Shown here one piece after another: positions 1 through 64,000 of a DNA stretch of 64,000 bases. Numbering within the stretch: position 1 is the stretch's first letter; each line of letters starts with the position of its first letter. The position numbers and the translations under genes are program-made. Source of the DNA: a virus; the IMG/VR virus record IMGVR_UViG_3300021197_000868, positions 1 to 64,000 of that record. The stretch is one strand, 5' to 3'. A model generated the notes under the pieces. It was not told where the DNA came from. It saw only the letters and a program-made list of their open reading frames with translations, and searched no databases.

Positions 1-152
1 TTGAAGTGCCTCAGTGCTTCCGACAAGTGAGGCATACCTTCGTATGCACCCCATTCTGATGTCGAAGCACTTGAACCAAACCTAGCAACTGCGCCCGCCT
101 TTCTTATCCATTCTTCTCTCTTTACTTTGTACATTGTATCTTCCATCTTCAT
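1..152 (-). CDS. Hypothetical protein, truncated by the window edge (MKMEDTMYKVKREEWIRK...)
   Basis: ATG at 152 overlaps the stop of 149..331 (ATGA) and lies downstream of promoter box 173-188. Confidence 0.6.
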   Translation of the reverse strand, partial: MKMEDTMYKVKREEWIRKAGAVARFGSSASTSEWGAYEGMPHLSEALRHF

Positions 153-331
153 TCCTCCTCTTCTTCTGATGCTGCTTTAAGTAGTGAACCTTGATTCCAA
201 TAACTTGATGATGGCTTCGATGCACCAAAGAGTCTGTTGAGTTCACTCTTCAACTTAGTATTCTCAGCCTCTAGTCTCTTGATGTAAGCGAGTCTCAGTC
301 TTGCTATCTCTTCTATGGTTATCTCTCTCAT
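149..331 (-). CDS. Small coiled-coil hypothetical protein
   Basis: ORF track; ATGA coupling on both sides. Confidence 0.7.
   Translation of the reverse strand: MREITIEEIARLRLAYIKRLEAENTKLKSELNRLFGASKPSSSYWNQGSLLKAASEEEEE
173..188 (-). promoter_or_regulatory. Early promoter-like box TTCACTACTTAAAGCA, copy 1 of 6
   Basis: Exact 16-mer also at 1611, 2491, 3585, 7103 and 8531; TTAAAG core 24-37 nt upstream of minus-strand start codons. Confidence 0.8.
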
Positions 332-441
332 GCTTCAGCCAACTCCCAGTATATGTTTTCGTCAGTGGCATGTACTATCACTAGGTTAGGGTCATTACAT
401 GTACAAGATGACTTACACTTCTTATCAGTACCACATCTCAT
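328..441 (-). CDS. 37-aa Cys-rich protein (MRCGTDKKCKSSCTCNDP...), below the track cutoff
   Basis: Hand translation; ATGA overlaps with both neighbours. Confidence 0.6.
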   Translation of the reverse strand: MRCGTDKKCKSSCTCNDPNLVIVHATDENIYWELAEA

Positions 442-644
442 TCGCTCAACTCCTTTGCTTGGGTTAGTGTTAGTTCAAACTCACTGCTACTACCGCAACC
501 TTGACAGAACCACTTGTGACCTTCGTAGACATCAGGTAAGTTAGACATCCATTCATCATCCCAGTCCATGAGTATGATGTTTGTCCAGTGATAACTCTGT
601 GTGAACAAACAAGGCCCACACTCTCCTATCATCTCTTCAGTCAT
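438..644 (-). CDS. Small Zn-ribbon protein (CxxC...CxxC)
   Basis: CGPC and CQGC motifs; translational coupling. Confidence 0.7.
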   Translation of the reverse strand: MTEEMIGECGPCLFTQSYHWTNIILMDWDDEWMSNLPDVYEGHKWFCQGCGSSSEFELTLTQAKELSE

Positions 645-1594
645 TCAGCATCACCTATTGAGTGCTTTACGATGAAGTCGGAAGCCTTCTGTGCTTCACC
701 AAAGGCAGCAGTCAAAGCCTTGTCTCTGTCCTTACATGCCTTGAGCCAGTGGTCAAGGTAAGCAAGACTGTTAGCATTCTCTTCCAGTACCTTAGATGGC
801 TCGAAGGAACCACCAAGTCGCATGACTGTAAACATACATGTTATCTCGGCGATTAACTCTTCAAAGGCATACATGGCATTACCGAAACTATTGCCTAGTG
901 GTCGGTCACATCGTTGTGGGTGTCCTGTACTGTGTGCTGCTTCGTGGAAGGCAGTCATCACTTCGCCCAGTGAGTCAGTAAAAGCATCATGAACTGGTAG
1001 ACGTATTAGGTCACCATTGAGTCTGTATGAAGCAGTGCTACCAACTCGCTCGATTTTTAGCGTGGGTTGACTAGCAGTATAGGTTTCAAAGTATGTCATC
1101 ATATCATGCTCAGGTACTGGTTGATGAGAGTCGCTCTCGTGAGGAGCCTTGTAGTCCTCGCACTGTTGAACACACCATACTTCGTACCAGCGTGTGACGT
1201 AACCATTACGAACTTCAGTCTCGCCTTTGTCATTCTCCTTCTCGTATGTGTTAGGCTTGAAGAACCGGATAGGTATTCCTGAACCAGTCTTCAGTCCCTT
1301 GATAGATAGCCCTGCTTCTATGAGTTGCTTGCGAGTACCGAAGCGCATGTCATCCCATCCTTCACTCAAAGCAGTGAACCATAGTCCCATGATGTTACCA
1401 CCACGATATGGTTTCTTACTCCTGAGATTCTGAGGCATACCCTTAGTACCACCAACCCAAGGTTTACGCCAAGGCATGTTGTTATTCCTGATACCATCTT
1501 CTATGGTATTGAACCATCGCTCTGCCATGTCAGCAGACTTCTGTTTACCATATGCTTTCTTCTGTTCTGTTGTCATCTTTGCCATTTTACTCAT
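641..1594 (-). CDS. ardC: ArdC-like antirestriction/ssDNA-binding protein (DUF1738 N-domain plus zincin-like MPTase domain)
   Basis: PWRKPW...P.N....PYRGGN N-terminal signature; HEAAHSTGH and YAFEELIAE zincin motifs. True start is probably 1594 or 1585, not 1672. Confidence 0.85.
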   Translation of the reverse strand: MSKMAKMTTEQKKAYGKQKSADMAERWFNTIEDGIRNNNMPWRKPWVGGTKGMPQNLRSKKPYRGGNIMGLWFTALSEGWDDMRFGTRKQLIEAGLSIKGLKTGSGIPIRFFKPNTYEKENDKGETEVRNGYVTRWYEVWCVQQCEDYKAPHESDSHQPVPEHDMMTYFETYTASQPTLKIERVGSTASYRLNGDLIRLPVHDAFTDSLGEVMTAFHEAAHSTGHPQRCDRPLGNSFGNAMYAFEELIAEITCMFTVMRLGGSFEPSKVLEENANSLAYLDHWLKACKDRDKALTAAFGEAQKASDFIVKHSIGDAE

Positions 1595-1883
1595 CCTCTT
1601 CTTTTGATTCTGCTTTAAGTAGTGAAGTCTCAGTGTCCTCTTTTTCTTCCTTTTGCATACTGTATACTTCATCTATAAGTTCAGTCTGCATCCTCACCTG
1701 TTCAATCAGTAAGACTTCTTCTGCTGGTGTGAGTTGTAGACCGTGACTTAGTTTAACTCTCATTATGAGTAAAGCCTTCCTCTCTTTCTTTAGGCTGCGT
1801 ACTTCTTCAAGTAAGTCTGTGTAGTCATCTACACATAACGCTGCATATGATTCAAGCATCTCTTCGTGGTTCATCTCTTTCAT
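1587..1883 (-). CDS. Hypothetical coiled-coil protein
   Basis: ORF track; operon context. Confidence 0.7.
   Translation of the reverse strand: MKEMNHEEMLESYAALCVDDYTDLLEEVRSLKKERKALLIMRVKLSHGLQLTPAEEVLLIEQVRMQTELIDEVYSMQKEEKEDTETSLLKAESKEEDE
1611..1626 (-). promoter_or_regulatory. Early promoter-like box, copy 2
   Basis: Exact 16-mer upstream of ardC. Confidence 0.8.
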
Positions 1884-1887
1884 TATA

Positions 1888-2310
1888 TCACCACAACTCC
1901 ATTACATGTTGACTGGTTCTCTTCAGTGCATTCACTTTGTTAGTGAAGGTTCCTTCACTAGGATGAACATCTCGTAACACCTTGTCTATGAAGATACCAT
2001 TCTCAAAGTCAGCATCTTCACCACTAGGTGTACCAACATACCATTCGTAGTTTCTTTGACTCACACCATTAGGCCCATACTCATTCAGTCTAGCCTTAGT
2101 GGTAACAGTACGCCAGCCACCATCATAGTAAGTCCAACCTAGTTTACTGATACGCATGATGAGATTACCGTGTAAGTATACAGTGTATTCATTACCACAC
2201 TCTTCGTACAACCTAGTATTATTTCCTATTGGCTTACCAGCATCTCTATCCCTAGCAGTGTCCATTAGTTCAGCACATCTGCTATGTGTTAGTAGTCCTG
2301 TTACCTTCAT
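1888..2310 (-). CDS. Conserved viral hypothetical protein (DGGWRTVTTKARLN motif)
   Basis: Motif resembles one recurrent in marine virus hypotheticals; function unknown. Confidence 0.7.
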   Translation of the reverse strand: MKVTGLLTHSRCAELMDTARDRDAGKPIGNNTRLYEECGNEYTVYLHGNLIMRISKLGWTYYDGGWRTVTTKARLNEYGPNGVSQRNYEWYVGTPSGEDADFENGIFIDKVLRDVHPSEGTFTNKVNALKRTSQHVMELW

Positions 2311-2462
2311 TCTATCACACCCATAACTTTGGCTATGTCATCTAAGTATTCAGCACCTGACTTCTTCGCAGTGCCATCACCATATGCTTCCATTAGTATT
2401 TCATCTACTGCATCTGCACAGCCACAGCATTCTGTTGCTTGTTGTATTGTGTTGTTACTCAT
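2307..2462 (-). CDS. 51-aa hypothetical protein (CCGC), below the track cutoff
   Basis: Hand translation; directly downstream of box 2491-2506; ATGA overlap with the next gene. Confidence 0.6.
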   Translation of the reverse strand: MSNNTIQQATECCGCADAVDEILMEAYGDGTAKKSGAEYLDDIAKVMGVIE

Positions 2463-2673
2463 TGTTCTCACTGTCCTCTATTTTTGATGTTGCTTTAAGT
2501 AGTGAACTATTCAGTCCACTGTTTCTTTGACTAAAAGGTATGTATCTGATGTGGGTATGATTTGTATGTAGTATGCACTTGGCTGCTACTTTCTTAGCAT
2601 CACTTACATTGTTTGCTGATGCGTACAAGCGCCAGTTCACACCATCACTTGAGCCTTCTACTAACCACGACAT
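2455..2673 (-). CDS. Hypothetical protein
   Basis: ORF track. Confidence 0.65.
   Translation of the reverse strand: MSWLVEGSSDGVNWRLYASANNVSDAKKVAAKCILHTNHTHIRYIPFSQRNSGLNSSLLKATSKIEDSENNE
2491..2506 (-). promoter_or_regulatory. Early promoter-like box, copy 3
   Basis: Exact 16-mer. Confidence 0.8.
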
Positions 2674-2675
2674 AC

Positions 2676-2963
2676 TTACTCACCTGCCTCCCAAGCATCC
2701 TTGAACTCTTTCTGTTTTCTCCTCGTTTCTGCTCTATCCCATTCCATACGTTTAGATTTCAACTGATGCTTAGTCCTACAGGAGATACACTTCTTGAGAG
2801 TGGAGTGCTCATCATACATGGTATGAGGATTGAAGTAATACTTACACTCAGTGCATTGTCTGATTCTGTTTTCTTCTATTGCATCTACGTAGTCATCAAA
2901 GTTAAGGATGGTCATGAAAGTTTTTTTAACATGTATGTAAGGGAACTTCTTCTCTTCTCCCAT
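2676..2963 (-). CDS. Zn-finger hypothetical protein
   Basis: CTEC...CISC; GGAAGTGA RBS-like sequence upstream. Confidence 0.7.
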   Translation of the reverse strand: MGEEKKFPYIHVKKTFMTILNFDDYVDAIEENRIRQCTECKYYFNPHTMYDEHSTLKKCISCRTKHQLKSKRMEWDRAETRRKQKEFKDAWEAGE

Positions 2964-2965
2964 GC

Positions 2966-3256
2966 TTATTTCACTTCCTTGTGTTCGCTTGTTGTGTAGA
3001 GTGTGTATTGTTTGTAGAGGATTTTGATTGCCCCATATATTGTATCGCCATTTACGACATAGGGTTCCTCTTCTTCATCTAAGGTACTGTATGGGGCATG
3101 TGTTTTCATTATAGTATTGGTGAAGTCCTCCCATCCATCTTCTGTTACAAAGAAGTGAGTCACATCACCGAGGTAAGGTTCACCGTCTTGAGTAAGTGTG
3201 TGTACTCTAGTCACTCTTCTGCTAGTTGCATGTAGTATGTTGTCTGTCATGTTCAT
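2966..3256 (-). CDS. Hypothetical protein
   Basis: ORF track; coupled. Confidence 0.7.
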   Translation of the reverse strand: MNMTDNILHATSRRVTRVHTLTQDGEPYLGDVTHFFVTEDGWEDFTNTIMKTHAPYSTLDEEEEPYVVNGDTIYGAIKILYKQYTLYTTSEHKEVK

Positions 3257-3561
3257 TCCTCCGTGATTAGTTCTCTCTTTATCTCGCCAAGTTCAACCAT
3301 CAATACTTGGATTCTTATTTCATTTCTAGTGGTATTGTAGTTGTGTAGCATAGTCATTAGGTCATTGAGTTTCTTCTTGTGTGCTACAAGTTCTTCATGT
3401 GTGAGGCCTTGCTTGATAGTGGAAGAGCCTTCATCTTCACTGTGCCATTCGCATATGTTACATGAGGAGTACCAGTCTCCTCCGTACCAGTCTCCTCCGC
3501 CGGCTGGGTAGTGGTCGTATTTCTCGTTGCATCCTTCGCATATTCTATCTGTCATCTTCAT
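3253..3561 (-). CDS. Zn-ribbon plus coiled-coil hypothetical protein
   Basis: CEGC...CNIC; contains a GGDWY tandem duplication. Confidence 0.7.
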   Translation of the reverse strand: MKMTDRICEGCNEKYDHYPAGGGDWYGGDWYSSCNICEWHSEDEGSSTIKQGLTHEELVAHKKKLNDLMTMLHNYNTTRNEIRIQVLMVELGEIKRELITEE

Positions 3562-3683
3562 TCCTCTCCTTCCTTTTCTGATGCTGCTTTAAGTAGTGAA
3601 CTACAACTTCGACATAGTGATTGACCTGATTGTATGAGATTGTGACACCTTGCCTCACTGCATAGTATAGTAGTGAACCTCAT
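3558..3683 (-). CDS. 41-aa Zn-ribbon protein (MRFTTILCSEARCHNLIQSGQSLCRSCSSLLKAASEKEGEE), below the track cutoff
   Basis: Hand translation; ATGA coupling at both ends. Confidence 0.6.
   Translation of the reverse strand: MRFTTILCSEARCHNLIQSGQSLCRSCSSLLKAASEKEGEE
3585..3600 (-). promoter_or_regulatory. Early promoter-like box, copy 4
   Basis: Exact 16-mer. Confidence 0.8.
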
Positions 3684-3838
3684 TCCCCCACACTCCTAAA
3701 GTAAGGCACTCCATCCTCATCAACATCTAGTCTTTCAAGTAGTGCTATGGCATCTCTAACAGCATGGTAGTTCTCGTCTGAGTATACAGGGGTCGGTTGT
3801 CCGGCTGAGCCATAACGCAGTGTGTCTATGATTCTCAT
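3680..3838 (-). CDS. 52-aa hypothetical protein, below the track cutoff
   Basis: Hand translation (MRIIDTLRYGSAGQPTP...); fills the gap after the helicase. Confidence 0.55.
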   Translation of the reverse strand: MRIIDTLRYGSAGQPTPVYSDENYHAVRDAIALLERLDVDEDGVPYFRSVGE

Positions 3839-3846
3839 GACTGGAT

Positions 3847-6495
3847 TCAAGCCTTCACCCCCATGTTGTCCAGCATGGATGCTGGTAGTTGTCCATCATC
3901 AACCATCGCTCTGAGTAGTGCCTTGGCTATACCATCACGCTTGCCAACCTCTCCACCATCTAGGATTGCTGCTACTGTAGCACGCTTCTCTTCAACAACA
4001 GCATTGAACTTCTCGTCTATAGTCCCAGTGACTGATAGGTACAGTGCGTGTACTGTCTCAGCATCTTGACCGATACGATTGACACGGTCTTCGGCTTGCT
4101 CTTCCCAACCGGGAACCCATTCACGCTCAACAAACATGACAGTGTCAGCAGCAGTGAGGGTGAGTCCTTCCTTGGCTGCTATGGTAGAGCACACTAGGAA
4201 GGTGACATCACCATTTTGGAAACGCTCAACCGCACGCTGTCTGTGTTCAGGTGATACACTTCCATTGATGTAGTCAAGGGTGAGCATACCGAACTGCGCT
4301 TTGTCGTCCTTAGTAAACTTCCTGTACTCCTCACCGATAGCATCAGTCAACATCTCTTGCACATCACGGTGATGAGTGAAGATGATGAGTGGCTTACCAG
4401 TTGTCTTGTGGTAGTCCATAGCATGGCGAGCAGTAGCACCAACCTTCATGCGGCCAGCACGATGTCTCAAGTCAGTTAACATGTTGAGTACGAAGCCAGC
4501 AGGTAGACTGTTGTTAGCAAGGTGCATTTCATATTCCATAGCCCATGTCTTAGCAGCCTCACTGTACTCCTTCATCTCAGCCTTGGCAGGTACGACATCA
4601 ACTACCTGTCGTATCTTGTCAGGCAGGTCATCCATAACTTCCTTCTTCAGTCTACGGATAGCAACAGTACGAGTACGCTCATGCAACTCAGCCTCATTGG
4701 ATGAGCCACTGAAGTCCCAACCGAAACCATTGTGGTAACCATCACAGTAACGTTTTGCATAGGTGAAGAAGGATGAGAACTCTTCAGGTCTAAGCATGTT
4801 GAGTGTAGTGAAGAACTCATTAGGTCTGTTGGTGATAGCAGTACCGGACAGGGCAAGCACACTCTTTGCATTCTTGGCAACTGTAAGACTTGCATCTGTA
4901 CGCTGAGCCTTGTAGTTCTTCAGGTAGTGTGACTCATCAAAGATGACAGTGTTGAAACCATGTGCTAGTAAGTTGTCTCGCTGCCTAGACATAAGGTCGT
5001 AGTTGATTACAACTATGTCAGCGTCAGGTATGTCATCCTTACCAGTCCTGATAACATCAGCCTCGTATGTAGGAAGCCAAGCCTCTGCTTCTTTCAACCA
5101 GTTGAACTTGACATTCGCAGGGCACACCACTAGAACAGGGTGGTGCTCAGGATGGAGAGCAGTGTAGGCTAGGGCTTGGATAGTCTTACCCACACCCATG
5201 TCATCACCGATGAGTGCTTTACCATTAGCCAGTTCAGCAAAGCGAACCCCAACATATTGGAAGGGGTACAACTCCTTGCCCTTGGGGAAGACTTCGGCTA
5301 GTCTCTCACGCATCTCATCTATTCTCTCATCATCATGAAGAGTAGCAGCACTACTGATTGCTATGCGCTCAGCAGTATTGGATATGATGTCATCGAGTTG
5401 AGACAAAGCGCCGATAGCATTTGCTAGTTCAGGGTACACCTTGTCTAACCTACCCTTGACGAAGGCTGCTTGTGCTACTGGTACAGTCCAAACCTTACGC
5501 TGTCCATTCCACTTGCGACCCATGACTCCCTTGACTATTGCCATGACTTGACCACGCAGGTCATCATCATTCAACCAAGGCCACTTGAGAACCAGTGCAT
5601 CACCTTCGATGGTAGCCTCACACGCAGTGGACTGCTTCTTGGTAGTAGTCACACACTGAGACTTCAGTGCTGCTAGTTGCTCAGGTAAGTAACCACACCC
5701 AGTGAAGATAGCACACGCCTTGTCTATGAGAGCAGCCTCCATCTTCAGTGACCATGCCTTGAACTCAGGCTTCCATATACAACGCCCCTGTCCAACAAGC
5801 CCTGCCTTCAAAGCAGGGATAAGATTCTCATCATAAGGGAAGCGCATCAGTATACGCTTGCTAGTCTTAGGGTATCTTTTGTTGATGTCATTCCTCCCAT
5901 ACCATGTGTCCTCATAGACTTCAGCCTTGATGGTAAGTCTTGCTTTGCGAGCCGCTTGCCTACGAGCATCGGCTTCCTTCTTCTCAGTCAAGAACCTATC
6001 ATACATTGTAGCATAGAAGTCGAACACATCTTCAGGTACATCAGCAAGACCACGCTCATGTGCGACATGACCAAAGAGTTCTTTCTGTAAGTCTCCCCAT
6101 ACATCGGTATACTTCTTTACTTCATCCACATCTAGACCATCTCTTGCTTGCCTCATAGCAAGTCTCTCCATTGAACTGGTCATCGACTTGTGTATGGACA
6201 TGTACTCCACTGCTTCCTCGCCTTGCTTGGTCAGTCCATCTAGGAAGGCTTGACCTTCAGTAGGGTCAACACCTATGGACATGAGTAGTTGAGGAAGTTG
6301 AGTGTTCCTGTATGTCTGTAGTCTACTTGCTGCTTCAGCATACATGGTTTCATTCAGTGTACTGTGTAAGGTCTTGAAGAAGTTTGCATCAGCAGCATTG
6401 GGGCCGATGTCATCCTTCACTCCCTCATGGTGTACACCCATGAAGTTGTCCAGTAGTTCGCTCATCTGTTCTGTAGTTATCTCACTCATTGGCAT
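3847..6495 (-). CDS. SNF2-family helicase, SMARCAL1/HARP-like annealing helicase
   Basis: LYPFQ Q-motif, GDDMGVGKT (I), DESH (II), SGT (III), QAEDRVNRIGQ (VI); two N-terminal HARP-like repeats (FPYD...W...KAW; WPW...RKW...KVW). Confidence 0.9.
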   Translation of the reverse strand: MPMSEITTEQMSELLDNFMGVHHEGVKDDIGPNAADANFFKTLHSTLNETMYAEAASRLQTYRNTQLPQLLMSIGVDPTEGQAFLDGLTKQGEEAVEYMSIHKSMTSSMERLAMRQARDGLDVDEVKKYTDVWGDLQKELFGHVAHERGLADVPEDVFDFYATMYDRFLTEKKEADARRQAARKARLTIKAEVYEDTWYGRNDINKRYPKTSKRILMRFPYDENLIPALKAGLVGQGRCIWKPEFKAWSLKMEAALIDKACAIFTGCGYLPEQLAALKSQCVTTTKKQSTACEATIEGDALVLKWPWLNDDDLRGQVMAIVKGVMGRKWNGQRKVWTVPVAQAAFVKGRLDKVYPELANAIGALSQLDDIISNTAERIAISSAATLHDDERIDEMRERLAEVFPKGKELYPFQYVGVRFAELANGKALIGDDMGVGKTIQALAYTALHPEHHPVLVVCPANVKFNWLKEAEAWLPTYEADVIRTGKDDIPDADIVVINYDLMSRQRDNLLAHGFNTVIFDESHYLKNYKAQRTDASLTVAKNAKSVLALSGTAITNRPNEFFTTLNMLRPEEFSSFFTYAKRYCDGYHNGFGWDFSGSSNEAELHERTRTVAIRRLKKEVMDDLPDKIRQVVDVVPAKAEMKEYSEAAKTWAMEYEMHLANNSLPAGFVLNMLTDLRHRAGRMKVGATARHAMDYHKTTGKPLIIFTHHRDVQEMLTDAIGEEYRKFTKDDKAQFGMLTLDYINGSVSPEHRQRAVERFQNGDVTFLVCSTIAAKEGLTLTAADTVMFVEREWVPGWEEQAEDRVNRIGQDAETVHALYLSVTGTIDEKFNAVVEEKRATVAAILDGGEVGKRDGIAKALLRAMVDDGQLPASMLDNMGVKA

Positions 6496-6668
6496 CCCTC
6501 TATTACTTCTTTCTCATGTGTAGTTCCAAACCTTTCATCGTGCATGGCTGCTATATGTATTGCACTTCTGTAGGAGATGTCTTCTTCCTCCACAGCCTCC
6601 ACAAGTTTCTCAGTCAGGCCAGTGATATATCCTATCACCCATATCATATCTTCTTCTAGTTTACTCAT
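6486..6668 (-). CDS. Hypothetical protein
   Basis: ORF track; GGTGG RBS. Confidence 0.6.
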   Translation of the reverse strand: MSKLEEDMIWVIGYITGLTEKLVEAVEEEDISYRSAIHIAAMHDERFGTTHEKEVIEGCQ

Positions 6669-6796
6669 TCAACCACCACCTGTATGTGTCTAACTTGGAA
6701 GCCATCTACTCTCATCACTTCAGCCCACTCAGGATGCTGAACTGTGTGCCATGTGTAACCCAGTGAGTCCACCCATTCATACACACTTAACTTCAT
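6665..6796 (-). CDS. 43-aa hypothetical protein (MKLSVYEWVDSLGYTWH...), below the track cutoff
   Basis: Hand translation; ATGA overlaps on both sides. Confidence 0.6.
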   Translation of the reverse strand: MKLSVYEWVDSLGYTWHTVQHPEWAEVMRVDGFQVRHIQVVVE

Positions 6797-7086
6797 TCAA
6801 CCACTTCCTTTTGTGCAGTAGCAGTCGGATTCATACATGACAAGGGTATTGGTTCCCCAGTACATGTTATGTCATACTCCAAAGTCTCAGGTCTATAGGT
6901 TAGGGCATGTGTGTTACACACAGGTACTCCAAACTCCATAACATCTTCAGGGTCATCAGGGTTCATGACATGTATCACTGCTATGTTGGTAGCAGATGTG
7001 TGCTTCTCCTCATGGAAGTGGCAGTCAAAACATTCTGCTCCTTCTAGGTCATCATTGTCTGTGGTTGGTGGTTGGTTGCTCATCAA
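6793..7086 (-). CDS. Cys/His Zn-binding hypothetical protein
   Basis: CFDC...H...CxxH; first gene after box 7103-7118. Confidence 0.7.
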   Translation of the reverse strand: MMSNQPPTTDNDDLEGAECFDCHFHEEKHTSATNIAVIHVMNPDDPEDVMEFGVPVCNTHALTYRPETLEYDITCTGEPIPLSCMNPTATAQKEVVE

Positions 7087-7102
7087 CCCTCAACTTTAAC
7101 TC

Positions 7103-7118
7103 TGCTTTAAGTAGTGAA
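7103..7118 (-). promoter_or_regulatory. Early promoter-like box, copy 5
   Basis: Exact 16-mer, intergenic. Confidence 0.8.
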
Positions 7119-7140
7119 GTCCTGAAACCGATGGACTGAG

Positions 7141-7305
7141 AAGTTGTAAAGGTTGTACGGGTTGTTGTGTATACTAATACAACTGTTGTCTAGGTTTCAC
7201 CCCCACCCCTTAGTTCATAGTAATATGTATGTAATATAGAATAATAACTATACTACCTATACAACACTAGGGGCTATGCTTCTACTCCTATATACGTATA
7301 ATATA
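7141..7305. repeat. AT-rich origin-like element, copy A (inverted homolog at 18175-18290)
   Basis: Blocks AAGTTGTAAAGGTTGTA (7141-7157), AATAATAACTATACTACCTATACAAC (7240-7265) and ATATACGTATA (7290-7300) recur in reverse complement, in the same order, at 18.2-18.3 kb. Confidence 0.8.
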
Positions 7306-7454
7306 ATACGCATAGAATACGCAGGTCTGACTAGGGCTGGTCAAATCTCAGTGGCCTCACGGCTACGCTGTAGTTATATCAGGAGGGCTAGGGAGTCCAC
7401 GTCGCTCCGACATGTAGTAGTTATTTTCTAGGACTCAGGTCACTCGATAGGTAA

Positions 7455-7473
7455 CCCACCCATATGGATGGTA
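7455..7473. repeat. 19-bp inverted repeat, left copy (CCCACCCATATGGATGGTA)
   Basis: Exact reverse complement at 8613-8631; the core is an imperfect palindrome. Confidence 0.85.
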
Positions 7474-7502
7474 GCGACTGGACCGTAGAGGAAGAACGCA
7501 TC

Positions 7503-7583
7503 CCGCCGAGCGAAGCGAGGCGGAAGCGAACGCAGTGAGCGTCAAGGCGGCGACTAGCCGCCTCCCCCCGAGCGAAGCGAGGC
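7503..7583. repeat. GC-rich hairpin cluster with a 16-bp direct repeat CCGAGCGAAGCGAGGC
   Basis: Repeat at 7506-7521 and 7568-7583; hairpin AGGCGGC-GACTA-GCCGCCT at 7545-7563. Confidence 0.75.
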
Positions 7584-7620
7584 CGGTGCTCCGCACCTGC
7601 GTAGCAAGGTTTGCCAGACC

Positions 7621-7640
7621 AAAAAAAGCCCCCGCCCCCC
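7621..7640 (-). terminator. Putative oligo-T terminator for 7707..8501
   Basis: Minus strand reads GGGGGGCGGGGGCTTTTTTT about 70-85 nt after the stop. Confidence 0.45.
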
Positions 7641-7706
7641 ACGAGTGGGAGACGAGGGCAACTTCGAGCGCAGTGCTCGTATACACTAGATTACCAGTTC
7701 ACCGGC

Positions 7707-8501
7707 TCACACATTCAAGCCCTTGTCAGACAAGAACTTAACTGCCTTTGCCTTGGTGTTGCAGGACGCAGGTGCACCCATAGCCTTAGCCATGGTGACC
7801 GCTTCAGCCTTGGACACGCTAACAGATGCTGCCGGAGCCTTGGTGGACTTCGGTGCTTTGCTGTACGGCGTACCATTCTTACTCACTGCGACCTTTGCTT
7901 TCAGTGCAACACGGCGTGCTTGTGCTTCCTCGTCGCTGATGTCGCCATTCCTGTTGTCCTTGTTGATGGCACTCCATTCGTCTGCGAAGAGTTTGCGGAC
8001 TCCAGCACCGGCAGCGTTCTTGTAGGTAGCGAACTTGTCTTTCATGCCCTTGACAGTGAACACATCTGCGCCGTCTTGTGACAACTTGAAGGAGCGCATG
8101 CTGTCCAACTTAGGGGTGTATGGTTTGGTTCCAGCATTAGCGAAGGCAACCACGATGTACTTACCGTTGCGGTTGGTTTGCCTGATTGCCAGACCGTATA
8201 GGGCTCGCTTCATTCCGGTGTTCACTTCGCCGTCAGTGAACCATGTCTCTGCTAGTACGCCGTGTGGGTTACCAGTGGTAGGGCTTCGGCATACATCAAG
8301 CATGTTGATGACACAGTTCTCTACGTCTTCCACGGTGTATGTTCTCTCACCTGTGCTGTATGGTTTGCCGAAGAGTGGGAAGCCATGTTCTAGGTTGGCA
8401 TTCGTGACATATGTCTGCTTCCTTCCACATAGGAAGGTCGCCATCTTGTCTACTTCGGTGTTCAGTTGCTCAGGGTATGTTGGTGCGTTTTCGTTGCTCA
8501 T
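7707..8501 (-). CDS. Isolated early protein with a Lys/Ala-rich, probably DNA-binding C-terminus
   Basis: Own promoter box (8531) and terminator; visibly GC-richer codon usage; KAPKSTKAPAA...KAKAVKFL tail. Confidence 0.75.
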   Translation of the reverse strand: MSNENAPTYPEQLNTEVDKMATFLCGRKQTYVTNANLEHGFPLFGKPYSTGERTYTVEDVENCVINMLDVCRSPTTGNPHGVLAETWFTDGEVNTGMKRALYGLAIRQTNRNGKYIVVAFANAGTKPYTPKLDSMRSFKLSQDGADVFTVKGMKDKFATYKNAAGAGVRKLFADEWSAINKDNRNGDISDEEAQARRVALKAKVAVSKNGTPYSKAPKSTKAPAASVSVSKAEAVTMAKAMGAPASCNTKAKAVKFLSDKGLNV

Positions 8502-8530
8502 TGTTTCGACCTACTCTACACTTTTAATGC

Positions 8531-8546
8531 TGCTTTAAGTAGTGAA
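8531..8546 (-). promoter_or_regulatory. Early promoter-like box, copy 6
   Basis: Exact 16-mer, intergenic. Confidence 0.8.
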
Positions 8547-8573
8547 GTCTTGCAGCACAGCGTTTTCCACTAT

Positions 8574-8985
8574 GCTACGCTCACAAGGTACGAGGCTAGG
8601 GAGGATGGCATATACCATCCATATGGGTGGGGGTCAAGGGGCCGAGGCTTGCGGCTTAACGCATCATGGGGAGCACAACGCTGCTGCTCTGCGTGGTGGC
8701 GTGGTGGCGTAGCACTAGGCTGCTTTGATGCTGCCTTATATGTGAGGAGCATAATGCCACGCAGTGCCACGGTTTAGCGCCCCGCTTATGAAGCAGCACC
8801 GGCCCAGCATTACGCTACGCCCACCATGCGAGCAGCACGCTGCTGCGCAGCGTTGCGCTCGCTACGATAGCCTCATGCTACGGTGGCCTTGCTACGCTGA
8901 GGGCAGTGTAGAACTAACACCGCCGCAGTACCCTTGCTACGCAGCACCCCTTAGGCGGAGCAATAGGCTACGCCGTCATGCTACG
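8574..8985. repeat. GC-rich non-coding tract with iterated GCTACG hexamers
   Basis: GCTACG at 8574, 8814, 8861, 8877, 8891, 8936, 8967 and 8980, inverted at 8708. Confidence 0.7.
8613..8631. repeat. 19-bp inverted repeat, right copy
   Basis: Exact reverse complement of 7455-7473. Confidence 0.85.
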
Positions 8986-9099
8986 CTCCTTATGACCACG
9001 CATAGCGCTCCCAAAAAAATTGACTAAAATCGTAATTCTACCTATACCGCTACCTAAAATTACCGTATATTTCAAAGTCTAGTGTAGCGTGCCAATGTT

Positions 9100-11452
9100 A
9101 TGTCGCCTTCCGATGCTGCTTGGCGACTTCTCAAGAATTATAAAAGTCAAGATTTCATTTTCAACCCTGATTACGGTGCTAGTGGTTATTATAAACCGGA
9201 CAGTAAAGAGCATTTTGTTAACTTAGCGCAATTGCGTGCGCTTGACGAACAAGGCGCTATAGAACGAATAACCAGTACTGGAACCCATGAAGCAATACAC
9301 GCTGCACAAGATAGTGAATTACAACATCTCAGGGGTGAAGATGGAAGAGGTCATTTTAGTGCTCATGAAGTAGGTGCTCATTCCGCTCAAAACCCTTATG
9401 AAATGCAAGATTGGAGAAATTGGCAGATGAGTGAGCACGGTGCTATGAATCCTGATAATTTTGAAACACTAGATAGTGGTGAAAAAAGAAGGAAGGTTAC
9501 TAATCCAAACACTATCAGTGATGTAACTCCAAGAGAAAAAATATATGGGACTTATGAAGATGATGATGAGTTTGAAGATTACGCTTTTGGTGACCATGAT
9601 TTTGCATTGATGTCTAACAAAGAACTTAACCAGTGGGCGAGTGCTTTACGAGCCGCTGAGTTAAAAGATGAGCCTGATTTTAAGACATCGGATGAAATGA
9701 AGAATGACCCTTATTACAGATTTTTACTCGGAAGCAGAGGAAGCAGCCCTTATATTCGGGGTAGCATTGAGGATGAGTTAGAAAGAAGAGTGAGACAGGT
9801 TGATGAAGACGGAGGTTACCATCAAAGAAAGTTCAAACCTGACTTTCAAGACAAACTAGCAAGCGAACCAATGGACATCGCTATGCAATTGTTGAAGGAA
9901 GTAGGTCGTGCTGAATCTTCTCCTACACTTATGGGAAATCCAAAAGCAACAGCATACATAAGCCAAAATAAAGACCCTGCTAACTTACCATGCTCAGTGT
10001 GTGACGGAAATACTACAACAACCATGCCGAAAATGTGGTCGCCCTGCGTCACTAGGTGCAGATGTATTAACAGGCGAACCAATGGACCTCGCCATGCGTT
10101 TGCTAAAATAAATGACCCCATGAAGATGATTACGTTATTGAAGAAGACCTTTATGGAGACTCTAATCAAGCATTAGATAACAGGCACATATACGAATTAA
10201 TGGGTCGAATAAGAGATGACGGGGAAACACATAACTATATTCGCAGTACAATGAATGGAGAAAAGGGTGCAGACACAAGAAAAGAAAAGAAATGTTAAAC
10301 CAAAATCGGTTGGCTGAATTAGAGCAAAAACCAAGAAAGATTTAGAAGAGGTGACACATACCTATTTATCGTAGCGAGCCTATGGACATCGCTATGCAGT
10401 TGTTGAAAGAGTCATATCAATCAAGGTTACCGGACCTCTCGCCCCTACATCCCCTAGCCACCGCCGCCGAACATTCCTGACACCAGATATACCGGGCTAT
10501 CATCGTCGGGGAGGACTACCTGCACGATTACATGTTGAAGGTGACCGTTTTCATTATTAGATTATGATGATAATGTATTAAGTCAACTTGAAGTGATGTG
10601 AACGATTTAGGCTCAAAAAGTATTGAAGACATTATGGTCATACCTGAATTAAATCGTAGAAGAGGACATTATCAAGATTTACTGGAAGCAGCGCTAAGAC
10701 ATGGTTACACAGTTATGAGTGACATGCGAAACGACTCATCAAATCCTTTTCATAAGAAGTTCTTGACTAACTTACCACCTGATATTGAAGCACAAGGGGA
10801 AATTGGAATTGAGACGGAACATGGATTTGATTATGGAATTGATAGAGACTCCGATTACATTTCTGATTTACATGGGGATGCAAGAATAGAATACTCAGGT
10901 AAATACAGCCCCGGAAATGCAATTGGGTGGGGTGACTTACAAACAGAATCTCGCTCTAAAGTACCGATGACTTACGAAACTGATTACCAGCGTTATCAAG
11001 ATAGACTTAATCGAGGAATAAACGCTAACACAGATATTCGGGCTAGGGGGCCTGATGGCGTAAAAAATTATGTACAGAGTCGACTTGATTTATCAATGGA
11101 AAAACCAGTGCCTAGGTGGGTAGGGATGACGGCGACGAACAGAAGCGGAGGAGAGGCTTGGCATGGTGATGGAAGAGTCCCTATGTTACCAACTAATCAA
11201 GGTATAGGGGTCCCTACAGGTATGTCTTACGACCCAGTATTTCATCAAAAAGATAGACCTTTCCACGATATTAACTTCGCTCCTAGTCTACAAGCAGGGG
11301 CAGTGGGTATAGACCCACGGCGATTAACAAGAAGAGAGCACATTGATTCACCAAACTCGTATACTAGTAGACGAGAATATCTTCACAATAAATTAATGAA
11401 CGGCGGTACATTAACGACCCAAGAAATTGAAGAGTATGCGGGGGAATCTTGA
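9100..11452 (+). CDS. Probable single modular polyprotein (HExxH metallopeptidase, Zn ribbon, unknown module, GNAT-like acetyltransferase), broken by several frameshifts at about 10010-10600
   Basis: THEAIH and HEVGAH motifs; CSVC...CRKC spans a frame change; three EPMD(I/L)AM(Q/R)LLK linkers at 9862, 10073 and 10373 not all in one frame; IMVIPELNRRRGHYQDLL resembles GNAT motif A. The track splits it into 9100..10176 and 10598..11452. Confidence 0.6.
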
Positions 11453-11468
11453 TATGAAGCAGCATCAT
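11453..11468 (+). promoter_or_regulatory. Promoter-like box TATGAAGCRRCATCAT, copy 1 of 3
   Basis: Also at 14435-14450 and 15674-15689; each starts 25-26 nt before an ATG. Confidence 0.75.
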
Positions 11469-11477
11469 AAGAGAGAC

Positions 11478-12107
11478 ATGGGCCGAGCCTTCAATATAGC
11501 ATGGGATTTATTGAAATACGAACCTACTAGGTCTATTGGTAGGGATGAAGCGGACCATATGACTGGGTCAGATTACGGTCAAGGTCGTAAAGCACTAAGC
11601 GATGAAGCACGTGAGAAGGCTGATGATTTCCATACCGCTCGCAGAGAGGCTATGCGCCCTAATCGGGGTATGGCGACTGTAGCAGACCCTTCTCAATACC
11701 TGTACTTAAATGACCGTAATCCTTACTTAGACCTGAATAGTCCTGAAACTAATCCATTCCCCGGTGGTATACCTACACTTCAAGAGAGGATGGCTGACAT
11801 AAAAGAGGAGGAAAGAATACAGGACTCAGTTCATGACCTAGTTTCTAACTTTGAGCCTGAACATATGTCCACTTCTGAAGCAAACCCACCTGTTGATATG
11901 GGTTCTACAGTAGAGCCTCCTAAGAGTGACATGAGTCCTCAAGGTAGTTTCCCTACTAGCATGGGACCAACACGTCAGCAAAAGCGTGGTCAGATGGGAA
12001 GAGGAGTAGCAGTAAAGCGCCCCGGATTCAGAAGCAGTGAAGCCATGCCTCTACCTGAATCTGCGAGAGATAGGGAGAGAGAATTAACTTTCAGTAGAAG
12101 GCTATAA
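11478..12107 (+). CDS. Tagged hypothetical protein (MGRAFNIAWDLLK...)
   Basis: Start re-assigned to 11478 from promoter spacing and the N-terminal tag. Confidence 0.75.
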   Translation: MGRAFNIAWDLLKYEPTRSIGRDEADHMTGSDYGQGRKALSDEAREKADDFHTARREAMRPNRGMATVADPSQYLYLNDRNPYLDLNSPETNPFPGGIPTLQERMADIKEEERIQDSVHDLVSNFEPEHMSTSEANPPVDMGSTVEPPKSDMSPQGSFPTSMGPTRQQKRGQMGRGVAVKRPGFRSSEAMPLPESARDRERELTFSRRL

Positions 12108-12119
12108 TGAGGAATAATC

Positions 12120-12986
12120 ATGTCAGCGTTCAGTCATGCTTGGGATTTGCTGAAAGCCCTCAGTCCCGAGGACCTTCAACAAGCGGCTCGTACTGGCGGT
12201 ATAGGTATGACTCCTGAGAGGGGTCAAGCCTACGCTGACGCTGGTCTTCCTTTGAACACAGGTGGTGGTTTTAGAACCATGCCCGATACAGAAGCGCAAC
12301 GATTAATGCGCTACCAAAAAACAGGAAGTCCTGAAGGTATAAATCAGCAAATGGGAAGTGGTGCTACGTTTGACCCTAAAGCCAAAGACCTTGCTGAGTT
12401 TTTACATCAAGATTCAGACACTGGTGGTAATCTTGACATGGATGACCGACTTGAAGACATACATTACATGTTAACACAAGGTCAGTCTATAGAGCCTCAC
12501 TCTGAACCTGATGCACCTCCTGAACATCCGATGAAAGAATACTTGGCCCCTATGCCAAAAGGTAGAGGGGTTTCAGAAGAGTATCAAAAAAGAACAGCCG
12601 CTAGTAATAGGGGTGCGATTGATTCTTACCGTAATAATCAAAAAGAGGGAAATGAGAGAGACTTGAGAGAGTATCTAAATCAACTTCCTGAAAATGAGCG
12701 ATTCCCACCAAGTGAGTTCGCAAGAAGAGGTGACGCTGGTGCATCTGCAAGTGACAAAGCATTTTCAGAAATGAAGAACCGTCAGCAAAGGGCTGAAGCA
12801 GAAAAGCAAAGGGCTGAAGCAGAAAAGCAAATGCTGGCTGAAAGACAAAAAGAAATGATGATGCGTCAGCAAAAAGCAAGGATGAAATCAAAACAGCCAC
12901 CTAAAGGAAGAGCAGGTGGAAGAAGACCGGGTGAAGGTAAGAATGCTTACAAGAATCGAATGCGAAGACAAGGTGGTAGAAGATGA
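12120..12986 (+). CDS. Tagged hypothetical protein (MSAFSHAWDLLK...) with a basic C-terminus
   Basis: GAGG RBS; 21-bp tandem duplication at 12784-12831. Confidence 0.8.
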   Translation: MSAFSHAWDLLKALSPEDLQQAARTGGIGMTPERGQAYADAGLPLNTGGGFRTMPDTEAQRLMRYQKTGSPEGINQQMGSGATFDPKAKDLAEFLHQDSDTGGNLDMDDRLEDIHYMLTQGQSIEPHSEPDAPPEHPMKEYLAPMPKGRGVSEEYQKRTAASNRGAIDSYRNNQKEGNERDLREYLNQLPENERFPPSEFARRGDAGASASDKAFSEMKNRQQRAEAEKQRAEAEKQMLAERQKEMMMRQQKARMKSKQPPKGRAGGRRPGEGKNAYKNRMRRQGGRR

Positions 12987-13258
12987 GAGCATTTGATAAA
13001 GCGTGGCAGATTCTGAAAGAAGAAAGTGTAGGGAAGAAATATGGTTTACCTCCCGGCTTTTCAGGTGACCCCGAGATGTATAATCGTGCAAGAGAAGAGG
13101 ATAATTACAATAGAATAATGGATGAAGAAAGCATGCGTGGTGAAAATCAGGCTCTTGAAAATGTAGGTGAAGCGCCATCAGTAAAAGAATTAATGGATAA
13201 ATTAATGCGTGGCGAGCAATTAACTCGTCACGAGCAAATGATGCTTCAAAGATTCTAA
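12983..13258 (+). CDS. Tagged hypothetical protein (MRAFDKAWQILK...)
   Basis: ATGA overlap; GGTGG RBS. Confidence 0.8.
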   Translation: MRAFDKAWQILKEESVGKKYGLPPGFSGDPEMYNRAREEDNYNRIMDEESMRGENQALENVGEAPSVKELMDKLMRGEQLTRHEQMMLQRF

Positions 13259-13311
13259 GTTTACTTAGCCACACCTACTACTTTATTTTCTACACCACTC
13301 TCGTAACGTAC

Positions 13312-13482
13312 ATGATTGCTACAATTGTCATGTCATCCGTTTTTGGACTGGTTGTAATTTGGGTCACTTGCTTCTATGTAGTTGCTGATTTTTTATCAGA
13401 CCTCGGTGATTTTGACTTGTCAACTGAGGATTTAGAAGATGATTGTTTCAAAGGACTACGTTTACTACGGTGGGAAAAGTGA
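13312..13482 (+). CDS. 56-aa single-TM protein, below the track cutoff
   Basis: MIATIVMSSVFGLVVIWVTCFYVV hydrophobic N-terminus; TTTATT about 30 nt upstream. Confidence 0.6.
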   Translation: MIATIVMSSVFGLVVIWVTCFYVVADFLSDLGDFDLSTEDLEDDCFKGLRLLRWEK

Positions 13483-13631
13483 ACCTACCTGACCCAAGTG
13501 AAATTACCGGCCTTCCCTTATGGGTGCTGTGTGTTATACTAGGGTTAGTAAGTTTCATAGTTACATTCTTTTGGCCCCGCTCTAAAAATGAAATTAGATT
13601 CGTAGACTTAGGTGGAGACTTATGGAAATAA
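13479..13631 (+). CDS. Small single-TM protein
   Basis: GTG start overlapping the upstream stop (GTGA); LWVLCVILGLVSFIVTFFW helix. Confidence 0.6.
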   Translation: MNLPDPSEITGLPLWVLCVILGLVSFIVTFFWPRSKNEIRFVDLGGDLWK

Positions 13632-14497
13632 CTGTGTATGAAGTAGGACCTCGTGATGGTTTACAAGCACTACCTCATGTAGTTTCTATAGAACACCGTA
13701 CTGAGTTAATAAAATTACTTTACGATGCTGGTTTGAAAGAAGTTGAAGAAGTGTCATTTGTACATCCAAAGGTATTACCTCAAATGGCAAATGCAGAAGA
13801 GGTGTTTACTGGTCGTGGCTCTTCTCTTGTTTTGAATAAACGTGGTTTTGACAGGGCGATTGCTGCTGGCGCTGAGAAGATAAACATCGTGCTAAGTCCA
13901 TGTGAATCATTCTGTATGAAGAATATGGGTAAGCGGTATCAAGAATTATTACTTACTTATCGTACATTTCTAAACAGTTATCCTAAAGATAAGGTCAGGG
14001 TCTACATATCAATGGCTTTTGGTAGTCCGGTTAGTGGTGAGTTTAGTAGAAATCATTTAGACATGGTAGTACGTGATGCTAAAATGTTTGGAGATACAGT
14101 CGTCTTTGCAGATACTGTGGGGGTAGCCACTAATGACGACATTGAGTTTGTCGCTGATTTGGCTTTCAAACATAACATGATTCCTGCTCTACACTTACAT
14201 CATAAAGGGAAAGAGGAAAGAGCGCTTTCACTGATAAGAAGTGGACTCTTTGCGGGTATAAAGGAGTTTGATACTAGTATCGGGGGATTAGGCGGGTGTC
14301 CTTTTGCTAAAGGAAGTGGCTCAAACTTAGCAACTGAAACTTTACTTAGATACCTCGAAGTTTGGGGCTTTGAACATAACGTGGATATGGAATTACTAAC
14401 AAAGGCTAGTAGGCTTGCTTTAGAGTTAAAGTCTTATGAAGCAACATCATCGCCTATACTATGGGCGAAGCCTTTGAAATCTGCTGGCAGGTTTTGA
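13622..14497 (+). CDS. hmgL: Hydroxymethylglutaryl-CoA lyase (DRE-TIM metallolyase), auxiliary metabolic gene
   Basis: EVGPRDGLQ, SFVHPK, ADTVG, HLHH, GLGGCPFAKG...NLATE with the catalytic Cys retained. Confidence 0.92.
   Translation: MEITVYEVGPRDGLQALPHVVSIEHRTELIKLLYDAGLKEVEEVSFVHPKVLPQMANAEEVFTGRGSSLVLNKRGFDRAIAAGAEKINIVLSPCESFCMKNMGKRYQELLLTYRTFLNSYPKDKVRVYISMAFGSPVSGEFSRNHLDMVVRDAKMFGDTVVFADTVGVATNDDIEFVADLAFKHNMIPALHLHHKGKEERALSLIRSGLFAGIKEFDTSIGGLGGCPFAKGSGSNLATETLLRYLEVWGFEHNVDMELLTKASRLALELKSYEATSSPILWAKPLKSAGRF
14435..14450 (+). promoter_or_regulatory. Promoter-like box TATGAAGCRRCATCAT, copy 2
   Basis: Starts 26 nt before ATG 14461. Confidence 0.75.
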
Positions 14498-15678
14498 AGT
14501 CGCCTACTAGATTTCAAGATATACAAACCACCCTTCCTGAAATGGATGAACTAGGTTACGGTGCTACAAGAACTGTACACACTCATCCTTCATTACCGGG
14601 TAAAGTCATTAAATTACCTAAACACTCAGCATTTTTTAATAGACAAGCCCACGATTTAGAAACAAATGCAGCGATGAACGCTTTAGCGCAAATGGGTCAC
14701 CCTGTAATTCCCGAAAAACCAGTAATAGTACCAGCACGTATGGAATCAGGAAATGATTACCCTAACCAAGTTATTAGAAAATTACCTGAGTTAGGAATGA
14801 TACAAGATTTCGCCGGGGAGACTGTAAAAGATAGAACAGAAGATAAGCATATTCCGAGAGTGCAAGTCAGACCATCATTATTAAACACCGCTGGGCGTGA
14901 ACTTATGAATAATGATTCACCCTCAGAAATGTCACTAGATGAAGTGAGAGCATTACGAAATAGGAAAAGAACATTTAACAACTCAACGGGGAAAAGGGAC
15001 TTACCTAATTTCTTAGAGTTAGGTGACCTACACAGTGGGAATGTAGTTGGTAGTGGTACTGATGAAGACCCCTTCCAAATCATTGACGGTTATGCCGCTA
15101 TACCTAAAATCAATATGGGGCTTCAAAATTATGCTAGACAATGGAGGAGAATGGACCCAGTGGCAAGAGCCACCTTTAAGAATCTCTTTAGTGATAAATC
15201 ACAATTCGCTGATATAGCGAATTATCACAATAATCCTCATCCAACTGAACCTGAACGTATGCCTAATTTAACTGCGGATGAGTTTGGTACTGATAAGATG
15301 TATGAGGCTGAGCATGAAGGTCGCTCGTTCATGGACGGTGGAGAAGGAAGGCATAAAACACCTATGGATAGAGCCCATGATGAGTATTCTAAGTATCTAG
15401 CAGCAAGAAAGCGTTTAGAATTAATTGATAGTCTTGTAGCAGACCCTCATCAAACAAGAGTAGAAGAATGGCATAACCCATATAATGACATGTCTATTTC
15501 TGATTTAGAGCGTGAGGGCTTTTATGGACCTGATGCAGGTTCTTTATCGAATACAGAAATGGGCTATGGAAGCAGTATGAGTATGGCTCGTGATAGTTTA
15601 CTCCCACCTGATACTTTCACAGGTACTAATCTACGTTTTAAAGACCCTGATTATTGGAAAACCGATGATTCTATATGA
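14461..15678 (+). CDS. Tagged protein-kinase-like protein (atypical Ser/Thr or APH-like fold)
   Basis: LGYGATRTV Gly-loop, KVIK, GDLHSGNV catalytic loop, IIDG; N-terminal MGEAFEICWQVLK tag. Confidence 0.75.
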   Translation: MGEAFEICWQVLKSPTRFQDIQTTLPEMDELGYGATRTVHTHPSLPGKVIKLPKHSAFFNRQAHDLETNAAMNALAQMGHPVIPEKPVIVPARMESGNDYPNQVIRKLPELGMIQDFAGETVKDRTEDKHIPRVQVRPSLLNTAGRELMNNDSPSEMSLDEVRALRNRKRTFNNSTGKRDLPNFLELGDLHSGNVVGSGTDEDPFQIIDGYAAIPKINMGLQNYARQWRRMDPVARATFKNLFSDKSQFADIANYHNNPHPTEPERMPNLTADEFGTDKMYEAEHEGRSFMDGGEGRHKTPMDRAHDEYSKYLAARKRLELIDSLVADPHQTRVEEWHNPYNDMSISDLEREGFYGPDAGSLSNTEMGYGSSMSMARDSLLPPDTFTGTNLRFKDPDYWKTDDSI

Positions 15679-15689
15679 AGCGGCATCAT
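15674..15689 (+). promoter_or_regulatory. Promoter-like box TATGAAGCRRCATCAT, copy 3
   Basis: Starts 25 nt before ATG 15699. Confidence 0.75.
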
Positions 15690-15698
15690 CCGACATCT

Positions 15699-16682
15699 AT
15701 GAGCCGTGCTATTAACGCAGCATTTGACCTTCTTAAAATGCAACATTTTGAACAACAGTACGGATATGAGTTCGTACTAGATGTTATTTCAAAAGCAGTA
15801 CAGGACCCACGTGTAGAGAAAATGCGTATGTTCGTTTTGCAGAATATGGATAGCCCTGACCCTCAAATGAGGAGACAGGCTGAAGAAATGTATCAGCAAT
15901 TAACTGAAGTCATGAGTGGTGCTGGTGGTAAAATATCAGCGGCTACTCCATTAGGTGTTGACCCTTCAGCGCCTCCAGCACCTGAAGGTTTAATGAGTAC
16001 AGGTAATCCTAAAGGTGAAGCCCGACCTATTATGGCTAAAGCATTCAGTGCTTTTCTTGATGCTGAGTTCATCAGGAAGAATGTAGTTGGAACACAGGCA
16101 ACAGGTCGAGGAGGTACACCTGTTCAATACAATATGCCTCCATCAGTAGCATCAATGGCTCAACGCCCTCAAATTGCTGAAATGCAACCTCAGACCACAC
16201 AAGTTCCTCAGCAAGCACCGGGTATGTTTGGTAGATTTAAGCAACCAGTAATGACTGACCAAACTAATTTAGCACCTACTGGTGATAATGTAACAGGTGG
16301 CCCAGCAACAATGAATGTTCAACAAAACGCTGAAAATCCTATGGAGGGATTAGGGGGTATGGGTCAAATGATGGCGGCTCCGGGTGCTCAAGTAACTCGT
16401 ATGCCTCGTCCACAACCATTTGGTTCAGGCATGGGTACGGACGTATATTTTAATGGCGGTAAAGTCCCAGCACCTACACAAAGTTTGGCTGGAGAAGGTT
16501 ACACTGTAGATGACGCTGGGGATTGGGTAAAACCTCCAAATCCTTACGAGAGCAGTGCTAATCGTCAGCGATGGGCAAGAGACTCCAAGTTACCTGTAGG
16601 TAACTACAATTCAGAAGGCGACTATAGGATTAACACAAGAACTGCACAAATGGGTGCGGCTGACCAATTTACTGGCGTTTGA
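15699..16682 (+). CDS. Tagged low-complexity (Q/P/G/M) protein (MSRAINAAFDLLK...)
   Basis: Start re-assigned to 15699; second internal tag-like segment AKAFSAFLDAEFIRK. Confidence 0.75.
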   Translation: MSRAINAAFDLLKMQHFEQQYGYEFVLDVISKAVQDPRVEKMRMFVLQNMDSPDPQMRRQAEEMYQQLTEVMSGAGGKISAATPLGVDPSAPPAPEGLMSTGNPKGEARPIMAKAFSAFLDAEFIRKNVVGTQATGRGGTPVQYNMPPSVASMAQRPQIAEMQPQTTQVPQQAPGMFGRFKQPVMTDQTNLAPTGDNVTGGPATMNVQQNAENPMEGLGGMGQMMAAPGAQVTRMPRPQPFGSGMGTDVYFNGGKVPAPTQSLAGEGYTVDDAGDWVKPPNPYESSANRQRWARDSKLPVGNYNSEGDYRINTRTAQMGAADQFTGV

Positions 16683-16694
16683 TAGGTGATGTAA

Positions 16695-18179
16695 TTGCCT
16701 AAAGACCCTGAGACGGTTGAGAAGTTTTGGAACGTCCTTGCTGGCGCTGGATTAAGAGCACTCGCTGGTAAGAAAGCAACACAAGTTGCTGGGGGAGCGG
16801 CTCTTGGTGGTTTAGCATCTACTGCTGGAAGCGCCGCTACTTCCGCTGGGGCCGCTGCTGGTAAAAAGGGACTGAAGGCTAAGATTGCTGATAAGGTAGA
16901 AGAAGTTAAAGAAAATCCTAAGATGCAAATGCTAGGCGCTGCTCAACAAAGTCTTGACCAAAATCGCATGGCTGCTGAGCAGCAGAAAAGGGACCAACAG
17001 CAACGTGCATCTGAAATGGCACGTTCTAAAGCAGACACGAGTACAGGCGGTGCATTCTCTAAGGCTTGGATGACAATGAAAGGGCAGACGTTTCATCCTA
17101 GTATTGTAGAACATCTCAAAGAGAGAACACCTAGGAGAGGTGAAGTTGAAGTTGCCCCAAGACCTTCTCCTTTTCCAAATCAACCTGATGAGCCTGTAGA
17201 TGTAGAGACTCAACGTGGTACACCCGCTGTAGACGAGCAGGGATTTACAACTCTACCTCAGCAACAAAGTGATGCTATTCAACCCGGTGATATGCCAAGA
17301 GGTAGTGCTAAAAAGATAGCAGTGGGTGGTACACAACCCATAGGTAATTTAAACCATACAATGTTTTTCAATAGAGGTCATCTCCGAGAGCGTGAAAATA
17401 GATTAGAAGGTGAAGGAGACGAAGTAAAAGAAATTATGTCACATTACGCTTCTAAACTAATAGGACCTGATGGTAGATATTTACCAAATGCTAATAAAAC
17501 GGTATCTGTTAAAACTCATCATTTAGATAAACCTAGAACAGCAGCGGATGGGAGTAGAGGTGATACGATAGTTGCTACTATAAGACCACATGATAATCAC
17601 CCTGATTATCCTCAATTACATACTGTGATGTATAGAGGTTCTAATCAACCATTTGACCTTGAATGGGCTAAGCGTTTCAATGTTGGAAAAATAATCAACC
17701 ATGTTAGGAAAGTTAGGCTTAAAAATAGGCTTAAAAAGTCTGAAAACTTGAATAGTATACTGGTTAAAGAAAGAAAAACCCCTGAAGCGATGAGACATAA
17801 GCGTGAATATGATGCTCAGTATAACAAACGCCCTACTCAAGTTAAGTATCGTGAGGACTTAAATCGTGAGCGCCGCCGCCGTGGAATCATGGGAAGTCAT
17901 GACCATATGGATGTTAGTCATACTCAAGGTGGAAAACTCACATTAGAGCCTGAACACTCCAATAGGGCTAGACATTGGAAGGATAAAGGTACACTGAGAG
18001 TAGTGAAGTCAATGAAAGATGATTTAGAATTACTTCGTAATCTACTTCAGGGACCAATGGATGAGCAAGACAAAAAAATCGCTGACGCTACTTTGACAAT
18101 GCTTGAAGAGCAAGACAATGACGAGGAAGAGGAAGAATTATCTCGACCACTTCACGGTGGCGGTCATCTATTTGTATAA
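16695..18179 (+). CDS. Modular protein with an internal tag (GAFSKAWMTMK) and a degenerate HNH-like module
   Basis: GGTGA RBS with TTG start; EYDAQY...R..LNRERR...MDVSH...SNRAR resembles small phage HNH-like domains. Confidence 0.7.
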   Translation: MPKDPETVEKFWNVLAGAGLRALAGKKATQVAGGAALGGLASTAGSAATSAGAAAGKKGLKAKIADKVEEVKENPKMQMLGAAQQSLDQNRMAAEQQKRDQQQRASEMARSKADTSTGGAFSKAWMTMKGQTFHPSIVEHLKERTPRRGEVEVAPRPSPFPNQPDEPVDVETQRGTPAVDEQGFTTLPQQQSDAIQPGDMPRGSAKKIAVGGTQPIGNLNHTMFFNRGHLRERENRLEGEGDEVKEIMSHYASKLIGPDGRYLPNANKTVSVKTHHLDKPRTAADGSRGDTIVATIRPHDNHPDYPQLHTVMYRGSNQPFDLEWAKRFNVGKIINHVRKVRLKNRLKKSENLNSILVKERKTPEAMRHKREYDAQYNKRPTQVKYREDLNRERRRRGIMGSHDHMDVSHTQGGKLTLEPEHSNRARHWKDKGTLRVVKSMKDDLELLRNLLQGPMDEQDKKIADATLTMLEEQDNDEEEEELSRPLHGGGHLFV

Positions 18180-18290
18180 TATACGTATATGCGAGATTAA
18201 GGTTGTATAGGTAATATAGTTATTATTATATTATACTGTTATTATTACAATATATAGTAAAGACAAATATCTTTACAACCTTTACAACTT
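18175..18290. repeat. AT-rich origin-like element, copy B (inverted relative to copy A)
   Basis: TATACGTATAT 18180-18190; 25/26 match to the block-2 reverse complement at 18202-18227; 17/17 match at 18274-18290. Confidence 0.8.
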
Positions 18291-18319
18291 AATCAGGAAT
18301 GTTTATCACTACCTAATCA

Positions 18320-18910
18320 ATGGCCTCACCAGTGACCCCTATGGATGATGATGTACAACACGAGGCTGAAATACGCCTTCTTGGACTAATACTTGCTCAA
18401 TCTGCTTTGGTCGGTGTGTCAATAGGTGTCTTCGATGCTGAAGTATGGCTTGAGAACACCACACCTGTGCTAAACGGACTTACATATGCTATGAGTGCAT
18501 TCTTTGTACAAGGTATAGCATATTACATGTTCAAGGTATTCTTTGAAAGGGGTATGAGAGAGCGTGCTCGTAGTGGTCAACTTGAGCGTGACCGTAATTA
18601 CAAGTACCGCTCAATGCAGCAAAACTTCGACTCACGAAGAAATGAAATGGAAATGCGAGTTCAAGAGGCTCAACTCGAAAGAGAGTTACGTTGGATGGAA
18701 GCAAACCCCGGTCAAATGCCACCATCTTGGGGAGTACCCGGAGGAGCACCTTCTATTGTTAGTAGTTATGACCAGCAGCAAATAGATGCTTCTCGTATTC
18801 CTCATCATTCTGCTAAAAACCCTACTCCGTTAACTTTAGGTATCTCTGATGAGGAGGTTCCCTTGAAGAAAGATGGTACTCCTGATAAAAGATATGAAAA
18901 GAAATCATGA
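18320..18910 (+). CDS. Two-TM membrane protein with a cytoplasmic coiled coil
   Basis: Two hydrophobic helices followed by an R/E/Q-rich coil. Confidence 0.8.
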   Translation: MASPVTPMDDDVQHEAEIRLLGLILAQSALVGVSIGVFDAEVWLENTTPVLNGLTYAMSAFFVQGIAYYMFKVFFERGMRERARSGQLERDRNYKYRSMQQNFDSRRNEMEMRVQEAQLERELRWMEANPGQMPPSWGVPGGAPSIVSSYDQQQIDASRIPHHSAKNPTPLTLGISDEEVPLKKDGTPDKRYEKKS

Positions 18911-18923
18911 GTGGGGAATATGA

Positions 18924-19178
18924 ATGGGTCGTATTTTCAAAACGCCTTCAGATAACGCTACTGAAGAAACTCTACGTGCTATCCATATCGCTAATACAGT
19001 AGATACTGCTTATGAGCGTACGTGGGGCTGGATTAAAACAATACTAGCATCACTTCTAACGGCGTTAGTTATTAGTGCTATTGAATTAAAAAACCCTGAT
19101 TATAGTCTGTGGGAATCTACAGTAGAATGGGCTGTCGATAAATTATATGATTTAGCCTCGTGGTTAAAGTGGTGGTAG
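18924..19178 (+). CDS. Small membrane protein
   Basis: WIKTILASLLTALVISAI helix; Trp-rich amphipathic C-terminus. Confidence 0.75.
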   Translation: MGRIFKTPSDNATEETLRAIHIANTVDTAYERTWGWIKTILASLLTALVISAIELKNPDYSLWESTVEWAVDKLYDLASWLKWW

Positions 19179-19179
19179 T

Positions 19180-19905
19180 ATGGTTGAGCCAGCAGGGACG
19201 GCATTGGTTGGCGCTGCCGTGTGGGGTCAAGCCCTATACCACTCGTGGCGACCAAGAAAGGTCGGAATCTACGGAGCACCCCAAGTTGGTAAAACAACCC
19301 TTGACCGATACATGACTACTCCGGGTGAAATGGAAGCCATACCGGATGAAGAGCGTACTGAGCATGGAAGAGTCTTTGGGTTAGTAGGTCCTTACAAAAT
19401 GCCAAAACCTACTCGTAAAAGAATAGGTTGGCATGGTGAGAAAAGAGTTGTATTTTCATCAGATATTGGCGGGCAAGAGCGTTTTTGGAACTTATGGATA
19501 GAAGATGCTGTCACACGTAAAGTAGAAGCGATAGTCTACATGTTTGATGATAGAGCATTCAAGGGTGGGGATGAAAGTCTACAGCAAATAGCAGGGTTTC
19601 GTTTTCTTGTAGACAGACTGATAAAACGAGATTATCGTTACCGCTCTTTACGTTCACGTCTTAGAGGAAGGCGTTATCATCCTAGGGTGGTTATGTTAGT
19701 CGCTAATAAGGCTGATAGATTCTTTGATGATACTGCTTCTAAATTATGGCATGATGGTAGAATAGGCGAGCATAAAGTGTTCGACCCCTTCCGTGATGAC
19801 TTGATTAGGTTACAAAAAGCAGGTATTCCTACTAAGCGTTCATTTATGGCTACACGTATAGGTTGGAACGTGGAAAAAACCATGTTAGACTTACTCACCT
19901 CATGA
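19180..19905 (+). CDS. Ras/Arf-superfamily small GTPase
   Basis: G1 GAPQVGKT, G3 DIGGQERF, G4 NKAD; hydrophobic/amphipathic N-terminal extension. Confidence 0.88.
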   Translation: MVEPAGTALVGAAVWGQALYHSWRPRKVGIYGAPQVGKTTLDRYMTTPGEMEAIPDEERTEHGRVFGLVGPYKMPKPTRKRIGWHGEKRVVFSSDIGGQERFWNLWIEDAVTRKVEAIVYMFDDRAFKGGDESLQQIAGFRFLVDRLIKRDYRYRSLRSRLRGRRYHPRVVMLVANKADRFFDDTASKLWHDGRIGEHKVFDPFRDDLIRLQKAGIPTKRSFMATRIGWNVEKTMLDLLTS

Positions 19906-19952
19906 TAGACCTTTCAGGAAGCCTTTTAATTGAATTACTTATGGTGAATGTT

Positions 19953-20135
19953 ATGGGAAGGAATGTCGTCACCACTACTTTGCACGCTGCATCTTCTAAA
20001 ACTAGCAGTTTACGCACTACTGTACCTATGTGGATAATAAACCAATTCGGTCTTAAAGCAGGTGACGATGTTAACTGGAAACTTCATGTTAAAGATGGAG
20101 AAATGATTGTAATTATGGCTCCTGTGGAAGAGTGA
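19953..20135 (+). CDS. AbrB/MazE/SpoVT-type DNA-binding protein
   Basis: SLRTTVPMWIINQFGLKAGDDVNW matches the swapped-hairpin pattern; start moved to 19953 (GGTGA RBS). Confidence 0.75.
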   Translation: MGRNVVTTTLHAASSKTSSLRTTVPMWIINQFGLKAGDDVNWKLHVKDGEMIVIMAPVEE

Positions 20136-20139
20136 TAGA

Positions 20140-21069
20140 ATGTTCACTAGACAACCTCAACAACAAATGACTGAAGCGCAGATAAGTACACTGGCTATGC
20201 AGGGTAACGAGCAACTCACTCAGGCTGCTTTAAGCGAAATGATGAGTGCTCAACAGGCCATGCAGCAAGTTGCTAGTCATCAAAACATTGAAGTTCCTAA
20301 AGTTAACTTCTTCCCTAGTAGACACCCTGACCCTAGAAAAGCAAGAAGGCAAGATATTAAGCAAGCGTATAAGTTACTACGTCCTGCACAACGTGGTAAG
20401 TTAAGCCCTCTAAGGTGGTTTGGTAACAGGTATCGTTACAATAAAGACACCGCTGTCTGTGTTGTTGATGGTTGTAACGTAGCAGAACTGATTAAACATG
20501 ATAATCTATACATGCGAATCTGTGATGAAGATACAGGTCGTAGTTTGTGGGAAATGTATTGGCAGAATCCAGTAACTGGTGAGCCTGAGGCCTTCATCGC
20601 TCGTGACAAAGTAACAGGGGGTAAGAAAATGCGTGGAACTTATTGTCCTGAACATTTACATCTCTATCACTTACTAACCAAGTGGGAAGCAGAAGAGGAT
20701 AAGCAAAATGAAATGAACCCTAATCGCTTACGTGATAAAGTTAAGCGTGGAGTTTCTATAGTCACTGTACCTATTTCTGCTGTTAAGCAGAAAGACCCTC
20801 AACCTGCTATGTTACAGAAGTACGAGCCATTCTTTGCTGAATTGGAAAGAGATGCTGGTAAAACTAAGGGGATTAGTATTCTTAATTATAAGAATCCAGC
20901 CACTGGTATAAATGATGTTACAATGGTAGTATTTGATTTACGCATCTTCCAAAATGAAATGGAGCAAATGAATATGCCTACTGCTGAGTTTCAAGCCCTC
21001 TTAACACAGCAACAAAATCTAATCCAACAGCCAAACCTTGATGTTGAAGGACTTAGTGGACAGGTGTGA
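20140..21069 (+). CDS. Hypothetical protein (Q-rich ends, Cys/His Zn-like core)
   Basis: CVVDGC...YCPEH. Confidence 0.75.
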   Translation: MFTRQPQQQMTEAQISTLAMQGNEQLTQAALSEMMSAQQAMQQVASHQNIEVPKVNFFPSRHPDPRKARRQDIKQAYKLLRPAQRGKLSPLRWFGNRYRYNKDTAVCVVDGCNVAELIKHDNLYMRICDEDTGRSLWEMYWQNPVTGEPEAFIARDKVTGGKKMRGTYCPEHLHLYHLLTKWEAEEDKQNEMNPNRLRDKVKRGVSIVTVPISAVKQKDPQPAMLQKYEPFFAELERDAGKTKGISILNYKNPATGINDVTMVVFDLRIFQNEMEQMNMPTAEFQALLTQQQNLIQQPNLDVEGLSGQV

Positions 21070-21746
21070 GCCGGATGTATAATTTCAGTCAAAACTCGCA
21101 ACAAAACGTTGGATTGAACTTGTCAGCAACAGGTGCTCCTACTGTTGGTCATCAACAACAGCAATACTCAGGATTAGGTATTAATCAACCACAACAACCT
21201 GTTGGGCTAATGGCAGGAATCCTTCAGGGTAGTGGTACTCAGCAGCATTTTAATCAAGCACAGCAGCAGTATAATCAAATACAGCAGCAACAGCAAATGG
21301 CTCCTCCGAGTGAAATGGAAATACTAAACGCCTTACTTCAATCTCAAAACCCCCTACATCGTTTTATTGCTACAGGTGGACTTGGCGCTGTGATTGAATT
21401 AATAGCAACAGCAACCTCTCTTTCTTTGATAACTATCCTAAAAGATGCCTCGTTTGTGATAGATGAAGATGAAGGAGTCGGTAAAATGGATATGACTTCT
21501 TTACCTGATAATCTAAAAACACTCAGTTCTGAAAATGTATCAATGTTGCTTAATAACCTTGTAAATAATAGCACTCAAACTATCCAACAGGCTGAAATGC
21601 AGCGTCAGCAAATCTTGGCTCTTAGTCAGCAGTCGGCTATGGGTGGTGCTCTTCAAGCAGCATTAGCAGATGAAGGCACGATGACTAAAATTGGCGGTGG
21701 TATTGGTAGTGTCGCTCGCTCTTTCATGGGACTACCAAAACAATAA
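21066..21746 (+). CDS. Q-rich protein with a hydrophobic segment
   Basis: ORF track; GLGAVIELIATATSLSLITIL. Confidence 0.75.
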   Translation: MSRMYNFSQNSQQNVGLNLSATGAPTVGHQQQQYSGLGINQPQQPVGLMAGILQGSGTQQHFNQAQQQYNQIQQQQQMAPPSEMEILNALLQSQNPLHRFIATGGLGAVIELIATATSLSLITILKDASFVIDEDEGVGKMDMTSLPDNLKTLSSENVSMLLNNLVNNSTQTIQQAEMQRQQILALSQQSAMGGALQAALADEGTMTKIGGGIGSVARSFMGLPKQ

Positions 21747-21755
21747 GGTGATTAT

Positions 21756-22007
21756 ATGGGACTAAAAGAAAATACAGATGAAATGTTTAGAGGGATTACT
21801 TATGCTAGTGCCCAAGTATTGTCACCAAGACGCTCGGTGATTACTGATATGATAATGGTACAATTCATCAGCATGATAATCACCTTTACATTGATTCTCT
21901 TTCTCAAAGGAGGCGACTTACCGACTAGTTCAGTTTCAGTCTTCCTTGTCGGAATCATGATTGCTTTCTTGGGACTCGGGAACGTCTACGGGCGCATCAC
22001 CAAGTGA
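21756..22007 (+). CDS. Small two-TM membrane protein (holin-like topology)
   Basis: Two TM helices; GGTGA RBS. Confidence 0.7.
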   Translation: MGLKENTDEMFRGITYASAQVLSPRRSVITDMIMVQFISMIITFTLILFLKGGDLPTSSVSVFLVGIMIAFLGLGNVYGRITK

Positions 22008-22235
22008 CCATTTACCTAAAGGACACTCCATTGATGGAGATAAGGCTTTTATCTTTACAAAGCAGCCACATTTTCGGCATATATCTAATGCTTTTAGAGA
22101 GTAAATACACTTGCTACATTCATTTAATCTCTGCATGTAAATCGCTTTACTGACCCTATTTTTTTGCTTTAGGTCTTTGGCTGTTGTGACTATATCAGAG
22201 ACTTGCCGAGGGACTCGCTTAAAACGTCTGAACAT
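21936..22235 (-). CDS. Cys-rich protein, DUF6171-like
   Basis: RLNECSKC...CRKCGCFVKIK......CPLGKW pattern; GGAGG RBS; the only minus-strand gene in the late arm. Confidence 0.65.
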   Translation of the reverse strand: MFRRFKRVPRQVSDIVTTAKDLKQKNRVSKAIYMQRLNECSKCIYSLKALDICRKCGCFVKIKALSPSMECPLGKWSLGDAPVDVPESQESNHDSDKED

Positions 22236-22296
22236 ATACCTCCGTAGGGTTAAACTAAGAAAAGGGTTATGGGCGATGCTGCTTTAGAAGGTAAAC

Positions 22297-22983
22297 ATGG
22301 GACCAGCGGAGCGTGTAACTAAACGCTCTTGTGCGTTCTGTCAACACCCTAGTCGTGATGAGTTGGAGAAGGGTCTTACACTCGGTGAAATCTCATCTAA
22401 GCAACTTGACCAAGACATGGGTTGGAGGCATAACACAAGTGACCGACATTATCGAAATCATATGGGTCAATTTCATATGGCTGCTAATCCTCAATGTAAG
22501 ATTTGTGCTGACCCTCGACGTGCTGAGTTTGAGCAAAGATATTTTGCAGATGGCTCAGAATCTGAAGTGATTGCTGTTGAGTTAGGAGTACGTGAAGAAA
22601 CCGTATATCATCACATGAAGCACCATTTCCAACCGCTAGTTCAAAGAGCAGCAGTCTCTGAGGTCACAATGGTAGTAGGGGAGGAAATGAATGCACTCAG
22701 GTCAAATGTCGAATTACTCAACCATAAATTGTCTGAATTGCTCGATGAGGGAAGTGTCCATGAAGATGGGTTTGTTAGAGATGCGGTGTCTCTGCACAAA
22801 GAAGTCAGAGAGTCGATAAAGGACTTAATGAAAATGCAAGAGAGTTGGGGCCCTACTACTGAGAATGGAGAAGTGCATAATACCATCAACATTCTCAAAG
22901 TTGAACTTGGTAAAGAAAGCCCTGAATCTTGGGCTAGGATTAGAAAGAAATTAATAGACCATGTAGAGGAGGGAGCATTGTGA
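22297..22983 (+). CDS. Putative terminase small subunit (tandem Zn-finger/HTH plus coiled coil)
   Basis: Two CxxC...H..H repeats with HTH-like spacing, oligomerisation helices, position upstream of TerL. Confidence 0.55.
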   Translation: MGPAERVTKRSCAFCQHPSRDELEKGLTLGEISSKQLDQDMGWRHNTSDRHYRNHMGQFHMAANPQCKICADPRRAEFEQRYFADGSESEVIAVELGVREETVYHHMKHHFQPLVQRAAVSEVTMVVGEEMNALRSNVELLNHKLSELLDEGSVHEDGFVRDAVSLHKEVRESIKDLMKMQESWGPTTENGEVHNTINILKVELGKESPESWARIRKKLIDHVEEGAL

Positions 22984-23378
22984 TGGAAGTACCAGTTCCT
23001 GACCTTTTACAGGTTACTCATCCGGGTTACAGTATAGTGATGGGTCGCCCTAATTTAAGTGATAGTAACATTCTAATTCTTGTTGACTTCGCTAAATGCC
23101 TAACTGAAAGGTTTGAACATTATGGTAAGGTCGATGTATCTTCACCTGACATATTTGAACTACTTCAACAATCATTTAACCTGTTATTGAATAATGATGA
23201 CCCTCAGCAAGTTATACCTGTTAGATTTTTCACTGCTCGTCTTCTTGAAGAGTTTGAGAGTATGGTATCTAATATGTGTCAAGCGTTCCCTATCAATCCC
23301 ATAATAAAAACTGTCTACAATGACCTTAGTGAATTACTCTTTGAATCTCTTACTGAATTATCAGGAGGTGAACTTTGA
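22980..23378 (+). CDS. Hypothetical protein
   Basis: ORF track; coupled. Confidence 0.7.
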   Translation: MMEVPVPDLLQVTHPGYSIVMGRPNLSDSNILILVDFAKCLTERFEHYGKVDVSSPDIFELLQQSFNLLLNNDDPQQVIPVRFFTARLLEEFESMVSNMCQAFPINPIIKTVYNDLSELLFESLTELSGGEL

Positions 23379-24574
23379 TGACTGGAGGAATGATGGGGCG
23401 AACCTCTGATACTCGAATGTATGCTCCTCGCTCAGAATCATCACACATGTTCCGTGCTAACCACGAAGATGAGCGTACACCTACTGGTAATGAAGACCCT
23501 CGTGATAAGGAAGCCAAAATGGACAAGCGTCAGAAAAAGAAGGAGATGGAGGAGGAAGAAGATAAGAAAATCCGTCACATCAAAGTACGCCGTCATCACA
23601 TAGGTGTTGGTAAACCTAACGACATCGGAGAGGAAGGAGAAGAAGAGTCTGAGTTCAAACCTCGTGAAAGCCCATCTGAACCTACTCAACCGGCTGGTGC
23701 TGGTGGATTCCTAACCAGTCTTGCTATGGGCGCTAAAGGTCCCGGTGCTGCTGGCGGTCAATCTATTCAGATGAGTGAACCGATGGAGCACGCTTGGTCT
23801 GAGATTCTAAAGTCAAAGCGTAAGAAGGAGAAGAAAAAGAAGACCGAGGAGCGTGCAAAGTGGCGACCTTCTACTGGTAAGTTTAAGCGACCTCGTGGTG
23901 GTTACACTGGTCGCTCAGGTACATCTGCTCGTGCTAAACTATTATCTCGTAATCTCCCTATGGGTCGTAAAACCGGCTTAATGCGAGCACACCCTTCAGT
24001 TGAGTTTTCACATCGTGGTATCGCTAGTAAGCAACCAATGTCGAAAGACCCTCAAGCATATGGTCAATGGAAAGGTTACCAAGAGCAACAAAATATAATG
24101 GGTCAAGTTAGACCAATATCAGGTGCTAGATTACCGATGGGTCAAGTAAACATGCCTCGTGCTCCACGTCCAAGATTGCATCCAGTTCGTGCTCCTCCTA
24201 TTCAACCACCTAGACTTCGTGCGCCTAGTTTGAACAGACCTAAAATGCCGGGTATGGTTACAATGAGTGAAGACCCTGTACCTGAAGGCGGTCTTCTAAA
24301 AGGTAGAGGTCAAAATCCTTACCTTCTCGCTGAGGCTCGACAGGCTATCATAGCATTGAAGAAACTCATGAGAGAGGTAAAAGACAAAGACAGTAAGAAA
24401 AAAGGTAAAGGTACTCCTGACACAAGTGGGGCTTCTTCTAATTTACCTAACCATCCAGCAAATAATCCAAAACAAACTACCAACCCTGAAGGCCCTACTG
24501 AAAGCGATACAGATGCTCGTCAATTTGGACTTGACCCTAGAGGAGTAGCAGGACGTGGGAGCGGGAGAGTATGA
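23375..24574 (+). CDS. Basic low-complexity protein with an internal tag (MSEPMEHAWSEILK at 23771)
   Basis: GGAGGTGA RBS; K/R/P-rich segments after the tag. Confidence 0.75.
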   Translation: MMTGGMMGRTSDTRMYAPRSESSHMFRANHEDERTPTGNEDPRDKEAKMDKRQKKKEMEEEEDKKIRHIKVRRHHIGVGKPNDIGEEGEEESEFKPRESPSEPTQPAGAGGFLTSLAMGAKGPGAAGGQSIQMSEPMEHAWSEILKSKRKKEKKKKTEERAKWRPSTGKFKRPRGGYTGRSGTSARAKLLSRNLPMGRKTGLMRAHPSVEFSHRGIASKQPMSKDPQAYGQWKGYQEQQNIMGQVRPISGARLPMGQVNMPRAPRPRLHPVRAPPIQPPRLRAPSLNRPKMPGMVTMSEDPVPEGGLLKGRGQNPYLLAEARQAIIALKKLMREVKDKDSKKKGKGTPDTSGASSNLPNHPANNPKQTTNPEGPTESDTDARQFGLDPRGVAGRGSGRV

Positions 24575-26868
24575 GCCCAATCCTCGTTTTGAAAAGCGAC
24601 ATCATTCTGAAAGGTGATGGTAACTACGCATATTTCAACGGGGTCCCTCATCTAATCTCTAACCCTCCTCCTGAAGCGTTCAATCACAGTAAGCACGAAA
24701 GTGGTGAAAGTATTGATGCTCCTTTATTTGCTCACTATGGGAACTCTCGCCCCCATTCTTCTGCTCATGCTGGTATGGGTGAGTTATTACCGGGTGGTTT
24801 TACAAGAGGTAAACATGGAAATCTAGCATATCATAGTGACGGCTTCAATCATTATCACGGACATGATGGTGTTTGGCATCAACTAGGAGAGGCGCTTGAA
24901 AGAAAGGGTATTACTGATGTTTCGGCTAAGGACCTTCTAAGCCTTGCTATTCAGAAATATAATCTTAATCATCAAGATAAAAGTGGTCATCATCATTTAC
25001 CTGAAGTAGATTCACCTGAGTGGAGACAAATAAAAGCAGCACCTTACAATGCTAGTATGGAACCCGGTAAGCGCCCTAATCGAAGTACAGATGGACATTT
25101 CATTACTGCATTTACTAACAGACCAAATCGTAGAGAGAAGGTAGGACATTTTACAGAATCTTATTCCATTCCCTATTGGAATGAATTAGCAGAAATAGCA
25201 CAAAACTTAGGTCTTGACGATATAATGTCAACTGAATGGCTTACTAGAGGTCACATTTCAATTGATGATTTACATCCAGCAGGTCGTAGATTAAAGGGTA
25301 GAGGAGGAGATATGATTGGCCCTGATGGGCAACTTCCTGATTCACACTTAACTAGTGCTCCGGGTGGAGTAGCCCACCAACCTGCTTTCAATAAAATACA
25401 GTCGTGGGAAGTCGCTCAACACTTCCCTGATTTAATGCACTATAAATTGGCTACTCAACGCTCTCTAAATACAGAAACTCAGCGTAGTGCTAATGGGCAT
25501 ATTCAACAAGCACTGAAAAGAGCCGCTGAGAATCCTGATATTATTCCTGATGTTCAAGTTCCTATCAATACAGCACAGACATCAGGTGGTACTAACTACA
25601 CTATGCAGCCTTTGAAGACTGTTTTAAGAAGTGCTGATATGACCAAGAATCTACTAAATGAATTAGGTAGCACTTCAGCCTTAACTGGATTATTTGGTCG
25701 TCTAAAGTCAGGTGGTCAGAAACGCCCTAATTCAGGTGCTCGTATTTTTGGTCACTTACTCGATGCGTTTGGTGGTGACCCCGATGAAGAAGGTAAGCGA
25801 AGTAAGTATGATATGTTGATGCAACACGCTATTCAAGGTGAGCATGTTCCACTTGACCCTGAGTTTATGTCAGGAGCAGATGGAAGAAAACACCCAACAA
25901 AAAACGGTAGCACTCACAAGAATGCGGCTCAATTGTATGTTAAAGCGATGCTTGCTCGTGATAGTGGGACTGAACTTAGAAATTATACTCCTGATGCAGC
26001 GACTCTCAAAACACTAGGTGTTAGTGGTGAAGGTATCGAGCAAGAGCAAGTAGATGCTCGCCGTACTGCTGTTGAAGGTATAGCCGACCTAATGGCTAGG
26101 GCTTTTGGTCACCAAGAGAGAAGACCATTGGTGGAAGCAGATGATATGCCAACTTCAGGACTTGCATCTCGTCAAGTAATGGGTTACCCTCAAGACTTGA
26201 TTCCTTCTATCCCTGAGCACGTACCTTTCACTTCTGACTTGGCTATGGCTCCTTCCACTCCTACTCCTGATGCTAACCCTAGACCAACTCCTGCTCCACG
26301 ACCAGTTACTGAAGGTCTACCAGCACCGCCTCCTAGTGTTGCCCCTCGCCCTCCTCAAGCAAACACAGTAGGTGTAATGCCAAGAGGGCCTCTTTCGGCT
26401 CAACAACAAGAAGCACGTGGGGCTGTTGGTGGCTTTGACGCTCCTAACCTTCGCTCTTTCATGCAGCAAACTGGTCTTGGGCCAAGAGCGGGAACTGGTG
26501 CTGAATTAACTGAACAGGAACAGCGGTTCCAGCAATCATTCGGTGACCCTCGCCAGCGTCTGTTAACAGAATACATGAAAGGTCAAGATAGACTCTTACC
26601 CGAAGGTGATAGACTCATGAAGGCTATGGAAACTATGCAGCGAGACGATGCTATGAATGACGTTAAAGTCATGAAGCATGTCTTTGCTAGACCAGTTAAT
26701 ATCGCTGATAATAATGGCATTCAACATCTTGCTAAGCAAGTAGGACTCACCCCTACTGATGTGCGTTCAATAGCACATCAAATGGGAGACTGGGATAGAA
26801 TAGCAAAGCGTTTGAACGTCAATTCTGATGTTGTTAAGGTAGTGAAACTAAGTACAGGGGGCATCTAA
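24571..26868 (+). CDS. Large His/Pro-rich probable virion protein
   Basis: N-terminal ILVLK-S and IILK-G sites; C-terminal helical HTH-like segment. Confidence 0.75.
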   Translation: MSPILVLKSDIILKGDGNYAYFNGVPHLISNPPPEAFNHSKHESGESIDAPLFAHYGNSRPHSSAHAGMGELLPGGFTRGKHGNLAYHSDGFNHYHGHDGVWHQLGEALERKGITDVSAKDLLSLAIQKYNLNHQDKSGHHHLPEVDSPEWRQIKAAPYNASMEPGKRPNRSTDGHFITAFTNRPNRREKVGHFTESYSIPYWNELAEIAQNLGLDDIMSTEWLTRGHISIDDLHPAGRRLKGRGGDMIGPDGQLPDSHLTSAPGGVAHQPAFNKIQSWEVAQHFPDLMHYKLATQRSLNTETQRSANGHIQQALKRAAENPDIIPDVQVPINTAQTSGGTNYTMQPLKTVLRSADMTKNLLNELGSTSALTGLFGRLKSGGQKRPNSGARIFGHLLDAFGGDPDEEGKRSKYDMLMQHAIQGEHVPLDPEFMSGADGRKHPTKNGSTHKNAAQLYVKAMLARDSGTELRNYTPDAATLKTLGVSGEGIEQEQVDARRTAVEGIADLMARAFGHQERRPLVEADDMPTSGLASRQVMGYPQDLIPSIPEHVPFTSDLAMAPSTPTPDANPRPTPAPRPVTEGLPAPPPSVAPRPPQANTVGVMPRGPLSAQQQEARGAVGGFDAPNLRSFMQQTGLGPRAGTGAELTEQEQRFQQSFGDPRQRLLTEYMKGQDRLLPEGDRLMKAMETMQRDDAMNDVKVMKHVFARPVNIADNNGIQHLAKQVGLTPTDVRSIAHQMGDWDRIAKRLNVNSDVVKVVKLSTGGI

Positions 26869-28167
26869 ATGGGTGGAGTCCTTGTAAGAAAAAACATTCA
26901 ACCTCAATATAACTTTGGTACTGGTGAAATATCAAATGTAGTAAATGTAGGAGGGCGTAGGTCTAAAGGCCCTGTTTTACCTAACATGAGTGGTACAGAT
27001 AGAAGTCCTGCTCAAATGGCGAGCATTCAAGCCTTTGGTGCTCAGGCTGGACAAGAGTTAGCAAACTTACCTTCACCCGGCTCTATTGCAGATTATACTA
27101 AACGTCAAGAAGTTGGTGTTCAAAGAGCATCGGCTAAGGATGCGATGTCAAGAGGAGCGCCTACAAGTCATTATGAAAGATACGGGGCTGATAGATTTCA
27201 AAGAGAGATGGATAAAGGTGCAGATATTGATACTGCTAATAGAGCAGGTATAGCAGCCGCTAAAGTTGGAGTAAAAGGGAGAAGATTTGGTGGTAAATTA
27301 GGAGGTGCTCTTGCTGGCGGTTTGGGTATCTTATCAGCGGCTACTGCTTTAGATGAAGCGGGTGCTTCCGGTCAAGGTTTTGACCGTGCTATCACTAATG
27401 CTGGATTAACAGGAGTTACTACTTATGGACAAATAGATAATTCGGTAACACCTTTCTTACAAGATAAAGGTGGTGCTATAGGCTCTAAGTTTGCTAGTCC
27501 TAAATACGTAAGACCACCAGTGGCTGTCAATCCTCCGACTACCACTCCTCCAGTAGCGGTTACTCCGTCTGTTATTCCGGGTACGGGTACAGATTCTCAA
27601 GGTAGGTCTTTTAGCCCACTCCGCTCTACTGTGCGTGGTGAAGGTGAAACCTTTAGTCAGGCATACGATGCTCCGTTAACAAGCGCTCAAAACAAAGAAA
27701 GATTGACTGCTATTAATGCTCAAGCACAAAATAGCAACATGGGTATGACCCCTCAAATGACTGCTGAAAAAGTTGGTATTCAAAGGCGTGAGAATCCAAC
27801 TAATGTTGCTCAACCATTCAATCCTCAAGTGCAAGAGGGTGCTATGGATATGTTCAACGCTCCTCAACAGGTAGGTGTTGTACCCGGTAGTAGTCGTGTA
27901 GAACCATCAGGGAGTACAACTGTTCAACAAGGGTTACCCGGTATGGCGACTCCAAAAGCAGAACCTACCAATCCAGTAAAGGTTCAACAACAACTACCAT
28001 TGGGTCCGGATGAGGCTTCTGCTGCGTTTGCACCCCCTAAAGGTGGAGTAACGGGGATGCCGGATGCTAATGCTGCTGCTGCTCAATTCACTGGACAACA
28101 AAAAATGACTCAGGAAGAGATACCAGTGGTTGACCCCAATAAGAATCAGGAGGTGCAGGGAGCATGA
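26869..28167 (+). CDS. Gly/Ala/Pro-rich probable virion (ejection/pilot-like) protein
   Basis: GGKLGGALAGGLGILSAA hydrophobic Gly-zipper; N-terminal VLVRK-N. Confidence 0.7.
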   Translation: MGGVLVRKNIQPQYNFGTGEISNVVNVGGRRSKGPVLPNMSGTDRSPAQMASIQAFGAQAGQELANLPSPGSIADYTKRQEVGVQRASAKDAMSRGAPTSHYERYGADRFQREMDKGADIDTANRAGIAAAKVGVKGRRFGGKLGGALAGGLGILSAATALDEAGASGQGFDRAITNAGLTGVTTYGQIDNSVTPFLQDKGGAIGSKFASPKYVRPPVAVNPPTTTPPVAVTPSVIPGTGTDSQGRSFSPLRSTVRGEGETFSQAYDAPLTSAQNKERLTAINAQAQNSNMGMTPQMTAEKVGIQRRENPTNVAQPFNPQVQEGAMDMFNAPQQVGVVPGSSRVEPSGSTTVQQGLPGMATPKAEPTNPVKVQQQLPLGPDEASAAFAPPKGGVTGMPDANAAAAQFTGQQKMTQEEIPVVDPNKNQEVQGA

Positions 28168-29645
28168 AGAAATCTCAGCAGATGGAGGACCTCGTAAAAG
28201 AGATGGACAATAAAATGTCCGAGCGTTCATTCCAGTATTTCTTTGAGACAGTGCTTGGGTTTGATTATGCTGACCATCACAAAAGGTGGAGTCATGGGTT
28301 AAACGAAAGTCGTTATTACTGCGTAAAAGCGAGTCGTGACCACGGTAAATCTGTATTCTTTATGTCCTACGCTCTTTGGTTAGCAGCCTATAATCCGGGC
28401 ACACACATCATGATTTTCTCACATTCCCTAGAACAGACACTTGAGCACATGCGTTTCATTCGTAACAATATAGAGTCGTCTGTTTGTTTAAGAGAATTGA
28501 AACCATCAGGTATTCCTTGGAGGAAGACCTACTTTGAGTTTACAAACGGTAGTCGTATTATGGCTAAGTCCGTTGGTGGAGGAACTCGTGGATTCCACCC
28601 TGACGTGGTATTGTGTGACGATATTCTATGGGGTACAACTGGTAGTGAATTACAGCGTGCTGCTGACTGGTTCTATGGAGTTCTACTTCCTGTTCTGCAC
28701 CACACAGGTCGTTTGATGATGGTAGGTACTCCGTTCAGTTACAATGACTTATACGCTCAGTTAGAAAAGACTGAGACATTCACGGTAGAGACATATCCTG
28801 CTATCAATAGAGAAGGTGAACCACTTTGGCCCGCTCGATGGAGTTTAGAGGCTCTTGACCAAAGACGTATGTCAATGCCCGCTATTCAGTTTACACGTGA
28901 GTATCTGTGTGAACCTATACACGATGTTGCTAGTATGTTCCCAATGGCTCTTCTTGAAAAAGCACGTGACCATAAACTGAAGATACTGGATGTAGCAGAT
29001 TCTGAGTACGATGAAAACGGAGATAGAGTAGGTGTACTCGGTCATCATTTCATCGGGTGGGACACTGCTATCGCATCTGACAAGAACGCCGACTATACCG
29101 CTATGACTGTCTTACGAACATTACCTGATGAAGATGTAAAGCAAATTGTAGGTATAGTGCATGAACAGGGTATGGGTTCAGCGGCACAGAAGCGTCAGAT
29201 AATCCTCCTCAACAACAAGTTCCAACCTGACCTCATAGAATTAGAAGGTAACAATTTCCAGCGTATGTTCGCTATGGAGTTACAAGACATTCGTCAGGAC
29301 ATTCCTATTCGTACATTCATGACAACACGTACACGTAAAGAGAGTTTATTCATGTCTTTGTTGTTAGCATTTGAGCAAGGTCAAATTAAAACCCCCTACG
29401 GGGATGACCGCTCTAGGAGATTCACACATAAATTAGAAGAGGAATTGACTCGTTTTGGTATGCAGAAAAATGGGCGCTTAGAAAGCGTAGGCGTACATGA
29501 TGACTTGGCTATGTCTCTAGCCCTTGCCAATTGGGGTACTAAAGAGTTCAGAGGTAGCGTAGTAATGCTGGATGACTATATGCCCGGATTCGATGAGTGG
29601 ATAACTGGTAAACCTAGAAAGAAAGACGGATGGATGATACCATGA
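28164..29645 (+). CDS. terL: Terminase large subunit
   Basis: Walker A ASRDHGKS, RGFHPD..LCDD Walker B, VGTP coupling motif, RNase H-like IGWD...HDDLAMSLALA. Confidence 0.95.
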   Translation: MKKSQQMEDLVKEMDNKMSERSFQYFFETVLGFDYADHHKRWSHGLNESRYYCVKASRDHGKSVFFMSYALWLAAYNPGTHIMIFSHSLEQTLEHMRFIRNNIESSVCLRELKPSGIPWRKTYFEFTNGSRIMAKSVGGGTRGFHPDVVLCDDILWGTTGSELQRAADWFYGVLLPVLHHTGRLMMVGTPFSYNDLYAQLEKTETFTVETYPAINREGEPLWPARWSLEALDQRRMSMPAIQFTREYLCEPIHDVASMFPMALLEKARDHKLKILDVADSEYDENGDRVGVLGHHFIGWDTAIASDKNADYTAMTVLRTLPDEDVKQIVGIVHEQGMGSAAQKRQIILLNNKFQPDLIELEGNNFQRMFAMELQDIRQDIPIRTFMTTRTRKESLFMSLLLAFEQGQIKTPYGDDRSRRFTHKLEEELTRFGMQKNGRLESVGVHDDLAMSLALANWGTKEFRGSVVMLDDYMPGFDEWITGKPRKKDGWMIP

Positions 29646-30505
29646 AGCAAGAAAAAGTTGGAAAGAAGCCTAAAGGTATGGTACTAGTTATCTCAGTTGG
29701 TAAGCCTACTGGAAAAAAACCTGAACGTGAAGCAGACCCTGATTCTAAAAAGAAGATGGATAGACTGAGTAGCGAAATGGTGAGAGGTACTGGGAAACCC
29801 CTACCGGGTAAAATTGCTGCTAAACTAGCAGGAAATCAGGCTAGAAATCAAGTTCGTTATCAACAGGGACCTACACAAGACTCTAATCTTGAGTTCGATG
29901 AAGACCTTGACAATTACGATTTTCATCCTTCTGAGGATGCTCCTGATTTAAGTCTATCAGATGATGTTGATACTAATGTAAGACCGAGACATATCAGAGA
30001 TATTCCGGGTGCTATGAATAATATGTCAGTAGAGGATGCAAATGCCTTCAACGCTAGAATGGCTAATAGAAGTCAAGCCAAACTACAAAATAATGTACAC
30101 ATGCTTGATTTACAGAATATGAGGCGACAAAATGAGCGAGATGAAGCATTAAAGGCTATCATGAAAGGTGAACATGTAAACTTCTGTGACTGTTGCTCAC
30201 CTGCTGAAATCGCTTGGGCTGTCACTAAAGCAAAAAAGAAATCTAAACCATTCCACGGTTACAATCCTAACAAGCATCACCGTAAAGGTGGTTTAAATGC
30301 TAAAGGTAGAGCCAAAGCGAAACGTGAGACAGGTGCAAACCTCAAAGCCCCAGTTACTAAGAAACCAAGTTCACTCAAACCCGGTAGTAAGTCAGCAAAG
30401 CGTCGCAAATCATTCTGCGCTCGTATGGGTGGAATGAAGGGCCCAACTAGTAAGAAAGGTAAACTTACTCCTAAAGGGGCATCGCTCAAGAGGTGGAACT
30501 GTTGA
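29642..30505 (+). CDS. Modular basic protein with an internal tag (SPAEIAWAVTK) and a C-terminal DUF6321-like domain
   Basis: GGLNAKGR...LKAPV...RRKSFCARM...KRWNC pattern recalled from marine phages; family name not verified. Confidence 0.7.
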   Translation: MKQEKVGKKPKGMVLVISVGKPTGKKPEREADPDSKKKMDRLSSEMVRGTGKPLPGKIAAKLAGNQARNQVRYQQGPTQDSNLEFDEDLDNYDFHPSEDAPDLSLSDDVDTNVRPRHIRDIPGAMNNMSVEDANAFNARMANRSQAKLQNNVHMLDLQNMRRQNERDEALKAIMKGEHVNFCDCCSPAEIAWAVTKAKKKSKPFHGYNPNKHHRKGGLNAKGRAKAKRETGANLKAPVTKKPSSLKPGSKSAKRRKSFCARMGGMKGPTSKKGKLTPKGASLKRWNC

Positions 30506-30657
30506 AAGATAAGTGCTGCTGTGGGGCTACGAAAAGCACTCCTTGTGAGTGTATGAAGAAGGACATCCAATGTTCTGCTAAAGCACCTAAGTGTCCTTGC
30601 TATAAGTTGTTAGATTTACAAACCAAAGATGTCAAGAAAATGGTGGCGGTATTCTGA
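30502..30657 (+). CDS. 51-aa metallothionein-like Cys-rich protein, below the track cutoff
   Basis: TTG start overlapping the upstream stop, GAGGTGG RBS; MKDKCCCGATKSTPCECMKKDIQCSAKAPKCPCYK (8 Cys). Confidence 0.6.
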   Translation: MKDKCCCGATKSTPCECMKKDIQCSAKAPKCPCYKLLDLQTKDVKKMVAVF

Positions 30658-31127
30658 ATCCATTCGATATTTGTTTTGATGACCTTCGTAAGAAGTTATG
30701 TCCGGCTGGTAAAGCAGCGGCTAAGAAAAAGTTCGATGTTTATCCGTCAGCGTATGCTAATGGTTGGGCTGTTCAATACTGCAAGGGTAAGTTCAAAGGT
30801 AAAAAGAAAGGAAAAAGCGTTAAAAAAGCAAATCCATTTATGATGATGGGTGGTAAGACAATCCATCCATCTGTAGCGATGTATAGATTGATGGGTCAAC
30901 AAAAGATAAACGAGCGAAATAACCCACCTGAAGATAATTACTCCTCAGATGAAAGGATGAGGGAAGTAGCGAGGAGGCAGGTATCTGACCGTATGAAGGC
31001 AACATCGCTAAATGCTTCTACTCCTTTTGGCCCTGTTGAAGGAGAGTTTAATACAAGGCCCGATGGTAGTCCAAGATTTTTGTTTGAAGGTCAGGAAAAA
31101 AGCGCTGGGTTAAACAATGTTAGATAG
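30654..31127 (+). CDS. Tagged basic protein, probably CTG-initiated (MNPFDICFDDLRK-KLCPAGKAAAKKKFDVYPSAYANGW...)
   Basis: Frame of track ORF 30840..31127 is open 62 codons further upstream; CTGA overlap, GGTGG RBS; KKFxVYPSAYAN motif recurrent in marine phages. Confidence 0.65.
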   Translation: MNPFDICFDDLRKKLCPAGKAAAKKKFDVYPSAYANGWAVQYCKGKFKGKKKGKSVKKANPFMMMGGKTIHPSVAMYRLMGQQKINERNNPPEDNYSSDERMREVARRQVSDRMKATSLNASTPFGPVEGEFNTRPDGSPRFLFEGQEKSAGLNNVR

Positions 31128-31138
31128 GTGAAAGTACA

Positions 31139-31432
31139 GTGAAGCCAGTTTTAATTCGTAAGAATCTGAACCGATGGTTCAAAGAAAAATGGGTTGACGT
31201 TAGTCGTAAAGACAAAGATGGCAAGCACCCACCTTGTGGTAGGTCAAAGGCTAAGAAAGATAGTAAGGGCTATCCGAAGTGTAGACCAAGCGTGAAAGTA
31301 TCAGGTAAAACTCCAAAGACTTCAGGTTCTATGAGTGAAGGACAAAAGGCTGCTGCTACAAAACGTAAGCGCTCTAAGAAGCAAGGAGTAGGTGGTAAAC
31401 CTACTATTGTGAAAATGGTGTTGGTTAAATAG
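31139..31432 (+). CDS. Basic DUF5872-like protein
   Basis: LNRWFKEKWVDV...CGR......YPKCRP motif; GGTGA RBS; family name from recall. Confidence 0.7.
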   Translation: MKPVLIRKNLNRWFKEKWVDVSRKDKDGKHPPCGRSKAKKDSKGYPKCRPSVKVSGKTPKTSGSMSEGQKAAATKRKRSKKQGVGGKPTIVKMVLVK

Positions 31433-31454
31433 AGGTAACTTGTGAGGTAGAATT

Positions 31455-32681
31455 ATGTGGGGTTCAGCGTTGATAGAAGACGACTTCGTATCGAAGGCTG
31501 TTCCTAAAACTCAAGAGGCAGTTGAGGCTATCCGTAAGACTTACCGTTTTGCTCCTAATGGTGATGGTTGGTTTAAGTCTAAAATGAACTGTACTGCTGA
31601 TGATTTAGTTAAAAGACTACGTAAGGCACGTAGACATAACAAAGAAAGTAGCACTGAAATTGATGACATGATTAGTGACATTCGTACTATTAAGGCAATT
31701 GAAACTGAAATGACAATTAAAAATCTTTCATGGTCTAGTGATTTAGAGCACTGTGTTAAGGGGCTTGGTTTATCAGATAGAGGTCTGAAACACCTTCGTC
31801 AATTTGGTGAGGCCCGCTCAGTGTCTCTACAGAAGGCTTGTATGTTATGGGATAAGGCTGAAGTGACTTTAAAAATGCTAGATGAGCATGAAGACGTTTG
31901 GGGTAAAGAAGAGCAAGAAGCGTGGGCTAATGCCATGCGAGATAGAAGCAGCGCACGTAAAATGTGGCGCACTGCTTTATTTCAATCTGATAAGTTATCA
32001 AAAGCAGAGCAGAAACGTCTTGAATACGTAAGTGAGCAACTCCTGATTAAAGGTCCTATGTCAGTAAAAATCCTTCAAAGTAATTTGAGTGAAGAAGGAA
32101 TGATAAGTAAGTCATTTACATCTCGTAAGTTTACTACACTGCTTAACATGTTTGGTGAGGAATATGACATCATGAAGGGTAGTAAAAAAGGAACATATGT
32201 TCGCCTTTCAAATGTAGGATTAGTCTTGAAGGATGTATGGTCATACGGCGCAGGTTTCCTCGATGCTGATGGTTACATAACTATCACTGAAAGAGGAGAG
32301 CCTCGTGCTGGTATGATTGCTACTGGTGAGAGAGGGCGTGTACACTGTGAAGACCTCTACAAGACTATGGATTGCGGGATTTTACAACTAGATAATAAAG
32401 TACATAAAAACTCCAAGCGTAGTCAGCATAGACTACAATTTTATTCTAAAGCAGACCTTCGTAAGTTCCTAAACGGAGTTTTACCACATCTGAAAATGAA
32501 AGATACACAAGCAAAAGCGGTGTTAGCATTCATTGAAGAAAAGGACCCTGTACGAAAGGAAGAGTTAAAGCGTTTAGTACGCTACAAGAATTGGGAGGAC
32601 GATTCTCGTAAATCGTCCGAACTCCTTAATTCATGGGGCTTAGACGCAGACACAATAGGTAAGTATGCGGAGGGTCTATGA
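31455..32681 (+). CDS. Free-standing LAGLIDADG-domain protein with a long helical N-terminal region
   Basis: YGAGFLDADGYITI motif; G.........HRLQF....LRKFL..VLPHLKMK..QA pattern. Confidence 0.85.
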   Translation: MWGSALIEDDFVSKAVPKTQEAVEAIRKTYRFAPNGDGWFKSKMNCTADDLVKRLRKARRHNKESSTEIDDMISDIRTIKAIETEMTIKNLSWSSDLEHCVKGLGLSDRGLKHLRQFGEARSVSLQKACMLWDKAEVTLKMLDEHEDVWGKEEQEAWANAMRDRSSARKMWRTALFQSDKLSKAEQKRLEYVSEQLLIKGPMSVKILQSNLSEEGMISKSFTSRKFTTLLNMFGEEYDIMKGSKKGTYVRLSNVGLVLKDVWSYGAGFLDADGYITITERGEPRAGMIATGERGRVHCEDLYKTMDCGILQLDNKVHKNSKRSQHRLQFYSKADLRKFLNGVLPHLKMKDTQAKAVLAFIEEKDPVRKEELKRLVRYKNWEDDSRKSSELLNSWGLDADTIGKYAEGL

Positions 32682-34405
32682 TGGCAGAAGAAGAAAAAGG
32701 TCCAGTTAGTCGTTTCTTATCCGCTATTGCTAGTCCATTCCGTCGTAGGACTACACCTCAACCACAAATGCCCCTGTATACCACTGGTATACAAGAGCCA
32801 GTGCTGGCTCAAGGTATTACCATACCTGCTCTTTATGCTGTAAGCCAAGAGAATCTTATTCTAAGAACTGTCCAATCTAAATTACGTCAAGAGATTTTCC
32901 GACGTGGTTATCACTGGGAAAAGAAGTTTAGAAAGAAATGTATAGAGTGTGAAGAAGAGTTCCATCATGACGTAGAAGTTTGTAAGTCATGCGGTGGTGA
33001 AGTTCGTGACCCTGACCCTGAGCAGGTCATTTACGCTAAGTGGTTATTGAACGAAACCAATGCTATGGAGCAAACTTTCATGGAAGTGCTTGGTGAAATT
33101 GAAAATGACTTAAACGTTGTAGACGATGCCTTTTTACTTTTGATTAAAGAATACTATGTAGACCCTGAAAATGGAGATATTGCTTTCTATCGTGTTAAAG
33201 ATATAGTACGTGGTGACCCTATCTTCATGCGAATTATCGCTGATAAGCGTGGTATTCGTGGAGGGAGATACAAGATTTGTCGCATTCATCGTGACCAAGT
33301 TGCATATCCGGGTCAAGAGCCTAAATGTCAGACATGTGGCTCCCGTCTAGTTGACGCTCATTATGTCAACATGGCGGGCTCAGGTAAGAATCAATACTTC
33401 ACGAAAGGTGAAGTAATTCATATCAGTAAGTATAATCCATCGAAGTTGTATGGTCGTGCTCCTGTTAACACTATGTGGAGACAAGCGATGAGTCTTACAG
33501 CGATGGATAACTACATCTATACTTCCTATCAGAAACGTCGTACTCCAAAGGGTATTATTTCAGTCACTACAGACAATCTTGAATCTATGAAATCGTTTTG
33601 GAAATCTGTTGATGAAAAGATGGAGCGTGACCCTCACTATGTACCTAAAGTGGGTATTGAATCCTCTTCAGGCCGTGGTGGTGTGAACTGGGTTAAGTTC
33701 ATGGACACTTTAGAAGAGATGCAGTACATGGCTGTACGTGATGAGATTCGTAATCGTATCGCTGCATTCTATGGTGTATCATCAATCTTTATGATTGACA
33801 ATGGTAAATCAGGTGGACTGAATAATGAAGGTCTACAGATTCTCGTTACTAATCGTGCTGTGGAGTTTGGTCAGAAAGTTTACACTGACAATTTATTCCC
33901 ACGTATGTTGAAGGAAATGGATGTTACCGATTGGAAATTAACACTCTATCCTAACGAAGAAGAAGATGAAATTACAAGACTACGCCGTGATGAAATGGAA
34001 GTTAACCTAGCACAGCGTATGGCTATGTTAGGTTATAAGCCTGAATTATTAGAAGAAGGGGATAGAGATATTCGCTTTGTTTACAAAAAGCAAGAAGAGC
34101 AACCTCAACCTCCTCAAGGAGGAGCACCACCGGGTATGCCTCCGGGTGGAGGAATGCCACCGGGTATGCCTCCGGGTGGAGGAATGCCACCTCAGATGCA
34201 AGGAGGAGGACCAATGCCGCCATCACAACCCGGTGGTGAAGGACAAGGAATACGTACTCCACGCTCACCAGCAAGACCGCAAGCACGCTCTTCACCCGGA
34301 GCAGGTTCACCTATGTCTAGTGTCCAGCAAAGAGGACCAGCACCTACAATTTCGCAGCAAAATAGTAATGCTATGTTAAACTCAAGGAGGCCGAGAGGTC
34401 AGTAA
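32678..34405 (+). CDS. Portal protein with Zn-ribbon insertions and a Pro/Gly-rich tail
   Basis: EVIHISKYNPSKLYGRAP, MQYM..RDEIRNRIAAFYGVS HK97-like portal motifs; position after TerL. Confidence 0.9.
   Translation: MMAEEEKGPVSRFLSAIASPFRRRTTPQPQMPLYTTGIQEPVLAQGITIPALYAVSQENLILRTVQSKLRQEIFRRGYHWEKKFRKKCIECEEEFHHDVEVCKSCGGEVRDPDPEQVIYAKWLLNETNAMEQTFMEVLGEIENDLNVVDDAFLLLIKEYYVDPENGDIAFYRVKDIVRGDPIFMRIIADKRGIRGGRYKICRIHRDQVAYPGQEPKCQTCGSRLVDAHYVNMAGSGKNQYFTKGEVIHISKYNPSKLYGRAPVNTMWRQAMSLTAMDNYIYTSYQKRRTPKGIISVTTDNLESMKSFWKSVDEKMERDPHYVPKVGIESSSGRGGVNWVKFMDTLEEMQYMAVRDEIRNRIAAFYGVSSIFMIDNGKSGGLNNEGLQILVTNRAVEFGQKVYTDNLFPRMLKEMDVTDWKLTLYPNEEEDEITRLRRDEMEVNLAQRMAMLGYKPELLEEGDRDIRFVYKKQEEQPQPPQGGAPPGMPPGGGMPPGMPPGGGMPPQMQGGGPMPPSQPGGEGQGIRTPRSPARPQARSSPGAGSPMSSVQQRGPAPTISQQNSNAMLNSRRPRGQ
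34127..34191 (+). repeat. 30-bp tandem duplication (PPGMPPGGGM x2) in the portal tail
   Basis: CCACCGGGTATGCCTCCGGGTGGAGGAATG at 34127 and 34157. Confidence 0.9.
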
Positions 34406-34450
34406 CATTATTTAAGGCTGCATTGATACGAATAACAAGAGGGGAGTAGA

Positions 34451-34798
34451 ATGAACTTAAAGAAAATGGACCCAATGGCCCGAAAACTTGCTGTACATAG
34501 TGAGCAATTCGCTAAGGCTTTAGAGAATGGAAATGCAGTAGATGCTCAAGCACATATCAATGAAGTATTGAAGTTTGCTGGCTTCTTATCAGACGACTTA
34601 CACACTGCTGTAGTTAAAGCAGAAAGAGAAACTGTTGACTTACAATTTAATATGATTTCAAAGATGAATGTTTCAGGACAGAAGTTTGATGTTAAGCAGC
34701 GTAACGATGTACTACCCGGTACAGTTATCGCCGCTAGAACTCAAAGAGGTATGACTCCTCACAAAGGTACATTCGGAAGATTCGTACCTGACCAGTAG
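34451..34798 (+). CDS. Hypothetical head-module protein
   Basis: TATTTAAG box and GAGGGG RBS upstream. Confidence 0.75.
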   Translation: MNLKKMDPMARKLAVHSEQFAKALENGNAVDAQAHINEVLKFAGFLSDDLHTAVVKAERETVDLQFNMISKMNVSGQKFDVKQRNDVLPGTVIAARTQRGMTPHKGTFGRFVPDQ

Positions 34799-34806
34799 GT
34801 GATTTA

Positions 34807-35130
34807 ATGAGCGATAATACTACTGAAAAGTTAATGAATACACTTATTTCAAAAATGGAAAACATGGACAATGACCTTCAGTCGTTAAAGCACCAAAATG
34901 CTGAGTTACGTAAGGCTCTAAATAATCCTACTTCTCTACTCCGTAAGGCTGGATTTGTAACTTCCACAACTCCTTTGAACGAAGATGTATCAGTCGACGC
35001 ATTCCGTGCTAACGATGATTCTATCATAAAAGGACATGATGACTTTTCTAATTCCGAGATACACCAAATGACTTGGGATGAGATTCACAATATGGCTGAG
35101 CAGGTCAAAGGTACTGAGGTGATTTCATGA
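34807..35130 (+). CDS. Scaffold-like small protein
   Basis: Coiled-coil N-terminus; C-terminal MTWDEIH shared with the protease/scaffold C-terminus (MSWDEVH). Confidence 0.7.
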   Translation: MSDNTTEKLMNTLISKMENMDNDLQSLKHQNAELRKALNNPTSLLRKAGFVTSTTPLNEDVSVDAFRANDDSIIKGHDDFSNSEIHQMTWDEIHNMAEQVKGTEVIS

Positions 35131-35906
35131 GGCCAGTTAAGTCAGATAGAAGTAAAGAAGCAGACGATTTACTAAAGAAAGCAGAATATCTTCTGAAGAA
35201 AGCAGAAGATTTAGACATGATAGAACATGAAGGTGAAGATGTACCTGCTTTTGTCGCTGATGGAAAAGGACCTAACGATAAGAAGTCTAAGAAGTCTAAG
35301 GTATGCCCTGAATGTAAAGGTAAAGGGGATGATTGTGAATGCAATGAATCCGAAGATGAATCCGAAGATGAATCTGAGGGAGACTGCCCTGAATGCGGTG
35401 AAAAAATGAATAAGATGGGTTGCATGAAGATGGGCTGTGGTGGTAAAGTGGCTAAGGGAGCAGATATGGGCTCTCAGCCTAATTTCATTACTTCCTTTGA
35501 TTCTAATCCTCAAAACGTAATGTTTGCTGCTGAAAGCGGAGGACAAACTCGCAACGCCTATTACTCCACTAATCAACATTTATACAATGGTGAAGATGTA
35601 ACCAACAAAGGTTCAATATCTGAATCAGTGAATGTTGAGGCTCTATCTCCTAAAATGAACCCACATGATAGTATACAACGCCAAGTTGAGAACGGAGTGC
35701 TATCAAAGGCAGAAGAGGCACTAGCCAAAGCAAAAGAAGATTTGGCTAAGGCAGTATGTCGTCAATGTGGTGGCAATCAATTTTCAGGCTGTAAGTTAGG
35801 ATTCGGTATGGACTGCCCCGGTTTATCGGGCACAGGCCACGATAACGTTGGCGCTGAAGAAGGTCACCGTGACTCCGCCCCACCATCTGAATGGACTCAA
35901 TACTGA
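35127..35906 (+). CDS. Acidic Cys-rich head-associated protein
   Basis: CPEC x2, CRQC; several LLK/LSK/LAK-A sites. Confidence 0.75.
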   Translation: MRPVKSDRSKEADDLLKKAEYLLKKAEDLDMIEHEGEDVPAFVADGKGPNDKKSKKSKVCPECKGKGDDCECNESEDESEDESEGDCPECGEKMNKMGCMKMGCGGKVAKGADMGSQPNFITSFDSNPQNVMFAAESGGQTRNAYYSTNQHLYNGEDVTNKGSISESVNVEALSPKMNPHDSIQRQVENGVLSKAEEALAKAKEDLAKAVCRQCGGNQFSGCKLGFGMDCPGLSGTGHDNVGAEEGHRDSAPPSEWTQY

Positions 35907-35919
35907 TGGTGGTGTTGAT

Positions 35920-38900
35920 GTGCGAGAAGATGCTGCTGACTGGTATCTAAGAGCACGTTCAGACTTAGTCAAATCTATTCTTGATGAATTAGACTATGAT
36001 TACTCAGTTGGTAATTATGTTCTAGCGAGTGAGAACCTAAGAAGACACGGCTACGATGTAGTTAAAGGCCCTGAAGATTTCATTTGTGATTTAGTAGTCA
36101 AAGAAGAGATGAAAGAGGATGAAAAGTCTTGGAAGGAAAAAATCGCCTCCGGTGATAGAAAAGAGATAGCAGAAGGCCGTTTAGAAAGACGGCAAGAAGA
36201 AAGAGGAAAATTAGAGCAACGTGGTCGTGAAAGAACATATGATACCTCTTATCTTTCTACTGGTTCAACAGCAAACATTGTACCTGACCATCATTGGCAA
36301 AATAGATTTAAAGAATCTACTACTCATGATTTCGTGAGCCTCTTCCCTGATGCTGATATAAAAGAAGACTCTCTTTATCCTAACACCCATCCTTTTCAAA
36401 AGGAAAACCACCCTCTTTTAACGACTAATGTACGTACTGGTCTACCTGCTTTCATTGAAACTTTACGAGACTTATACTTACCTTCTAAACCCGGTGCTAG
36501 TTCTTTAGCAGAGCAAATAAAAAAGCACGAAACAATGCAAGAAAACCATCATGTGAAAAACAATAATTCCAGTGTTACTGGTGTTAAGGATTCTATCACT
36601 GGTGAAATATCACATCCTTTTTCAGGACCTCTTCACGACTCTCACCTTCATGATATGTACTTAGACAATCTTGAAAACTGGAAACATGAAAATCAAGACC
36701 TAGTTGATTCAATTACAAAAAAATATAGTAACCCCGAAGAACAGGATTTTGCTATAGCGCAAGCCCATATGGATAATGCGATAAAAGGCTGGATGAATAA
36801 AGACGTAAATGATAGTGGTATGAGAACATCATTAGGATGGGGTGGTTATAATTTAGGTCTTGAATGGCTTTCACCAACGCAGAGAAATAACGTTGTAGAG
36901 CATTTAATGGGCAGTGGCTCAACATCACAAGGGGCTCAAAAAATATCCATAGATGGGAGTAAGGGTAAGCATATATCAGTTGGTCGAATAAAACGTAATT
37001 TAAAGCATAGGTTCTCTCCTGAGTTTTTCCATCAAATGAGAGGTATAATTCATACTTCTCAGAATCAAAGAAAACATGTTGAGGGAGAGGGCGATGTACG
37101 TGATATGAATGACCATGATTACCAGTTACTGTATGATGCTTTACATGACACTCATCACGAAGAGCATGGAAATATGGCTAATGCTATTATTAATGCTTTA
37201 AATGAAAAGCATGGTGGTGGGGATTCAGAACCACTTACTAGTATTCATGGGTTGAGAAGTTATCCTAAGTTGAAGCAGTCATTAAAATCACAAGATGTAA
37301 TACAAGCATTAGCAGACACTGGTGAAAATGTAATGAATAGGGGAGTAAATAGAGCAGCCTTACTTCATCTTCTTGGGTTAAAACAAACAAAAGATGGTTA
37401 CGAAGTTAACGAAAAAGGGCACTTTAATCACACTGATAGACCATTAAGTGTTGAGGATATGAAAAAACTCGATGAGACAATGGTTGAAAAACGCATAGGT
37501 TTACTAAAAGATAAGATGATTAGGAATGCAGAATCTCACGGTCATTTAGGTTTTAACGGCCCCCATGATGAAGATATTCCTGAAGATGAAAATGATTTAT
37601 GGATGCGTACCCAACACGGTACTGTTGGGAATGGTGCTATATTCAGTATGCCTTTCATGCGTGGTGGGAATGGTCGTAGTTCTTTAGCAAAACTTGAAAT
37701 GTTACATGACTGGATGCCTAAAGATGAAGAAGGTAATAGTCTAATTGGGGATATTACCCCTGAAGGAGCACTGAGAATCAATAATAAAAATGTAGGATTA
37801 TTTGGCTCAGTTGTACCTGCTGATTCTCAAATGATGGATAGTTCGTCTATGGGTCATCATCAAACTCAATCCTTTTGGGATGCCTCCTCTCATAGAAAAG
37901 AAAGTAAAAAGGGGAGATTCAAAAACAGAAACACCAAACAAAGTCATCATATAGGGCATTCTACTTTAGACCCTGAGATAGCAAATACTCTAGGTAGACT
38001 TACTAGAGATGAGAGGGTAGATGCTATTGGTACAGGTGGCTTTACTCACCATCTTGAGGGTCGTTCTACATCAGCGCATAACCCGATAATGCAGAGAGGA
38101 CAAAGTGCTACCGGGATTGAAACTAGAATCCGTGACAATGGTCGTTTAAGTCACAATGTACACACTAGATTAGGTAGAAATCACCCTCCTCATAAACCTG
38201 CTAAAGTTAGAATGTTAAAACACACTGAAATGAAATTACCAAAAAATAAACAACACCGTACTCATACTGGTGACGCTAGAGTGTTTGACGCTGTTCATGA
38301 ATTGTCAGGTAAAAGTAGAAAAGACTTACCTGAGAAATCCACTCTTGAATATCAAGAGAAACTAGAGAGTGCTTTAGATGAAGTTAATCATTTAGAAGAT
38401 ATGGTGACTATGTATGCCGACACTGGAGATGAAATGCCTGACGGTTTAATGGATAAACTGATGGCTGCTAAAATGAATCTAAAGAATCTTGAAGAAGTTG
38501 ACGCTACTACCCTTGCTTCGGGTAGAGGTATGACTCATCATCATAAACAGTTTGACCTAAAAATGGATGGTGACTTAACTGCTATCACACAAATGGCTGC
38601 TAAACTCAAACCTATTATGGAAAAAGAAGACCCTACTGCATTCGATACTACTAACAAATTGAAGTTTCTTTCTAACACATCACGTCTATACCATGATGCT
38701 AATAGAATGCTTATGATAGCACCTAATGATTCACATGGACTAACCACTTATGGTCCCGGTATAGATGAAGAAAAAATAAAATCCGCTAGTGCGATTGCTT
38801 CTGAAATTACTGGTGATACAATAGTTCCTCATCGTAATATGATGCTAAGCACTATGGAACACGGTGTTGACATTACCCATGATATGTCAATTGAAGATGT

Positions 38901-41367
38901 TATGAGTGCTATTGGTTTTGACCACGATGAAGATGACCCTCTTTACGAGCAACACAAAGACCTTGCTGAAAGGCTACGTGATAGTGCTCCTACTGAAGGT
39001 GGTTTACGGGCTATGACCCACGGCTCTTTATTGAGCACTGGAATGGCTTTCCATCCTAGAGGTCAAGACATTTCCTTAGACCATGAAAAGCATACTAATC
39101 ACATGAATGCTTTTGAAGAGACTTATGATAACGAGCCTGTAGTTCAGCGTTACAAAGAAATGGCTAGGGAAAAAGCACTGACTGGTAGAACTACTGAGAG
39201 AGGAAAAGAAACTAAAGGTTTGAACGAGTGGTTTAAGACTAATTTTCTTGGTAAATTAGGAGTAATTCCTCGTTTAATGAGCAAGCATTACAAACCAGAA
39301 TCTGAAAAATATGGATTAATGCACTTACCGATGGGTGATGTGAAGGATAAAAGTCACAATAAGAGTAAAGTTAAAAGTTTAATTCATGATATAATCGCAG
39401 TAGACCCTAAAATGGTTGACGTTGAACATGCTATTAAGCCCACAATAGATAGTACAGAGACTCCTATTGATAAATTAAACAGAAGTCATGGGCGAGAAAT
39501 ACACCCCGCTACGTCATTAAAGGGAGCCAACGTAGGCGACTATTTCGTTTCAGGTGCTATGGAAATGGGCTACCCAATGACTCCTACAGTTGGAATAGAA
39601 TGGGATGGTAGTAACTTTGTGGCTGGAACTAACATGCCTAGTCAGCAACAACTTCATTCTATTTCCGAGGAATCTTTGAATGCTATTCATGGTGAAGATA
39701 CAGTGAAACAAGTAATGGCTTTACCCGGACAATTCCCTAGCGGTCCTAATTCTCAGAACCCTAATCTTTTACTTGGAGGTAGAGCCGAGAGTGATAATCC
39801 TGATGATATGGGTAAATCTGATGATATGGGTGATACACTTACTGCCCTCATGGACCCTGATGTTTTGATTAAGAGTGATGATGGTAAACCACTTCCTATT
39901 CTTCCTATGCACCGTATATTCTCAGTTAAGGACTTTGAAGCATTACGTGGTTTTAGTGGTGAATGGGCTGCTTCAATACTCCCTGCTGATGAAAGATTCA
40001 TAGTTCGTAAGAAGGGTAATAGAGTCACAGCATATGATAAGGATGGTGATGTTGCTTTATCACCTGAAGATAGAAAACAATTCAAACTACTAAATGACAA
40101 GAACTGGATGTTAGATGCTGTTAAGGACGGTGGTGAGATTAACATTGTAGACATAATAGAATACGATGATACAAACATAGCCGACATGACTGTACGAGAG
40201 CGTTTGAAAGTTCTAAGAGGACAGTTCGATAGCCATGAACATGTCATAATTCCCGGCCCTCATAATCTACGATTAACAGATAATGAAGGACTAGAGACGG
40301 TTGTTGAAAGTTTAAATGAATCAGGAGAGCGTATTTTACTTCGTGACGCTACCTCTACTTACATGCGTGGAGAGAGAAGACACCCTAAGTGGTTCTTACT
40401 TAGACCTGATAAAGAAGTGACTCTCATCATTTTAGATGTTAGGGGTAAAGGTCCTTTCACTTATAGATTAGGAGCAGGGCCACTCGATGTAGAAGGTTTC
40501 GGTAATCGTGGTGTAGAATATGAAGGACAATCATATCTTGATGTGGGTACTGTAAAGAGTTCTAAACCATTTGAAGAAGGTGACTTTGTGAATGTTAAGA
40601 CTTCAGGTGTTAAATCAAGAAATCGAAATGGTAAGACTATATACGACGTAGCCGTATCTAAGATAGTTACAGAGACTGATGATGCTCCTGCTTCTCTTGA
40701 GACATTGTCACTGTTAACTAAATCACATTCTGTTATACCTGTTCAATTTTCAATCGACGTAACACATAATAAATTAACAGTATCTATACCTCAAGTAGAT
40801 GATGTAATCTACAAGATGAATAGAAACGCACATGGGCAGTGGGCTCACTCCCCTTACTCCACCTTGGCTGATTTACAAAAGAATGAATATCCTATTCTAT
40901 TGGCTGAAAGCCTACGACCTTTATGGAATCAAGCAGCCTCTTTAATGCTAAAGGGCGTAAAAGTCGGTATTGAAAGTGGTACACGTAGTATGTCAGACCC
41001 TAAACATCGTAAGCAAAGTGAAAAAGAATCCGCTGGTATTATTGATGATGATGATGAAATGAACATTCTAAAGCCTCAAATGGTAAAGACTCTAAGTCGT
41101 ATTGCTAACTTAGTAGATAAGGTAGCGAAAGAAAAAATGTCAGGAAGAGTAGGCGCTCAAGGCTTCGGAATAGATGTAGGTGATGGTACTGAGTCACCTA
41201 GAGGCCCTACTTCTCTTACAAGTGAAGAGTCACTACCTGACTGGGATATGTTGGAACGTCCTACCGAAGACCCCGAAGAAGAATACCCAGCGGCTCGTAG
41301 CAAGAGGCTAAAGCAAAAAAATAGAGAGGAGTCTAACGTTTATGAAGGAGATGAGGAAAATGAGTGA
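35920..41367 (+). CDS. Giant His-rich head-associated protein with a C-terminal degenerate ATP-dependent DNA ligase (NTase+OB) fold
   Basis: ERFIVRK.G..V.AY, WMLDA, IVDII, RERLKVL, ERILLRD..STYMRGERRHPKW, OB-like VGTV. GTG 35920 with GGTGGTG RBS is preferred over 35848. Confidence 0.8.
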   Translation: MREDAADWYLRARSDLVKSILDELDYDYSVGNYVLASENLRRHGYDVVKGPEDFICDLVVKEEMKEDEKSWKEKIASGDRKEIAEGRLERRQEERGKLEQRGRERTYDTSYLSTGSTANIVPDHHWQNRFKESTTHDFVSLFPDADIKEDSLYPNTHPFQKENHPLLTTNVRTGLPAFIETLRDLYLPSKPGASSLAEQIKKHETMQENHHVKNNNSSVTGVKDSITGEISHPFSGPLHDSHLHDMYLDNLENWKHENQDLVDSITKKYSNPEEQDFAIAQAHMDNAIKGWMNKDVNDSGMRTSLGWGGYNLGLEWLSPTQRNNVVEHLMGSGSTSQGAQKISIDGSKGKHISVGRIKRNLKHRFSPEFFHQMRGIIHTSQNQRKHVEGEGDVRDMNDHDYQLLYDALHDTHHEEHGNMANAIINALNEKHGGGDSEPLTSIHGLRSYPKLKQSLKSQDVIQALADTGENVMNRGVNRAALLHLLGLKQTKDGYEVNEKGHFNHTDRPLSVEDMKKLDETMVEKRIGLLKDKMIRNAESHGHLGFNGPHDEDIPEDENDLWMRTQHGTVGNGAIFSMPFMRGGNGRSSLAKLEMLHDWMPKDEEGNSLIGDITPEGALRINNKNVGLFGSVVPADSQMMDSSSMGHHQTQSFWDASSHRKESKKGRFKNRNTKQSHHIGHSTLDPEIANTLGRLTRDERVDAIGTGGFTHHLEGRSTSAHNPIMQRGQSATGIETRIRDNGRLSHNVHTRLGRNHPPHKPAKVRMLKHTEMKLPKNKQHRTHTGDARVFDAVHELSGKSRKDLPEKSTLEYQEKLESALDEVNHLEDMVTMYADTGDEMPDGLMDKLMAAKMNLKNLEEVDATTLASGRGMTHHHKQFDLKMDGDLTAITQMAAKLKPIMEKEDPTAFDTTNKLKFLSNTSRLYHDANRMLMIAPNDSHGLTTYGPGIDEEKIKSASAIASEITGDTIVPHRNMMLSTMEHGVDITHDMSIEDVMSAIGFDHDEDDPLYEQHKDLAERLRDSAPTEGGLRAMTHGSLLSTGMAFHPRGQDISLDHEKHTNHMNAFEETYDNEPVVQRYKEMAREKALTGRTTERGKETKGLNEWFKTNFLGKLGVIPRLMSKHYKPESEKYGLMHLPMGDVKDKSHNKSKVKSLIHDIIAVDPKMVDVEHAIKPTIDSTETPIDKLNRSHGREIHPATSLKGANVGDYFVSGAMEMGYPMTPTVGIEWDGSNFVAGTNMPSQQQLHSISEESLNAIHGEDTVKQVMALPGQFPSGPNSQNPNLLLGGRAESDNPDDMGKSDDMGDTLTALMDPDVLIKSDDGKPLPILPMHRIFSVKDFEALRGFSGEWAASILPADERFIVRKKGNRVTAYDKDGDVALSPEDRKQFKLLNDKNWMLDAVKDGGEINIVDIIEYDDTNIADMTVRERLKVLRGQFDSHEHVIIPGPHNLRLTDNEGLETVVESLNESGERILLRDATSTYMRGERRHPKWFLLRPDKEVTLIILDVRGKGPFTYRLGAGPLDVEGFGNRGVEYEGQSYLDVGTVKSSKPFEEGDFVNVKTSGVKSRNRNGKTIYDVAVSKIVTETDDAPASLETLSLLTKSHSVIPVQFSIDVTHNKLTVSIPQVDDVIYKMNRNAHGQWAHSPYSTLADLQKNEYPILLAESLRPLWNQAASLMLKGVKVGIESGTRSMSDPKHRKQSEKESAGIIDDDDEMNILKPQMVKTLSRIANLVDKVAKEKMSGRVGAQGFGIDVGDGTESPRGPTSLTSEESLPDWDMLERPTEDPEEEYPAARSKRLKQKNREESNVYEGDEENE

Positions 41368-41402
41368 TGCCGCTTTATTAATATACCAAAAGCAGACAAG
41401 AG

Positions 41403-42794
41403 GTGTTTAGTGTGTTACTCAGAACTCGACAAGACAACCTCTCCCTTCTCAAAGGGGGTAACGACCTCGTGGTCGCAGGTTACGCTAGTGTCGAACTGGT
41501 CGACAAGCAGGGGGATTTGATTACTCGGTCAGCCTTGAAGGATGCCTTCAAGAAATACATGACAGAGCCTAAATACAGAAACGTGCAACTAGCACATTCT
41601 AACATTCAGGTAGGAGAAGTCATTCCACAATACACAGACAGTGAAGGGAGGTTATGGAAAAGCGAAGTTGACGATGCAGGAATGTTCGTCGTAGTTCAAC
41701 TCAGAAATGACATCGAAAAAGCACGTGAAGTGTCAGCAGAGGTCAGAAAGGGGAACTTAACGGGATTCAGCATCGGAGGACAAGCATTCAAGCGAGTTCG
41801 GAAACATGATAGCAGCCACGGCAATTATCAAGAAATCAGCAAACTCGAACTCCATGAAATCACTATCTGCGAAAAAGGAATAAACCCTGAAGCAACATTC
41901 AAGATATTAAAAGAAGACAAAAATAAGGAGATGAAGAAAATGGCAGATGATGTTATGGAACAGATGAACAGCGTTCTCGAGCGCTTGGAAGGGCGACTAG
42001 ACTCAATGGAGAAGGGCGAATTACCACCTGCTCTAAAAGAGGCTATGAAAGATAAGAAAGGTAAGAAAGACGATGACAAAGACGAAGATAAGTCTGAGAA
42101 AGCGTACAAAGCCGATGATGATGAGAAAGATGAGAAGAAAGATGAGAAGAAAAAATCTGAATACTCTGACGTTATATCTGCTGAATACCTAGATTGGATG
42201 GAGAACACTCTAAAGTCTGCTGGTGTAGATACTACAGGTGCAAGAAACCATTTCGATGGTATCAGTAAAGCAAACCTTGGTTCTACACCTGAAGAACTAT
42301 CTGACTATGATTCTCGCTTCGCAGGACAAGTTAAGGGAAGAGCACAAGAAGGTGGCTCACCATCTACTAACGCACTAAGCCGTGCTGGTCTAACTCGTGG
42401 CGGCTCAGGCTCTGTAGAAAAGAGTGATTTCATCACATCTGTAGACCCTGCTTCACTAGAATACGCATACGAAGTCTTCAAGGCTGCAAAGCAAGAAGAG
42501 CAACTACGTAAGGGTATGGAAGTCAACTTCGAGTCTCGCTTCGCTCAAGAATCCAGTATGGAAATTGAAAAAGCAAAAGCACAGGCTTTCGATGCTCGCC
42601 AACCTCTTGATGAAGTCATGAAGGCTCTTGGAACACTTAATGAAAGAATCGACAACATCGGCTCTTCTGTAGAATCTTCTACAATCGCAAAATCCGCATC
42701 CACTGATTTCGAGGTCCCTTCTACGGCTGACCTTGGTAACATGTCATGGGATGAAGTTCACCAACTCGCTGGAGGATTATTCCGAGGCGAGTGA
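41403..42794 (+). CDS. HK97-family prohead protease fused to a scaffold domain
   Basis: VAGYAS...DKQGDLI, catalytic H (LAHS), GFSIGG Ser motif, HEITICEKGINPEA; coiled-coil C-terminal half. Confidence 0.92.
   Translation: MFSVLLRTRQDNLSLLKGGNDLVVAGYASVELVDKQGDLITRSALKDAFKKYMTEPKYRNVQLAHSNIQVGEVIPQYTDSEGRLWKSEVDDAGMFVVVQLRNDIEKAREVSAEVRKGNLTGFSIGGQAFKRVRKHDSSHGNYQEISKLELHEITICEKGINPEATFKILKEDKNKEMKKMADDVMEQMNSVLERLEGRLDSMEKGELPPALKEAMKDKKGKKDDDKDEDKSEKAYKADDDEKDEKKDEKKKSEYSDVISAEYLDWMENTLKSAGVDTTGARNHFDGISKANLGSTPEELSDYDSRFAGQVKGRAQEGGSPSTNALSRAGLTRGGSGSVEKSDFITSVDPASLEYAYEVFKAAKQEEQLRKGMEVNFESRFAQESSMEIEKAKAQAFDARQPLDEVMKALGTLNERIDNIGSSVESSTIAKSASTDFEVPSTADLGNMSWDEVHQLAGGLFRGE
41921..41934 (+). 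promoter_or_regulatory. Strong translation-initiation element AAATAAGGAGATGA inside the protease gene
   Basis: Identical 14-mer at 42816 and 44030, each 19-20 nt before an ATG (41940, 42836, 44050). Confidence 0.75.
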
Positions 42795-42835
42795 AACTCA
42801 ATAACTAAGAAATGAAAATAAGGAGATGAAAAAAT

Positions 42836-44011
42836 ATGGCACGAAATTACGTACGAACAGTCACTGATATGGAGAGATACTACTATGGCGCAGGAAACGC
42901 TATGGGTTACTCTTACTCAGGAAGCGAGTTATTGAAAGCAGACTCACCTATGATGTCTACAACCGCAGGAACCTACCAAGCAATCTATGGTCGCAAGGTA
43001 TGGTCACAGTTGAACCAAGAGTTCAACGCATTCTCTATCATGCCAAAGCGCCCTTGGGACCGCAGTGGATGGAGAGTTATTACTGACAAGCCTAACGCAG
43101 GAGTTGTCCACGGTGGAATTGCAGAGAACGGTACACTACCTGACACTGTAAAGCCTGTGTTCCAACATGTTGCTGCAAAGCCTAAGACAATCGCTCACTC
43201 ATTCGATGTAAGCGAAGTCGCTGTATTCCTTGCTGACAAGGATGACGGTATGGGTGACATGCGCTCAGTTCTTAAAGAAGAAATGGGTAAGCACCACGCT
43301 GAAATGGTAAACAAGATGCTTCTTACTGACTCTGAAACAGTAGCAGGTAACAACTTTGAATCACTTGACCGAATCACCGGAAACGACGGTGGCTCTTCCG
43401 GTGGACTAACATCTATGGAAACTGGCGGCTCAGCAGGTACAGACCACTGTGGCGCAACAGACCTTGACATCTACAGCATTGACCGAAGTGCAAACGCATG
43501 GTCTAACGCTGTTGTAAACTGTGGTAGCGACAGAGCATCCGGTAACCGCCGTACTATGTCACTTGACCAACTAGATGACACATTCCAGCGAATGTGGGAA
43601 CTTGGTGGTAATCCAAAGGTTATCCTAACTGGATATGACACTCTAATGAGACTACAGCAATTGCTACAGGCTCAGCAAAGGTTCATGGAAGAGAAGAGAG
43701 TTACACCTACCTACAACGGTGTTAAAGGTGTACCGGGTATTGAAGCAGGTTTCATTGTAGCAACCTACAACGGTGTCCCAATCATTCCTTCTAAGGACGT
43801 TGAAAAGGACGGCATCAGTAGAATGTACTTCCTTGACACTGACTATCTATACTTCTCTACAGCAATACCTACTCAATACTTTGAGTCAGGAATCGAGACT
43901 GGCGACCCGTTCGCAATTAACAGACTAGGACAGGAAGGACTTTACCGTACAATGGGTGAAGTTTGGACTACCTTCTTCCGTGCTCAGGGTAGCGTAAGGG
44001 ACTTGAAGTGA
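42836..44011 (+). CDS. Major capsid protein (HK97 fold)
   Basis: Follows protease/scaffold; ENGTLP, PKTIAH, GIEAGF.VATYNGVPIIPSKD, YFLDTDYL; strong RBS and biased codons. Confidence 0.92.
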   Translation: MARNYVRTVTDMERYYYGAGNAMGYSYSGSELLKADSPMMSTTAGTYQAIYGRKVWSQLNQEFNAFSIMPKRPWDRSGWRVITDKPNAGVVHGGIAENGTLPDTVKPVFQHVAAKPKTIAHSFDVSEVAVFLADKDDGMGDMRSVLKEEMGKHHAEMVNKMLLTDSETVAGNNFESLDRITGNDGGSSGGLTSMETGGSAGTDHCGATDLDIYSIDRSANAWSNAVVNCGSDRASGNRRTMSLDQLDDTFQRMWELGGNPKVILTGYDTLMRLQQLLQAQQRFMEEKRVTPTYNGVKGVPGIEAGFIVATYNGVPIIPSKDVEKDGISRMYFLDTDYLYFSTAIPTQYFESGIETGDPFAINRLGQEGLYRTMGEVWTTFFRAQGSVRDLK

Positions 44012-44049
44012 TGTGGAGATTAGGAATTAAAATAAGGAGATGATGAATT

Positions 44050-44478
44050 ATGACAGCAGTATCATACACAAACAATGGATTGACGTTCGCATACGATGAT
44101 GGAGACATTACTGATTTAGAAGTAGTGCTCGATTTAGATATGCGTACAGGAACACTTGTAGACGAAACAGCATGGCTTGACGGCGGTGCAGCAGCGGGCT
44201 CTTATCCGGGCGCACTTGCTGGCTTTCAAGCAAAGAACAGTAACACTACAGACGCTAATGGTAGCCTTCGTTTAGTCACGGTCAAGTACGACCTTGAAGC
44301 GGCGGCAACAGAAGCATTCACTATGAGTGGTAACATCAGTAAGATTGTAACCATCGTAGGAAACGCTTACCCTACAGCAGATAAAACATTCTCAGTTACT
44401 TTTAGCGGATTGGTTGTAACCTCTCACGCAGAAGCAGCAGCAGATAACTGTTACTTAACAATGTTAATACTTGGTTGA
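44050..44478 (+). CDS. Probable capsid decoration/minor head protein
   Basis: Beta-rich; directly after MCP with the same strong RBS. Confidence 0.55.
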   Translation: MTAVSYTNNGLTFAYDDGDITDLEVVLDLDMRTGTLVDETAWLDGGAAAGSYPGALAGFQAKNSNTTDANGSLRLVTVKYDLEAAATEAFTMSGNISKIVTIVGNAYPTADKTFSVTFSGLVVTSHAEAAADNCYLTMLILG

Positions 44479-44489
44479 AGGTGCTTAAC

Positions 44490-44903
44490 GTGCCTATAAT
44501 AACATATATTGGGCGTTCTCACACACGCAGAGCGACTGATGCAAAGATGAGAGATTGGGAGCAGAATAGACCAGTCGAAGTAACTTCGGCTTGGCTTGAC
44601 CACTACTCCCCTCGTCTAGGAGAAACAGACTTCAGGATAGAAGGTTGGTCGGTAGATGATGCTGAACTACGTGGTACTACCGATAAAGGTGGAGACGGAA
44701 TACCTGATGAAGGATGGGCTCGCAAAGACATAGCAAAGTGGTTAGCCACTTATGATATTAAACCAAGAGGTTATGCAACCAAAACTCAATTACTTGAGTT
44801 AGTTGAAACTGTAATGGGACCTGATGGGGTCGCTGAAACAGAAGAACTAGTAGCAGAGACTCAAGAGGCAGAAGAAGAAACTCAAGAAGGAGATGATGAA
44901 TAA
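44490..44903 (+). CDS. Hypothetical protein with a HeH-like motif
   Basis: WARKDIAKWL...ATKTQLLELV; GTG start. Confidence 0.6.
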   Translation: MPIITYIGRSHTRRATDAKMRDWEQNRPVEVTSAWLDHYSPRLGETDFRIEGWSVDDAELRGTTDKGGDGIPDEGWARKDIAKWLATYDIKPRGYATKTQLLELVETVMGPDGVAETEELVAETQEAEEETQEGDDE

Positions 44904-45229
44904 TGGCAGTAACGATAGACCCAAGACCGACATATTTCGGTGACAGAATGATAGTAACAGGCTCATACGCCGCTGGTGATAACGCAATTGATTTGAGTAG
45001 CGTATTAGCAAGTATTGACTTTGCAGGTGCAAACTCAAGCGGTATAATCGCATCAAGACCAATTACAGATACAGGTGGTACTGCTGACGAACAAGAAGTA
45101 GTCTTTGCACCTGATGTACGAATTGATGGTACAACTATCCGTATTGCGGGTGGTTTGGCTGATGGCACAATCGCTAACACAAACCCTGCACAGGCTGGAA
45201 CTTTTATCGCAATTGGTCGCCGCTCTTAA
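44903..45229 (+). CDS. Small structural protein
   Basis: AAGGAGATG RBS; head-neck context. Confidence 0.7.
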   Translation: MAVTIDPRPTYFGDRMIVTGSYAAGDNAIDLSSVLASIDFAGANSSGIIASRPITDTGGTADEQEVVFAPDVRIDGTTIRIAGGLADGTIANTNPAQAGTFIAIGRRS

Positions 45230-45240
45230 GGTGACTAATC

Positions 45241-45435
45241 ATGGCTAACTTAACACCTAAATACAAGGTAGTGGGGCCATTCTCTCCAGTAGAGTTTGCT
45301 ACTCCCGCTGACTTAACAACCGCTATTGAAACAGCAGTTGGTACAATAGGCGACGCTTCTTCTACTACCAGTTTAGTCGCATCTGACCCCATAACGGTCT
45401 TAGGTAACATTTACATTATTGTAGCCTATGTCTGA
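45241..45435 (+). CDS. Small structural protein
   Basis: GGTGA RBS. Confidence 0.7.
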   Translation: MANLTPKYKVVGPFSPVEFATPADLTTAIETAVGTIGDASSTTSLVASDPITVLGNIYIIVAYV

Positions 45436-45450
45436 GTGTGGGGGAGATGA

Positions 45451-45750
45451 ATGGGCTTAGAGATTTCAACTATTGACTTCGACGACATTAGTCGTTTTCA
45501 GAAACAGGCATTACGTTCAGATGTAAGCATGGATTTGTCAGCGTTTGTTGACCCCGATAATCCACTGAAAGGCATTACAAATGAACAGCGTAATCGCAAT
45601 AGCGAGGCTGCTGATATACTCAATATAGGTTCAGGTACAAGGTGTACGCACTGTGGTATGCTCCATTTCTTATGGCGTGAAACATGCGCTACTTGTAAGA
45701 AACCTATGGAATATAATCTTGCTACTAGGAATGAGGAGGCTCGTGAGTAA
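45451..45750 (+). CDS. Zn-ribbon protein
   Basis: CTHC...CATC. Confidence 0.7.
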   Translation: MGLEISTIDFDDISRFQKQALRSDVSMDLSAFVDPDNPLKGITNEQRNRNSEAADILNIGSGTRCTHCGMLHFLWRETCATCKKPMEYNLATRNEEARE

Positions 45751-47327
45751 TGCCTTCAGTATACAGTCCGGGTGAAGGCGAAACTCGCCCTCTTAATCCC
45801 AGTGATACTGTGTACACTACTCCTCAAAAGGTGGCAGATTACCTTGGTATCGGGCCACAAGAACCAGTTGCCACATCAGCAGATTCTGTATCAGACGGTG
45901 TATTTATCACTGGTGAAGACTATCGTAGATGCGGTACTGAAGTAGATGATACTATTCTCATCTACAGTGATGCTAACCCACTTGGTGTTGAGAAAACAGT
46001 TACTGCTATCGCTAATGGCGGGACAAGTGGGGTCAAATTAACATTCACAGGGTCTTTTACTCATGCTGACTTTGAGGCCGCTGATAACACATACGTGCAG
46101 AATCTAGCATCTTTTACTAACGCTAAAGTTGGAAGACAGCGTGGTGTTACTAAGGCTATTGTGCAAAATCGTATTCGTGAAGTACAGGATAAGATTGACA
46201 ACATCACTCACAATGCTTGGCGACCTTACTTAGTGTCGGCTGAGTACATCAACTTTGATACTTACAAACCGTATCGCCGTCGATACTATACAGATTATGT
46301 TGGTACTGCTCCGCTTCTATTCCGTAATGTTCAGCAGATTCTAAGACTAGAACTATGGCAAGGTGATGACTATCGTGAGATAGGTGCTGCTGAGGCTCGT
46401 GTTGCTATACCTGATGACCCTAGAAGCGTAAGCGGGTCATTAGTATTCAGTCCGGGTAATGGTAGTGCTGCTGTATTAACAGCAGGTACTGCTACTACTC
46501 AATGGCGTGCTGACTTTGACGCTGGGACCACTGCTCAGAATCTTGCTGATTTAATCAACAAAGAGGATAGAGTTAGTAAAGGAGCAGTTGAGTTCAGCCC
46601 TGCATTTACATTAGAAGGTAGCACTAGTAACATAAGCGTCAATAACGAGTTCTTCGCTTCTGCTAATTCTGACTATGGGACAGGTGTCGTTAAAATAACC
46701 AGTAGAAGACCAGTCAAGGCTGGAGAAACGTGTAGCATCGTCTCTACAGACAGCACAGTGTCTATTTCGCAGACTCAAGTTAACACAGCCACTGTTAGTG
46801 GTGTTGTCTCTACTACAATCACTGTAGATTCAGCCGATGGTTTCGCTCCTGCTGGAGTCTGTAAAGATGCTAGTGGTGATGTTTTCAGGTACACTGGTAC
46901 TACCGCTACAACATTTACTGGTTGTGTGATTGTAATTGGAAGCGCTCTTAGTGATATTAGTGGTGAAATTACCCAGCATACTTTACAAGTTGACTTACAG
47001 GGCGGAAGTGCTAGTGGAGACAATGCTCGTTTGCGTGATTGGTGGATGGACTATGAAACTGGCATTATCTACTTCAACAACTCATATCCATTCTTTGAGT
47101 GGAACGCTATCAAAGTTTCTTACATCTATGGTGAGCGTTATCTTGAGAAGGCCATAGAAGAAGTTGCTACGAAGATGGTAGTAATTGACCTACTAATGTC
47201 CGATGACCGTACTGTGTTGTTACCTGAAGGGAGTAGTAATATCGACTTAACCGCTAAGGTACAGTTACTACAATCAGAAATTGATAAGATTCTTCCACGT
47301 TATCAAGAAATGGTTCTCTTTGAGTGA
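45750..47327 (+). CDS. Head-tail adaptor/neck protein with large inserted beta-rich domains
   Basis: YTTPQKVADYL N-terminus, IDNIT..AW, IKVSYIYG and C-terminal helices typical of gp6/gp15-like adaptors. Confidence 0.7.
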   Translation: MPSVYSPGEGETRPLNPSDTVYTTPQKVADYLGIGPQEPVATSADSVSDGVFITGEDYRRCGTEVDDTILIYSDANPLGVEKTVTAIANGGTSGVKLTFTGSFTHADFEAADNTYVQNLASFTNAKVGRQRGVTKAIVQNRIREVQDKIDNITHNAWRPYLVSAEYINFDTYKPYRRRYYTDYVGTAPLLFRNVQQILRLELWQGDDYREIGAAEARVAIPDDPRSVSGSLVFSPGNGSAAVLTAGTATTQWRADFDAGTTAQNLADLINKEDRVSKGAVEFSPAFTLEGSTSNISVNNEFFASANSDYGTGVVKITSRRPVKAGETCSIVSTDSTVSISQTQVNTATVSGVVSTTITVDSADGFAPAGVCKDASGDVFRYTGTTATTFTGCVIVIGSALSDISGEITQHTLQVDLQGGSASGDNARLRDWWMDYETGIIYFNNSYPFFEWNAIKVSYIYGERYLEKAIEEVATKMVVIDLLMSDDRTVLLPEGSSNIDLTAKVQLLQSEIDKILPRYQEMVLFE

Positions 47328-47332
47328 TGTAA

Positions 47333-47677
47333 ATGCCTAAAGATGAGTTTGATGAGTTGATGGATGACCATTTCACTTATGAAATGCTAAAACCTTCTTA
47401 TCAAAAAGAACTTCATCAAATAGTAACTCAGTCACCTGAGAGTTTTCGTAGAGTTGTTGAGCAACAAGAATTGGGTCTTGATGGTATAAATAAAAACGAG
47501 GCGGGTGAATATGAGCAACGTGGTAATTCTCCCGACCCCATTGTTCTTAAAGCAGCATTGGATAGGGTAGATAAGCGGATGCTTAGGGAATCACCGGCTT
47601 TGATAACTCACAAATTAAAGTTCATGGGTGGGAATCTAGTACCGGATAAGAAAGCGTACGAGAGGGAGGTCAGGTAA
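47333..47677 (+). CDS. Hypothetical neck-region protein
   Basis: Position between adaptor and tail terminator. Confidence 0.65.
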   Translation: MPKDEFDELMDDHFTYEMLKPSYQKELHQIVTQSPESFRRVVEQQELGLDGINKNEAGEYEQRGNSPDPIVLKAALDRVDKRMLRESPALITHKLKFMGGNLVPDKKAYEREVR

Positions 47678-48123
47678 TGGTAGCAACATGGACTGAATCT
47701 ATCGACGTTATCCTAGATGTATTAGGTGATTGGAATCGTGCCAATACGTCTAACATTAAACCCATAATAGCAGACATCGCTACTACTTCTCCTGAGCGTG
47801 GTAAGCGCATAGATATGAAAAAGTCCGACTACATTCTATGCTATGAGACGGCGCACAATGAAGAAGCACCTGAATTACTCTATGATTTCGTGACAACACG
47901 TGTAAACATCACAGTTGATTTACGAACTACCAAATCTCGAAAGCACATGCAAGCGATGGAAAACGAGGTACGTCGCCTCATTCATACAAAGCGCAAAGGT
48001 GATGGTACATCCTTTGACCGCCTTGTTTTCAAGACTCGTACGGACCTTTCAGACCGTACAAAACATCTTTTTCGCAAGACCTTCCAAATAGAAGTAGTTA
48101 TCTTTGCGGAGTTAGTGCCATAA
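47677..48123 (+). CDS. Putative tail terminator/completion protein
   Basis: 148 aa, directly before the tail tube; NITVDLRT...EVRRLI...RKTFQIEV pattern. Confidence 0.6.
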   Translation: MVATWTESIDVILDVLGDWNRANTSNIKPIIADIATTSPERGKRIDMKKSDYILCYETAHNEEAPELLYDFVTTRVNITVDLRTTKSRKHMQAMENEVRRLIHTKRKGDGTSFDRLVFKTRTDLSDRTKHLFRKTFQIEVVIFAELVP

Positions 48124-48133
48124 GGTGAGCCGA

Positions 48134-50101
48134 ATGCCGTCAACAGTCTATAAGGGAGATTTAACCGAGATTTCTTTCGGTCACGAAACATCATTACAAC
48201 TAACACATCACTATGATGCTAGTAATTCTTTTACATATGAACATGAGGCTACTGACGCTGCTGCTGGAACCAGCACAATACGCTTGGCCGGTGGTGCTTC
48301 TGATACTCCTGTTGAAAGCGGCGTACTTCAACTACCACGTGGTATGTTGGTTGGTGCAAAATTAAGCATCATAGGAGCAACTAACTTCGCATCAGATGAT
48401 GCTACGTCAACTGGTAAGGTCTTTACTGTAGTGCAACATCACACTGGGACTGGTGGGAGTGCTGTTGAAACTGACTTTGTAGTCACTCCTGCTCTTTCCA
48501 CAGGCACAGGTATTCTTAGTAGTGCAGGTGGAGCCCTCCACTTCCACGCTTTTACTCTACCATCTGTTGATGTAGGTATGGGTTATCATGATACTCCTAA
48601 CGCTTCTAGTGAGTCAGTGCTTACTGACCAGTTTGTCGGCCTAGCAGCCACAGTTACACTCCCTGAGACGAAAGTTGACCTGAAGCGATACCATGTCGTG
48701 GGGCTCGGTAGAGATGTCGCTGTACAAGTACCGGGTCGTTTCGTCAATGAAGGGGGGTCTTTTGAAGTCAATATGCACAATCCTCGTTGGTTGTATTACT
48801 GTCTTGGTATGGAAGCGATTGACGTTGGTACAACATACGATTCTCTTTGTGATACAAATAACGATTTCAAATTAAACGGCTCTACGAAGGTTGGAGCGTC
48901 AACAATCATTTATGATGGTACAAACGCTCCTCCTAACTTTGGCTCCGCTGGTAGTGACCCAGTTGTAGCAGGTGATTATGTTATCATCAAAGATACTACT
49001 GCTGCTGATGTAATCACATACGATGCACCTGATAGCGGGAATAAGTTTGGTGCTGTTAGTAACCCGGAGACTACATACTTTGATACAACAGAAACTAGTG
49101 AAATCCGCCGTATTGTAGCAATTACAGCAACACATATTTTCCTAGATGATGGATTATTATTCCCACATGATGATGACAAAGACATCAAGTTCGCTAGATT
49201 CACTAGTGGTTCTACTCTAGGTAGTCCTAACCGTGCTTCAAGCGGTACTCTAACCAATGGTGTTACACGCCTTCTATATTCTCGCAGTAGCGTACCTTCT
49301 TTCGCTATGGAAGTTAGCATTCGTCGTCGTGATAGTGACGGCTCTGTAGACAATGTGGCTGACGGTGGTGCTACAGATACAAAGCAACTAACACGTGTAT
49401 TCCGTGGATGTAAGGTAAAGGACTTCAGCCTAACTGCTGATACCGATGCTGCATTAAGACTAACAGTAAACTTTGATTCTGCTCTATGTTATACTGACAC
49501 AGGTCGTCTTGAAGATGTCTCAACTAAAGGTGACAGATACAATGCTCACCGTATGTTTGAAGACACCGCTAATACAGACGCTAAGCGTAAAGAGTCCGGT
49601 ATTGAAAAGGGCACACAAAAACCATACATGTTCTACAACGGTACAATTGATGTTGCTGGAGTAAGAGTAGGTCAAGTAGTATCTTTCACTTTGAACGGCT
49701 CTACTGGAGTACAACAGTTTTACACAATCAACGGTGCTCCTACTACAGATGCTGCTACTGACCAAGTACCATTCGCAGGTGCTCGTAACGCTTCTATTGC
49801 AGTTGAAGGTAAGACTGAATACAGTATGGATATGGAAATTATAGTAGACGACCCTATCTTTTACCATAAAATGCGTAGAGGAGTAGACCACGATGCCACT
49901 AGTGCTAACATGATTAGACTATCATTTACTAAAGCAGGTACTGCTAGTACACGTGAACGCATTGACATTCTACTCGATGATTACGTTATTATAGAAGCCC
50001 CACTTCCTATTCCTGAAGATAAAGGCCCTATCCGTGCCCCTTTGAAGATTATGCCTAAAGCCATCCGTGTGATTTCAAGAGACACGCTATTCCATTGTTG
50101 A
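48134..50101 (+). CDS. Major tail tube protein with inserted domains
   Basis: YKGDLTEISFGHET N-terminus, RVFRGCKVKDFSL, FYNGTI, C-terminal PIPEDKGPI; no sheath gene nearby. Confidence 0.75.
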   Translation: MPSTVYKGDLTEISFGHETSLQLTHHYDASNSFTYEHEATDAAAGTSTIRLAGGASDTPVESGVLQLPRGMLVGAKLSIIGATNFASDDATSTGKVFTVVQHHTGTGGSAVETDFVVTPALSTGTGILSSAGGALHFHAFTLPSVDVGMGYHDTPNASSESVLTDQFVGLAATVTLPETKVDLKRYHVVGLGRDVAVQVPGRFVNEGGSFEVNMHNPRWLYYCLGMEAIDVGTTYDSLCDTNNDFKLNGSTKVGASTIIYDGTNAPPNFGSAGSDPVVAGDYVIIKDTTAADVITYDAPDSGNKFGAVSNPETTYFDTTETSEIRRIVAITATHIFLDDGLLFPHDDDKDIKFARFTSGSTLGSPNRASSGTLTNGVTRLLYSRSSVPSFAMEVSIRRRDSDGSVDNVADGGATDTKQLTRVFRGCKVKDFSLTADTDAALRLTVNFDSALCYTDTGRLEDVSTKGDRYNAHRMFEDTANTDAKRKESGIEKGTQKPYMFYNGTIDVAGVRVGQVVSFTLNGSTGVQQFYTINGAPTTDAATDQVPFAGARNASIAVEGKTEYSMDMEIIVDDPIFYHKMRRGVDHDATSANMIRLSFTKAGTASTRERIDILLDDYVIIEAPLPIPEDKGPIRAPLKIMPKAIRVISRDTLFHC

Positions 50102-50112
50102 GGTGAATAAAA

Positions 50113-50607
50113 ATGCCAAGTCCATCAGAATGTGTAACTAAATACCGTCGTTTATCTAACGAAGACTTTGCTATTTGGTATGGGAATACTTTAGGAGTGG
50201 ATGCAGAAGTCAGCGCTCTTTTAGCGCAGCATCGTACACGTAAGAGCATTCAGATAGCGATAGATGCTTTAGTACCTGCTCCTGTAGTAGAGGTTGAATC
50301 TGTAGAAGACATCCCTAATTCACAAGACTTCCCTTCTGATTTATCATACGATGCTATGTCGTTAAATGAACTCCGAGAGGAGTGTAAAAACCGTGAATTA
50401 CCTGTTTCCGGTACAAAGGCTCAGTTGAGCCTACGCTTGAAGCGTGACGATGAAGGTATATCCGAGTCCCTGACTGAAACTGAAGCCCCCGAGGAATCGG
50501 CTGCTGAAGTTGAGTCGGACACCCCCGCTGAAGAAGCGGCTGTGACCATAGGTGAGACAAATGCCGACAATATCGAACAAGAATCTATTACTGAGACAGA
50601 AGAATGA
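50113..50607 (+). CDS. SAP-domain protein
   Basis: MSLNELREECKNRELPVSGTKAQLSLRL matches the SAP consensus. Confidence 0.8.
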   Translation: MPSPSECVTKYRRLSNEDFAIWYGNTLGVDAEVSALLAQHRTRKSIQIAIDALVPAPVVEVESVEDIPNSQDFPSDLSYDAMSLNELREECKNRELPVSGTKAQLSLRLKRDDEGISESLTETEAPEESAAEVESDTPAEEAAVTIGETNADNIEQESITETEE

Positions 50608-50920
50608 GCAAAGACACGAAATACCTGTAGACGATGATGAAATCATGGTTGTCTACGTTAGGGATATTTCCTTCTTTGATGTTCAGAAATCTGCTCAAGA
50701 ATTACTCACAATCGGTAAAGATGGCGGAATGTCTCTCGACCTAGAATCATATTGGAAGTACGCTTTTACTAATTGGATAGTCCGTACTGAACCTGAACTT
50801 TCTACTTCTGAATTACTAGACTTAAAAGGTCACATTGGTCAGCGCATAGCCGCTATTCTACCTAGCCCTGAGACAGTAGGTAAAATGTTACAGGGAGATT
50901 TTACGAAAGGCGACGCTTAG
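50561..50920 (+). CDS. Tail assembly chaperone (gpG-like)
   Basis: Between tail tube and TMP; GGTGA RBS before ATG 50561. Confidence 0.65.
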   Translation: MPTISNKNLLLRQKNEQRHEIPVDDDEIMVVYVRDISFFDVQKSAQELLTIGKDGGMSLDLESYWKYAFTNWIVRTEPELSTSELLDLKGHIGQRIAAILPSPETVGKMLQGDFTKGDA

Positions 50921-51198
50921 AGATTGAGAGTTTTCTCACTCGTAAGTTAGTCGCCACACCTGAAGACATAGAAATGCAATTAGAATTATGGGCTTACGTA
51001 GTAGCAACACATTACAGCATATCACTAAAAGAGGTACATGAAATGACTCCAGCGACATTCCAACAATCTCTCTCATGGGCGCTTGCTGGTAGGAATCAAC
51101 AGGAAAAGCAAAAGAAGCGGCAGCGCCAAGAGTCAAAAAGCGGGGGTCGTGAAACAGTGTCATTAGATTACGACTGGCTCGATTTGGAGGACTTTTGA
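50884..51198 (+). CDS. Tail assembly chaperone extension (gpT-like), -1 frame
   Basis: The -1 frame is open from 50884; VATHYSISLKEVHEMT resembles gpT-type tails. Confidence 0.55.
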   Translation, partial: NVTGRFYERRRLEIESFLTRKLVATPEDIEMQLELWAYVVATHYSISLKEVHEMTPATFQQSLSWALAGRNQQEKQKKRQRQESKSGGRETVSLDYDWLDLEDF

Positions 51199-52343
51199 TG
51201 GTAGCACTAGCAGGTTTAACTACGGCTATGAGCGGATTAAGTTCTGCTGCTAGTGGGCTCAGTGGTATCTTTAGTAGTCTAGGCGGTCTACTCAGTAGCA
51301 TTGGAAGTGCTATAATGAGTGCTTTTGGTACTGCGATGGATTTTCTAAAAGAGAAGTTCCAAGCAATAAAGGACTGGTGGAATGACAATATACAGCCTAT
51401 TTTCGATGAGTTTTGGGAGTATGTAGGTCCCACGATAATGGCAATATGGGAGTCGTTTAGTGCTTTGGGGACAGGTGCTATTGACTTAGTAGTAGGGGCA
51501 TTCGACCTACTAGTAGCGGGTGCTGAATTAGCATGGGGAGGTTTAACCTCGGCTATGTCATTTATGTGGGATGGCTTTGTAATGCCTATTTTTGAAATGT
51601 TTTCTGCACTCTTTAGCGGAGTTATTGCTCTTGCTACTGGAGATTGGGCAGGGTTTATTGATGCTGCTAAAGACTATTGGAATGATGGTGTTGTACCCCT
51701 TGTTGACTATTTTATAACCCCATTCTTAATTGGATTAGACGCTATTGGGACTGCATGGGATTTCTTAGTAGACCTTATGATGTCAGGATGGGACTTAGTA
51801 ATGGGAGTCTTCGACTTCACTTGGAAGGACCTTTTACCTGATTGGAGTTGGAGTGATATTATTCCGGGCGCTTTAAGCGATTTCTTTTCACTAGATAATC
51901 TAAGTAATGTTTTTGACAGTCTTGCATCTACGTTTGACGCAGTAGTAGAGCCAATTGTTAATGCTATAAATGATTATATTATTGACACTATCAATGACGT
52001 AACAGGATATGAATTACCCGTTATAGGTGAAAGTCTTAGGAGTATGACTGGTGTAGATAAAATACCTCAACTTGCTGAAGGTGGAATTGCTAGTGGGCCT
52101 ATGAGTGGTTACCCTGCTGTGTTACACGGTACTGAAGCAGTAGTGCCTCTATCAGGTGGTCGCTCTATCCCTGTGGAAATGAAAGGCGGCGGTGGGAAAG
52201 GTAACACCTTCAATATCACTATCAATCCAAGTGGTATTACAGACCGCACTGACAAGCGTGAACTCGCTCGCACTATGGGTAACATGATTCAACAAGAAAT
52301 ATCACGTGCTATAGGTGGCACTACTATGAGAGGGAGGATGTAA
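51198..52343 (+). CDS. Short tape measure protein
   Basis: Trp/Phe-periodic amphipathic repeats; C-terminal LAEGGI..GP...LHGTEAVVPL motif. Confidence 0.85.
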   Translation: MVALAGLTTAMSGLSSAASGLSGIFSSLGGLLSSIGSAIMSAFGTAMDFLKEKFQAIKDWWNDNIQPIFDEFWEYVGPTIMAIWESFSALGTGAIDLVVGAFDLLVAGAELAWGGLTSAMSFMWDGFVMPIFEMFSALFSGVIALATGDWAGFIDAAKDYWNDGVVPLVDYFITPFLIGLDAIGTAWDFLVDLMMSGWDLVMGVFDFTWKDLLPDWSWSDIIPGALSDFFSLDNLSNVFDSLASTFDAVVEPIVNAINDYIIDTINDVTGYELPVIGESLRSMTGVDKIPQLAEGGIASGPMSGYPAVLHGTEAVVPLSGGRSIPVEMKGGGGKGNTFNITINPSGITDRTDKRELARTMGNMIQQEISRAIGGTTMRGRM

Positions 52344-52345
52344 TC

Positions 52346-53575
52346 ATGGGTGATGGATATGGCTCTCCGATTAGGTTGCACTTTGAAGACCCTGAAAGAA
52401 TGGCGGAAGCCGGTTACGAAGATGGTATGGAATTACAGGCTTTGAGTATAGCCCTGTCTGTAGAAAGAAAGGTAGGTGGTATGAGTCTACCTTATTTTGG
52501 AGGTCAACGTCTAGGGATAGATATGAATCGCTCTAACTCTACTATCATCATTGAAGGGATTTTTACAGATGATGGCTTAGGTAGAAGAGGAATATCTGCT
52601 AAGTCTGCATCAGCAGTAATAGATTTTGGGTTCAGGATGCAAGATGCTAGAGTAGTAGGTACTATTCCAAATATATCCCAAGGACACTTAAGTGCTTTAG
52701 CAAATGGCGATGGTAACGCTTCAGCCCAACACGGATTTTTGAAATTAAAAGGACAAGATGGGACTACACACACTATATCATTTCAAAGAGATACCGGGGG
52801 TTCAGTAGGGTACGTAAGTGCTCAAACTGTTAGAGTTAAAAATCTCACTGGCGCTGGCACATACATTACCCCTGCTCAATTGGCTACTGCTGTAGCGAGT
52901 GCTATAGCGGCTATCAGTGGTAGCCCCTTTACAACTTCTGTATCTGCTTCAGATGCTCCTAATGGTGGAGATGCTAAACTTACAATTACGCAAAGCACTT
53001 CCGGCTCTATGATAGCGGAGTCTTCTGTTAAGTTTGAAAACAATGGTAATATAGAACCTTATAATGAACTTTTCAAAGGTGGTAGAAATGCTTCTAATAC
53101 TGGAGGTAAGTCTGCCGGTGACAAAGTGCAGGACTTGTATGGTATACTTCACAATACAGGTAGAGGCGGCGTTGCGTCAGGTATTATGAGGGGTGTTGTT
53201 GGTGCAGTTTCTAACACTTTAGCAGTCATAGCAACTGCGGGGGCTGCATTAGAGCAAGGTATGTTAAGTTCAGCGTTAAGGGAGGATATTTTAGGTGATT
53301 ATCCTATAGGTATTCAGATTCCATATAACTCTATGATAACAGCACCCGATGGTAATAAATACGCTGCTAGAAACTTCTTAGTTCCTACTGGAACTGTGGG
53401 TATTAATGATAAGATGTCACACACTAACGATAATGCGGCTGGTGTAGATTTTAAAGAGTCTGATAAAACAACTGGAATTAAGGGCGCTGTGCAAAAGTTT
53501 GATGTTTCTTACAGTGCTGCTGAAGAGCACTACACTTATCAGATGGTCTTTGTACCAATAGACTTCCTAGGTTGA
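52346..53575 (+). CDS. Distal tail/baseplate hub protein with an insertion
   Basis: Follows TMP; C-terminal GAVQKFDVSY...YTYQMVF. Confidence 0.6.
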   Translation: MGDGYGSPIRLHFEDPERMAEAGYEDGMELQALSIALSVERKVGGMSLPYFGGQRLGIDMNRSNSTIIIEGIFTDDGLGRRGISAKSASAVIDFGFRMQDARVVGTIPNISQGHLSALANGDGNASAQHGFLKLKGQDGTTHTISFQRDTGGSVGYVSAQTVRVKNLTGAGTYITPAQLATAVASAIAAISGSPFTTSVSASDAPNGGDAKLTITQSTSGSMIAESSVKFENNGNIEPYNELFKGGRNASNTGGKSAGDKVQDLYGILHNTGRGGVASGIMRGVVGAVSNTLAVIATAGAALEQGMLSSALREDILGDYPIGIQIPYNSMITAPDGNKYAARNFLVPTGTVGINDKMSHTNDNAAGVDFKESDKTTGIKGAVQKFDVSYSAAEEHYTYQMVFVPIDFLG

Positions 53576-53584
53576 GGTGAAATA

Positions 53585-56500
53585 ATGCCAATAATGTTAC
53601 AATCCAACCACGCACTTTTCTTTGATGGTGTAAGCGACGGTGTCATTATCCCTCAAGGTGTATTTAGTAAACTAGGTAGAGATAACTCAGATGGTGAAAG
53701 AAACGCCTCTGACATAATAAGTGAATCTTCTCAAGGCGCTAGAGTAAACAGCGTAATTAGTGACGCATTAGGTAAAGAAATAGCAATAGAAGCATGGGTT
53801 ACTCCTGACTGCGGTGGTGTGATACTTCAGAAGTCATCTCAATTTTGTTTGAAACTAGGTAATGTAGATACACCCGGACCGGCATCTTTTGAGGTTAATC
53901 TTCAAACTGATAATGGTTTTAGAAAAGTCATAATTTCCACAGCAAGAGAAATCTCAAACGGTTATAATGGTACTGTATATCCTAGTACAACTAACAATGG
54001 GTTTGAAGACTCTTTCAACCGCTTCGTAGGCTCTAAGGATGATGCTACTAATCTAAATATCAACCAAAGACCACTAATTCATATTGTTGCTAGTATGAGT
54101 AAAGGTGTAGTTAGTCTTCACATCAATGGTGAGTTAATGGCTGAAGAGACAGTAGGTAGATGCTTTTTACCTGAGTCTGATGACCACGTCTACATAGGTG
54201 GAACAGGCGGTGAGTTTCGTGGAGTTATTGAGAGCGTTCACATAAGTTCTGTATTTTCAAATGAAATGACAACTCGTAACGCAGCCTTAGTTAACAACAA
54301 TACTCTAGCGTTGTTTAGATTTGAAGAGCCAATAGAGCCAATAGAAGGAATATACGACATCTCTTCTATCTCTTCTGCTAGTAATTTATCAGCGATAAAT
54401 GTTAGTACAAGTGATGCTGCTTTATTAGCGTCTAAACTAACTGGTAAAACTATAACCAGTGGTACAATAGATTTTACAGCCACTCCTTACTCTTCAGGTA
54501 ACTACAGTGTAGTTGATTACAAAACTGTACCCGGTACAAAAAACATCCGTGCTATACCTCATGTCCCATACAATCTTCTAATCAATCCCGGCTCTATAAA
54601 TCGTGACACTCAAAAGCCAAATCAATCTCCACCTGAGCGTGTACGTTTACACAATATAAATGTCAGCACTGGGGCTATACTAGTAAGTAGTATTCACTTA
54701 GATTTTGACGGCTCTACTAATGGAGACGGGCTTAGACCAGTATTACATTCTCGTAGTAGTGGTACTGGTGATGATTACTTTGTAGTGGTTAGCGCCGACC
54801 TTTTACTAGACAATGGGTCAGGTAAGCCATATCAACCACCTCACTTAGCATCTCAACTTATTGATAGAACAGGTCAAATGGTGCTTGACGAAGGTCACTT
54901 TGAGCAACACGGTATTGTTTTCTCTAGTAGAATGGCTACGACTACTAACGATACCAATAACCCCTTTGCTGTTACATGGCCTACTACATTAGACGAATCA
55001 TTTCAGATAGGACACTCAGGTAGACACATACTCAATCATGTTACAGGTCATCATTATCTCAGGAATATGCCGAGAGCGAGTGAAGAAAACTTAGACCAGC
55101 AATTTGGAAATGCTGATATTGTTGAGTTGATATATGACGGAGCGGCGCAGGGTATAGAGAAGCAGTTTCCTATCAATAGTAAAATAGATTATTATCGAGA
55201 TATTGCTCAAAGTAGAATAGTAGATATTACTTCATCTAGCACTGTCTCAGATTCGGTAGACAATGGATTAGCAGACCCTTCTAGGAAATTGATAGCAATC
55301 GGTGGTGAAAGTTTTAACCCAATGCCATTCGCTTTGAAAGGCCCCTTACCACTAAGTATAGATGATGCAGATGATAACATACGTAAACATCATCTTAGAC
55401 CATCTAAGACTAGTAGAGTTGCTATTTTAGAAGTTGATTTATCATCATACAATTTAGCATCATATGTTGAAATACATTACAATGCGATTGATTTTACTGG
55501 TGTCAGCATGGGTAAAACCACACCAATGTTAATGGTCGAAAAAACTGTTCCTGCCTCTAACCACTTACTTACAGGGACTACATACGTAATAGATGCCATT
55601 GAAGCATCTTTGGCTAGTGGTAAGACTCTACATGCACCGGGTGGTATCATTGAGATTTCTGCTCCTGTTCAAGGTGATTTAGCAACAGCGTCATTCACTC
55701 ATTCTTTGGTTGGGGATAACAGTGAAGGTTTTGAAAGTGACTCAGAACTAGATGAAAGATACACTCCTCAAAACTATACAACGATGACTACTGAACCAAG
55801 AAGACCTCCTCAAAATATAGCAGCATCACATACCTCTAAAGAAAGTCACGAATCTGTTTTCCATCATTTGATTATAGAGGCTAATAACGCAGGTAAGTTT
55901 AGCACATCACCAAGACCTTCAGCATCAACTAGTTCGGGTGCTGCTGGTGAGTTTGATATAGCGGTAGCAGCATCTGCTGGACCTGTACATGAAATGTTCG
56001 ACATAATAGACAATCACGCTACTACGACTCCGGGTGTACAACAACGCATTTACGTGCAACCATCTGACCGTAGTAGAACTGCTCAATTGAGACATGTAAA
56101 AGCAGTAGCAGATAACGGAAATGATTCTCACTTTGCTAGTATAATGTACTTAATGACTAGAGGAAAACTACGTAGCGTTATTGAAGAAGAAGGAGAAGAT
56201 GGCGCAGAGAGGTTTACTACGGTAAAATGTGTCGGTATAAATGCAGCAATTATCAACAGAAACGTAGACGAAATAGGTTCAGGGAGCCCTGATTCACACG
56301 TAGTCAAGGAGATAGACCCTAACGCCCCAGTAGTGACTGTCACACTAGGAGGAGTAGGGCAAGGAGCGTATGATACAAACCCATCATTCGACCCAAGCAC
56401 ACTATCGAGGTTGCCTTATAACACAAGGTTTGGATTTTCTTGTCACGCTGTATCTGTCCGTACAGACCGTGACACTACCGCCGCTGACCGTATTCAGTTC

Positions 56501-59500
56501 ATTGAAGTGCGTGCTCTAAACAACGGCGCTGATGATTTGAAATCATGGGGTACATATCCGTTCCCTAAGAAAGGGCGCTTATTTTTGAGAAGTGGGGCTA
56601 GTGCTGAGTATAGTAATAAGAACGGCGTGGCATTCTTCTTTGAAGATTCTGATGTTGGTAGTGGTAGATTCGTACTAAGTGACGGGTCAGAGGTCGCTAA
56701 TTTCTATGAGTGGGTTGGGAGTACAGGACTCAGTTCAACAGCAGGGGCCGTTAGTAGTAATAGTATAGTTAATGCTTCTATTGGTGAAGTAATACTCGGT
56801 GATGGTAATTTTTATGTAGAGAACGCTACTGCCGATGGCTCTACTGTTAACGATAGAATGTTTCAGTCAATGGACACCGTTACTCACGATTATCAGTTAG
56901 GTACTCAGTTCGCAAGTACACGTGCTCTAGTAGAAATACCTCTATTTAATCAGCAATTCTTCAAAGATATACCTAATGGGATATTACCGGGACCTGATAA
57001 CTCTTTGAAGTTACATCTTGACCCTACAATGACAGCACATACTTGGAATCCTTCACCTGTAGGAAGGCGCTATCAGGAAGTTTCACCCGGTGACCGTAGC
57101 GCACATTCCGCTTATGCTTATTCTCTATCACAGAATAATCATACTCGTAGTGCAAGTATTCAAGGAGAGGCACTTCTCGATACTAGTCCAACTCCTGATG
57201 TTTACAAACTCTATGTTAGTAATCCTGAGATATTCCCCGCTGCTGACATAGGTAGTTCAGGTAAGTCTTACTTCTACGTGGATGAAGTACAGCGACATCA
57301 AAGGGCATTCTTACCGAATGGTGAGTGGATTATTTACAATAATGACCCTTCTAGTGATGGTTTCATACAGTTTGAAGATGCTCTTTATGCTCATTCTGAG
57401 AAGTTCTTGGAGACACATGAGGCAGGTATGCAACTACTAGTAGGAGGAGGTTATCAAAGTGAAAGTTTAATTCCTCTAGTTGGTAGTTTCTTGAACCCGT
57501 CTTCTTCTATAGAAAGAAGAAGTGAATACTATCATGACTCTGCTAGTGTTAAAACTCAAGGTGGGAATGTAGACTATGGTCTACGTCAATATGTAAGTGC
57601 TGTTGAGTTTAAGGCGGGACCTACTACTAACCCCCATGCTGCTCGCATACAGTCGGGTAGAGCCCGAGGTCAAATCATAGGTGTAGAGCCTATTATGAAT
57701 GGGACCACTTTCACTGGTCTAGTAGTGTTAAGTCTATCAGACGAAGATATTGTTTCATTCCCTAACATTCAACCTAACATTGATAGTAATGGTAACATAG
57801 TTTACGAAACTGGAGATTATCATTATCTATTAGAAATAAAGTCACCTAATGGTGACACTAGAAGATTTATTTATTGGGGTGATGCTACTGCTACGTTTGC
57901 ACATTTAAGCAGCACGCCTACTAGTCCTAATGACTTTAGAAGTTCGATTATAGTTGAGGATATTTTCAACAAAGGTAGTACACTACCTGATTATTATAAT
58001 AAAACTCATGCTAGTTACATATTAGACCAAGAGGCTTTGTTAGTGAAAAGAGGTTTTATGTTTGGCTTTGACCATGATAAGGATAGTTCAGCACTAGAAA
58101 AAACACTCAATATCAGTGACACTTTCAGACCTCCTACTGCACGCCATCCTTGGACTATTAAAGCATCACCTACTGTCACTACTACTGCTTTGACTACTAC
58201 AAACACTACTAGTGAGCGATTACTACAAGCAGATACCAATAGCCTAAATGTTCAGAAAGATGACTATGTGTATGCTGAAATAGAAACCATATCAGGCTCT
58301 ACTATTGACAGCGTTAAGTTTCTAGGTAAAGTCACTGTTATTGCTGATGGTCATGCTCAAGGTACACCTTCGTCTGATACAGTCCTAACTTTAGATGGTA
58401 GTATGACTAGCGCAGTAGCGACTGCGGTGAACAGCGCTCTAGGAGATGCTGCTAAAAAGGTGTATCTTAGAGTTGGTTGTCATGACATCATGAGGAATGA
58501 TGATGAGGCTATCCTGAATAGAACATGGGTATTCCCGTATGCTCCCGGTGGCTTCCGTAAAGGAGACACTATATGGGCTAACATGACGTATAATAATCCT
58601 CACGCAGTAGAGGGATTATTTGCTAAGAGTCGTGGTGTGTTCAATGAAGCATTAGTTTGGAAGGGTTTCAATGGTGGATTAGGTACAATGCAAGATGAGG
58701 CTCGTGATAGTATTCCACTTGAGAACTTCTTGATTGGTAATACATGTAGAGAAACTGCTGAAAATTATCTCCAGCACGTAAACAAGACCATAGAAGAAAA
58801 TTACATAAATCTACTGGGAGATAATCCAAATGCTCCTATTGTTGCTTATCTCGACCCTACTTTGAAAGGTGATAATCATGCTCGTGTTTTGCTTTATGAT
58901 TGCGCTCATGACCGTGAGTTTATTGCATTCCAAGACTTACAGATGCAAGTTCAAACTAGCCCAAAGGTAGCAGAAATTGGCTTCCAAAGACATACTACTG
59001 GTTACAATCTTGCTACAGGTGGTGACCAAATTGATTTGGTTACTCACAACATAAAGTATAACGGTGGTAGTCAAAACGCCTTTATGACTCAAATTGATGT
59101 CGCTAATGGTTTCCCAAGTCAAAATAAGTATGTTAGACCCACTATGCGTTCAAGATTTATGGAGAGCGCTTACGCTCATGATATTGCTAATAATTATTCA
59201 GCATCGAGTATGCAGTCACCTGTTTCAGGAATAGTTACTTCTTTAGTTACCTTTTATCCAAACGGCGCTGGAGCAAACGGTAAAGAAGGAGGTACTGGTT
59301 ATTCACCAGCATCAGGTTTAGCGACCACTACTACTGGAAGTGGTTCAGGATTGACTGTTAATATCACATCGGCTGGAGGCGGCGGTACTAACCAAGGTAT
59401 TTTACAGATTCCTGTTATCAATGCCGCTGGAACAGGTTACGCTCATGATGATGTAATTACAGTTACTCAATCAGGAGCATCGGGTGGTAAGTATCGTGTG

Positions 59501-62500
59501 AGAATATCCCCCGCAGGGATTCCAACAAATCTCACCGCTTCTAACAGATTAACTCAATATGGAAAAGGACATGGTCACTTTGTACACACAGGTTATCATA
59601 CAGGTGGCTCATTTTCTGAAAGGGCTATAGGGGACAGTATTTTACCTAGAACTCAAGATGCAGTTGTATTACCTTATTGGGCTAATGAATTACATAAATA
59701 CAGTCGCAAAACGAGGTCTAGCCTAGATGACTTTGTTACTAAATTGACAATTCATCGTGAGGCGAAAACAGGAGCATCTATACGTGACCCTTCTACATTG
59801 TTTGATACTCCTGATGGTACAAGAGTCATTCCAGCATTCTTAGCCTTACGTGGTATACGCTCTAGTAGTCTCGACTTGTCAAACATGCGTGAGAATAGAC
59901 TTCAACATCTAAAGCATTGGACTGACATGGACTTCACTAGAAGGTTAACAATAGACTGTGGTCAAGTAGGAACACGTGACGGTGTTACTGACGTAGAGGC
60001 TGCTGCTCGTGAAGTTGTTAGAATTATTAACCAAGCAGGTGCTAAGAATGCTAGAACTAATAGCGTAAATGATGAAACAGGGTCTGCTCACGACCCCGCA
60101 GTTTGGTGGGATGTAGATAAGGCACTCGATACACAAGATAGTGGTAGCCACATGGGTTATCTTAGAGCACATTTAGGTAGGGTAGTGCAAGATATTAATG
60201 GTAATCAGGGTTATTCTATAATTATACATAGCACTGTACCGGGTGCTACTGGTCGTAATTTCTGCGTGTGGTTGGACAACGCTCGTGGTCAAAGTACATA
60301 TCAACCTGAGTTCCTTATTGGACATGGAGGGAGATTCAGAACATTTTGGTGTCAACCTGAAGAGATTAGTGGTGAAAACATGCACCCCGCTCCGATGCCG
60401 CTAAATAAGCACGGAAGACCATTTGCTCCTATTACAAGTTTACGTCAGTATACTTTACCCGATGAAACAGGAACACAGATAAAATCTTCTAATGACTTTG
60501 CTCAGCGTGGTGATGAAGAATCAGACCCTATAAACAGGGCCATTTCTATGACAACGGGCTCAGGTCAATCCCATAATACGGTTAACACTGAATCACTTGA
60601 AGTAGAAGGCTACGCTACTAGTTTTACAGAAGGGCTAAGAGTAGGCACACAAGCAGTTGCTAGAGTAAACTTAGGAGGATTAGTCGCTGCTGGTGTACCC
60701 GGTTTCGCTCCTGATGCTGGTACTTGGGGATTCGGGCGCAAGAGTGATAAAAGATTCACAAAAAAATACGGCGATATTGCTAAGACACAATCATCGGCTA
60801 CATTACCTACTAGATATAGTAACTACATACCATCTAATCAAGTGACTCACGACTCTATAGGTAACACACCTTTGTATGGATTTGAGTTTAAAGACCATTT
60901 AGGGAATAGACATGGTATTCGTATAGTGTACCGTTCAATAGATGAGGCATTTACTCTTGATGAGACTCAACTTCCTGACACCTTAGAAGATGAGATTATA
61001 ATTTACATAGATGACCGTGATGTAGGGCAGGGTGGATTCACAATAGGTCACCATATGCACGGATTAGGCGACGCTACTGGTCGATTTGACCCTAACCCCT
61101 CAAATGCTGATTTGATAGGTTGGCGTGGTAATAGGTGGAATGGCATTCCATCTGTTAACGCTGCTTATGATGTTGATGTTCACTATTCTAGTAATACTAT
61201 TAGAGTTCAAATGAGAGCACCTTACGACTCATGCCCTCATCCTGATGTTCTAGGTTATATGGGATTCCCATTGAAAAACGGGCTTATACAAATCTCTGAC
61301 CCGTTTAATCATGCTGACGCTAAGGGTACTTTCGGTCATGTGTATTCCTATACGCATCGTGACGTGGTATCAGGTATACACTATTTCTATGGAGTACAAG
61401 GAGATGATTTTAACGCATCACAAGGTCAGGCTGCTGGTGTTTCTACTGTAGTTACCACTCCAACTGATTTTGGTAATAGTGCTACTAGCGTTTACATTAG
61501 AGGTTTAATTTCATCTTGTTTGAACTGGACTACTCTACTGACTGATGAAGTTCTCGCTGCTGCTATCACAGCAACTATCAACTTGTCTAATCCAAACGTT
61601 CAGGAGGGTACACCATTTGACTGTAGAGAGTTCTTTGCCGCTGATGGTAGAACATTGGGCGAATGGGGGGTAGAGTCAGATGCTATACGTATTCGTGCAT
61701 TTAACACCAATAGAAATATACGGCCTATTTCTAATTTCTTTACAGCAAGTATTCATAGAGACATGTCTATTCAAGCAGCACATATCGAGCATGGTGACAT
61801 TGAGAAAGTAGAACATGATGGGACTTTAGGTAGTAGCAACCGCTCTGCTACTGACGCACAAATTGATGCTGGTTTAAGAGCGGAATGCGGCTACATACCA
61901 CATACAATTATTCAAATTATCAGTAAAGGTAGAGGTTCTAACGCAAACACTACTACTCCTATATTAGTAGATTCTAGTAACGAAGCAGTAAATACTGATA
62001 CTTGGAGTAAGAATCTTAACGGTGCTAGGTTTACTGCTTATTCCGGTGACCATATACTTCCTATGGTTAATAACCCAACTCTTGAGATTAATGAAATTAC
62101 TGCTACTGATGTAATCCTTGATAGCGGTAATGAACTATGGCACTTCGTGCGCCCTGCTGGTGCTGAAGGTGCTGCTGTTACAGATGGCGGTGGAGCCTCT
62201 ATAACTAAATTAGCCTCATTTGGTAGTAAATCATTATTTTCTTATAGACAAGATACAGCATTTGTTACTAGTGAAAATGGTGCAAACTCGCAGACTAAAT
62301 TGGATATTATTACTAAGAGTGATGATTTTGGTACAGTAGGGTCAGGAGCAGCAGATGTTGCTCAACGCTTTGCTGACCATAGATGCTTTACTACTGCGGG
62401 TGTTCGTGTGCTAGGTAGCCTACACTCAACACCGCAAGTATTCTTCCGTGGTGGTAGAGATAGTAGTGACCATTGGGTTCCACTATTCTTTGGTGGTGGT

Positions 62501-64000
62501 TTTAGTGGGGTTACCATTGACGTTAATGACGGGACCAAGAATGACTACAGTGATAAATATACACACGCATATGCAAATGGCCCCAACGGTGTTGCTGGTA
62601 TACAAAACGCAAATGAGACACTGTCATCGTTTTCTTTACTAGACTGTAACGCTATCTTGGCCTTCTTCCCCGGTACTGCTTTATTAAACCAGCATCGAGG
62701 TAGTCTCAATCCACCCTTCTTTAACAAAGACAACGTGCTTAGCCCTGATTTGAAAGCAGGGAGTCAGGGAGTAAATGATAAACATCCCACTGGTACTGTG
62801 TATAGTAGTGGTGTTCATCTTCAAGTTCCTTCTCCATTAGTTCTACGTTTCGCTCATCCAACTGCTCGTTACAGCGACCATGTAACGGCCACTGAAAACA
62901 AAACCACCTACTTAATTTATGGACCCGGTCAAGCATTCCCATATACTCAAGAAGTTTCTACTCCTGTAAATACGTTTGAGCCTCATCCGGGTAGAGCAAT
63001 AACAGTAGGAAATGGATGGTCTGCTGTGCCTTACACTAGTGGTAATGCTTCCTTTATGCCTAACCATATCGCTAATCATGATGGTTTTTATTTCCCTGAA
63101 AGTTCAACCTATCAATTAGGAAAACATCGCTTCCATTGGCGGCAAACCCTAAACTGGGAACCGCCTCAAGGTAGGCCAAATGTAGCAATTCTAAAGCAAA
63201 GACCTGAATCAGGTCGTATGTATGGTGAAATGTTTAACTTAGGTGTAACTAACTTAACCGATACTGAAGTTCACGAATATAGAAAGGCTCACCCTATGAG
63301 ACATGCTGTGTTTATGGGAGGCTCTATGGCGAGCAACTCAGAGTGGTGTTTCCATATGGATGGTGGGTATCATCCCGGTGGTACTTGGTTAGATAATCAG
63401 ATTACTTTCAACCCACCTCATCCTAGTAATAATAGCAGGGTCGCCAAACTCTCCGGGAATGAATTACACCCTACTGCATTCCGTGTCGCTGGTCCTTTAA
63501 CGACTAAAGTTCTCTACGGTGCTTCAGGCGGTGCTTTTGAGGCTCAAACTTTAACGACATCAGATGTTAACATGGAATACATAGTAGTAGATGGCACTAG
63601 ATGTCAAAATGGTGAAGAGTTAGCCTGTGTATTAGGTGCTGCTATAAACACGTTCCCCGGGGGTGGAGCACTCAAATCTATGGGTGGTACATTCATGCCG
63701 AGTATGGGTAATGCTATGCGTCAAGACCGTTATGGTTGGAGAGAGATAGATGACTCTAAGATTGTGTCTTATCAAAACTCAAACAATGACTTACATGATT
63801 GCTTTATAGTCTTGAACATGGGTACTACTGAAAGCGATGCAAGAAACATACCTGAAACGGGTTGGTTGCGTACCAGCAACAGTTTTGCTACAGGTTTAGT
63901 AGCGCAAAATACTCCAGCATTTGCTCCTTATCACTCTAGGATTGTATACCTAAACGGCTCAGACTACTATGTTAAGTTCTTCATAGGGCGTAATAGAATA
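53585..64000 (+). CDS. Giant tail/adhesin protein (>3,472 aa, truncated) with an N-terminal LamG/ConA-like domain; not in the ORF track
   Basis: GAGGTGA RBS, ATG 53585; ALFFDG...IEAWVTP...HIVA...LHINGEL...YIGG...FRGVIESVHI...LFRFEE; same frame is open at the window end (DYYVKFFIGRNRI) and the track lists no stop-terminated ORF in this frame. Confidence 0.85.
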   Translation, partial: MPIMLQSNHALFFDGVSDGVIIPQGVFSKLGRDNSDGERNASDIISESSQGARVNSVISDALGKEIAIEAWVTPDCGGVILQKSSQFCLKLGNVDTPGPASFEVNLQTDNGFRKVIISTAREISNGYNGTVYPSTTNNGFEDSFNRFVGSKDDATNLNINQRPLIHIVASMSKGVVSLHINGELMAEETVGRCFLPESDDHVYIGGTGGEFRGVIESVHISSVFSNEMTTRNAALVNNNTLALFRFEEPIEPIEGIYDISSISSASNLSAINVSTSDAALLASKLTGKTITSGTIDFTATPYSSGNYSVVDYKTVPGTKNIRAIPHVPYNLLINPGSINRDTQKPNQSPPERVRLHNINVSTGAILVSSIHLDFDGSTNGDGLRPVLHSRSSGTGDDYFVVVSADLLLDNGSGKPYQPPHLASQLIDRTGQMVLDEGHFEQHGIVFSSRMATTTNDTNNPFAVTWPTTLDESFQIGHSGRHILNHVTGHHYLRNMPRASEENLDQQFGNADIVELIYDGAAQGIEKQFPINSKIDYYRDIAQSRIVDITSSSTVSDSVDNGLADPSRKLIAIGGESFNPMPFALKGPLPLSIDDADDNIRKHHLRPSKTSRVAILEVDLSSYNLASYVEIHYNAIDFTGVSMGKTTPMLMVEKTVPASNHLLTGTTYVIDAIEASLASGKTLHAPGGIIEISAPVQGDLATASFTHSLVGDNSEGFESDSELDERYTPQNYTTMTTEPRRPPQNIAASHTSKESHESVFHHLIIEANNAGKFSTSPRPSASTSSGAAGEFDIAVAASAGPVHEMFDIIDNHATTTPGVQQRIYVQPSDRSRTAQLRHVKAVADNGNDSHFASIMYLMTRGKLRSVIEEEGEDGAERFTTVKCVGINAAIINRNVDEIGSGSPDSHVVKEIDPNAPVVTVTLGGVGQGAYDTNPSFDPSTLSRLPYNTRFGFSCHAVSVRTDRDTTAADRIQFIEVRALNNGADDLKSWGTYPFPKKGRLFLRSGASAEYSNKNGVAFFFEDSDVGSGRFVLSDGSEVANFYEWVGSTGLSSTAGAVSSNSIVNASIGEVILGDGNFYVENATADGSTVNDRMFQSMDTVTHDYQLGTQFASTRALVEIPLFNQQFFKDIPNGILPGPDNSLKLHLDPTMTAHTWNPSPVGRRYQEVSPGDRSAHSAYAYSLSQNNHTRSASIQGEALLDTSPTPDVYKLYVSNPEIFPAADIGSSGKSYFYVDEVQRHQRAFLPNGEWIIYNNDPSSDGFIQFEDALYAHSEKFLETHEAGMQLLVGGGYQSESLIPLVGSFLNPSSSIERRSEYYHDSASVKTQGGNVDYGLRQYVSAVEFKAGPTTNPHAARIQSGRARGQIIGVEPIMNGTTFTGLVVLSLSDEDIVSFPNIQPNIDSNGNIVYETGDYHYLLEIKSPNGDTRRFIYWGDATATFAHLSSTPTSPNDFRSSIIVEDIFNKGSTLPDYYNKTHASYILDQEALLVKRGFMFGFDHDKDSSALEKTLNISDTFRPPTARHPWTIKASPTVTTTALTTTNTTSERLLQADTNSLNVQKDDYVYAEIETISGSTIDSVKFLGKVTVIADGHAQGTPSSDTVLTLDGSMTSAVATAVNSALGDAAKKVYLRVGCHDIMRNDDEAILNRTWVFPYAPGGFRKGDTIWANMTYNNPHAVEGLFAKSRGVFNEALVWKGFNGGLGTMQDEARDSIPLENFLIGNTCRETAENYLQHVNKTIEENYINLLGDNPNAPIVAYLDPTLKGDNHARVLLYDCAHDREFIAFQDLQMQVQTSPKVAEIGFQRHTTGYNLATGGDQIDLVTHNIKYNGGSQNAFMTQIDVANGFPSQNKYVRPTMRSRFMESAYAHDIANNYSASSMQSPVSGIVTSLVTFYPNGAGANGKEGGTGYSPASGLATTTTGSGSGLTVNITSAGGGGTNQGILQIPVINAAGTGYAHDDVITVTQSGASGGKYRVRISPAGIPTNLTASNRLTQYGKGHGHFVHTGYHTGGSFSERAIGDSILPRTQDAVVLPYWANELHKYSRKTRSSLDDFVTKLTIHREAKTGASIRDPSTLFDTPDGTRVIPAFLALRGIRSSSLDLSNMRENRLQHLKHWTDMDFTRRLTIDCGQVGTRDGVTDVEAAAREVVRIINQAGAKNARTNSVNDETGSAHDPAVWWDVDKALDTQDSGSHMGYLRAHLGRVVQDINGNQGYSIIIHSTVPGATGRNFCVWLDNARGQSTYQPEFLIGHGGRFRTFWCQPEEISGENMHPAPMPLNKHGRPFAPITSLRQYTLPDETGTQIKSSNDFAQRGDEESDPINRAISMTTGSGQSHNTVNTESLEVEGYATSFTEGLRVGTQAVARVNLGGLVAAGVPGFAPDAGTWGFGRKSDKRFTKKYGDIAKTQSSATLPTRYSNYIPSNQVTHDSIGNTPLYGFEFKDHLGNRHGIRIVYRSIDEAFTLDETQLPDTLEDEIIIYIDDRDVGQGGFTIGHHMHGLGDATGRFDPNPSNADLIGWRGNRWNGIPSVNAAYDVDVHYSSNTIRVQMRAPYDSCPHPDVLGYMGFPLKNGLIQISDPFNHADAKGTFGHVYSYTHRDVVSGIHYFYGVQGDDFNASQGQAAGVSTVVTTPTDFGNSATSVYIRGLISSCLNWTTLLTDEVLAAAITATINLSNPNVQEGTPFDCREFFAADGRTLGEWGVESDAIRIRAFNTNRNIRPISNFFTASIHRDMSIQAAHIEHGDIEKVEHDGTLGSSNRSATDAQIDAGLRAECGYIPHTIIQIISKGRGSNANTTTPILVDSSNEAVNTDTWSKNLNGARFTAYSGDHILPMVNNPTLEINEITATDVILDSGNELWHFVRPAGAEGAAVTDGGGASITKLASFGSKSLFSYRQDTAFVTSENGANSQTKLDIITKSDDFGTVGSGAADVAQRFADHRCFTTAGVRVLGSLHSTPQVFFRGGRDSSDHWVPLFFGGGFSGVTIDVNDGTKNDYSDKYTHAYANGPNGVAGIQNANETLSSFSLLDCNAILAFFPGTALLNQHRGSLNPPFFNKDNVLSPDLKAGSQGVNDKHPTGTVYSSGVHLQVPSPLVLRFAHPTARYSDHVTATENKTTYLIYGPGQAFPYTQEVSTPVNTFEPHPGRAITVGNGWSAVPYTSGNASFMPNHIANHDGFYFPESSTYQLGKHRFHWRQTLNWEPPQGRPNVAILKQRPESGRMYGEMFNLGVTNLTDTEVHEYRKAHPMRHAVFMGGSMASNSEWCFHMDGGYHPGGTWLDNQITFNPPHPSNNSRVAKLSGNELHPTAFRVAGPLTTKVLYGASGGAFEAQTLTTSDVNMEYIVVDGTRCQNGEELACVLGAAINTFPGGGALKSMGGTFMPSMGNAMRQDRYGWREIDDSKIVSYQNSNNDLHDCFIVLNMGTTESDARNIPETGWLRTSNSFATGLVAQNTPAFAPYHSRIVYLNGSDYYVKFFIGRNRI

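Follow-up and report, generated by a model that had tools for sequence, protein, structure and literature searches.

Why should proteins that appear to have nothing else in common carry the same short peptide? The question is raised by the window, the whole 64,000-nucleotide stretch analysed here (positions 1 to 64,000 of record IMGVR_UViG_3300021197_000868), which derives from a magrovirus-like archaeal tailed virus of about 105 kb (104,930 bp). The first-pass annotation had quoted 13 such peptides and read them as Lys-specific signals for capsid loading and cleavage. All 13 were found where it had placed them, on the + strand:

9100..9135, + strand: N-terminal tag MSPSDAAWRLLK of ORF 9100-10176 (28.9 bits)
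9862..9897, + strand: internal tag SEPMDIAMQLLK within ORF 9100-10176 (31.8 bits; 38-nt direct repeat family D1)
10073..10108, + strand: tag GEPMDLAMRLLK, with a stop codon directly after it, in a frame different from that of the 9862 copy (28.5 bits)
10373..10408, + strand: orphan tag SEPMDIAMQLLK in a short open stretch, the frame breaking on the surrounding sequence (31.8 bits)
11478..11516, + strand: N-terminal tag MGRAFNIAWDLLK of a 209-aa protein, 11478-12107 (34.6 bits)
12120..12155, + strand: N-terminal tag MSAFSHAWDLLK of a 288-aa protein, 12120-12986 (32.1 bits; fits the strict DNA search pattern)
12983..13018, + strand: N-terminal tag MRAFDKAWQILK of a 91-aa protein, 12983-13258 (33.8 bits)
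14461..14499, + strand: N-terminal tag MGEAFEICWQVLK of a 405-aa protein, 14461-15678 (32.2 bits)
15699..15737, + strand: N-terminal tag MSRAINAAFDLLK of a 327-aa protein, 15699-16682 (26.6 bits)
17046..17081, + strand: internal tag GGAFSKAWMTMK at about residue 118 of ORF 16695-18179 (27.3 bits)
23774..23812, + strand: internal tag variant SEPMEHAWSEILK, one residue longer, in ORF 23375-24574 (9.4 bits)
30197..30229, + strand: tag-like SPAEIAWAVTK ahead of the DUF6321 domain of ORF 29630-30505 (13.5 bits)
30657..30692, + strand: degenerate tag NPFDICFDDLRK (13.8 bits)

The ten strong copies, at 9100, 9862, 10073, 10373, 11478, 12120, 12983, 14461, 15699 and about 17049, scored 26.6-34.6 bits with a position matrix; the next best site in the whole 104,930-bp genome scored 15.9 bits. 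A loose regular expression matched 10 times across the window's six frames and not once when the frames were reversed; 300 shuffles gave 0.007 matches on average. Since this expression was fitted to the data, the weight rests on independent support from a matrix scan of other contigs. A matrix built from the window's nine copies alone picked out 489 sites scoring 14 bits or more in 990 kb of other viral contigs, compared with 3 in the reversed control. The three weak copies (23774, 30197 and 30657) are genuine as well, because homologous proteins in relatives have clearer tags at the same position. At the place equivalent to 23774, the homologue in relative G001 has the canonical EPMDIAWQLLK (34.0 bits). 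Relatives read CDCC-SPxELxxAxLK/AKKKSKPFHGYN at the 30197 site (a slash marks the border here and below), DUF6321 occupying residues 217-289 of the window ORF, and the G001 counterpart of the 30657 site reads TPFDIAWDSLEK/KLCPEGK. A further match at 51318, within a protein of the tail module, is probably due to chance, because relatives have none at that place.

The tag is 12 residues long, ends in Leu-Leu-Lys and is placed before, between or after modules. It exists in two forms, an N-terminal form with the consensus M-[TS]-A-F-[DE]-x-A-W-x-L-L-K and an internal or C-terminal form with the consensus [GS]-E-P-M-D-[IL]-A-[WFMY]-[RQ]-L-L-K. The Lys is invariant and the border after it is sharp. 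The earlier statement that similarity stops after the Lys is correct in general, with the refinement that Ala or Met comes next in half of the N-terminal tags and that Pro follows in 28%. N-terminal copies are true translation starts, as 200 of the 244 genes that have them show a G-rich ribosome-binding signal at -12 to -8. Among copies, the conserved Ala, Phe, Leu and Lys are encoded by varying synonymous codons, indicating that selection acts on the peptide and that conservation is at the protein level. The exception is the EPMD copies at 9862, 10073 and 10373, which are also 76-89% alike in their DNA. The helix has a conserved face on which two small and nearly invariant residues, both Ala, lie next to Phe and Trp, an arrangement that suits packing in a protein groove. 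In an AlphaFold model of one cargo family, the tag forms its own helix (residues 3-11) ahead of the domain, with moderate confidence in that part. The best explanation of these features is that the tag is a portable amphipathic helix. No published description of it was found in the literature searched.

A DNA pattern for the tag matched 117 IMG/VR stretches, 104 of which have further genes in common with this virus. The same search of 596 Gb of prokaryote genomes yielded 33 hits. The peptide was read for 12 of these and was a real tag in one, which lies on a contig of a related virus within a Poseidoniales single-cell assembly. The tag is thus a hallmark of this virus lineage, and its predicted absence from host proteins is borne out. 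Haloviruses with a related head module had no such tag within the 41 kb examined, which counts against the loading reading.

In four complete genomes the tags are confined to the strand that carries the structural genes; they lie upstream of the terminase and run in the same direction as the packaging and head genes:

28164..29645, + strand: large terminase subunit, a landmark on the downstream side of the island (Pfam Terminase_6N/6C; phrog_38, E 4.6e-62)

No tags were found in these genomes in the replication module, in the minus-strand early-looking block, or in capsid, portal and tail proteins, and an HMG-CoA-lyase-like gene within the island has none. This agrees with the expected placement among late and head genes. 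The island is the first block of a long plus-strand unit; its timing of expression is read from gene order alone, and it could have its own promoters.

The tagged modules (363 unique) fall into 152 unrelated clusters, and an all-against-all BLASTP comparison of the tagged proteins of the window detected no significant similarity outside the tag. The proteins are therefore unrelated apart from the tag, as first proposed. When representatives of 58 clusters were searched against Pfam, only 3 matched any family. The cargo is soluble: a membrane-like segment was present in 0 of 363 tagged modules, compared with 34 among the 401 genes of the four genomes. Most tagged genes consist of a single module (median 169 aa). 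Some relatives have three or four modules with tags between them (L107 is an example), and in the window ORFs 9100-10176 and 16695-18179 have internal tags. The GQTFHPS... module behind the 17046 tag carries N-terminal tags in relatives (cluster 1). Twelve of the 34 multi-member cargo clusters contain both stand-alone, N-terminally tagged genes and modules that follow an internal tag in fusions; thus modules are shuffled, with the tag as border.

One cargo family, found in relatives and not a window gene, has an ADP-ribosyltransferase (ART) fold and matches DarT and Tpt1 both by profile and by fold. Among 1.84 billion representative proteins, 60 of its 79 members are small tagged proteins; otherwise the module lies untagged within giant proteins. 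Nine such giants were scanned and Pfam families were detected in six, including one MuF (Phage_Mu_F), one ART-PolyVal and one Acb1. Polyvalent proteins of this kind have been proposed to be injected with phage DNA (PMC5512222). A high-scoring language-model lead connects the 14461-15678 protein, whose tag is retained in close homologues, to viral kinases, and further cargo leads point to Kinase-PolyVal, metallopeptidase or LPD domains.

The end of the tag recurs in proteins of the head module, where the gene order is portal, giant protein, protease, capsid protein:

32678..34405, + strand: portal protein (phrog_18178, E 3.9e-62)
34807..35130, + strand: 107-aa protein, proposed scaffold, with candidate site SIIK/G
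35848..41367, + strand: 1839-aa giant head-module protein with an N-terminal DLVK/S site (ELLK/S in G001)
41403..42794, + strand: prohead serine protease (S78) with a long C-terminal extension (Pfam Peptidase_S78 PF04586, E 1.4e-9)
42836..44011, + strand: major capsid protein (phrog_24667, E 5e-58)

At domain borders of head proteins, two hydrophobic residues and Lys are followed by Ala, Ser or Gly, and this pattern is conserved though the flanks vary. Such sites are present in the capsid protein, in the leader and C-terminus of the protease, in the scaffold-like protein and in the giant protein, which matches no Pfam family; a hydrophobic-hydrophobic-Lys border is also found in the DUF6321 and o24571 families. 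The candidate maturation site of the capsid protein is SELLK/ADSP (42923-42937). Its L33 and K34 are invariant in 12 orthologues with identity down to 63%, and LLK/ADSP aligns with MSK/ADN of halovirus HVTV-1; the structure model used to map K34 was of very low confidence (pLDDT 33). The protease, whose Pfam matches are limited to Peptidase_S78 and S78_2, has candidate cut sites at LSLLK/G (41439-41453) and at STIAK/S near the C-terminus, both conserved in orthologues despite variable flanks. The short Lys sites that the first-pass annotation had noted in the capsid protein, the protease and ORF 24571 are thus conserved across orthologues, and the TIAK-S that it assigned to the scaffold belongs to the C-terminal part of the protease. 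The SIIK/G site of the 107-aa protein and the C-terminal site of the protease each lie about 22 residues ahead of a C-terminal tail, MTWDEIHNMA, which is common to the two proteins. These tails have no resemblance to the tag, so cargo and scaffold do not obviously use one site.

Capsid loading with cleavage is the best-supported reading of these data, though the support is indirect. On balance we favour a scheme in which the tag would load soluble accessory proteins into the virus head and the S78 prohead protease would cut after the Lys; docking and its partner, encapsidation, cleavage and injection are what we infer from comparison of sequences. The helix would dock its protein on a component of the assembling prohead, so that the protein becomes enclosed in the capsid. 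The last three residues would be the recognition site of the HK97-type protease, which would trim the capsid protein, itself, the scaffold-like protein and the giant head protein at sites of the same type, and cutting at the tag would free each cargo module within the head. The cargo would then be a fast-changing set of effectors, ADP-ribosyltransferase-fold enzymes and possibly kinase-like and metallopeptidase-like proteins, entering the next Poseidoniales host cell along with the DNA. The comparative predictions of the loading and cleavage reading agree with the data throughout. Release by cleavage does not extend to about one fifth of the internal tags (11 of 59), which lie within 10 residues of a stop codon. 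A cut there frees nothing, and docking therefore looks like the primary role of the tag, with cleavage secondary.

The tag could instead be a docking helix for a hub outside the capsid (the viral group II chaperonin, the small-GTPase block or a host protein) at which accessory proteins would be brought together during infection to be folded, localised or regulated. We regard this as unlikely. The helix does resemble a peptide-in-groove motif and is found at either end of proteins as well as internally, a chaperonin is among the viral genes (PMC5434244), and the stretch from the island to the terminase holds a conserved small-GTPase block in 4/4 genomes. However, the tag ends in the same hydrophobic-hydrophobic-Lys as the domain borders of head proteins, and large, hard-to-fold proteins such as the capsid protein have no tags. 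G005 has the most tags, yet no chaperonin gene was found in its record, which is 88% complete. The tag is absent from cellular genomes and is thus not a copy of a host motif, and an ART module homologous to tagged cargo travels in MuF-linked virion proteins elsewhere.

More doubtful still is a removable pro-peptide without any targeting role, cut after the Lys by a viral protease in the cytoplasm; until that cut it would keep toxic effectors from acting or label them as substrates of the protease. The invariant Lys and sharp border would be expected of it, ART-fold enzymes could damage the producing cell, and internal tags part modules in the manner of a polyprotein. Head-protein sites, however, have only three residues in common, whereas the tag conserves 12, and the additional nine need another explanation, such as binding. 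The modelled tag is a separate helix with no obvious block of the active site, at moderate model confidence, and C-terminal tags would be without effect on activity. Furthermore, S78 prohead proteases act within the assembled prohead, as is known from HK97. A border at the DNA level is very improbable: a 36-base patch (ribosome-binding site, start codon and homology) that favours recombinational exchange of accessory genes and encodes a functionless peptide would suit the hypervariable island, in which several cargo genes of the window have no homologue in the 117 related loci, the shuffling of modules at the tag, the frequent Met after the Lys, as though the tag were placed ahead of an older start codon, and a 14-nt upstream element common to three tagged genes, but the copies vary mainly at synonymous sites, in strong excess, while Ala, Phe, Trp, Leu and Lys are retained, the internal form follows a separate consensus, in which Glu-Pro-Met replaces the start region, and positions that are free to vary favour certain amino acids (position 5 is Asp or Glu in 57 of 72 unique tags).

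For the favoured loading reading, the comparison with T4 capsid targeting made in the first-pass annotation is apt, with an HK97-type S78 enzyme as the protease. Diverse internal proteins of phage T4 have only the capsid-targeting sequence in common, and are loaded into the prohead and injected (PMC3012670); Alt, one of the loaded cargo proteins, is an ADP-ribosyltransferase (PMC5512222). In both viruses a short peptide, N-terminal in T4 (IPI-III and Alt), is the sole shared feature of diverse proteins, and ADP-ribosyltransferases are among the cargo. The T4 peptide ends at the prohead-protease site; the magrovirus tag ends in the Lys pattern that recurs at candidate cut sites of its head proteins. 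The two peptides have no sequence likeness, ending in Glu in T4 and Lys here, and the proteases are gp21 and an S78 enzyme, respectively. The magrovirus tag also occurs internally and C-terminally, and on more than 150 families (8-14 genes per genome) against a handful of proteins in T4. Its host is an archaeon, and its function is inferred whereas that in T4 is demonstrated. The cargo, with a median pI of 5.2, lacks the basic character of T4's DNA-associated internal proteins, and this counts against the loading reading. Owing to the Lys ending and the S78 protease, the system was rejected as a member of the T4 type; it is an analogue.

In HK97, whose capsid protein has a 102-residue scaffolding domain, the S78 protease cuts that protein after Lys103 and is itself brought in by its C-terminal tail. 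The magrovirus likewise encodes an S78 protease between portal and capsid protein, has a conserved Lys ahead of a conserved capsid-protein body, and has a conserved protease tail shared with the scaffold-like protein. Its capsid leader is 34 residues long, and its Lys is a candidate site where that of HK97 is established. HK97 loads only the protease; we know of no set of cargo with a common tag there. Encapsulin cargo-loading peptides are terminal, transferable, carried by unrelated cargo and bound to the inner face of an HK97-fold shell. A short peptide on unrelated cargo and an HK97-fold shell are common to both systems, binding in the magrovirus being presumed. Encapsulin peptides sit mostly at the C-terminus, adopt an extended shape and no helix, and stay uncleaved; encapsulins lack portal, tail and genome. 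The magrovirus is a complete tailed virus with terminase, portal, protease and tail genes, and was therefore not classed as an encapsulin.

In giant phages (SPN3US and other phiKZ-like phages), the prohead protease trims many of the proteins inside the head, and these enter the host, as the magrovirus cargo would in the proposed scheme; all that they share is a short cleavage motif, with no 12-residue docking helix (PMC7411985, PMC10052503). Their protease is T4-like and their hosts are bacteria. Polyvalent and MuF-fused effectors (Iyer et al. 2017, PMC5512222) overlap with the cargo in class, in the ART fold and in the leads to Kinase-PolyVal and metallopeptidase or LPD domains; the homology, from profile searches, concerns the ART cargo family of relatives. 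Both sets evolve fast, are mosaic, and have been proposed to be delivered with the DNA. Polyvalent proteins chain many domains in one giant polypeptide, often anchored by MuF, whereas magrovirus modules are mostly separate small tagged genes, and fusions retain the tag between modules. What unrelated, soluble proteins of this ocean archaeal virus have in common is most likely an address tag, one that would load them into the head and be cut by the head protease.

Ten copies of the tag, a shared 12-residue helix ending Leu-Leu-Lys, lie at 9100–17081 in front of, between or behind proteins that are unrelated outside it. The first-pass annotation had noted the shared motif on unrelated ORFs, and all the peptides that it listed are present as given. 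Scored with a simple position matrix, the ten copies reached 26.6–34.6 bits, and the next best site genome-wide reached 15.9. A loose pattern recovered 10 copies, compared with 0.007 expected from shuffles. The same tag residues are encoded by differing codons among the copies, so it is the peptide that is conserved; the EPMD copies at 9862, 10073 and 10373 resemble one another at the DNA level too. Searches of the tagged window proteins found no Pfam, PHROG or NCBIfam family, except for phrog_6437 (function unknown) in the C-terminal part of the protein encoded by ORF 16695–18179. Weak copies at 23774, 30197 and 30657, also listed in the earlier annotation, are supported by clearer tags at homologous positions in relatives. 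A tag at 51318 was rejected as part of the system, as relatives have none there.

The stretch 9862–10600 has an unusual structure. It contains three tag copies within 550 bases, and the reading frame shifts between them. A CxxC...CxxC stretch resembling a zinc ribbon is divided over two frames (PCSVCDG, then QQPCRKCG), a stop directly follows one tag, and another tag sits in a 41-codon open stretch. The stretch could be a decayed polyprotein gene, or it could reflect programmed frameshifts or errors in assembly. In relatives, the locus L107 for example, proteins with three internal tags are intact.

Two forms of the tag were distinguished. The N-terminal form, M-[TS]-A-F-[DE]-x-A-W-x-L-L-K, was found in 291 unique contexts, and a G-rich ribosome-binding signal is present at −12 to −8 ahead of such tags in 200 of 244 genes. 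The internal form, [GS]-E-P-M-D-[IL]-A-[WFMY]-[RQ]-L-L-K, was found in 59 contexts. Met1, Ala3, Phe4, Ala7, Trp8, Leu10 and Leu11 make up the conserved face of the helix. Directly after the Lys, half of the N-terminal tags have Ala or Met, and Pro comes next in 28%. From the frequency of Met-Pro, the tag seems to have been placed ahead of an older start codon, and an untagged relative of one cargo family begins exactly at the post-tag Met-Pro. A 14-nt element, TGAAGCRRCATCAT, occurs three times in the window (11455–11468, 14437–14450 and 15676–15689; 0.08 expected), each copy beginning 23–24 nt upstream of a tagged gene's ATG. None of the three genes has the G-rich ribosome-binding signal that precedes most tagged genes in relatives. 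Because the copy ahead of 14461 is not in the reading frame of that gene, the element acts on the level of DNA or RNA; it may be a promoter for leaderless transcripts.

To search for the tag elsewhere, we used a degenerate DNA pattern encoding M-x-A-F-x-x-A-W-x-L-L-K. Among IMG/VR viral contigs, 117 stretches matched, several with 3–4 copies each, and nearly all matches were ORF starts. Positions left unconstrained by the pattern were biased as well: position 5, for example, was Asp or Glu in 57 of the 72 unique tags. Other genes were shared with the window virus or three close relatives in 104 of the 117 stretches. Bacterial and archaeal genomes totalling 596 Gb gave only 33 matches to the pattern; the peptide was read for 12 of these, and the sole real tag lay on a Poseidoniales-associated virus contig, in keeping with the earlier expectation that cellular proteins do not share the motif. 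A matrix built only from nine window copies gave 489 matches in 990 kb of fetched loci, versus 3 in reversed translations. The tag is a hallmark of this virus lineage. Full-text searches of 8.4 million papers with the tag motif strings gave no relevant match, and three magrovirus papers name no N-terminal motif.

The 64-kb window opens a single virus record of 104,930 bp, in which a minus-strand block (1–8.5 kb) gives way to a long plus-strand block with these genes:

28164–29645, plus strand: large terminase subunit
32678–34405, plus strand: portal
35848–41367, plus strand: 1839-aa protein (the giant head protein)
41403–42794, plus strand: S78 prohead serine protease
42836–44011, plus strand: major capsid protein, with tail genes downstream

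The capsid protein shares 32–34% identity with its counterparts in the haloarchaeal siphoviruses HVTV-1, HCTV-1 and HCTV-5, with nothing closer in the phage collection; this likeness is the pattern reported for magroviruses, whose hosts are Poseidoniales (Marine Group II archaea), described as among the most abundant surface-ocean microbes (PMC5434244). A Poseidoniales single-cell assembly, AG-422-I20, includes a 106-kb contig (NODE_2; loci L137 and L168) on which nine tags lie within 8 kb and whose capsid protein shares 63% identity with the one in the window. This contig probably comes from a virus within or attached to a host cell, and its presence in the assembly supports the assignment of Poseidoniales as hosts.

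The position of the tags was compared in the window genome and three complete or near-complete relatives, fetched whole. In all four, tags are confined to the structural-gene strand, upstream of the terminase, and most lie in an island, with a conserved small-GTPase block between it and the terminase. No tag was found in the replication module or in the capsid, portal and tail proteins of these genomes. From gene order alone, we infer late expression of the tagged genes. Several other features of the layout were observed. An untagged HMG-CoA-lyase-like gene (13622–14497; Pfam HMGL-like, E 6e-18) lies mid-island; homologues occur in 32 of 117 related loci, and their location differs in each of the three complete relatives. 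At 18320–22983, five to six genes, including one for a 241-aa protein, keep their order from island to terminase in four complete genomes at 37–81% identity, and no Pfam family was found for members of this block. The tail module contains an ORF of 5687 codons (53585–64000, running on to genome position 70648), with homologues in relatives 41–59% identical over parts. Past the window, on the minus strand at genome position 76613–78088, a 491-aa protein has a TCP-1/thermosome-like signature (RTTLGPMG) at its start; magroviruses are reported to encode a group II chaperonin, and this protein is probably that one.

Behind the tags we found 363 unique modules in 152 clusters, and only 3 of 58 cluster representatives had a Pfam match. 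The modules are small, with a median of 169 residues. A membrane-like segment was present in none of the 363, versus 34 of 401 genes of the four genomes; this, together with the conserved acidic residue of the tag, led us to reject a membrane or secretion signal. Basic cargo as in the T4 internal proteins was likewise rejected, the median pI being 5.2. Members of 12 of the 34 multi-member clusters occur both as stand-alone tagged proteins and fused behind internal tags.

One large cargo family (MPYHGT...) gave profile matches to DarT and Tpt1/KptA. Its AlphaFold model (pLDDT 74) matched the folds of Tpt1/KptA and other ADP-ribosyltransferases, and the tag formed a separate helix at residues 3–11. 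When the family was searched against 1.84 billion representative proteins, 60 of 79 small proteins had the tag at residue 1–6. A further 71 matching proteins, of more than 400 residues, are tagless and aligned only from just past the tag. Pfam families were present in six of nine of these giants that were scanned, including Phage_Mu_F, ART-PolyVal and Acb1 in one each, and PARP or Tpt1 matches recur among the nine. The scanned giants are 'polyvalent proteins', which, according to one proposal, are packaged with phage DNA and injected along with it (PMC5512222). For the window's own proteins there were two leads only. The 405-aa protein at 14461–15678 resembles viral kinases, including Kinase-PolyVal (language-model score 0.94); the related-loci search found no relatives in IMG/VR, and only four close homologues were found among 5.8 billion proteins. 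The protein of ORF 9100–10176 has an HExxH motif and weak likeness to LPD23 and M78 metallopeptidase clusters. Neither this protein nor the profiles of two further cargo families gave a credible match to PDB sequences.

At domain borders, head proteins repeat the last three residues of the tag. These sites are conserved in orthologues despite variable flanks, among them the hydrophobic-x-K sites that the first-pass annotation had noticed in the capsid protein and protease. Writing the candidate cut after Lys as a slash, the capsid protein has ...[ED]-L-L-K/A-D-S-P in all orthologues down to 60% identity, aligned with M-S-K/A-D-N of HVTV-1. The protease begins with a variable leader of 16–28 residues that always ends [LIV]-[LV]-K, the catalytic domain coming next. 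At its C-terminus (42650–42794) a hydrophobic-x-K/S site lies about 22 residues upstream of a C-terminal tail, and the 107-aa scaffold-like protein (34807–35130) has such a site at the same distance from its tail (K/G in the window copy). The tail, M-[ST]-W-[DE]-E-[VI]-H-x-[LM]-A, is common to both proteins; its sequence differs in the more distant relatives G004 and G005. It looks like a capsid-binding tail that would be removed in maturation. The idea that the tag is a copy of this tail was rejected, as the tag matrix gives the tails scores at the median of the null. The giant head protein contains DLVK/S (ELLK/S in a relative), and DUF6321 proteins and the family of ORF 24571 have short variable leaders with the same kind of ending. 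These head-protein sites would fit a Lys-specific maturation protease, such as is known in HK97. The AlphaFold model of the capsid protein (pLDDT 33) gave no mapping of K34/A35 onto the HK97 N-arm, its profile gave only a marginal central match in the PDB, and the mature-end peptide strings returned nothing relevant in a literature search. As a separate observation, 29630–31432 encodes small Lys-rich proteins with DUF6321-type domains, in which a Cys motif (CDCC or CTCH) stands directly ahead of the tag-like or hydrophobic-Lys leader; in PHROGs the DUF6321-type domain forms the end of proteins of up to 928 residues, function unknown.

On balance we lean, if narrowly, towards the tag being a docking helix that would load soluble effectors into the prohead and would end in a site for the prohead protease. 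It would then be an archaeal-virus counterpart, in logic, of the T4 capsid-targeting sequence (PMC3012670), working with an HK97-type protease. A point against release is that 11 of the 59 internal copies lie within 10 residues of the stop codon, and tags at a C-terminus cannot serve release. The wider proposal, that this one helix is a universal address label with which the lineage loads more than 150 unrelated, rapidly evolving effector families into its HK97-fold capsid for release by Lys-specific cleavage, falls somewhat short of probable. A rival explanation is that the tag docks to another hub, for example the viral chaperonin; the chaperonin gene is present in genomes G000, G001 and G004; in G005 (88% complete) it was not found. 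Alternatively, the tag might be a pure pro-peptide. A DNA-level recombination cassette is disfavoured by the synonymous variation between copies.

To our knowledge, the Poseidoniales hosts and the magroviruses are uncultured, and the function of most of their genes is unknown. If loading by a docking helix is correct, a sixth or so of the genes in such a genome would belong to one class, virion-delivered effectors. The cleavage rule of an archaeal prohead protease would be defined, and a short peptide would be available with the potential to carry foreign proteins into HK97-fold shells. Archaeal viruses would have evolved a portable capsid address of the T4 kind independently, with an HK97-type protease. 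On the wider proposal, the lineage would have the largest known repertoire of virion-delivered proteins, and the tag would serve as a sequence rule for predicting, with metagenomes as the only input, those 'dark' viral genes that act at the onset of infection in uncultured Poseidoniales.

Follow-up and report, generated by a model that had tools for sequence, protein, structure and literature searches.

The 64,000-nt stretch of viral DNA analysed here (hereafter the window) raises a question of both gene structure and function at plus-strand positions 9100–11452, where the record divides the sequence into two open reading frames (ORFs), 9100–10176 and 10598–11452, plus fragments, and where a family of three DNA repeats is found. 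Is this one gene, what broke its reading frame, and what are the repeats? The reading we favour, with a probability of about 80%, is that the region is one 791-residue gene with a patch of consensus errors, that its repeats are copies of a peptide tag used throughout the virus lineage, and that modules are exchanged at the tags.

Virus lineage

Magroviruses, the viruses of Marine Group II archaea, are characterized by genomes of about 100 kb, capsid proteins that are approximately 33% identical to those of haloarchaeal siphoviruses only, and a replication module with their own family B DNA polymerase (PolB) (PMC5434244). The 105-kb genome to which the window belongs encodes a capsid protein 33% identical to those of the haloarchaeal viruses HVTV-1 and HCTV-1, as well as PolB, an XPF-type nuclease, a group II (thermosome-type) chaperonin, an S78 prohead protease (Peptidase_S78), a portal, and a terminase. 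Judged by these genes, the genome is magrovirus-like.

One gene and its intact form

An unbroken form of the gene, encoding a protein of 791 aa (P0004), is present in independent assemblies (three Logan/ENA contigs, the longest of 97 kb), and P0004 shares one 90% identity cluster with both window ORFs. To compare the intact and broken forms, the P0004 protein sequence was set against the window DNA. Residues 1–303 match positions 9100–10008 exactly, residues 523–791 (269 residues) match positions 10643–11449 exactly, and the middle of P0004 is collinear with the window DNA but in changing frames. The intact gene is 2376 nt long; the window sequence at 9100–11452 is shorter by exactly 23 nt. 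The original prediction, made from the letters of the window, was of one gene of roughly 780 aa, and these data bear it out. Based on this comparison, we conclude that this magrovirus-like archaeal virus carries one gene at 9100–11452, with the architecture tag-D-tag-B-tag-E-tag-A, where the letters stand for the modules described below. The prediction had also named what would count against it, namely accurate reads confirming the sequence together with relatives that encode the pieces as separate, independently initiated genes. Half of this applies, since some relatives have single modules as separate tag-led genes (P0019 and P0011); fused and split forms therefore coexist.

Other searches with the locus returned little. 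A pattern spanning the junctions of the intact version had no match in metagenome contigs; GenBank phages had no match to the region at the nucleotide level or to P0004 and P0009, a tagged relative, at the protein level; IMG/VR locus searches with single proteins gave the distant locus L001 as their sole match; and no Rfam family was found within 7–19 kb.

Nature of the frame changes

When exact matches to P0004 were chained, they formed 14 collinear segments, with 13 junctions between positions 10008 and 10644 of the plus strand. At every junction the window lacks bases that the intact gene has (−1, −2, −3, or −5 nt), and these losses add up to the 23 nt by which the window gene is shorter. 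The frame is altered at 12 of the 13 junctions, the remaining one being an in-frame loss of 3 nt. Run-length contraction alone (A5 to A3, C5 to C4, A7 to A5, C6 to C4) can account for 10 junctions, whereas a simple run-length change is excluded for two, and the −5-nt junction is the third outside the 10 explained. All peptides that had been quoted as hopping between frames were recovered by three-frame translation. The rest of the sequence had been described as clean, which agrees with a split-hit search of the 105-kb genome against the proteins of relatives: no second comparable patch was found in the parts that have homologues in the fetched loci, and a 5687-codon ORF elsewhere in the genome is unbroken.

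Two explanations of these frame changes had been proposed, consensus errors or real decay of the middle modules. Since the changes are deletions only, fall mostly in single-base runs, and are accompanied by no substitution relative to P0004, including in 572 flanking codons, we strongly infer from the sequence that they are consensus errors of the record and not biology. If they were real, the middle of the gene would be degenerating as a pseudogene, with expression confined to the two flanking ORFs (358 aa and 284 aa). This is very improbable, even though modules can work as separate genes in relatives and the ORF at 10598 has a GTG start: neutral decay after the first inactivating frameshift should bring substitutions as well, but the 13 deletions come with no insertions and no substitutions, the flanking codons equal those of the intact form, and 10 of the 13 are run-length changes of the sort that errors in base calling or consensus building typically produce. 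The same broken version is found in both the NCBI and the JGI/IMG records, but these are very likely one assembly. Programmed frameshifting or slippage is ruled out, because there are 12 frame changes within 640 nt and an intact ORF exists.

The repeats as copies of a peptide tag

A repeat search of the region revealed one three-copy family, at 9862–9899, 10073–10110, and 10373–10410, in which identity to copy 1 is 76% for the second copy and 89% for the third. Over 36 nt these copies match copy 1 at 28/36 and 32/36 positions, respectively, while the best unrelated 36-mer of the 64-kb window reaches just 22/36. The three 36-bp repeats are thus confirmed, and, as predicted, they encode EPMD-type linkers of the form [S/G]EPMD[I/L]AM[Q/R]LLK: SEPMDIAMQLLK in copies 1 (9862–9897) and 3 (10373–10408) and GEPMDLAMRLLK in copy 2 (10073–10108), all on the plus strand. 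The stop codon that follows copy 2 in this record is the product of a 1-nt loss. Copies 1 and 3 differ at four codons, all four of them synonymous, and copy 2 differs from either of the others by three to four synonymous and three conservative codon changes. By eye, no ribosome-binding-like sequence was seen upstream of the EPMD methionine in the window. At its N terminus, the 791-aa product carries the tag PSDAAWRLLK (9106–9135, plus strand). Internal initiation at the methionine of EPMD is not supported, as the G/S-E-P upstream of it is conserved with synonymous variation.

The lineage-wide consensus of the tag is x-P-[F/M]-[D/E]-x-A-[W/F/M]-x-L-L-K, with about 400 occurrences on over 150 viral DNA stretches. 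An HMMER search against 1.84 billion representatives gave 58 hits, nearly all of which either start with M-x-[P/A]-[F/M]-[D/E]-x-A-W-x-L-L-K or contain internal [G/S]EPMD-type copies; the internal copies reach seven in one protein. The back-translated linker pattern was found on at least 119 IMG/VR stretches and the strict N-terminal pattern on 45, compared with 0 and 2 stretches, respectively, in 185,579 prokaryote genomes, and both of these prokaryote contigs carry 10 homologues of window genes. Untagged window genes have homologues in 111/121 and 27/35 of the fetched loci. The tag is found at N termini (about 113 cases in the fetched loci), at module borders, and occasionally at C termini, where 20 tags end no more than 10 residues from the stop codon. 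N-terminal tags spell PFD and linkers EPMD, with the same helix pattern, and the residues that follow the lysine of the tag are unconstrained. In the AlphaFold2 (AF2) model of P0009, both tags are isolated helices between low-confidence segments. HVTV-1, a related halovirus that has been cultured, lacks the tag pattern, and the strict form of the pattern is missing from the capsid protein, protease/scaffold, and portal of the genome itself. A literature search found the literal motif strings in no relevant paper; the magrovirus papers examined mention neither a polyprotein nor a hypervariable island, and their mentions of acetyltransferase and thermosome are unrelated to the 791-aa gene. We conclude that the three repeats are internal copies of a helical peptide tag of 10–12 residues, which the lineage places on many unrelated accessory proteins, N-terminally, between fused modules, and sometimes C-terminally.

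Modules and their exchange at the tags

The four modules of the gene, all on the plus strand, were characterized individually. Module D (9136–9861) contains HEAIHAAQ, which conforms to HExxH, and a conserved AHE[V/I]GA, and it aligns with P0007, P0020, and P0030 and with a 179-aa stand-alone form in L001. On these motifs it is a candidate zincin-type metallopeptidase; it has no Pfam match, its AF2 model (pLDDT 43) is unusable, and an atlas lead to LPD23 (score 0.87) is below threshold. Module B (9898–10072) is a small zinc ribbon, with CxxC-x8-CxxC in the intact protein and a 2-nt loss at about 10009 in the record. Module E (10109–10372; INDPHEDDY...) also exists on its own in relatives, where a tagged gene encodes it in 87 aa (P0019).

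Module A (10409–11449) is the commonest tagged module, accounting for 46 of the 95 modules in the HMMER hit set, and probably has a GNAT-like fold, as suggested by the AF2 model of P0009 (69% identical to module A) and by its structure matches. The model has a pLDDT above 90 across residues 80–200, and every top Foldseek and VIA-align match is a GNAT acetyltransferase (Foldseek E 5e-4), although the VIA-align Z is only 7.3, with an rmsd of 3.8 over 106 aligned residues. Two tagged relatives match Pfam Acetyltransf_1; module A itself has no Pfam match, and its profile gave chance-level matches to PDB sequences, none of them significant. The GNAT fold has a motif A-like beta4-alpha3 segment, R/Q-x-x-G-x-G/A, and the conserved RRQGYY of module A deviates from its G-x-G/A. 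Pfam further assigns a SAM lyase, an HD hydrolase (HD_4), and YAcAr/SLOG to a few tagged relatives, and a lysin is also among the modules. From sequence and predicted structure, the identified modules thus appear enzyme-like (GNAT-like fold, HExxH motif, and zinc ribbon, with SAM lyase and HD hydrolase in relatives).

Across relatives, the architectures break at the tags: tag-D-tag-B-tag-E-tag-A, tag-D-tag-C-tag-A, tag-C-tag-E-tag-A, tag-E-tag-G, and tag-E alone. P0007 and P0004 are near-identical (about 93%, estimated from the alignment) across module D as far as the first linker; directly after it they are unrelated. Judged by these alignments, the tags are the exact points where modules enter, drop out, or replace one another, in line with the beads-on-a-string gene with exchange at linkers that had been proposed. 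The repeats could also be maintained mainly as DNA recombination signals for cassette exchange, the peptide being incidental. Module exchange does fall exactly at the repeats, copies 1 and 3 are 89% identical at the DNA level, and dangling C-terminal tags resemble recombination scars. This alternative is nonetheless improbable, given that among 143 distinct linker sites the synonymous positions vary widely (leucine codons include TTG, TTA, CTG, CTC, and CTT, and all four alanine codons are used) while the residues are fixed, that the codon differences between copies 1 and 3 are all synonymous, and that N-terminal tags begin with PFD rather than EPMD, yet keep the same helix pattern. As synonymous codons vary, selection acts on the peptide.

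An island of tagged genes

The genome carries 10 tags, 10/10 on the plus strand and all inside 9.1–18.2 kb of the window. Seven genes of this island are tagged, six of them at the N-terminal start and the seventh by an internal copy. Downstream of the 791-aa gene, all on the plus strand, are 11454–12107, with AFNIAWDLLK at 11487–11516 and a mostly low-complexity product; 12120–12986, with AFSHAWDLLK at 12126–12155 and a strongly basic C-terminal tail, whose product is found as an identical protein on six contigs from four sources; 12983–13258 (91 aa), with AFDKAWQILK at 12989–13018; 14461–15678, with AFEICWQVLK at 14470–14499; and 15675–16682, with AINAAFDLLK at 15708–15737. The seventh, 16695–18179, is a conserved gene with an internal tag-like AFSKAWMTMK (17052–17081) and a C-terminal phrog_6437 domain, and its homologues adjoin tags in 73 fetched loci. 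The tagged genes are on the same strand as the morphogenetic genes. In the window, the head genes follow about 20 kb downstream of the island, the capsid protein, protease/scaffold, and portal being encoded at 41403–44011 and 32678–34405. Relatives have their tagged genes wedged among head, neck, and tail genes.

What the tag may do

We propose that the tag helix would line up F/M, A, W, and L along one of its faces, through which every tagged module would dock onto one common receptor, the likeliest being the procapsid interior or scaffold. The enzyme-like accessory modules would thus be packaged and delivered together with the DNA, comparable to polyvalent proteins and T4 internal proteins, and fused forms may in addition undergo cleavage at the tag or close to it. 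That the tag is a docking or cargo address for one such receptor is a tentative reading to which we give somewhat less than even odds. Its more specific form, a position-independent cargo-loading peptide through which any protein with x-P-F-D-x-A-W-x-L-L-K at one of its ends or in a linker would enter the procapsid, with the S78 protease cutting where needed and injection with the genome, is less likely still. The strand shared with morphogenetic genes, the position among head, neck, and tail genes in relatives, the enzyme-like modules, and the highly basic tail of one tagged protein are consistent with cargo, whereas the absence of the strict tag from the capsid protein, protease/scaffold, and portal and the distance of about 20 kb between the island and the head genes argue against it.

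Alternatively, the tag may be mainly a proteolytic site, so that fused proteins are polyproteins cut after L-L-K by the S78 protease or module D. We consider this doubtful, and equally so that N-terminal tags would be removed as propeptides, by analogy with the T4 capsid-targeting sequence, which gp21 is said to remove. A cleavage site would account for a tag that lies exactly at module borders and starts the stand-alone modules. At residue 34, the capsid protein of the genome also reads ELLK and then AD, which lines up with MSK and then AD in the capsid protein of HVTV-1, a protein with an N-terminal extension of 73 residues; module D has HExxH; and metallopeptidase processing has been proposed for polyvalent proteins (Iyer et al., 2017; PMC5512222). 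However, the residues after the lysine are unconstrained, the 20 C-terminal tags end so close to the stop codon that cutting there would release nothing, and module D, the only peptidase-like module (AF2 pLDDT 43), is rare among tagged loci and is therefore not a general processing enzyme. A further lead, FKILK in the protease as an L-L-K cleavage site, was rejected, as it is the last strand of the S78 fold and aligns with KFGVV in HVTV-1. Cleavage and docking are compatible and need not exclude each other.

Less likely again is that the tag docks modules on an intracellular hub, provided by the host or by a non-structural protein of the virus, e.g., the group II chaperonin. Helix-in-groove docking motifs classically have F-x-x-x-W-x-x-L on a short amphipathic helix, and the spacing in the tag fits this geometry; the tag works at any chain position, the virus carries a thermosome-type chaperonin gene, and the island of the window is not adjacent to head genes. 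On the other hand, relatives have their tagged genes interspersed among the head, neck, and tail genes on the same strand, and cellular genomes lack the strict pattern, giving no sign of host-motif mimicry.

Comparison with known systems

A docking or cargo address has counterparts elsewhere. The T4 internal proteins IPI–III and Alt are reported by Mullaney and Black (1996) to carry an N-terminal capsid-targeting sequence that the gp21 prohead protease removes. Both systems have an N-terminal amphipathic peptide of about 10 residues with aromatics on several unrelated proteins (six genes in the window), enzyme or basic cargo, and the idea of a plug-and-play address, packaging being a proposal in the present case. 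In contrast to T4, the tag ends in L-L-K and does not match the gp21 motif L/I-x-E, the protease of the magrovirus-like genome is of the S78/HK97 type (Peptidase_S78), and the tag is not only N-terminal but also internal and C-terminal, up to seven times per chain. In encapsulins, a short terminal cargo-loading peptide is reported by Sutter et al. (2008) to send enzymes into the lumen of an HK97-fold shell. Like the proposed tag, it addresses diverse enzymes and works when fused to other proteins; unlike the tag, which is predicted to be helical, encapsulin peptides are usually C-terminal, Gly/Ser/Leu-rich, and non-helical. They have no sequence similarity to the tag, and encapsulins are cellular compartments, not virions.

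A comparable architecture is seen in polyvalent proteins, described for phages and conjugative elements (Iyer, Burroughs, Anand, de Souza, and Aravind, 2017; PMC5512222), in which, as in P0004, several unrelated and mostly enzymatic modules share one polypeptide of a tailed virus. The combinations of unrelated domains are likewise variable here (D+B+E+A in P0004; D+C+A, C+E+A, and E+G in relatives), with up to seven units. Modules that may be common to both groups are a possible HExxH peptidase, HD hydrolase, SLOG/YAcAr, and acetyltransferase, and delivery together with DNA is proposed for both, here from gene context alone. The polyvalent domain network comprises MPTase, ArdC-N, methylases, SNF2, RelA/SpoT, LPD domains, and others (PMC5512222); of its hallmark domains, ArdC-N, a verified MPTase, and methylases were not detected in the tagged proteins. 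The tag is itself a difference, since PMC5512222 describes no conserved border or N-terminal peptide (the word "linker" occurs 0 times), and the paucity of polyvalent proteins in archaea noted there contrasts with the archaeal-type virus lineage here. Head-packaged anti-restriction proteins are described for the Dar system of phage P1 (DarA, DarB, DdrA, DdrB, Hdf, and Ulx) in PMC12810830 and PMC5512222, and DdrB is proteolytically processed before packaging (PMC5512222). These are accessory counter-defence proteins built into the head and injected, the same logic that is proposed for the tagged proteins, and they have no homology to the modules of the latter. To our knowledge, the Dar proteins share no address peptide.

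Implications for magrovirus biology

Because the public record gives the 791-codon gene as fragments, annotation of the genome or clustering of its proteins inherits a pair of truncated proteins along with several spurious small ORFs. Magroviruses, which infect uncultured archaea and abound in the ocean, have mostly unannotated genes; one short peptide now unites dozens of these genes as a class, seven of them in the 9-kb island of the window. The tag marks where modules start and end, and exchange of cassettes at its copies explains the hypervariable islands. Should it serve as an address for packaging or docking, it would offer a direct experimental handle on an unculturable virus group and would extend the polyvalent, injected-effector strategy to archaeal viruses. 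If it is specifically a cargo-loading tag, the arsenal of magroviruses would be plug-and-play, with cassettes recombining at the tag. Such a system, which has natural counterparts in the T4 capsid-targeting sequence and in encapsulin loading peptides, would be the first of the address-tag type for packaging to be described in archaeal viruses.

Results

A repeat search of the window returned one three-copy family of direct repeats, at 9862-9899, 10073-10110 and 10373-10410. Over 36 nt, copies 2 and 3 match copy 1 at 28/36 and 32/36 positions, compared to 22/36 for the best unrelated 36-mer in the window. Copies 1 and 3 encode SEPMDIAMQLLK and copy 2 encodes GEPMDLAMRLLK; the four codons that differ between copies 1 and 3 are all synonymous. 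Three-frame translation recovered every peptide quoted in the original prediction, spread across three frames at about 10000-10650. The near-identical repeats and the frame hopping within about 600 bp that it described were thus both borne out.

The ORFs on either side, 9100-10176 (358 aa) and 10598-11452 (284 aa), fall in the same 90%-identity cluster by exact look-up, as does P0004, an intact 791-aa form of the gene at 9100-11452 that Logan and ENA assemblies carry on three contigs of up to 97 kb. Exact-match chaining aligned window positions 9100-10008 and 10643-11449 with P0004 residues 1-303 and 523-791, respectively, with zero substitutions, and the intervening DNA holds 12 more segments that switch frame and are collinear with P0004, supporting the proposal of a single gene of about 780 aa. 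Each of the 13 junctions is a loss of bases in the window relative to P0004 (-1, -2, -3 or -5 nt); the losses sum to 23 nt, the difference between the intact (2376 nt) and window (2353 nt) versions. In a brute-force test, lengthening an existing single-base run (e.g., A3 to A5, C4 to C5, A5 to A7, and C4 to C6) restored the P0004 residues at 10 of these junctions. A junction-spanning pattern of the intact version had no match in JGI metagenome contigs.

Because the differences are deletion-only and run-biased, with no substitution in 572 flanking codons, the frame changes are most probably base-calling or consensus errors in the record (probability about 0.9). Real decay of the middle modules, the other reading offered at the outset, is unlikely, as this pattern is unlike that of a decaying gene. 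In the parts of the 105-kb genome that relatives cover, screening their proteins for split hits revealed no further patch of this kind; an ORF of 5687 codons is uninterrupted. The patch spans exactly those modules that are exchanged among relatives, which fits the suggestion of a low-support consensus in a hypervariable island. Judged from the sequence, the frameshift burst itself would be an ordinary error patch.

The repeat peptides belong to a short motif, x-P-[F/M]-[D/E]-x-A-[W/F/M]-x-L-L-K, here termed the tag (linker when internal, leader when N-terminal). A regular-expression search of the six-frame translation located seven copies of its core, A-[W/M]-x-L-L-K, all on the plus strand at 9118-13001, and looser inspection added three tags at 14470, 15708, and 17052. 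Six genes begin with the tag, namely the 791-aa gene and those at 11454, 12120, 12983, 14461, and 15675; in the gene starting at 16695 it is internal. Low-complexity sequence makes up most of two tagged window proteins, and one has a strongly basic C-terminal tail. As a side observation, three tagged-gene starts (11454, 14436, and 15675) are preceded, at a distance of 24-25 nt, by the DNA motif ATGAAGCRRCATCAT, which encodes MK[Q/R]HH; at 11454 and 15675 the motif is in frame and adds 8 residues ahead of the tag, as in the relative locus L117, and at 14436 it is one base out of frame.

A HMMER search of 1.84 billion representative proteins with P0004 yielded 58 matches, nearly all of which start with M-x-[P/A]-[F/M]-[D/E]-x-A-W-x-L-L-K or carry an internal [G/S]-E-P-M-D-[I/L]-A-[W/F/M]-[R/Q]-L-L-K; one, of 1040 aa, has seven tag copies. 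The matches were cut at the tag and the pieces clustered into modules. P0004 is organized as tag-D-tag-B-tag-E-tag-A, and its relatives as tag-D-tag-C-tag-A (P0007), tag-C-tag-E-tag-A (P0010), tag-E-tag-G (P0011), tag-E alone (P0019, 87 aa), and tag-A (about forty proteins). P0019 begins with MLNPFDNAFQLLK followed by TNDPHEDDY, and P0004 has an internal GEPMDLAMRLLK followed by INDPHEDDY; since the same tag-module E junction is N-terminal in one and internal in the other, linker and leader are one element. P0007 and P0004 are about 93% identical over module D up to the first linker, unrelated right after it, and similar again (about 45%) after the next linker, both values being estimates from the alignment. 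This break is a recombination footprint at the tag and, together with architectures that differ at tags, supports the view that linkers are points of module exchange. At the island's position (9.1-18.2 kb in the window), the syntenic L117 carries at least eight tagged genes in a row, and the long ORF that comes next contains two internal tags. Other relatives have tagged ORFs inserted between their head and neck genes, behind the giant protein, or in the midst of the tail genes, invariably on the same strand as the morphogenetic genes.

Module A is the most frequent one, and its conserved core includes RRQGYY, S-x-x-R-N, and S-x-P-F-H-x-K-F. An AF2 model of P0009 (69% identical) is confident over residues 80-200, and all of its top matches are GNAT acetyltransferases, both by Foldseek (E 5e-4, probability 0.94-1.0) and by VIA-align (Z 7.3, rmsd 3.8 Å over 106 aligned residues); module A thus probably adopts a GNAT-like fold, with putative acetyltransferase activity. 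An untagged HMGL-like (pyruvate carboxyltransferase/aldolase-type) gene lies inside the island at 13622-14497, and its homologues adjoin tagged genes in at least 28 fetched loci; a link to acetyl-CoA-using GNAT modules is speculation. Module D contains HEAIHAAQ and a conserved AHE[V/I]GA and has no Pfam match. Module B is a small zinc ribbon (CxxC-x8-CxxC), visible only after correction of a 2-nt loss. Among 82 long tagged ORFs of relatives, Pfam matches were DUF5872 (5), DUF3293 (3), GNAT (2), HD_4 (2), SAM lyase (2), and YAcAr/SLOG (1), and PHROGs matches were phrog_6437 (26), metal-dependent phosphohydrolase (2), lysin, and endolysin.

The back-translated linker matched at least 119 stretches of IMG/VR viral contigs and two in 185,579 prokaryote genomes (596 Gb); for the strict N-terminal pattern, the numbers were 45 and 0. 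The two prokaryote matches are short contigs, NZMJ01000140.1 (L124, Maricaulis sp. MAG) and NZQM01000026.1 (L125, Parvibaculum sp. MAG); as each carries, besides one linker tag, ten homologues of window genes at 18.3-26.9 kb, they are probably mis-binned magrovirus-like viral contigs. Homologues of untagged window genes occur in 111/121 linker loci and 27/35 new N-terminal-pattern loci, the remainder being short. In the linker loci, which total about 1.07 Mb of fetched DNA, 407 tags were counted; their distance from the upstream stop codon classes about 113 as N-terminal, 33 as ambiguous, and 217 as internal, and 20 end within 10 residues of a stop codon. At 143 distinct linker sites, the choice among synonymous codons varies widely but the encoded residues are fixed, and therefore selection acts on the peptide, not the DNA. 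Local DNA similarity at tags clearly allows recombination.

The window makes up the initial 64 kb of a viral contig of 104,930 bp, whose genes include those for a terminase, a portal, an S78 prohead protease, and the major capsid protein; GenBank relatives of the latter are confined to three haloarchaeal siphoviruses (HVTV-1, HCTV-1, and HCTV-5; 32-34% identity) and a methanogen virus. Genes in the remainder of the genome specify a group II (thermosome-type) chaperonin, a family B DNA polymerase, an ERCC4/XPF nuclease, and a PD-(D/E)XK nuclease. Magroviruses, assigned to Marine Group II archaea, have genomes of about 100 kb, and their capsid protein resembles only that of haloviruses, at 33% identity (PMC5434244); the genome matches this description and is magrovirus-like.

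Several other features were observed. Relatives carry homologues of the 5687-codon ORF (contig G000, 53585-70648; window 53585 onward) with at least 4041 codons, and a large LamGL-like jelly-roll protein is mentioned for Poseidoniales viruses (PMC11706807). No Pfam match was obtained for an 1839-aa ORF (35848-41367) that directly precedes the prohead protease gene and follows the portal gene at a distance of a few genes; in HVTV-1, a protein of 1313 aa with the annotation 'zeta toxin' is encoded a few genes ahead of the prohead protease. The motif M-[S/T]-W-D-E-[V/I]-H is common to the C-termini of the protease/scaffold protein (42740-42794) and a small ORF downstream of the portal gene (34807-35130; motif region 35070-35130), and may be a capsid- or portal-binding tail. 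A GC-rich (54%) segment of roughly 500 bp (8540-9010) separates the leftward from the rightward gene block and holds five of the window's six TGCTACGC copies (1.07 expected for the whole window); it is kept in L117, has an only mildly unusual fold energy (z -2.2) and no Rfam match, and could be an origin or a promoter/iteron region.

Discussion

AF2 predicts both P0009 tags as short isolated helices with low-confidence segments on either side. In such a helix the conserved residues F/M, A, W/F/M, and L line up along a single face (i, i+3, i+4, i+7), and a P-x-D start is typical of a helix cap; the modeled geometry is that of a docking helix inserting into a partner's groove. The tag helix would dock tagged modules onto one common viral receptor, because a single peptide is under purifying selection on dozens of unrelated modules, is tolerated at either end or in linkers, and is confined to one virus lineage.

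Address peptides are known from T4 (the capsid-targeting sequence) and from encapsulins (the loading peptides); T4 internal proteins have this idea in common with the proposed role of the tag but differ in motif and protease family. By this analogy, and because tagged genes sit among morphogenetic genes and the modules are enzyme-like, of the kind seen in polyvalent/injected proteins (PMC5512222), the favored receptor would be the procapsid interior or scaffold, a tentative assignment that we hold slightly below even odds. A live rival is docking to an intracellular hub, either a host protein or the viral chaperonin; the viral chaperonin gene (Cpn60_TCP1, E 2.5e-123; minus strand, L121 613-2088, equal to G000 76613-78088) adjoins the replication/repair block of PolB, XPF-type, and PD-(D/E)XK nuclease genes. 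That the tag is a cleavage site is possible but unsupported: ELLK then AD in the capsid protein aligns with MSK then AD of HVTV-1, FKILK in the protease is simply the final strand of its S78 fold, residues following K are unconstrained, C-terminal tags would release nothing, and module D is too rare for a general processing enzyme.

Polyvalent proteins, the nearest described class, share enzyme-like modules with the tagged proteins; Iyer et al. 2017 (PMC5512222) report few archaeal examples and describe no conserved border peptide for them, whereas the magrovirus-like proteins have one. Motif strings of the tag did not occur in the literature searched, and the magrovirus literature examined, including PMC5434244, makes no mention of the tag or a polyprotein. 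Taken together, the interest of this locus lies in the tag rather than the frameshift burst: it is a lineage-wide, position-independent peptide on many unrelated accessory proteins of magrovirus-like viruses.

Follow-up and report, generated by a model that had tools for sequence, protein, structure and literature searches.

A conserved magrovirus cassette built around a virus-specific Arf/Sar-like GTPase

Introduction

What would a small GTPase do amid the membrane-protein genes of a tailed virus that infects ocean archaea? The question is raised by a block of genes at positions 18,320–22,007 of a 64,000-nucleotide stretch of DNA (hereafter the window), which corresponds to positions 1 to 64,000 of the IMG/VR record IMGVR_UViG_3300021197_000868. 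The source genome of 104,930 bases, estimated to be 97% complete, belongs to a tailed virus of the Marine Group II archaea, which abound in the ocean. Such viruses matter, as few viruses of the surface ocean are as abundant as magroviruses (PMC5434244), and the main players in the lytic egress of archaeal tailed viruses have been described as "still completely uncharacterized" (PMC10791045).

A previous sequence-only reading of the window had proposed that the block encodes a GTPase-timed lysis, membrane-remodelling or superinfection-exclusion system. We report here that it forms a conserved cassette of viral genes, organized around an Arf/Sar-like GTPase that is specific to viruses. The part of the earlier proposal that describes a true Arf/Sar-like GTPase within an operon-like, membrane-protein-rich core block is retained, whereas timed lysis, remodelling and exclusion are left without direct support. 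Our literature search found the cassette undescribed, and the magrovirus papers searched do not mention the GTPase.

Genome and Layout of the Cassette

The presence of a thermosome subunit, an SNF2 helicase, PolB and an HK97-type head module, which are the criteria taken from the description of the group (PMC5434244), assigns the genome to magrovirus group A (Apasviridae-like). When genome contigs were scanned with the viral thermosome, the only matches were a "Parvibaculum" contig, which is probably mis-binned, and a genome of Altiarchaeales.

All open reading frames of the block lie exactly where they had first been placed, and the cassette and the structural block share one strand. Genes of the cassette are separated by −4 to +13 bases, and the sole larger gap ahead of its last gene is found at 18,180–18,319, where 140 AT-rich, repeat-containing bases separate the stop of a 494-amino-acid ORF from the first cassette gene and form a putative promoter region. 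The cassette is probably transcribed jointly with the structural genes. It had been located "just before" the packaging genes, a loose description, since four further genes intervene before the large terminase, which follows at 28,164. Three of the cassette proteins exhibit clear transmembrane (TM) segments and a fourth a weaker hydrophobic segment.

A Divergent GTPase of the Arf/Sar Type

The ORF at 19,180–19,905 (plus strand) encodes a true small GTPase of the Arf/Sar/SRbeta type, 241 amino acids long and very divergent. Its motifs succeed each other as G1 GAPQVGKT, G3 DIGGQ, G4 NKAD and G5 MAT, in the order typical of Ras-superfamily (TRAFAC) small GTPases; intact G1, G3 and G4 had already been recognized and G5 is added here. 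The accepted AlphaFold2 model was obtained with 40 sequences and reached a pLDDT of 89.6 and a pTM of 0.85, compared to a pLDDT of only 61 with 22 near-identical sequences. A Foldseek search with this model gave at least 500 matches and, among the matches listed, all were GTPases, while the best structural matches by VIA-align were Arf6 (Z 17.2), Sar1 (Z 16.5) and SRbeta (Z 16.2). Similarly, the best profile matches to solved structures were Arl8 (E = 3.7e-6) and GerdArfR1 of Asgard archaea (PDB 8OUN; E = 2e-6), an archaeal ArfR (bioRxiv 10.1101/2024.02.28.582541). The gene is the best conserved of the block, with a dN/dS of about 0.07 that indicates strong purifying selection; taken with the profile match to a solved Arf and the Z-score of 17.2, this places the GTPase call far beyond chance. 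An MglA-like identity was considered and dropped, as the G3 motif of MglA is TxxGQ against DxxGQ here and no MglA occurred among the listed top structural matches.

With the Arf family (Arf6/Arf1, Arl8, Arl2, Arl13B, Sar1 and the Asgard ArfR), the viral protein shares the Ras-like G domain, a GKTT(L) P-loop, the NKxD and xAT motifs, and an N-terminal helix preceding strand 1. Its switch II, DIGGQERFWNLW, aligns to DIGGQPRFRSMW of Arl8 and carries the Arl8-like GGQxRFxxxW signature, within a DxGGQxRFxxxW stretch as in Arl8, which bears out the Arf/Rab-like switch II suspected from the sequence. On the contrary, the match to the Pfam Arf family (PF00025; 11.0 bits, E = 0.3) remains below the gathering threshold of 22.3, and the residue ahead of DxGGQ is a Ser or an Ala in the viral family but a Trp (WDxGGQ) in Arfs. 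Three inserts further distinguish the viral protein, namely one of about 30 residues that separates helix 1 from strand 2, a YRYR...RGRRY loop of basic character, and a helical one located between G4 and G5. Among 22 close homologues, G1, G4 and G5 are invariant and G3 keeps D95, G97 and G98. Unlike in Arfs, the Gln of G3 is not invariant; 4 of these 22 have His, Glu or Asp in its place, and more distant homologues His, Ala or Phe. As this catalytic residue is replaced in several homologues, the GTPase cycle may be unusual. A search for longer or fused forms of the GTPase found none.

The hydrophobic N-terminal extension noted in the sequence corresponds to a helix at residues 4–23 of the AlphaFold2 model, directly followed by a basic RPRK cluster. 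This helix is uniformly hydrophobic (Eisenberg mean 0.47, moment 0.13–0.2), whereas that of Arfs is amphipathic, and its hydrophobic stretch of about 16 residues stays under the Kyte-Doolittle TM threshold of 1.4. We infer that the helix, being both below the TM threshold and non-amphipathic, might nevertheless bind a membrane. SRbeta offers a partly comparable arrangement, with an Arf-like G domain behind an N-terminal hydrophobic anchor (rmsd 2.8 Å over 166 residues at the above Z-score). However, SRbeta is eukaryote-specific, its partner being the SRX domain of SRalpha; no recognizable SRX-type partner is encoded in the cassette, and the viral helix is too weakly hydrophobic to qualify as a TM anchor.

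Neighboring Genes of the Cassette

Upstream of the GTPase, the first gene of the cassette (18,320–18,910, plus strand) encodes a 196-amino-acid membrane protein that presents a strong TM segment at residues 20–38 (Kyte-Doolittle 2.14), a weaker hydrophobic stretch at residues 51–75 and then a charged helical, coiled-coil-like tail. The gene was found in 78 of the 80 close loci (dN/dS about 0.20), and recognizable homologues occur in two of the distant lineages, 2 and 3, with E-values from 1e-9 to 1e-7; its product has no match in Pfam or PHROG. It is followed by a gene for an 84-amino-acid single-TM protein (18,924–19,178, plus strand; TM residues 37–55, then a Trp-rich tail), whose stop is located 1 base ahead of the GTPase ATG. 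This gene is present in 80/80 close loci (dN/dS about 0.23), and a small ORF of 69–79 amino acids with a hydrophobic tail occupies its position in all three distant lineages.

Immediately downstream lies a gene for a small DNA-binding protein of the AbrB/SpoVT type (19,902–20,135, plus strand). It starts at 19,902 or 19,941, the likely ATG at 19,902 overlapping the GTPase stop (ATGA). The match to PF04014 (25.0 bits, E = 1.9e-5) just passes the gathering threshold of 24.7, in agreement with the AbrB-type regulator initially proposed. The gene was retrieved with phmmer in 79/80 close loci (dN/dS about 0.43) and was not found in the cassettes of the three distant lineages, being specific to the group-A lineage.

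The next gene (20,140–21,069, plus strand) encodes an orphan Cys/His protein of 309 amino acids with a Gln-rich N-terminus and a conserved GTYCPEH motif; C107 and C169 are invariant, and H172 and H177 near-invariant. It is present in all 84 loci of lineages 1 and 2. In lineages 3 and 4, homologues are encoded directly 3' of the GTPase, with E = 1e-32 to 1e-37 for the former and a profile E of about 1e-6 for the latter. The gene shows a dN/dS of about 0.11, and its product has no match in Pfam, PHROG, PDB profiles or the protein Atlas. A complex prediction combining the GTPase, GTP, Mg and residues 46–290 of the Cys/His protein gave a score of 0.26 (mark 0.32). No roadblock or longin family was matched in Pfam among the neighbors of the GTPase.

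The cassette ends with two further genes on the plus strand. The former (21,066–21,746) overlaps the preceding gene by 4 bases and encodes a Gln-rich protein of 226 amino acids with a central hydrophobic segment (residues 101–119); it is found in 80/80 close loci (dN/dS about 0.26), and a Gln/Asn/Gly-rich protein of 230–270 amino acids stands at its position in distant lineages. The latter (21,756–22,007) encodes an 83-amino-acid protein with two TM segments (residues 32–50 and 59–77; Kyte-Doolittle 2.45 and 2.12), is likewise found in 80/80 close loci (dN/dS about 0.34), and its position in lineage 3 is occupied by a gene for a 2-TM protein of 103–107 amino acids with weak similarity (E = 2e-4). 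This small protein had been called "holin-like", a label that reflects its size and two TM segments but is accompanied by no match to a holin family. Indeed, phage holins resemble it in these two respects, but it has no adjacent endolysin and no long charged C-terminal tail, its tail consisting of 6 residues and ending in GRITK. Neither endolysin nor holin families were matched in Pfam or PHROG in the cassette neighborhood; an endolysin is in fact not expected, because the host has no murein. Moreover, no membrane-remodelling or lytic domain was recognizable in any cassette protein by Pfam or PHROG, nor in the Cys/His protein by PDB profiles or the Atlas.

Distribution and Gene Order

The GTPase family comprises 83 cluster representatives among 1.84 billion (E ≤ 0.001); its clusters are labelled entirely viral in the protein atlas, and no cellular small-GTPase family surfaced. 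All 467 homologues observed lie on marine viral-type contigs. Judging from these sequences, the family appears to be virus-only. A search of the viral contig collection did not retrieve three of the distant homologues (P0163, P0158 and P0130), and a tblastn search of deposited phage and archaeal-virus records with the GTPase retrieved no homologue.

Every group-A record that spans the region carries the GTPase, and the order 2-TM protein, small TM protein, GTPase, Cys/His protein and Gln-rich protein is identical in 80/80 group-A close loci. The same core order recurs in three distant lineages, whose GTPases are 32–35% identical, so that the synteny, which the sequence-only reading had suggested examining, is conserved. 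That reading had considered a recent capture of a host GTPase as an argument against its proposal, and some source databases do label homologues "GTPase SAR1 family protein", as a captured host gene devoid of any real link to its neighbors could be. Given the entirely viral clusters and a gene order fixed across four lineages, we regard such a capture as extremely improbable.

The genes flanking the core differ among the distant lineages and bear on two other explanations. The GTPase and the TM proteins could form a platform anchored in the membrane, on which virions are assembled or genomes packaged, marking a site for proheads, terminase or tails. The group-A cassette indeed belongs to the structural and late block, with the terminase a few genes further on, and that of lineage 4 is located directly 3' of a capsid-like gene, but in lineages 2 and 3 the cassette adjoins thermosome or glycosyltransferase-like genes rather than head genes. 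As head assembly of tailed viruses requires, to our knowledge, no membrane site, we find this platform rather unlikely. Alternatively, the cassette products could be packaged in the virion or ejected and act at entry, for example as a channel in the membrane of the next host. Small TM proteins and Gln/Gly-rich proteins occur among the ejection proteins of tailed phages, and a location among structural genes would suit such a role. Against this, a nucleotide-dependent switch requires cytosolic GTP, the cassette is not linked to tail genes in any lineage, and we know of no virion-borne small GTPase in a tailed virus, which makes a role at entry highly unlikely.

Comparison with the ArvA Vesiculation System

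ArvA-ArvB-ArvC (OapABC) is an archaeal operon of a vesiculating GTPase, in which ArvA drives vesicle formation (Mills et al. 2024, PMC10927574). This system, which acts in membrane deformation, combines a small GTPase carrying an N-terminal membrane helix with small partners encoded in the same operon, one of which is a zinc protein, and in this it resembles the layout proposed for the cassette. The N-terminal halves of ArvA and of the viral GTPase align by hhalign with a probability of 94.9% (E = 4e-8), but over no more than 74 columns, which take in the helix, G1 and a GE..IP.E.R insert after helix 1. An hmmsearch comparison of the two gave 18–26 bits, the ArvA sequences being from Altiarchaeota only. 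However, no alignment extends past G3, where ArvA has DMPGI and the virus DIGGQ, and the two helices differ, that of ArvA being amphipathic and basic with a moment of 0.56, compared to 0.13 for the viral helix. The best solved-structure matches of the ArvA profile are TrmE, Der and Era, whereas those of the viral family are Arfs. No match to arvB (OapB, PF09846) was obtained in the whole 104,930-base genome, the Haloferax and Methanosarcina controls being positive, and the Cys/His protein matched no Pfam family, OapC included. On these grounds, the viral GTPase is probably not an ArvA.

The partial resemblance to ArvA is also what lends some weight to a host take-over or exclusion module, which would alter host membrane functions such as cell division, transport or the shedding of vesicles, or prevent superinfection by related viruses, and would have no role in virion release. 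The virus might thereby supply an ArvA-like function missing in its host, as no Poseidoniales genome appears in the accessible part of the published list of ArvA-bearing genomes. Moreover, exclusion systems typically involve small TM proteins. Nevertheless, accessory and exclusion genes are usually variable, whereas the cassette is core and ranks with the most conserved genes; this, together with the absence of arvB and the Era/Der/TrmE-type affinities of ArvA, leads us to consider a take-over or exclusion module unlikely.

A Possible Membrane Switch in Virion Release

Our preferred reading, held tentatively and with slightly less than even confidence, is that the cassette forms a membrane-tethered GTP switch on a host membrane, with virion release as the most likely event. 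The N-terminal helix of the GTPase, its basic loop (residues 150–168) and the neighboring TM proteins would keep it at the host cytoplasmic membrane or bring it there, and it would then cycle between its GTP and GDP forms, the Cys/His protein acting as an effector or a regulator. Such a switch could control a membrane event late in infection, most likely a local remodelling or breaching of the membrane through which virions are released and, less likely, the building of a membrane-bound assembly site.

A stronger version seems doubtful to us, in which the cassette would be a self-contained Arf/Sar-type membrane machine, its GTPase working with an exchange factor or membrane receptor, a zinc protein as regulator and membrane effectors, and would be the means by which a major group of archaeal tailed viruses achieves lytic egress. 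If true, it would provide a prokaryotic-virus counterpart of the GTPase-driven membrane remodelling of eukaryotes. Even so, archaeal tailed viruses in general cannot depend on the cassette for egress, as no homologue of the GTPase was retrieved from the deposited phage and archaeal-virus records.

The core cassette provides a concrete set of genes for asking how archaeal tailed viruses exit their hosts. Similarly, the GTPase extends the Arf/Sar/ArvA range of small GTPases in archaea by a branch that appears to be confined to viruses and that bears on the pre-eukaryotic rise of GTPase-driven membrane remodelling. In Atabeyarchaeia, which are Asgard archaea, Arf GTPases were also reported on regions resembling mobile elements (PMC11529989). 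Both cases thus involve Arf-type GTPases on archaeal mobile genetic elements, but those of Atabeyarchaeia group with the genuine Arfs of Asgard archaea and eukaryotes and are located in an integrated region of a cellular genome, whereas the viral family is far more divergent and is encoded by a core gene of a tailed virus with fixed membrane partners.

A Virus-Encoded GTPase of Arf/Sar Type

The window forms the first 64 kb of a genome of 104,930 bases (estimated 97% complete) and encodes an SNF2 helicase, a T4-type large terminase, a portal and a capsid protein of HK97/SU10 type. A thermosome-type chaperonin and a family-B DNA polymerase are encoded by the same genome outside the window. Thermosome and SNF2 together mark magrovirus group A (Philosof et al., 2017, PMC5434244), now named Apasviridae (PMC12999244). 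These are tailed viruses whose assigned hosts are the Marine Group II archaea (Poseidoniales).

The GTPase, an ORF of 241 amino acids (19180–19905, plus strand), harbors the motifs G1 GAPQVGKT, G3 DIGGQ, G4 NKAD and G5 MAT. Across 22 close homologues, G1, G4 and G5 do not vary, nor do the Asp and Gly positions of G3; four of these homologues (P0028, P0042, P0053 and P0120) present His, Glu or Asp in place of the G3 glutamine, Q99 (window 19474–19476). In distant homologues the same position is occupied by His, Ala or Phe, the remaining G motifs being intact. Because this glutamine is variable, hydrolysis by the viral GTPase may require the help of a partner or may proceed slowly.

In a Pfam scan with the single sequence, every match, including Roc (E 0.026) and Arf (E 0.3), fell short of threshold, and by Pfam's own criterion the protein stands outside the Arf family. 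Close homologues numbered 467 in a set of 5.8 billion proteins; identity was 71% or higher throughout the best 120, and many were located on contigs of about 100 kb. Searching 1.84 billion cluster representatives with a profile yielded only 83 hits at E ≤ 0.001; many of these were fragmentary, and no cellular small-GTPase family was among them. In a language-model look-up, the family's own clusters were 100% viral and the closest named clusters were bacterial Arf-like proteins. The family is isolated in such searches.

Compared with the sequences of solved structures, the GTPase profile matched GerdArfR1 (8OUN, E 2e-6), a bona fide Asgard archaeal Arf-family GTPase (bioRxiv 10.1101/2024.02.28.582541), as well as Arl8 (3.7e-6 to 8e-6), Rab33B (4e-6) and K-Ras (about 5e-3). 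The string that the sequence-only reading had likened to switch II is covered by the Arl8 alignment. AlphaFold2, provided with an alignment of 40 sequences (A4, identity down to 22%), returned a confident model (pLDDT 89.6, pTM 0.85), in which an N-terminal helix (residues 4–23) precedes a Ras-like core and three inserts are present (residues 47–77, a basic loop plus helix at about 150–168, and a helical stretch at 180–215). In an exhaustive structural comparison, this model was closest to Arf6 (Z 17.2, two entries), followed by Sar1 (16.5), SRbeta (16.2), an Asgard RagA-like protein (15.7), Arl2 (15.3), G-alpha and Arl13B (15.0 each) and Rab proteins (at most 14.6). Motif, profile and structural matches together identify the viral GTPase as Arf/Sar-like.

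Comparison with the Archaeal GTPase ArvA

The archaeal vesiculating GTPase ArvA (Mills et al., 2024, PMC10927574) was tested as the nearest cellular analogue, using 13 ArvA genes that adjoin OapB (PF09846) in Altiarchaeota genomes (loci L091–L103). Profile-profile comparison with the viral GTPase gave a probability of 94.9% (E 4e-8) over the N-terminal 74 columns only; the aligned part comprises the helix, G1, a common GE..IP.E.R insert and strands 2–3, and ends at G3. HMM scores between the two were 18–26 bits, not above those to Arf and Arl8. The published description of ArvA stresses its similarity to Arf (PMC10927574). Searched with HMMER against solved structures, the profile of the Altiarchaeota alignment (A5) matched TrmE, Der and Era first, at about 30 bits, the sole Arf among the matches listed being 8OUL (22.8 bits). 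OapB was not found in the virus. We therefore rejected the identification of the viral family as ArvA, although both may have a common ancestry or design in their N-terminal half. In the accessible portion of a published list of genomes with ArvA, none is from the Poseidoniales.

The N-terminal helices also differ. That of ArvA is basic and amphipathic (hydrophobic moment 0.56), unlike the viral one, which is rich in Ala, Gly and Val, uniformly hydrophobic (moment 0.13–0.2, mean hydrophobicity 0.47) and followed by RPRK. The viral helix seems too weak to be labelled a transmembrane (TM) anchor.

Organization and Conservation of the Cassette

Every ORF named in the sequence-only reading was found at its coordinates. 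The cassette genes (18320–22007) are arranged head to tail, on the same strand as the structural genes and downstream of an AT-rich gap of 140 bases (18180–18319), and are separated by 13, 1, −4, 4, −4 and 9 bases, the GTPase stop and the AbrB start sharing an ATGA overlap (−4). By simple hydropathy, the 196-aa protein has a single strong TM segment, the 84-aa protein also has one and the 83-aa protein has two, while the 226-aa Gln-rich protein shows a weaker hydrophobic segment near its center. The 83-aa protein had been called holin-like; its two-TM topology is borne out, but holin identity is not, topology being its sole basis. The AbrB/SpoVT Pfam score was barely above cut-off.

Among 80 viral contigs with close homologues, the order is identical in each locus spanning the cassette: 196-aa TM, 84-aa TM, GTPase, (AbrB), 309-aa Cys/His, 226-aa Gln-rich and 83-aa two-TM proteins, then further conserved genes. 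The GTPase is present in all group A records covering the region. Three distant lineages encode GTPases just 32–35% identical and retain the core order in different surroundings. The cassette lies 3′ of the thermosome gene in lineage 2 (L085, L088); in lineage 3 (L104, L109, L113), it lies 3′ of genes judged glycosyltransferase-like by eye, contains an extra gene of about 250 aa and keeps the trailing two-TM gene. In lineage 4 (140 viral contigs, e.g., L202, L260, L273) it directly follows a capsid-like gene. In all four lineages, the proteins encoded 3′ of the GTPase are homologous to one another and retain a putative metal-binding pattern, Cys ... GTYC-x-x-H. AbrB is limited to group A. Since the order is constant while the neighbors change, there is good evidence for a functional module, and recent host capture, the objection raised in the sequence-only reading, is ruled out.

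Pairwise dN/dS against the window's genes, rough values because synonymous sites are saturated, was below 1 for all cassette genes: 0.07 for the GTPase, 0.11 for the Cys/His protein, 0.20 and 0.23 for the 196-aa and 84-aa TM proteins, 0.26 for the Gln-rich protein, 0.34 for the 83-aa protein and 0.43 for AbrB.

A GTPase is not mentioned in the magrovirus literature searched, and certain database pipelines name homologues "GTPase SAR1 family protein." Arf GTPases were reported on mobile-element-like regions of Asgard genomes (PMC11529989); these are ordinary Arfs, unlike the viral family. The family described here is specific to viruses, Arf/Sar-like and tied to a membrane cassette of fixed composition.

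Possible Roles of the Cassette

As read from sequence and model, the GTPase is a guanine-specific switch; its N-terminal helix is hydrophobic, it has a basic loop, and its gene is invariably accompanied by those of two to four small membrane proteins and the Cys/His protein. It would act at the cytoplasmic membrane, where the TM proteins could provide a receptor or exchange factor for it as well as effectors, and the Cys/His protein could be a regulator or effector. Parallels by analogy, not homology, are Sar1, whose exchange factor Sec12 is membrane-bound and whose activating partner is Sec23, and ArvA, with the zinc protein ArvC.

Nothing identifying a lytic or remodelling activity was found in the cassette sequences. 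The host is devoid of murein, so that an endolysin would not be needed. In archaeal tailed viruses, the proteins responsible for lytic release are described as uncharacterized (PMC10791045). On these two grounds, the leading reading, tentative and at slightly under an even chance, is that the cassette governs a membrane event late in infection, most probably release. Three alternatives compete with it: a platform for assembly, a module for host take-over or exclusion, and a set of virion proteins.

Sequences Around the Cassette

Immediately 5′ of the cassette, the stretch 18180–18300 is very AT-rich and contains TATACGTATA and repeated TTACAAC/GTTGTA words. The flanking proteins (15675–16682, 16695–18179 and 23375–24574) carry an amphipathic peptide of "..AW..LLK" type (e.g., AINAAFDLLK, EHAWSEILK), not seen by eye in the cassette proteins. 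In lineage 3, proteins of about 810 aa and about 286 aa, the latter GT2-like, precede the cassette (L104:1813–5102, L113:1822–5117, L109:939–4252), and the contigs also encode a serine-recombinase-like gene (MKAAIYVRVSTEEQ...). L089 (NZQM01000180.1), a 9.6-kb contig of a Parvibaculum-labelled alphaproteobacterial MAG, encodes a thermosome with 50% identity to that of the virus; this contig was probably mis-binned and is of archaeal or viral origin.

A Cys-rich ORF of 99 aa on the minus strand (21936–22235; Pfam DUF6171, E 5.8e-9; PHROG 13558, E 1.2e-12) overlaps the gene of the 83-aa TM protein by about 70 bases at its 3′ end and, being detected in only 43 of 80 related loci, represents a variable insert at the cassette end. 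Beyond the cassette lies the gene of a 228-aa protein (22297–22983) that has two CxxC pairs and matches GerE/HTH weakly. All 80 of the 80 close loci have this protein, which is conserved to the same degree as the GTPase (dN/dS about 0.09); possible identities are a late regulator and a small terminase.
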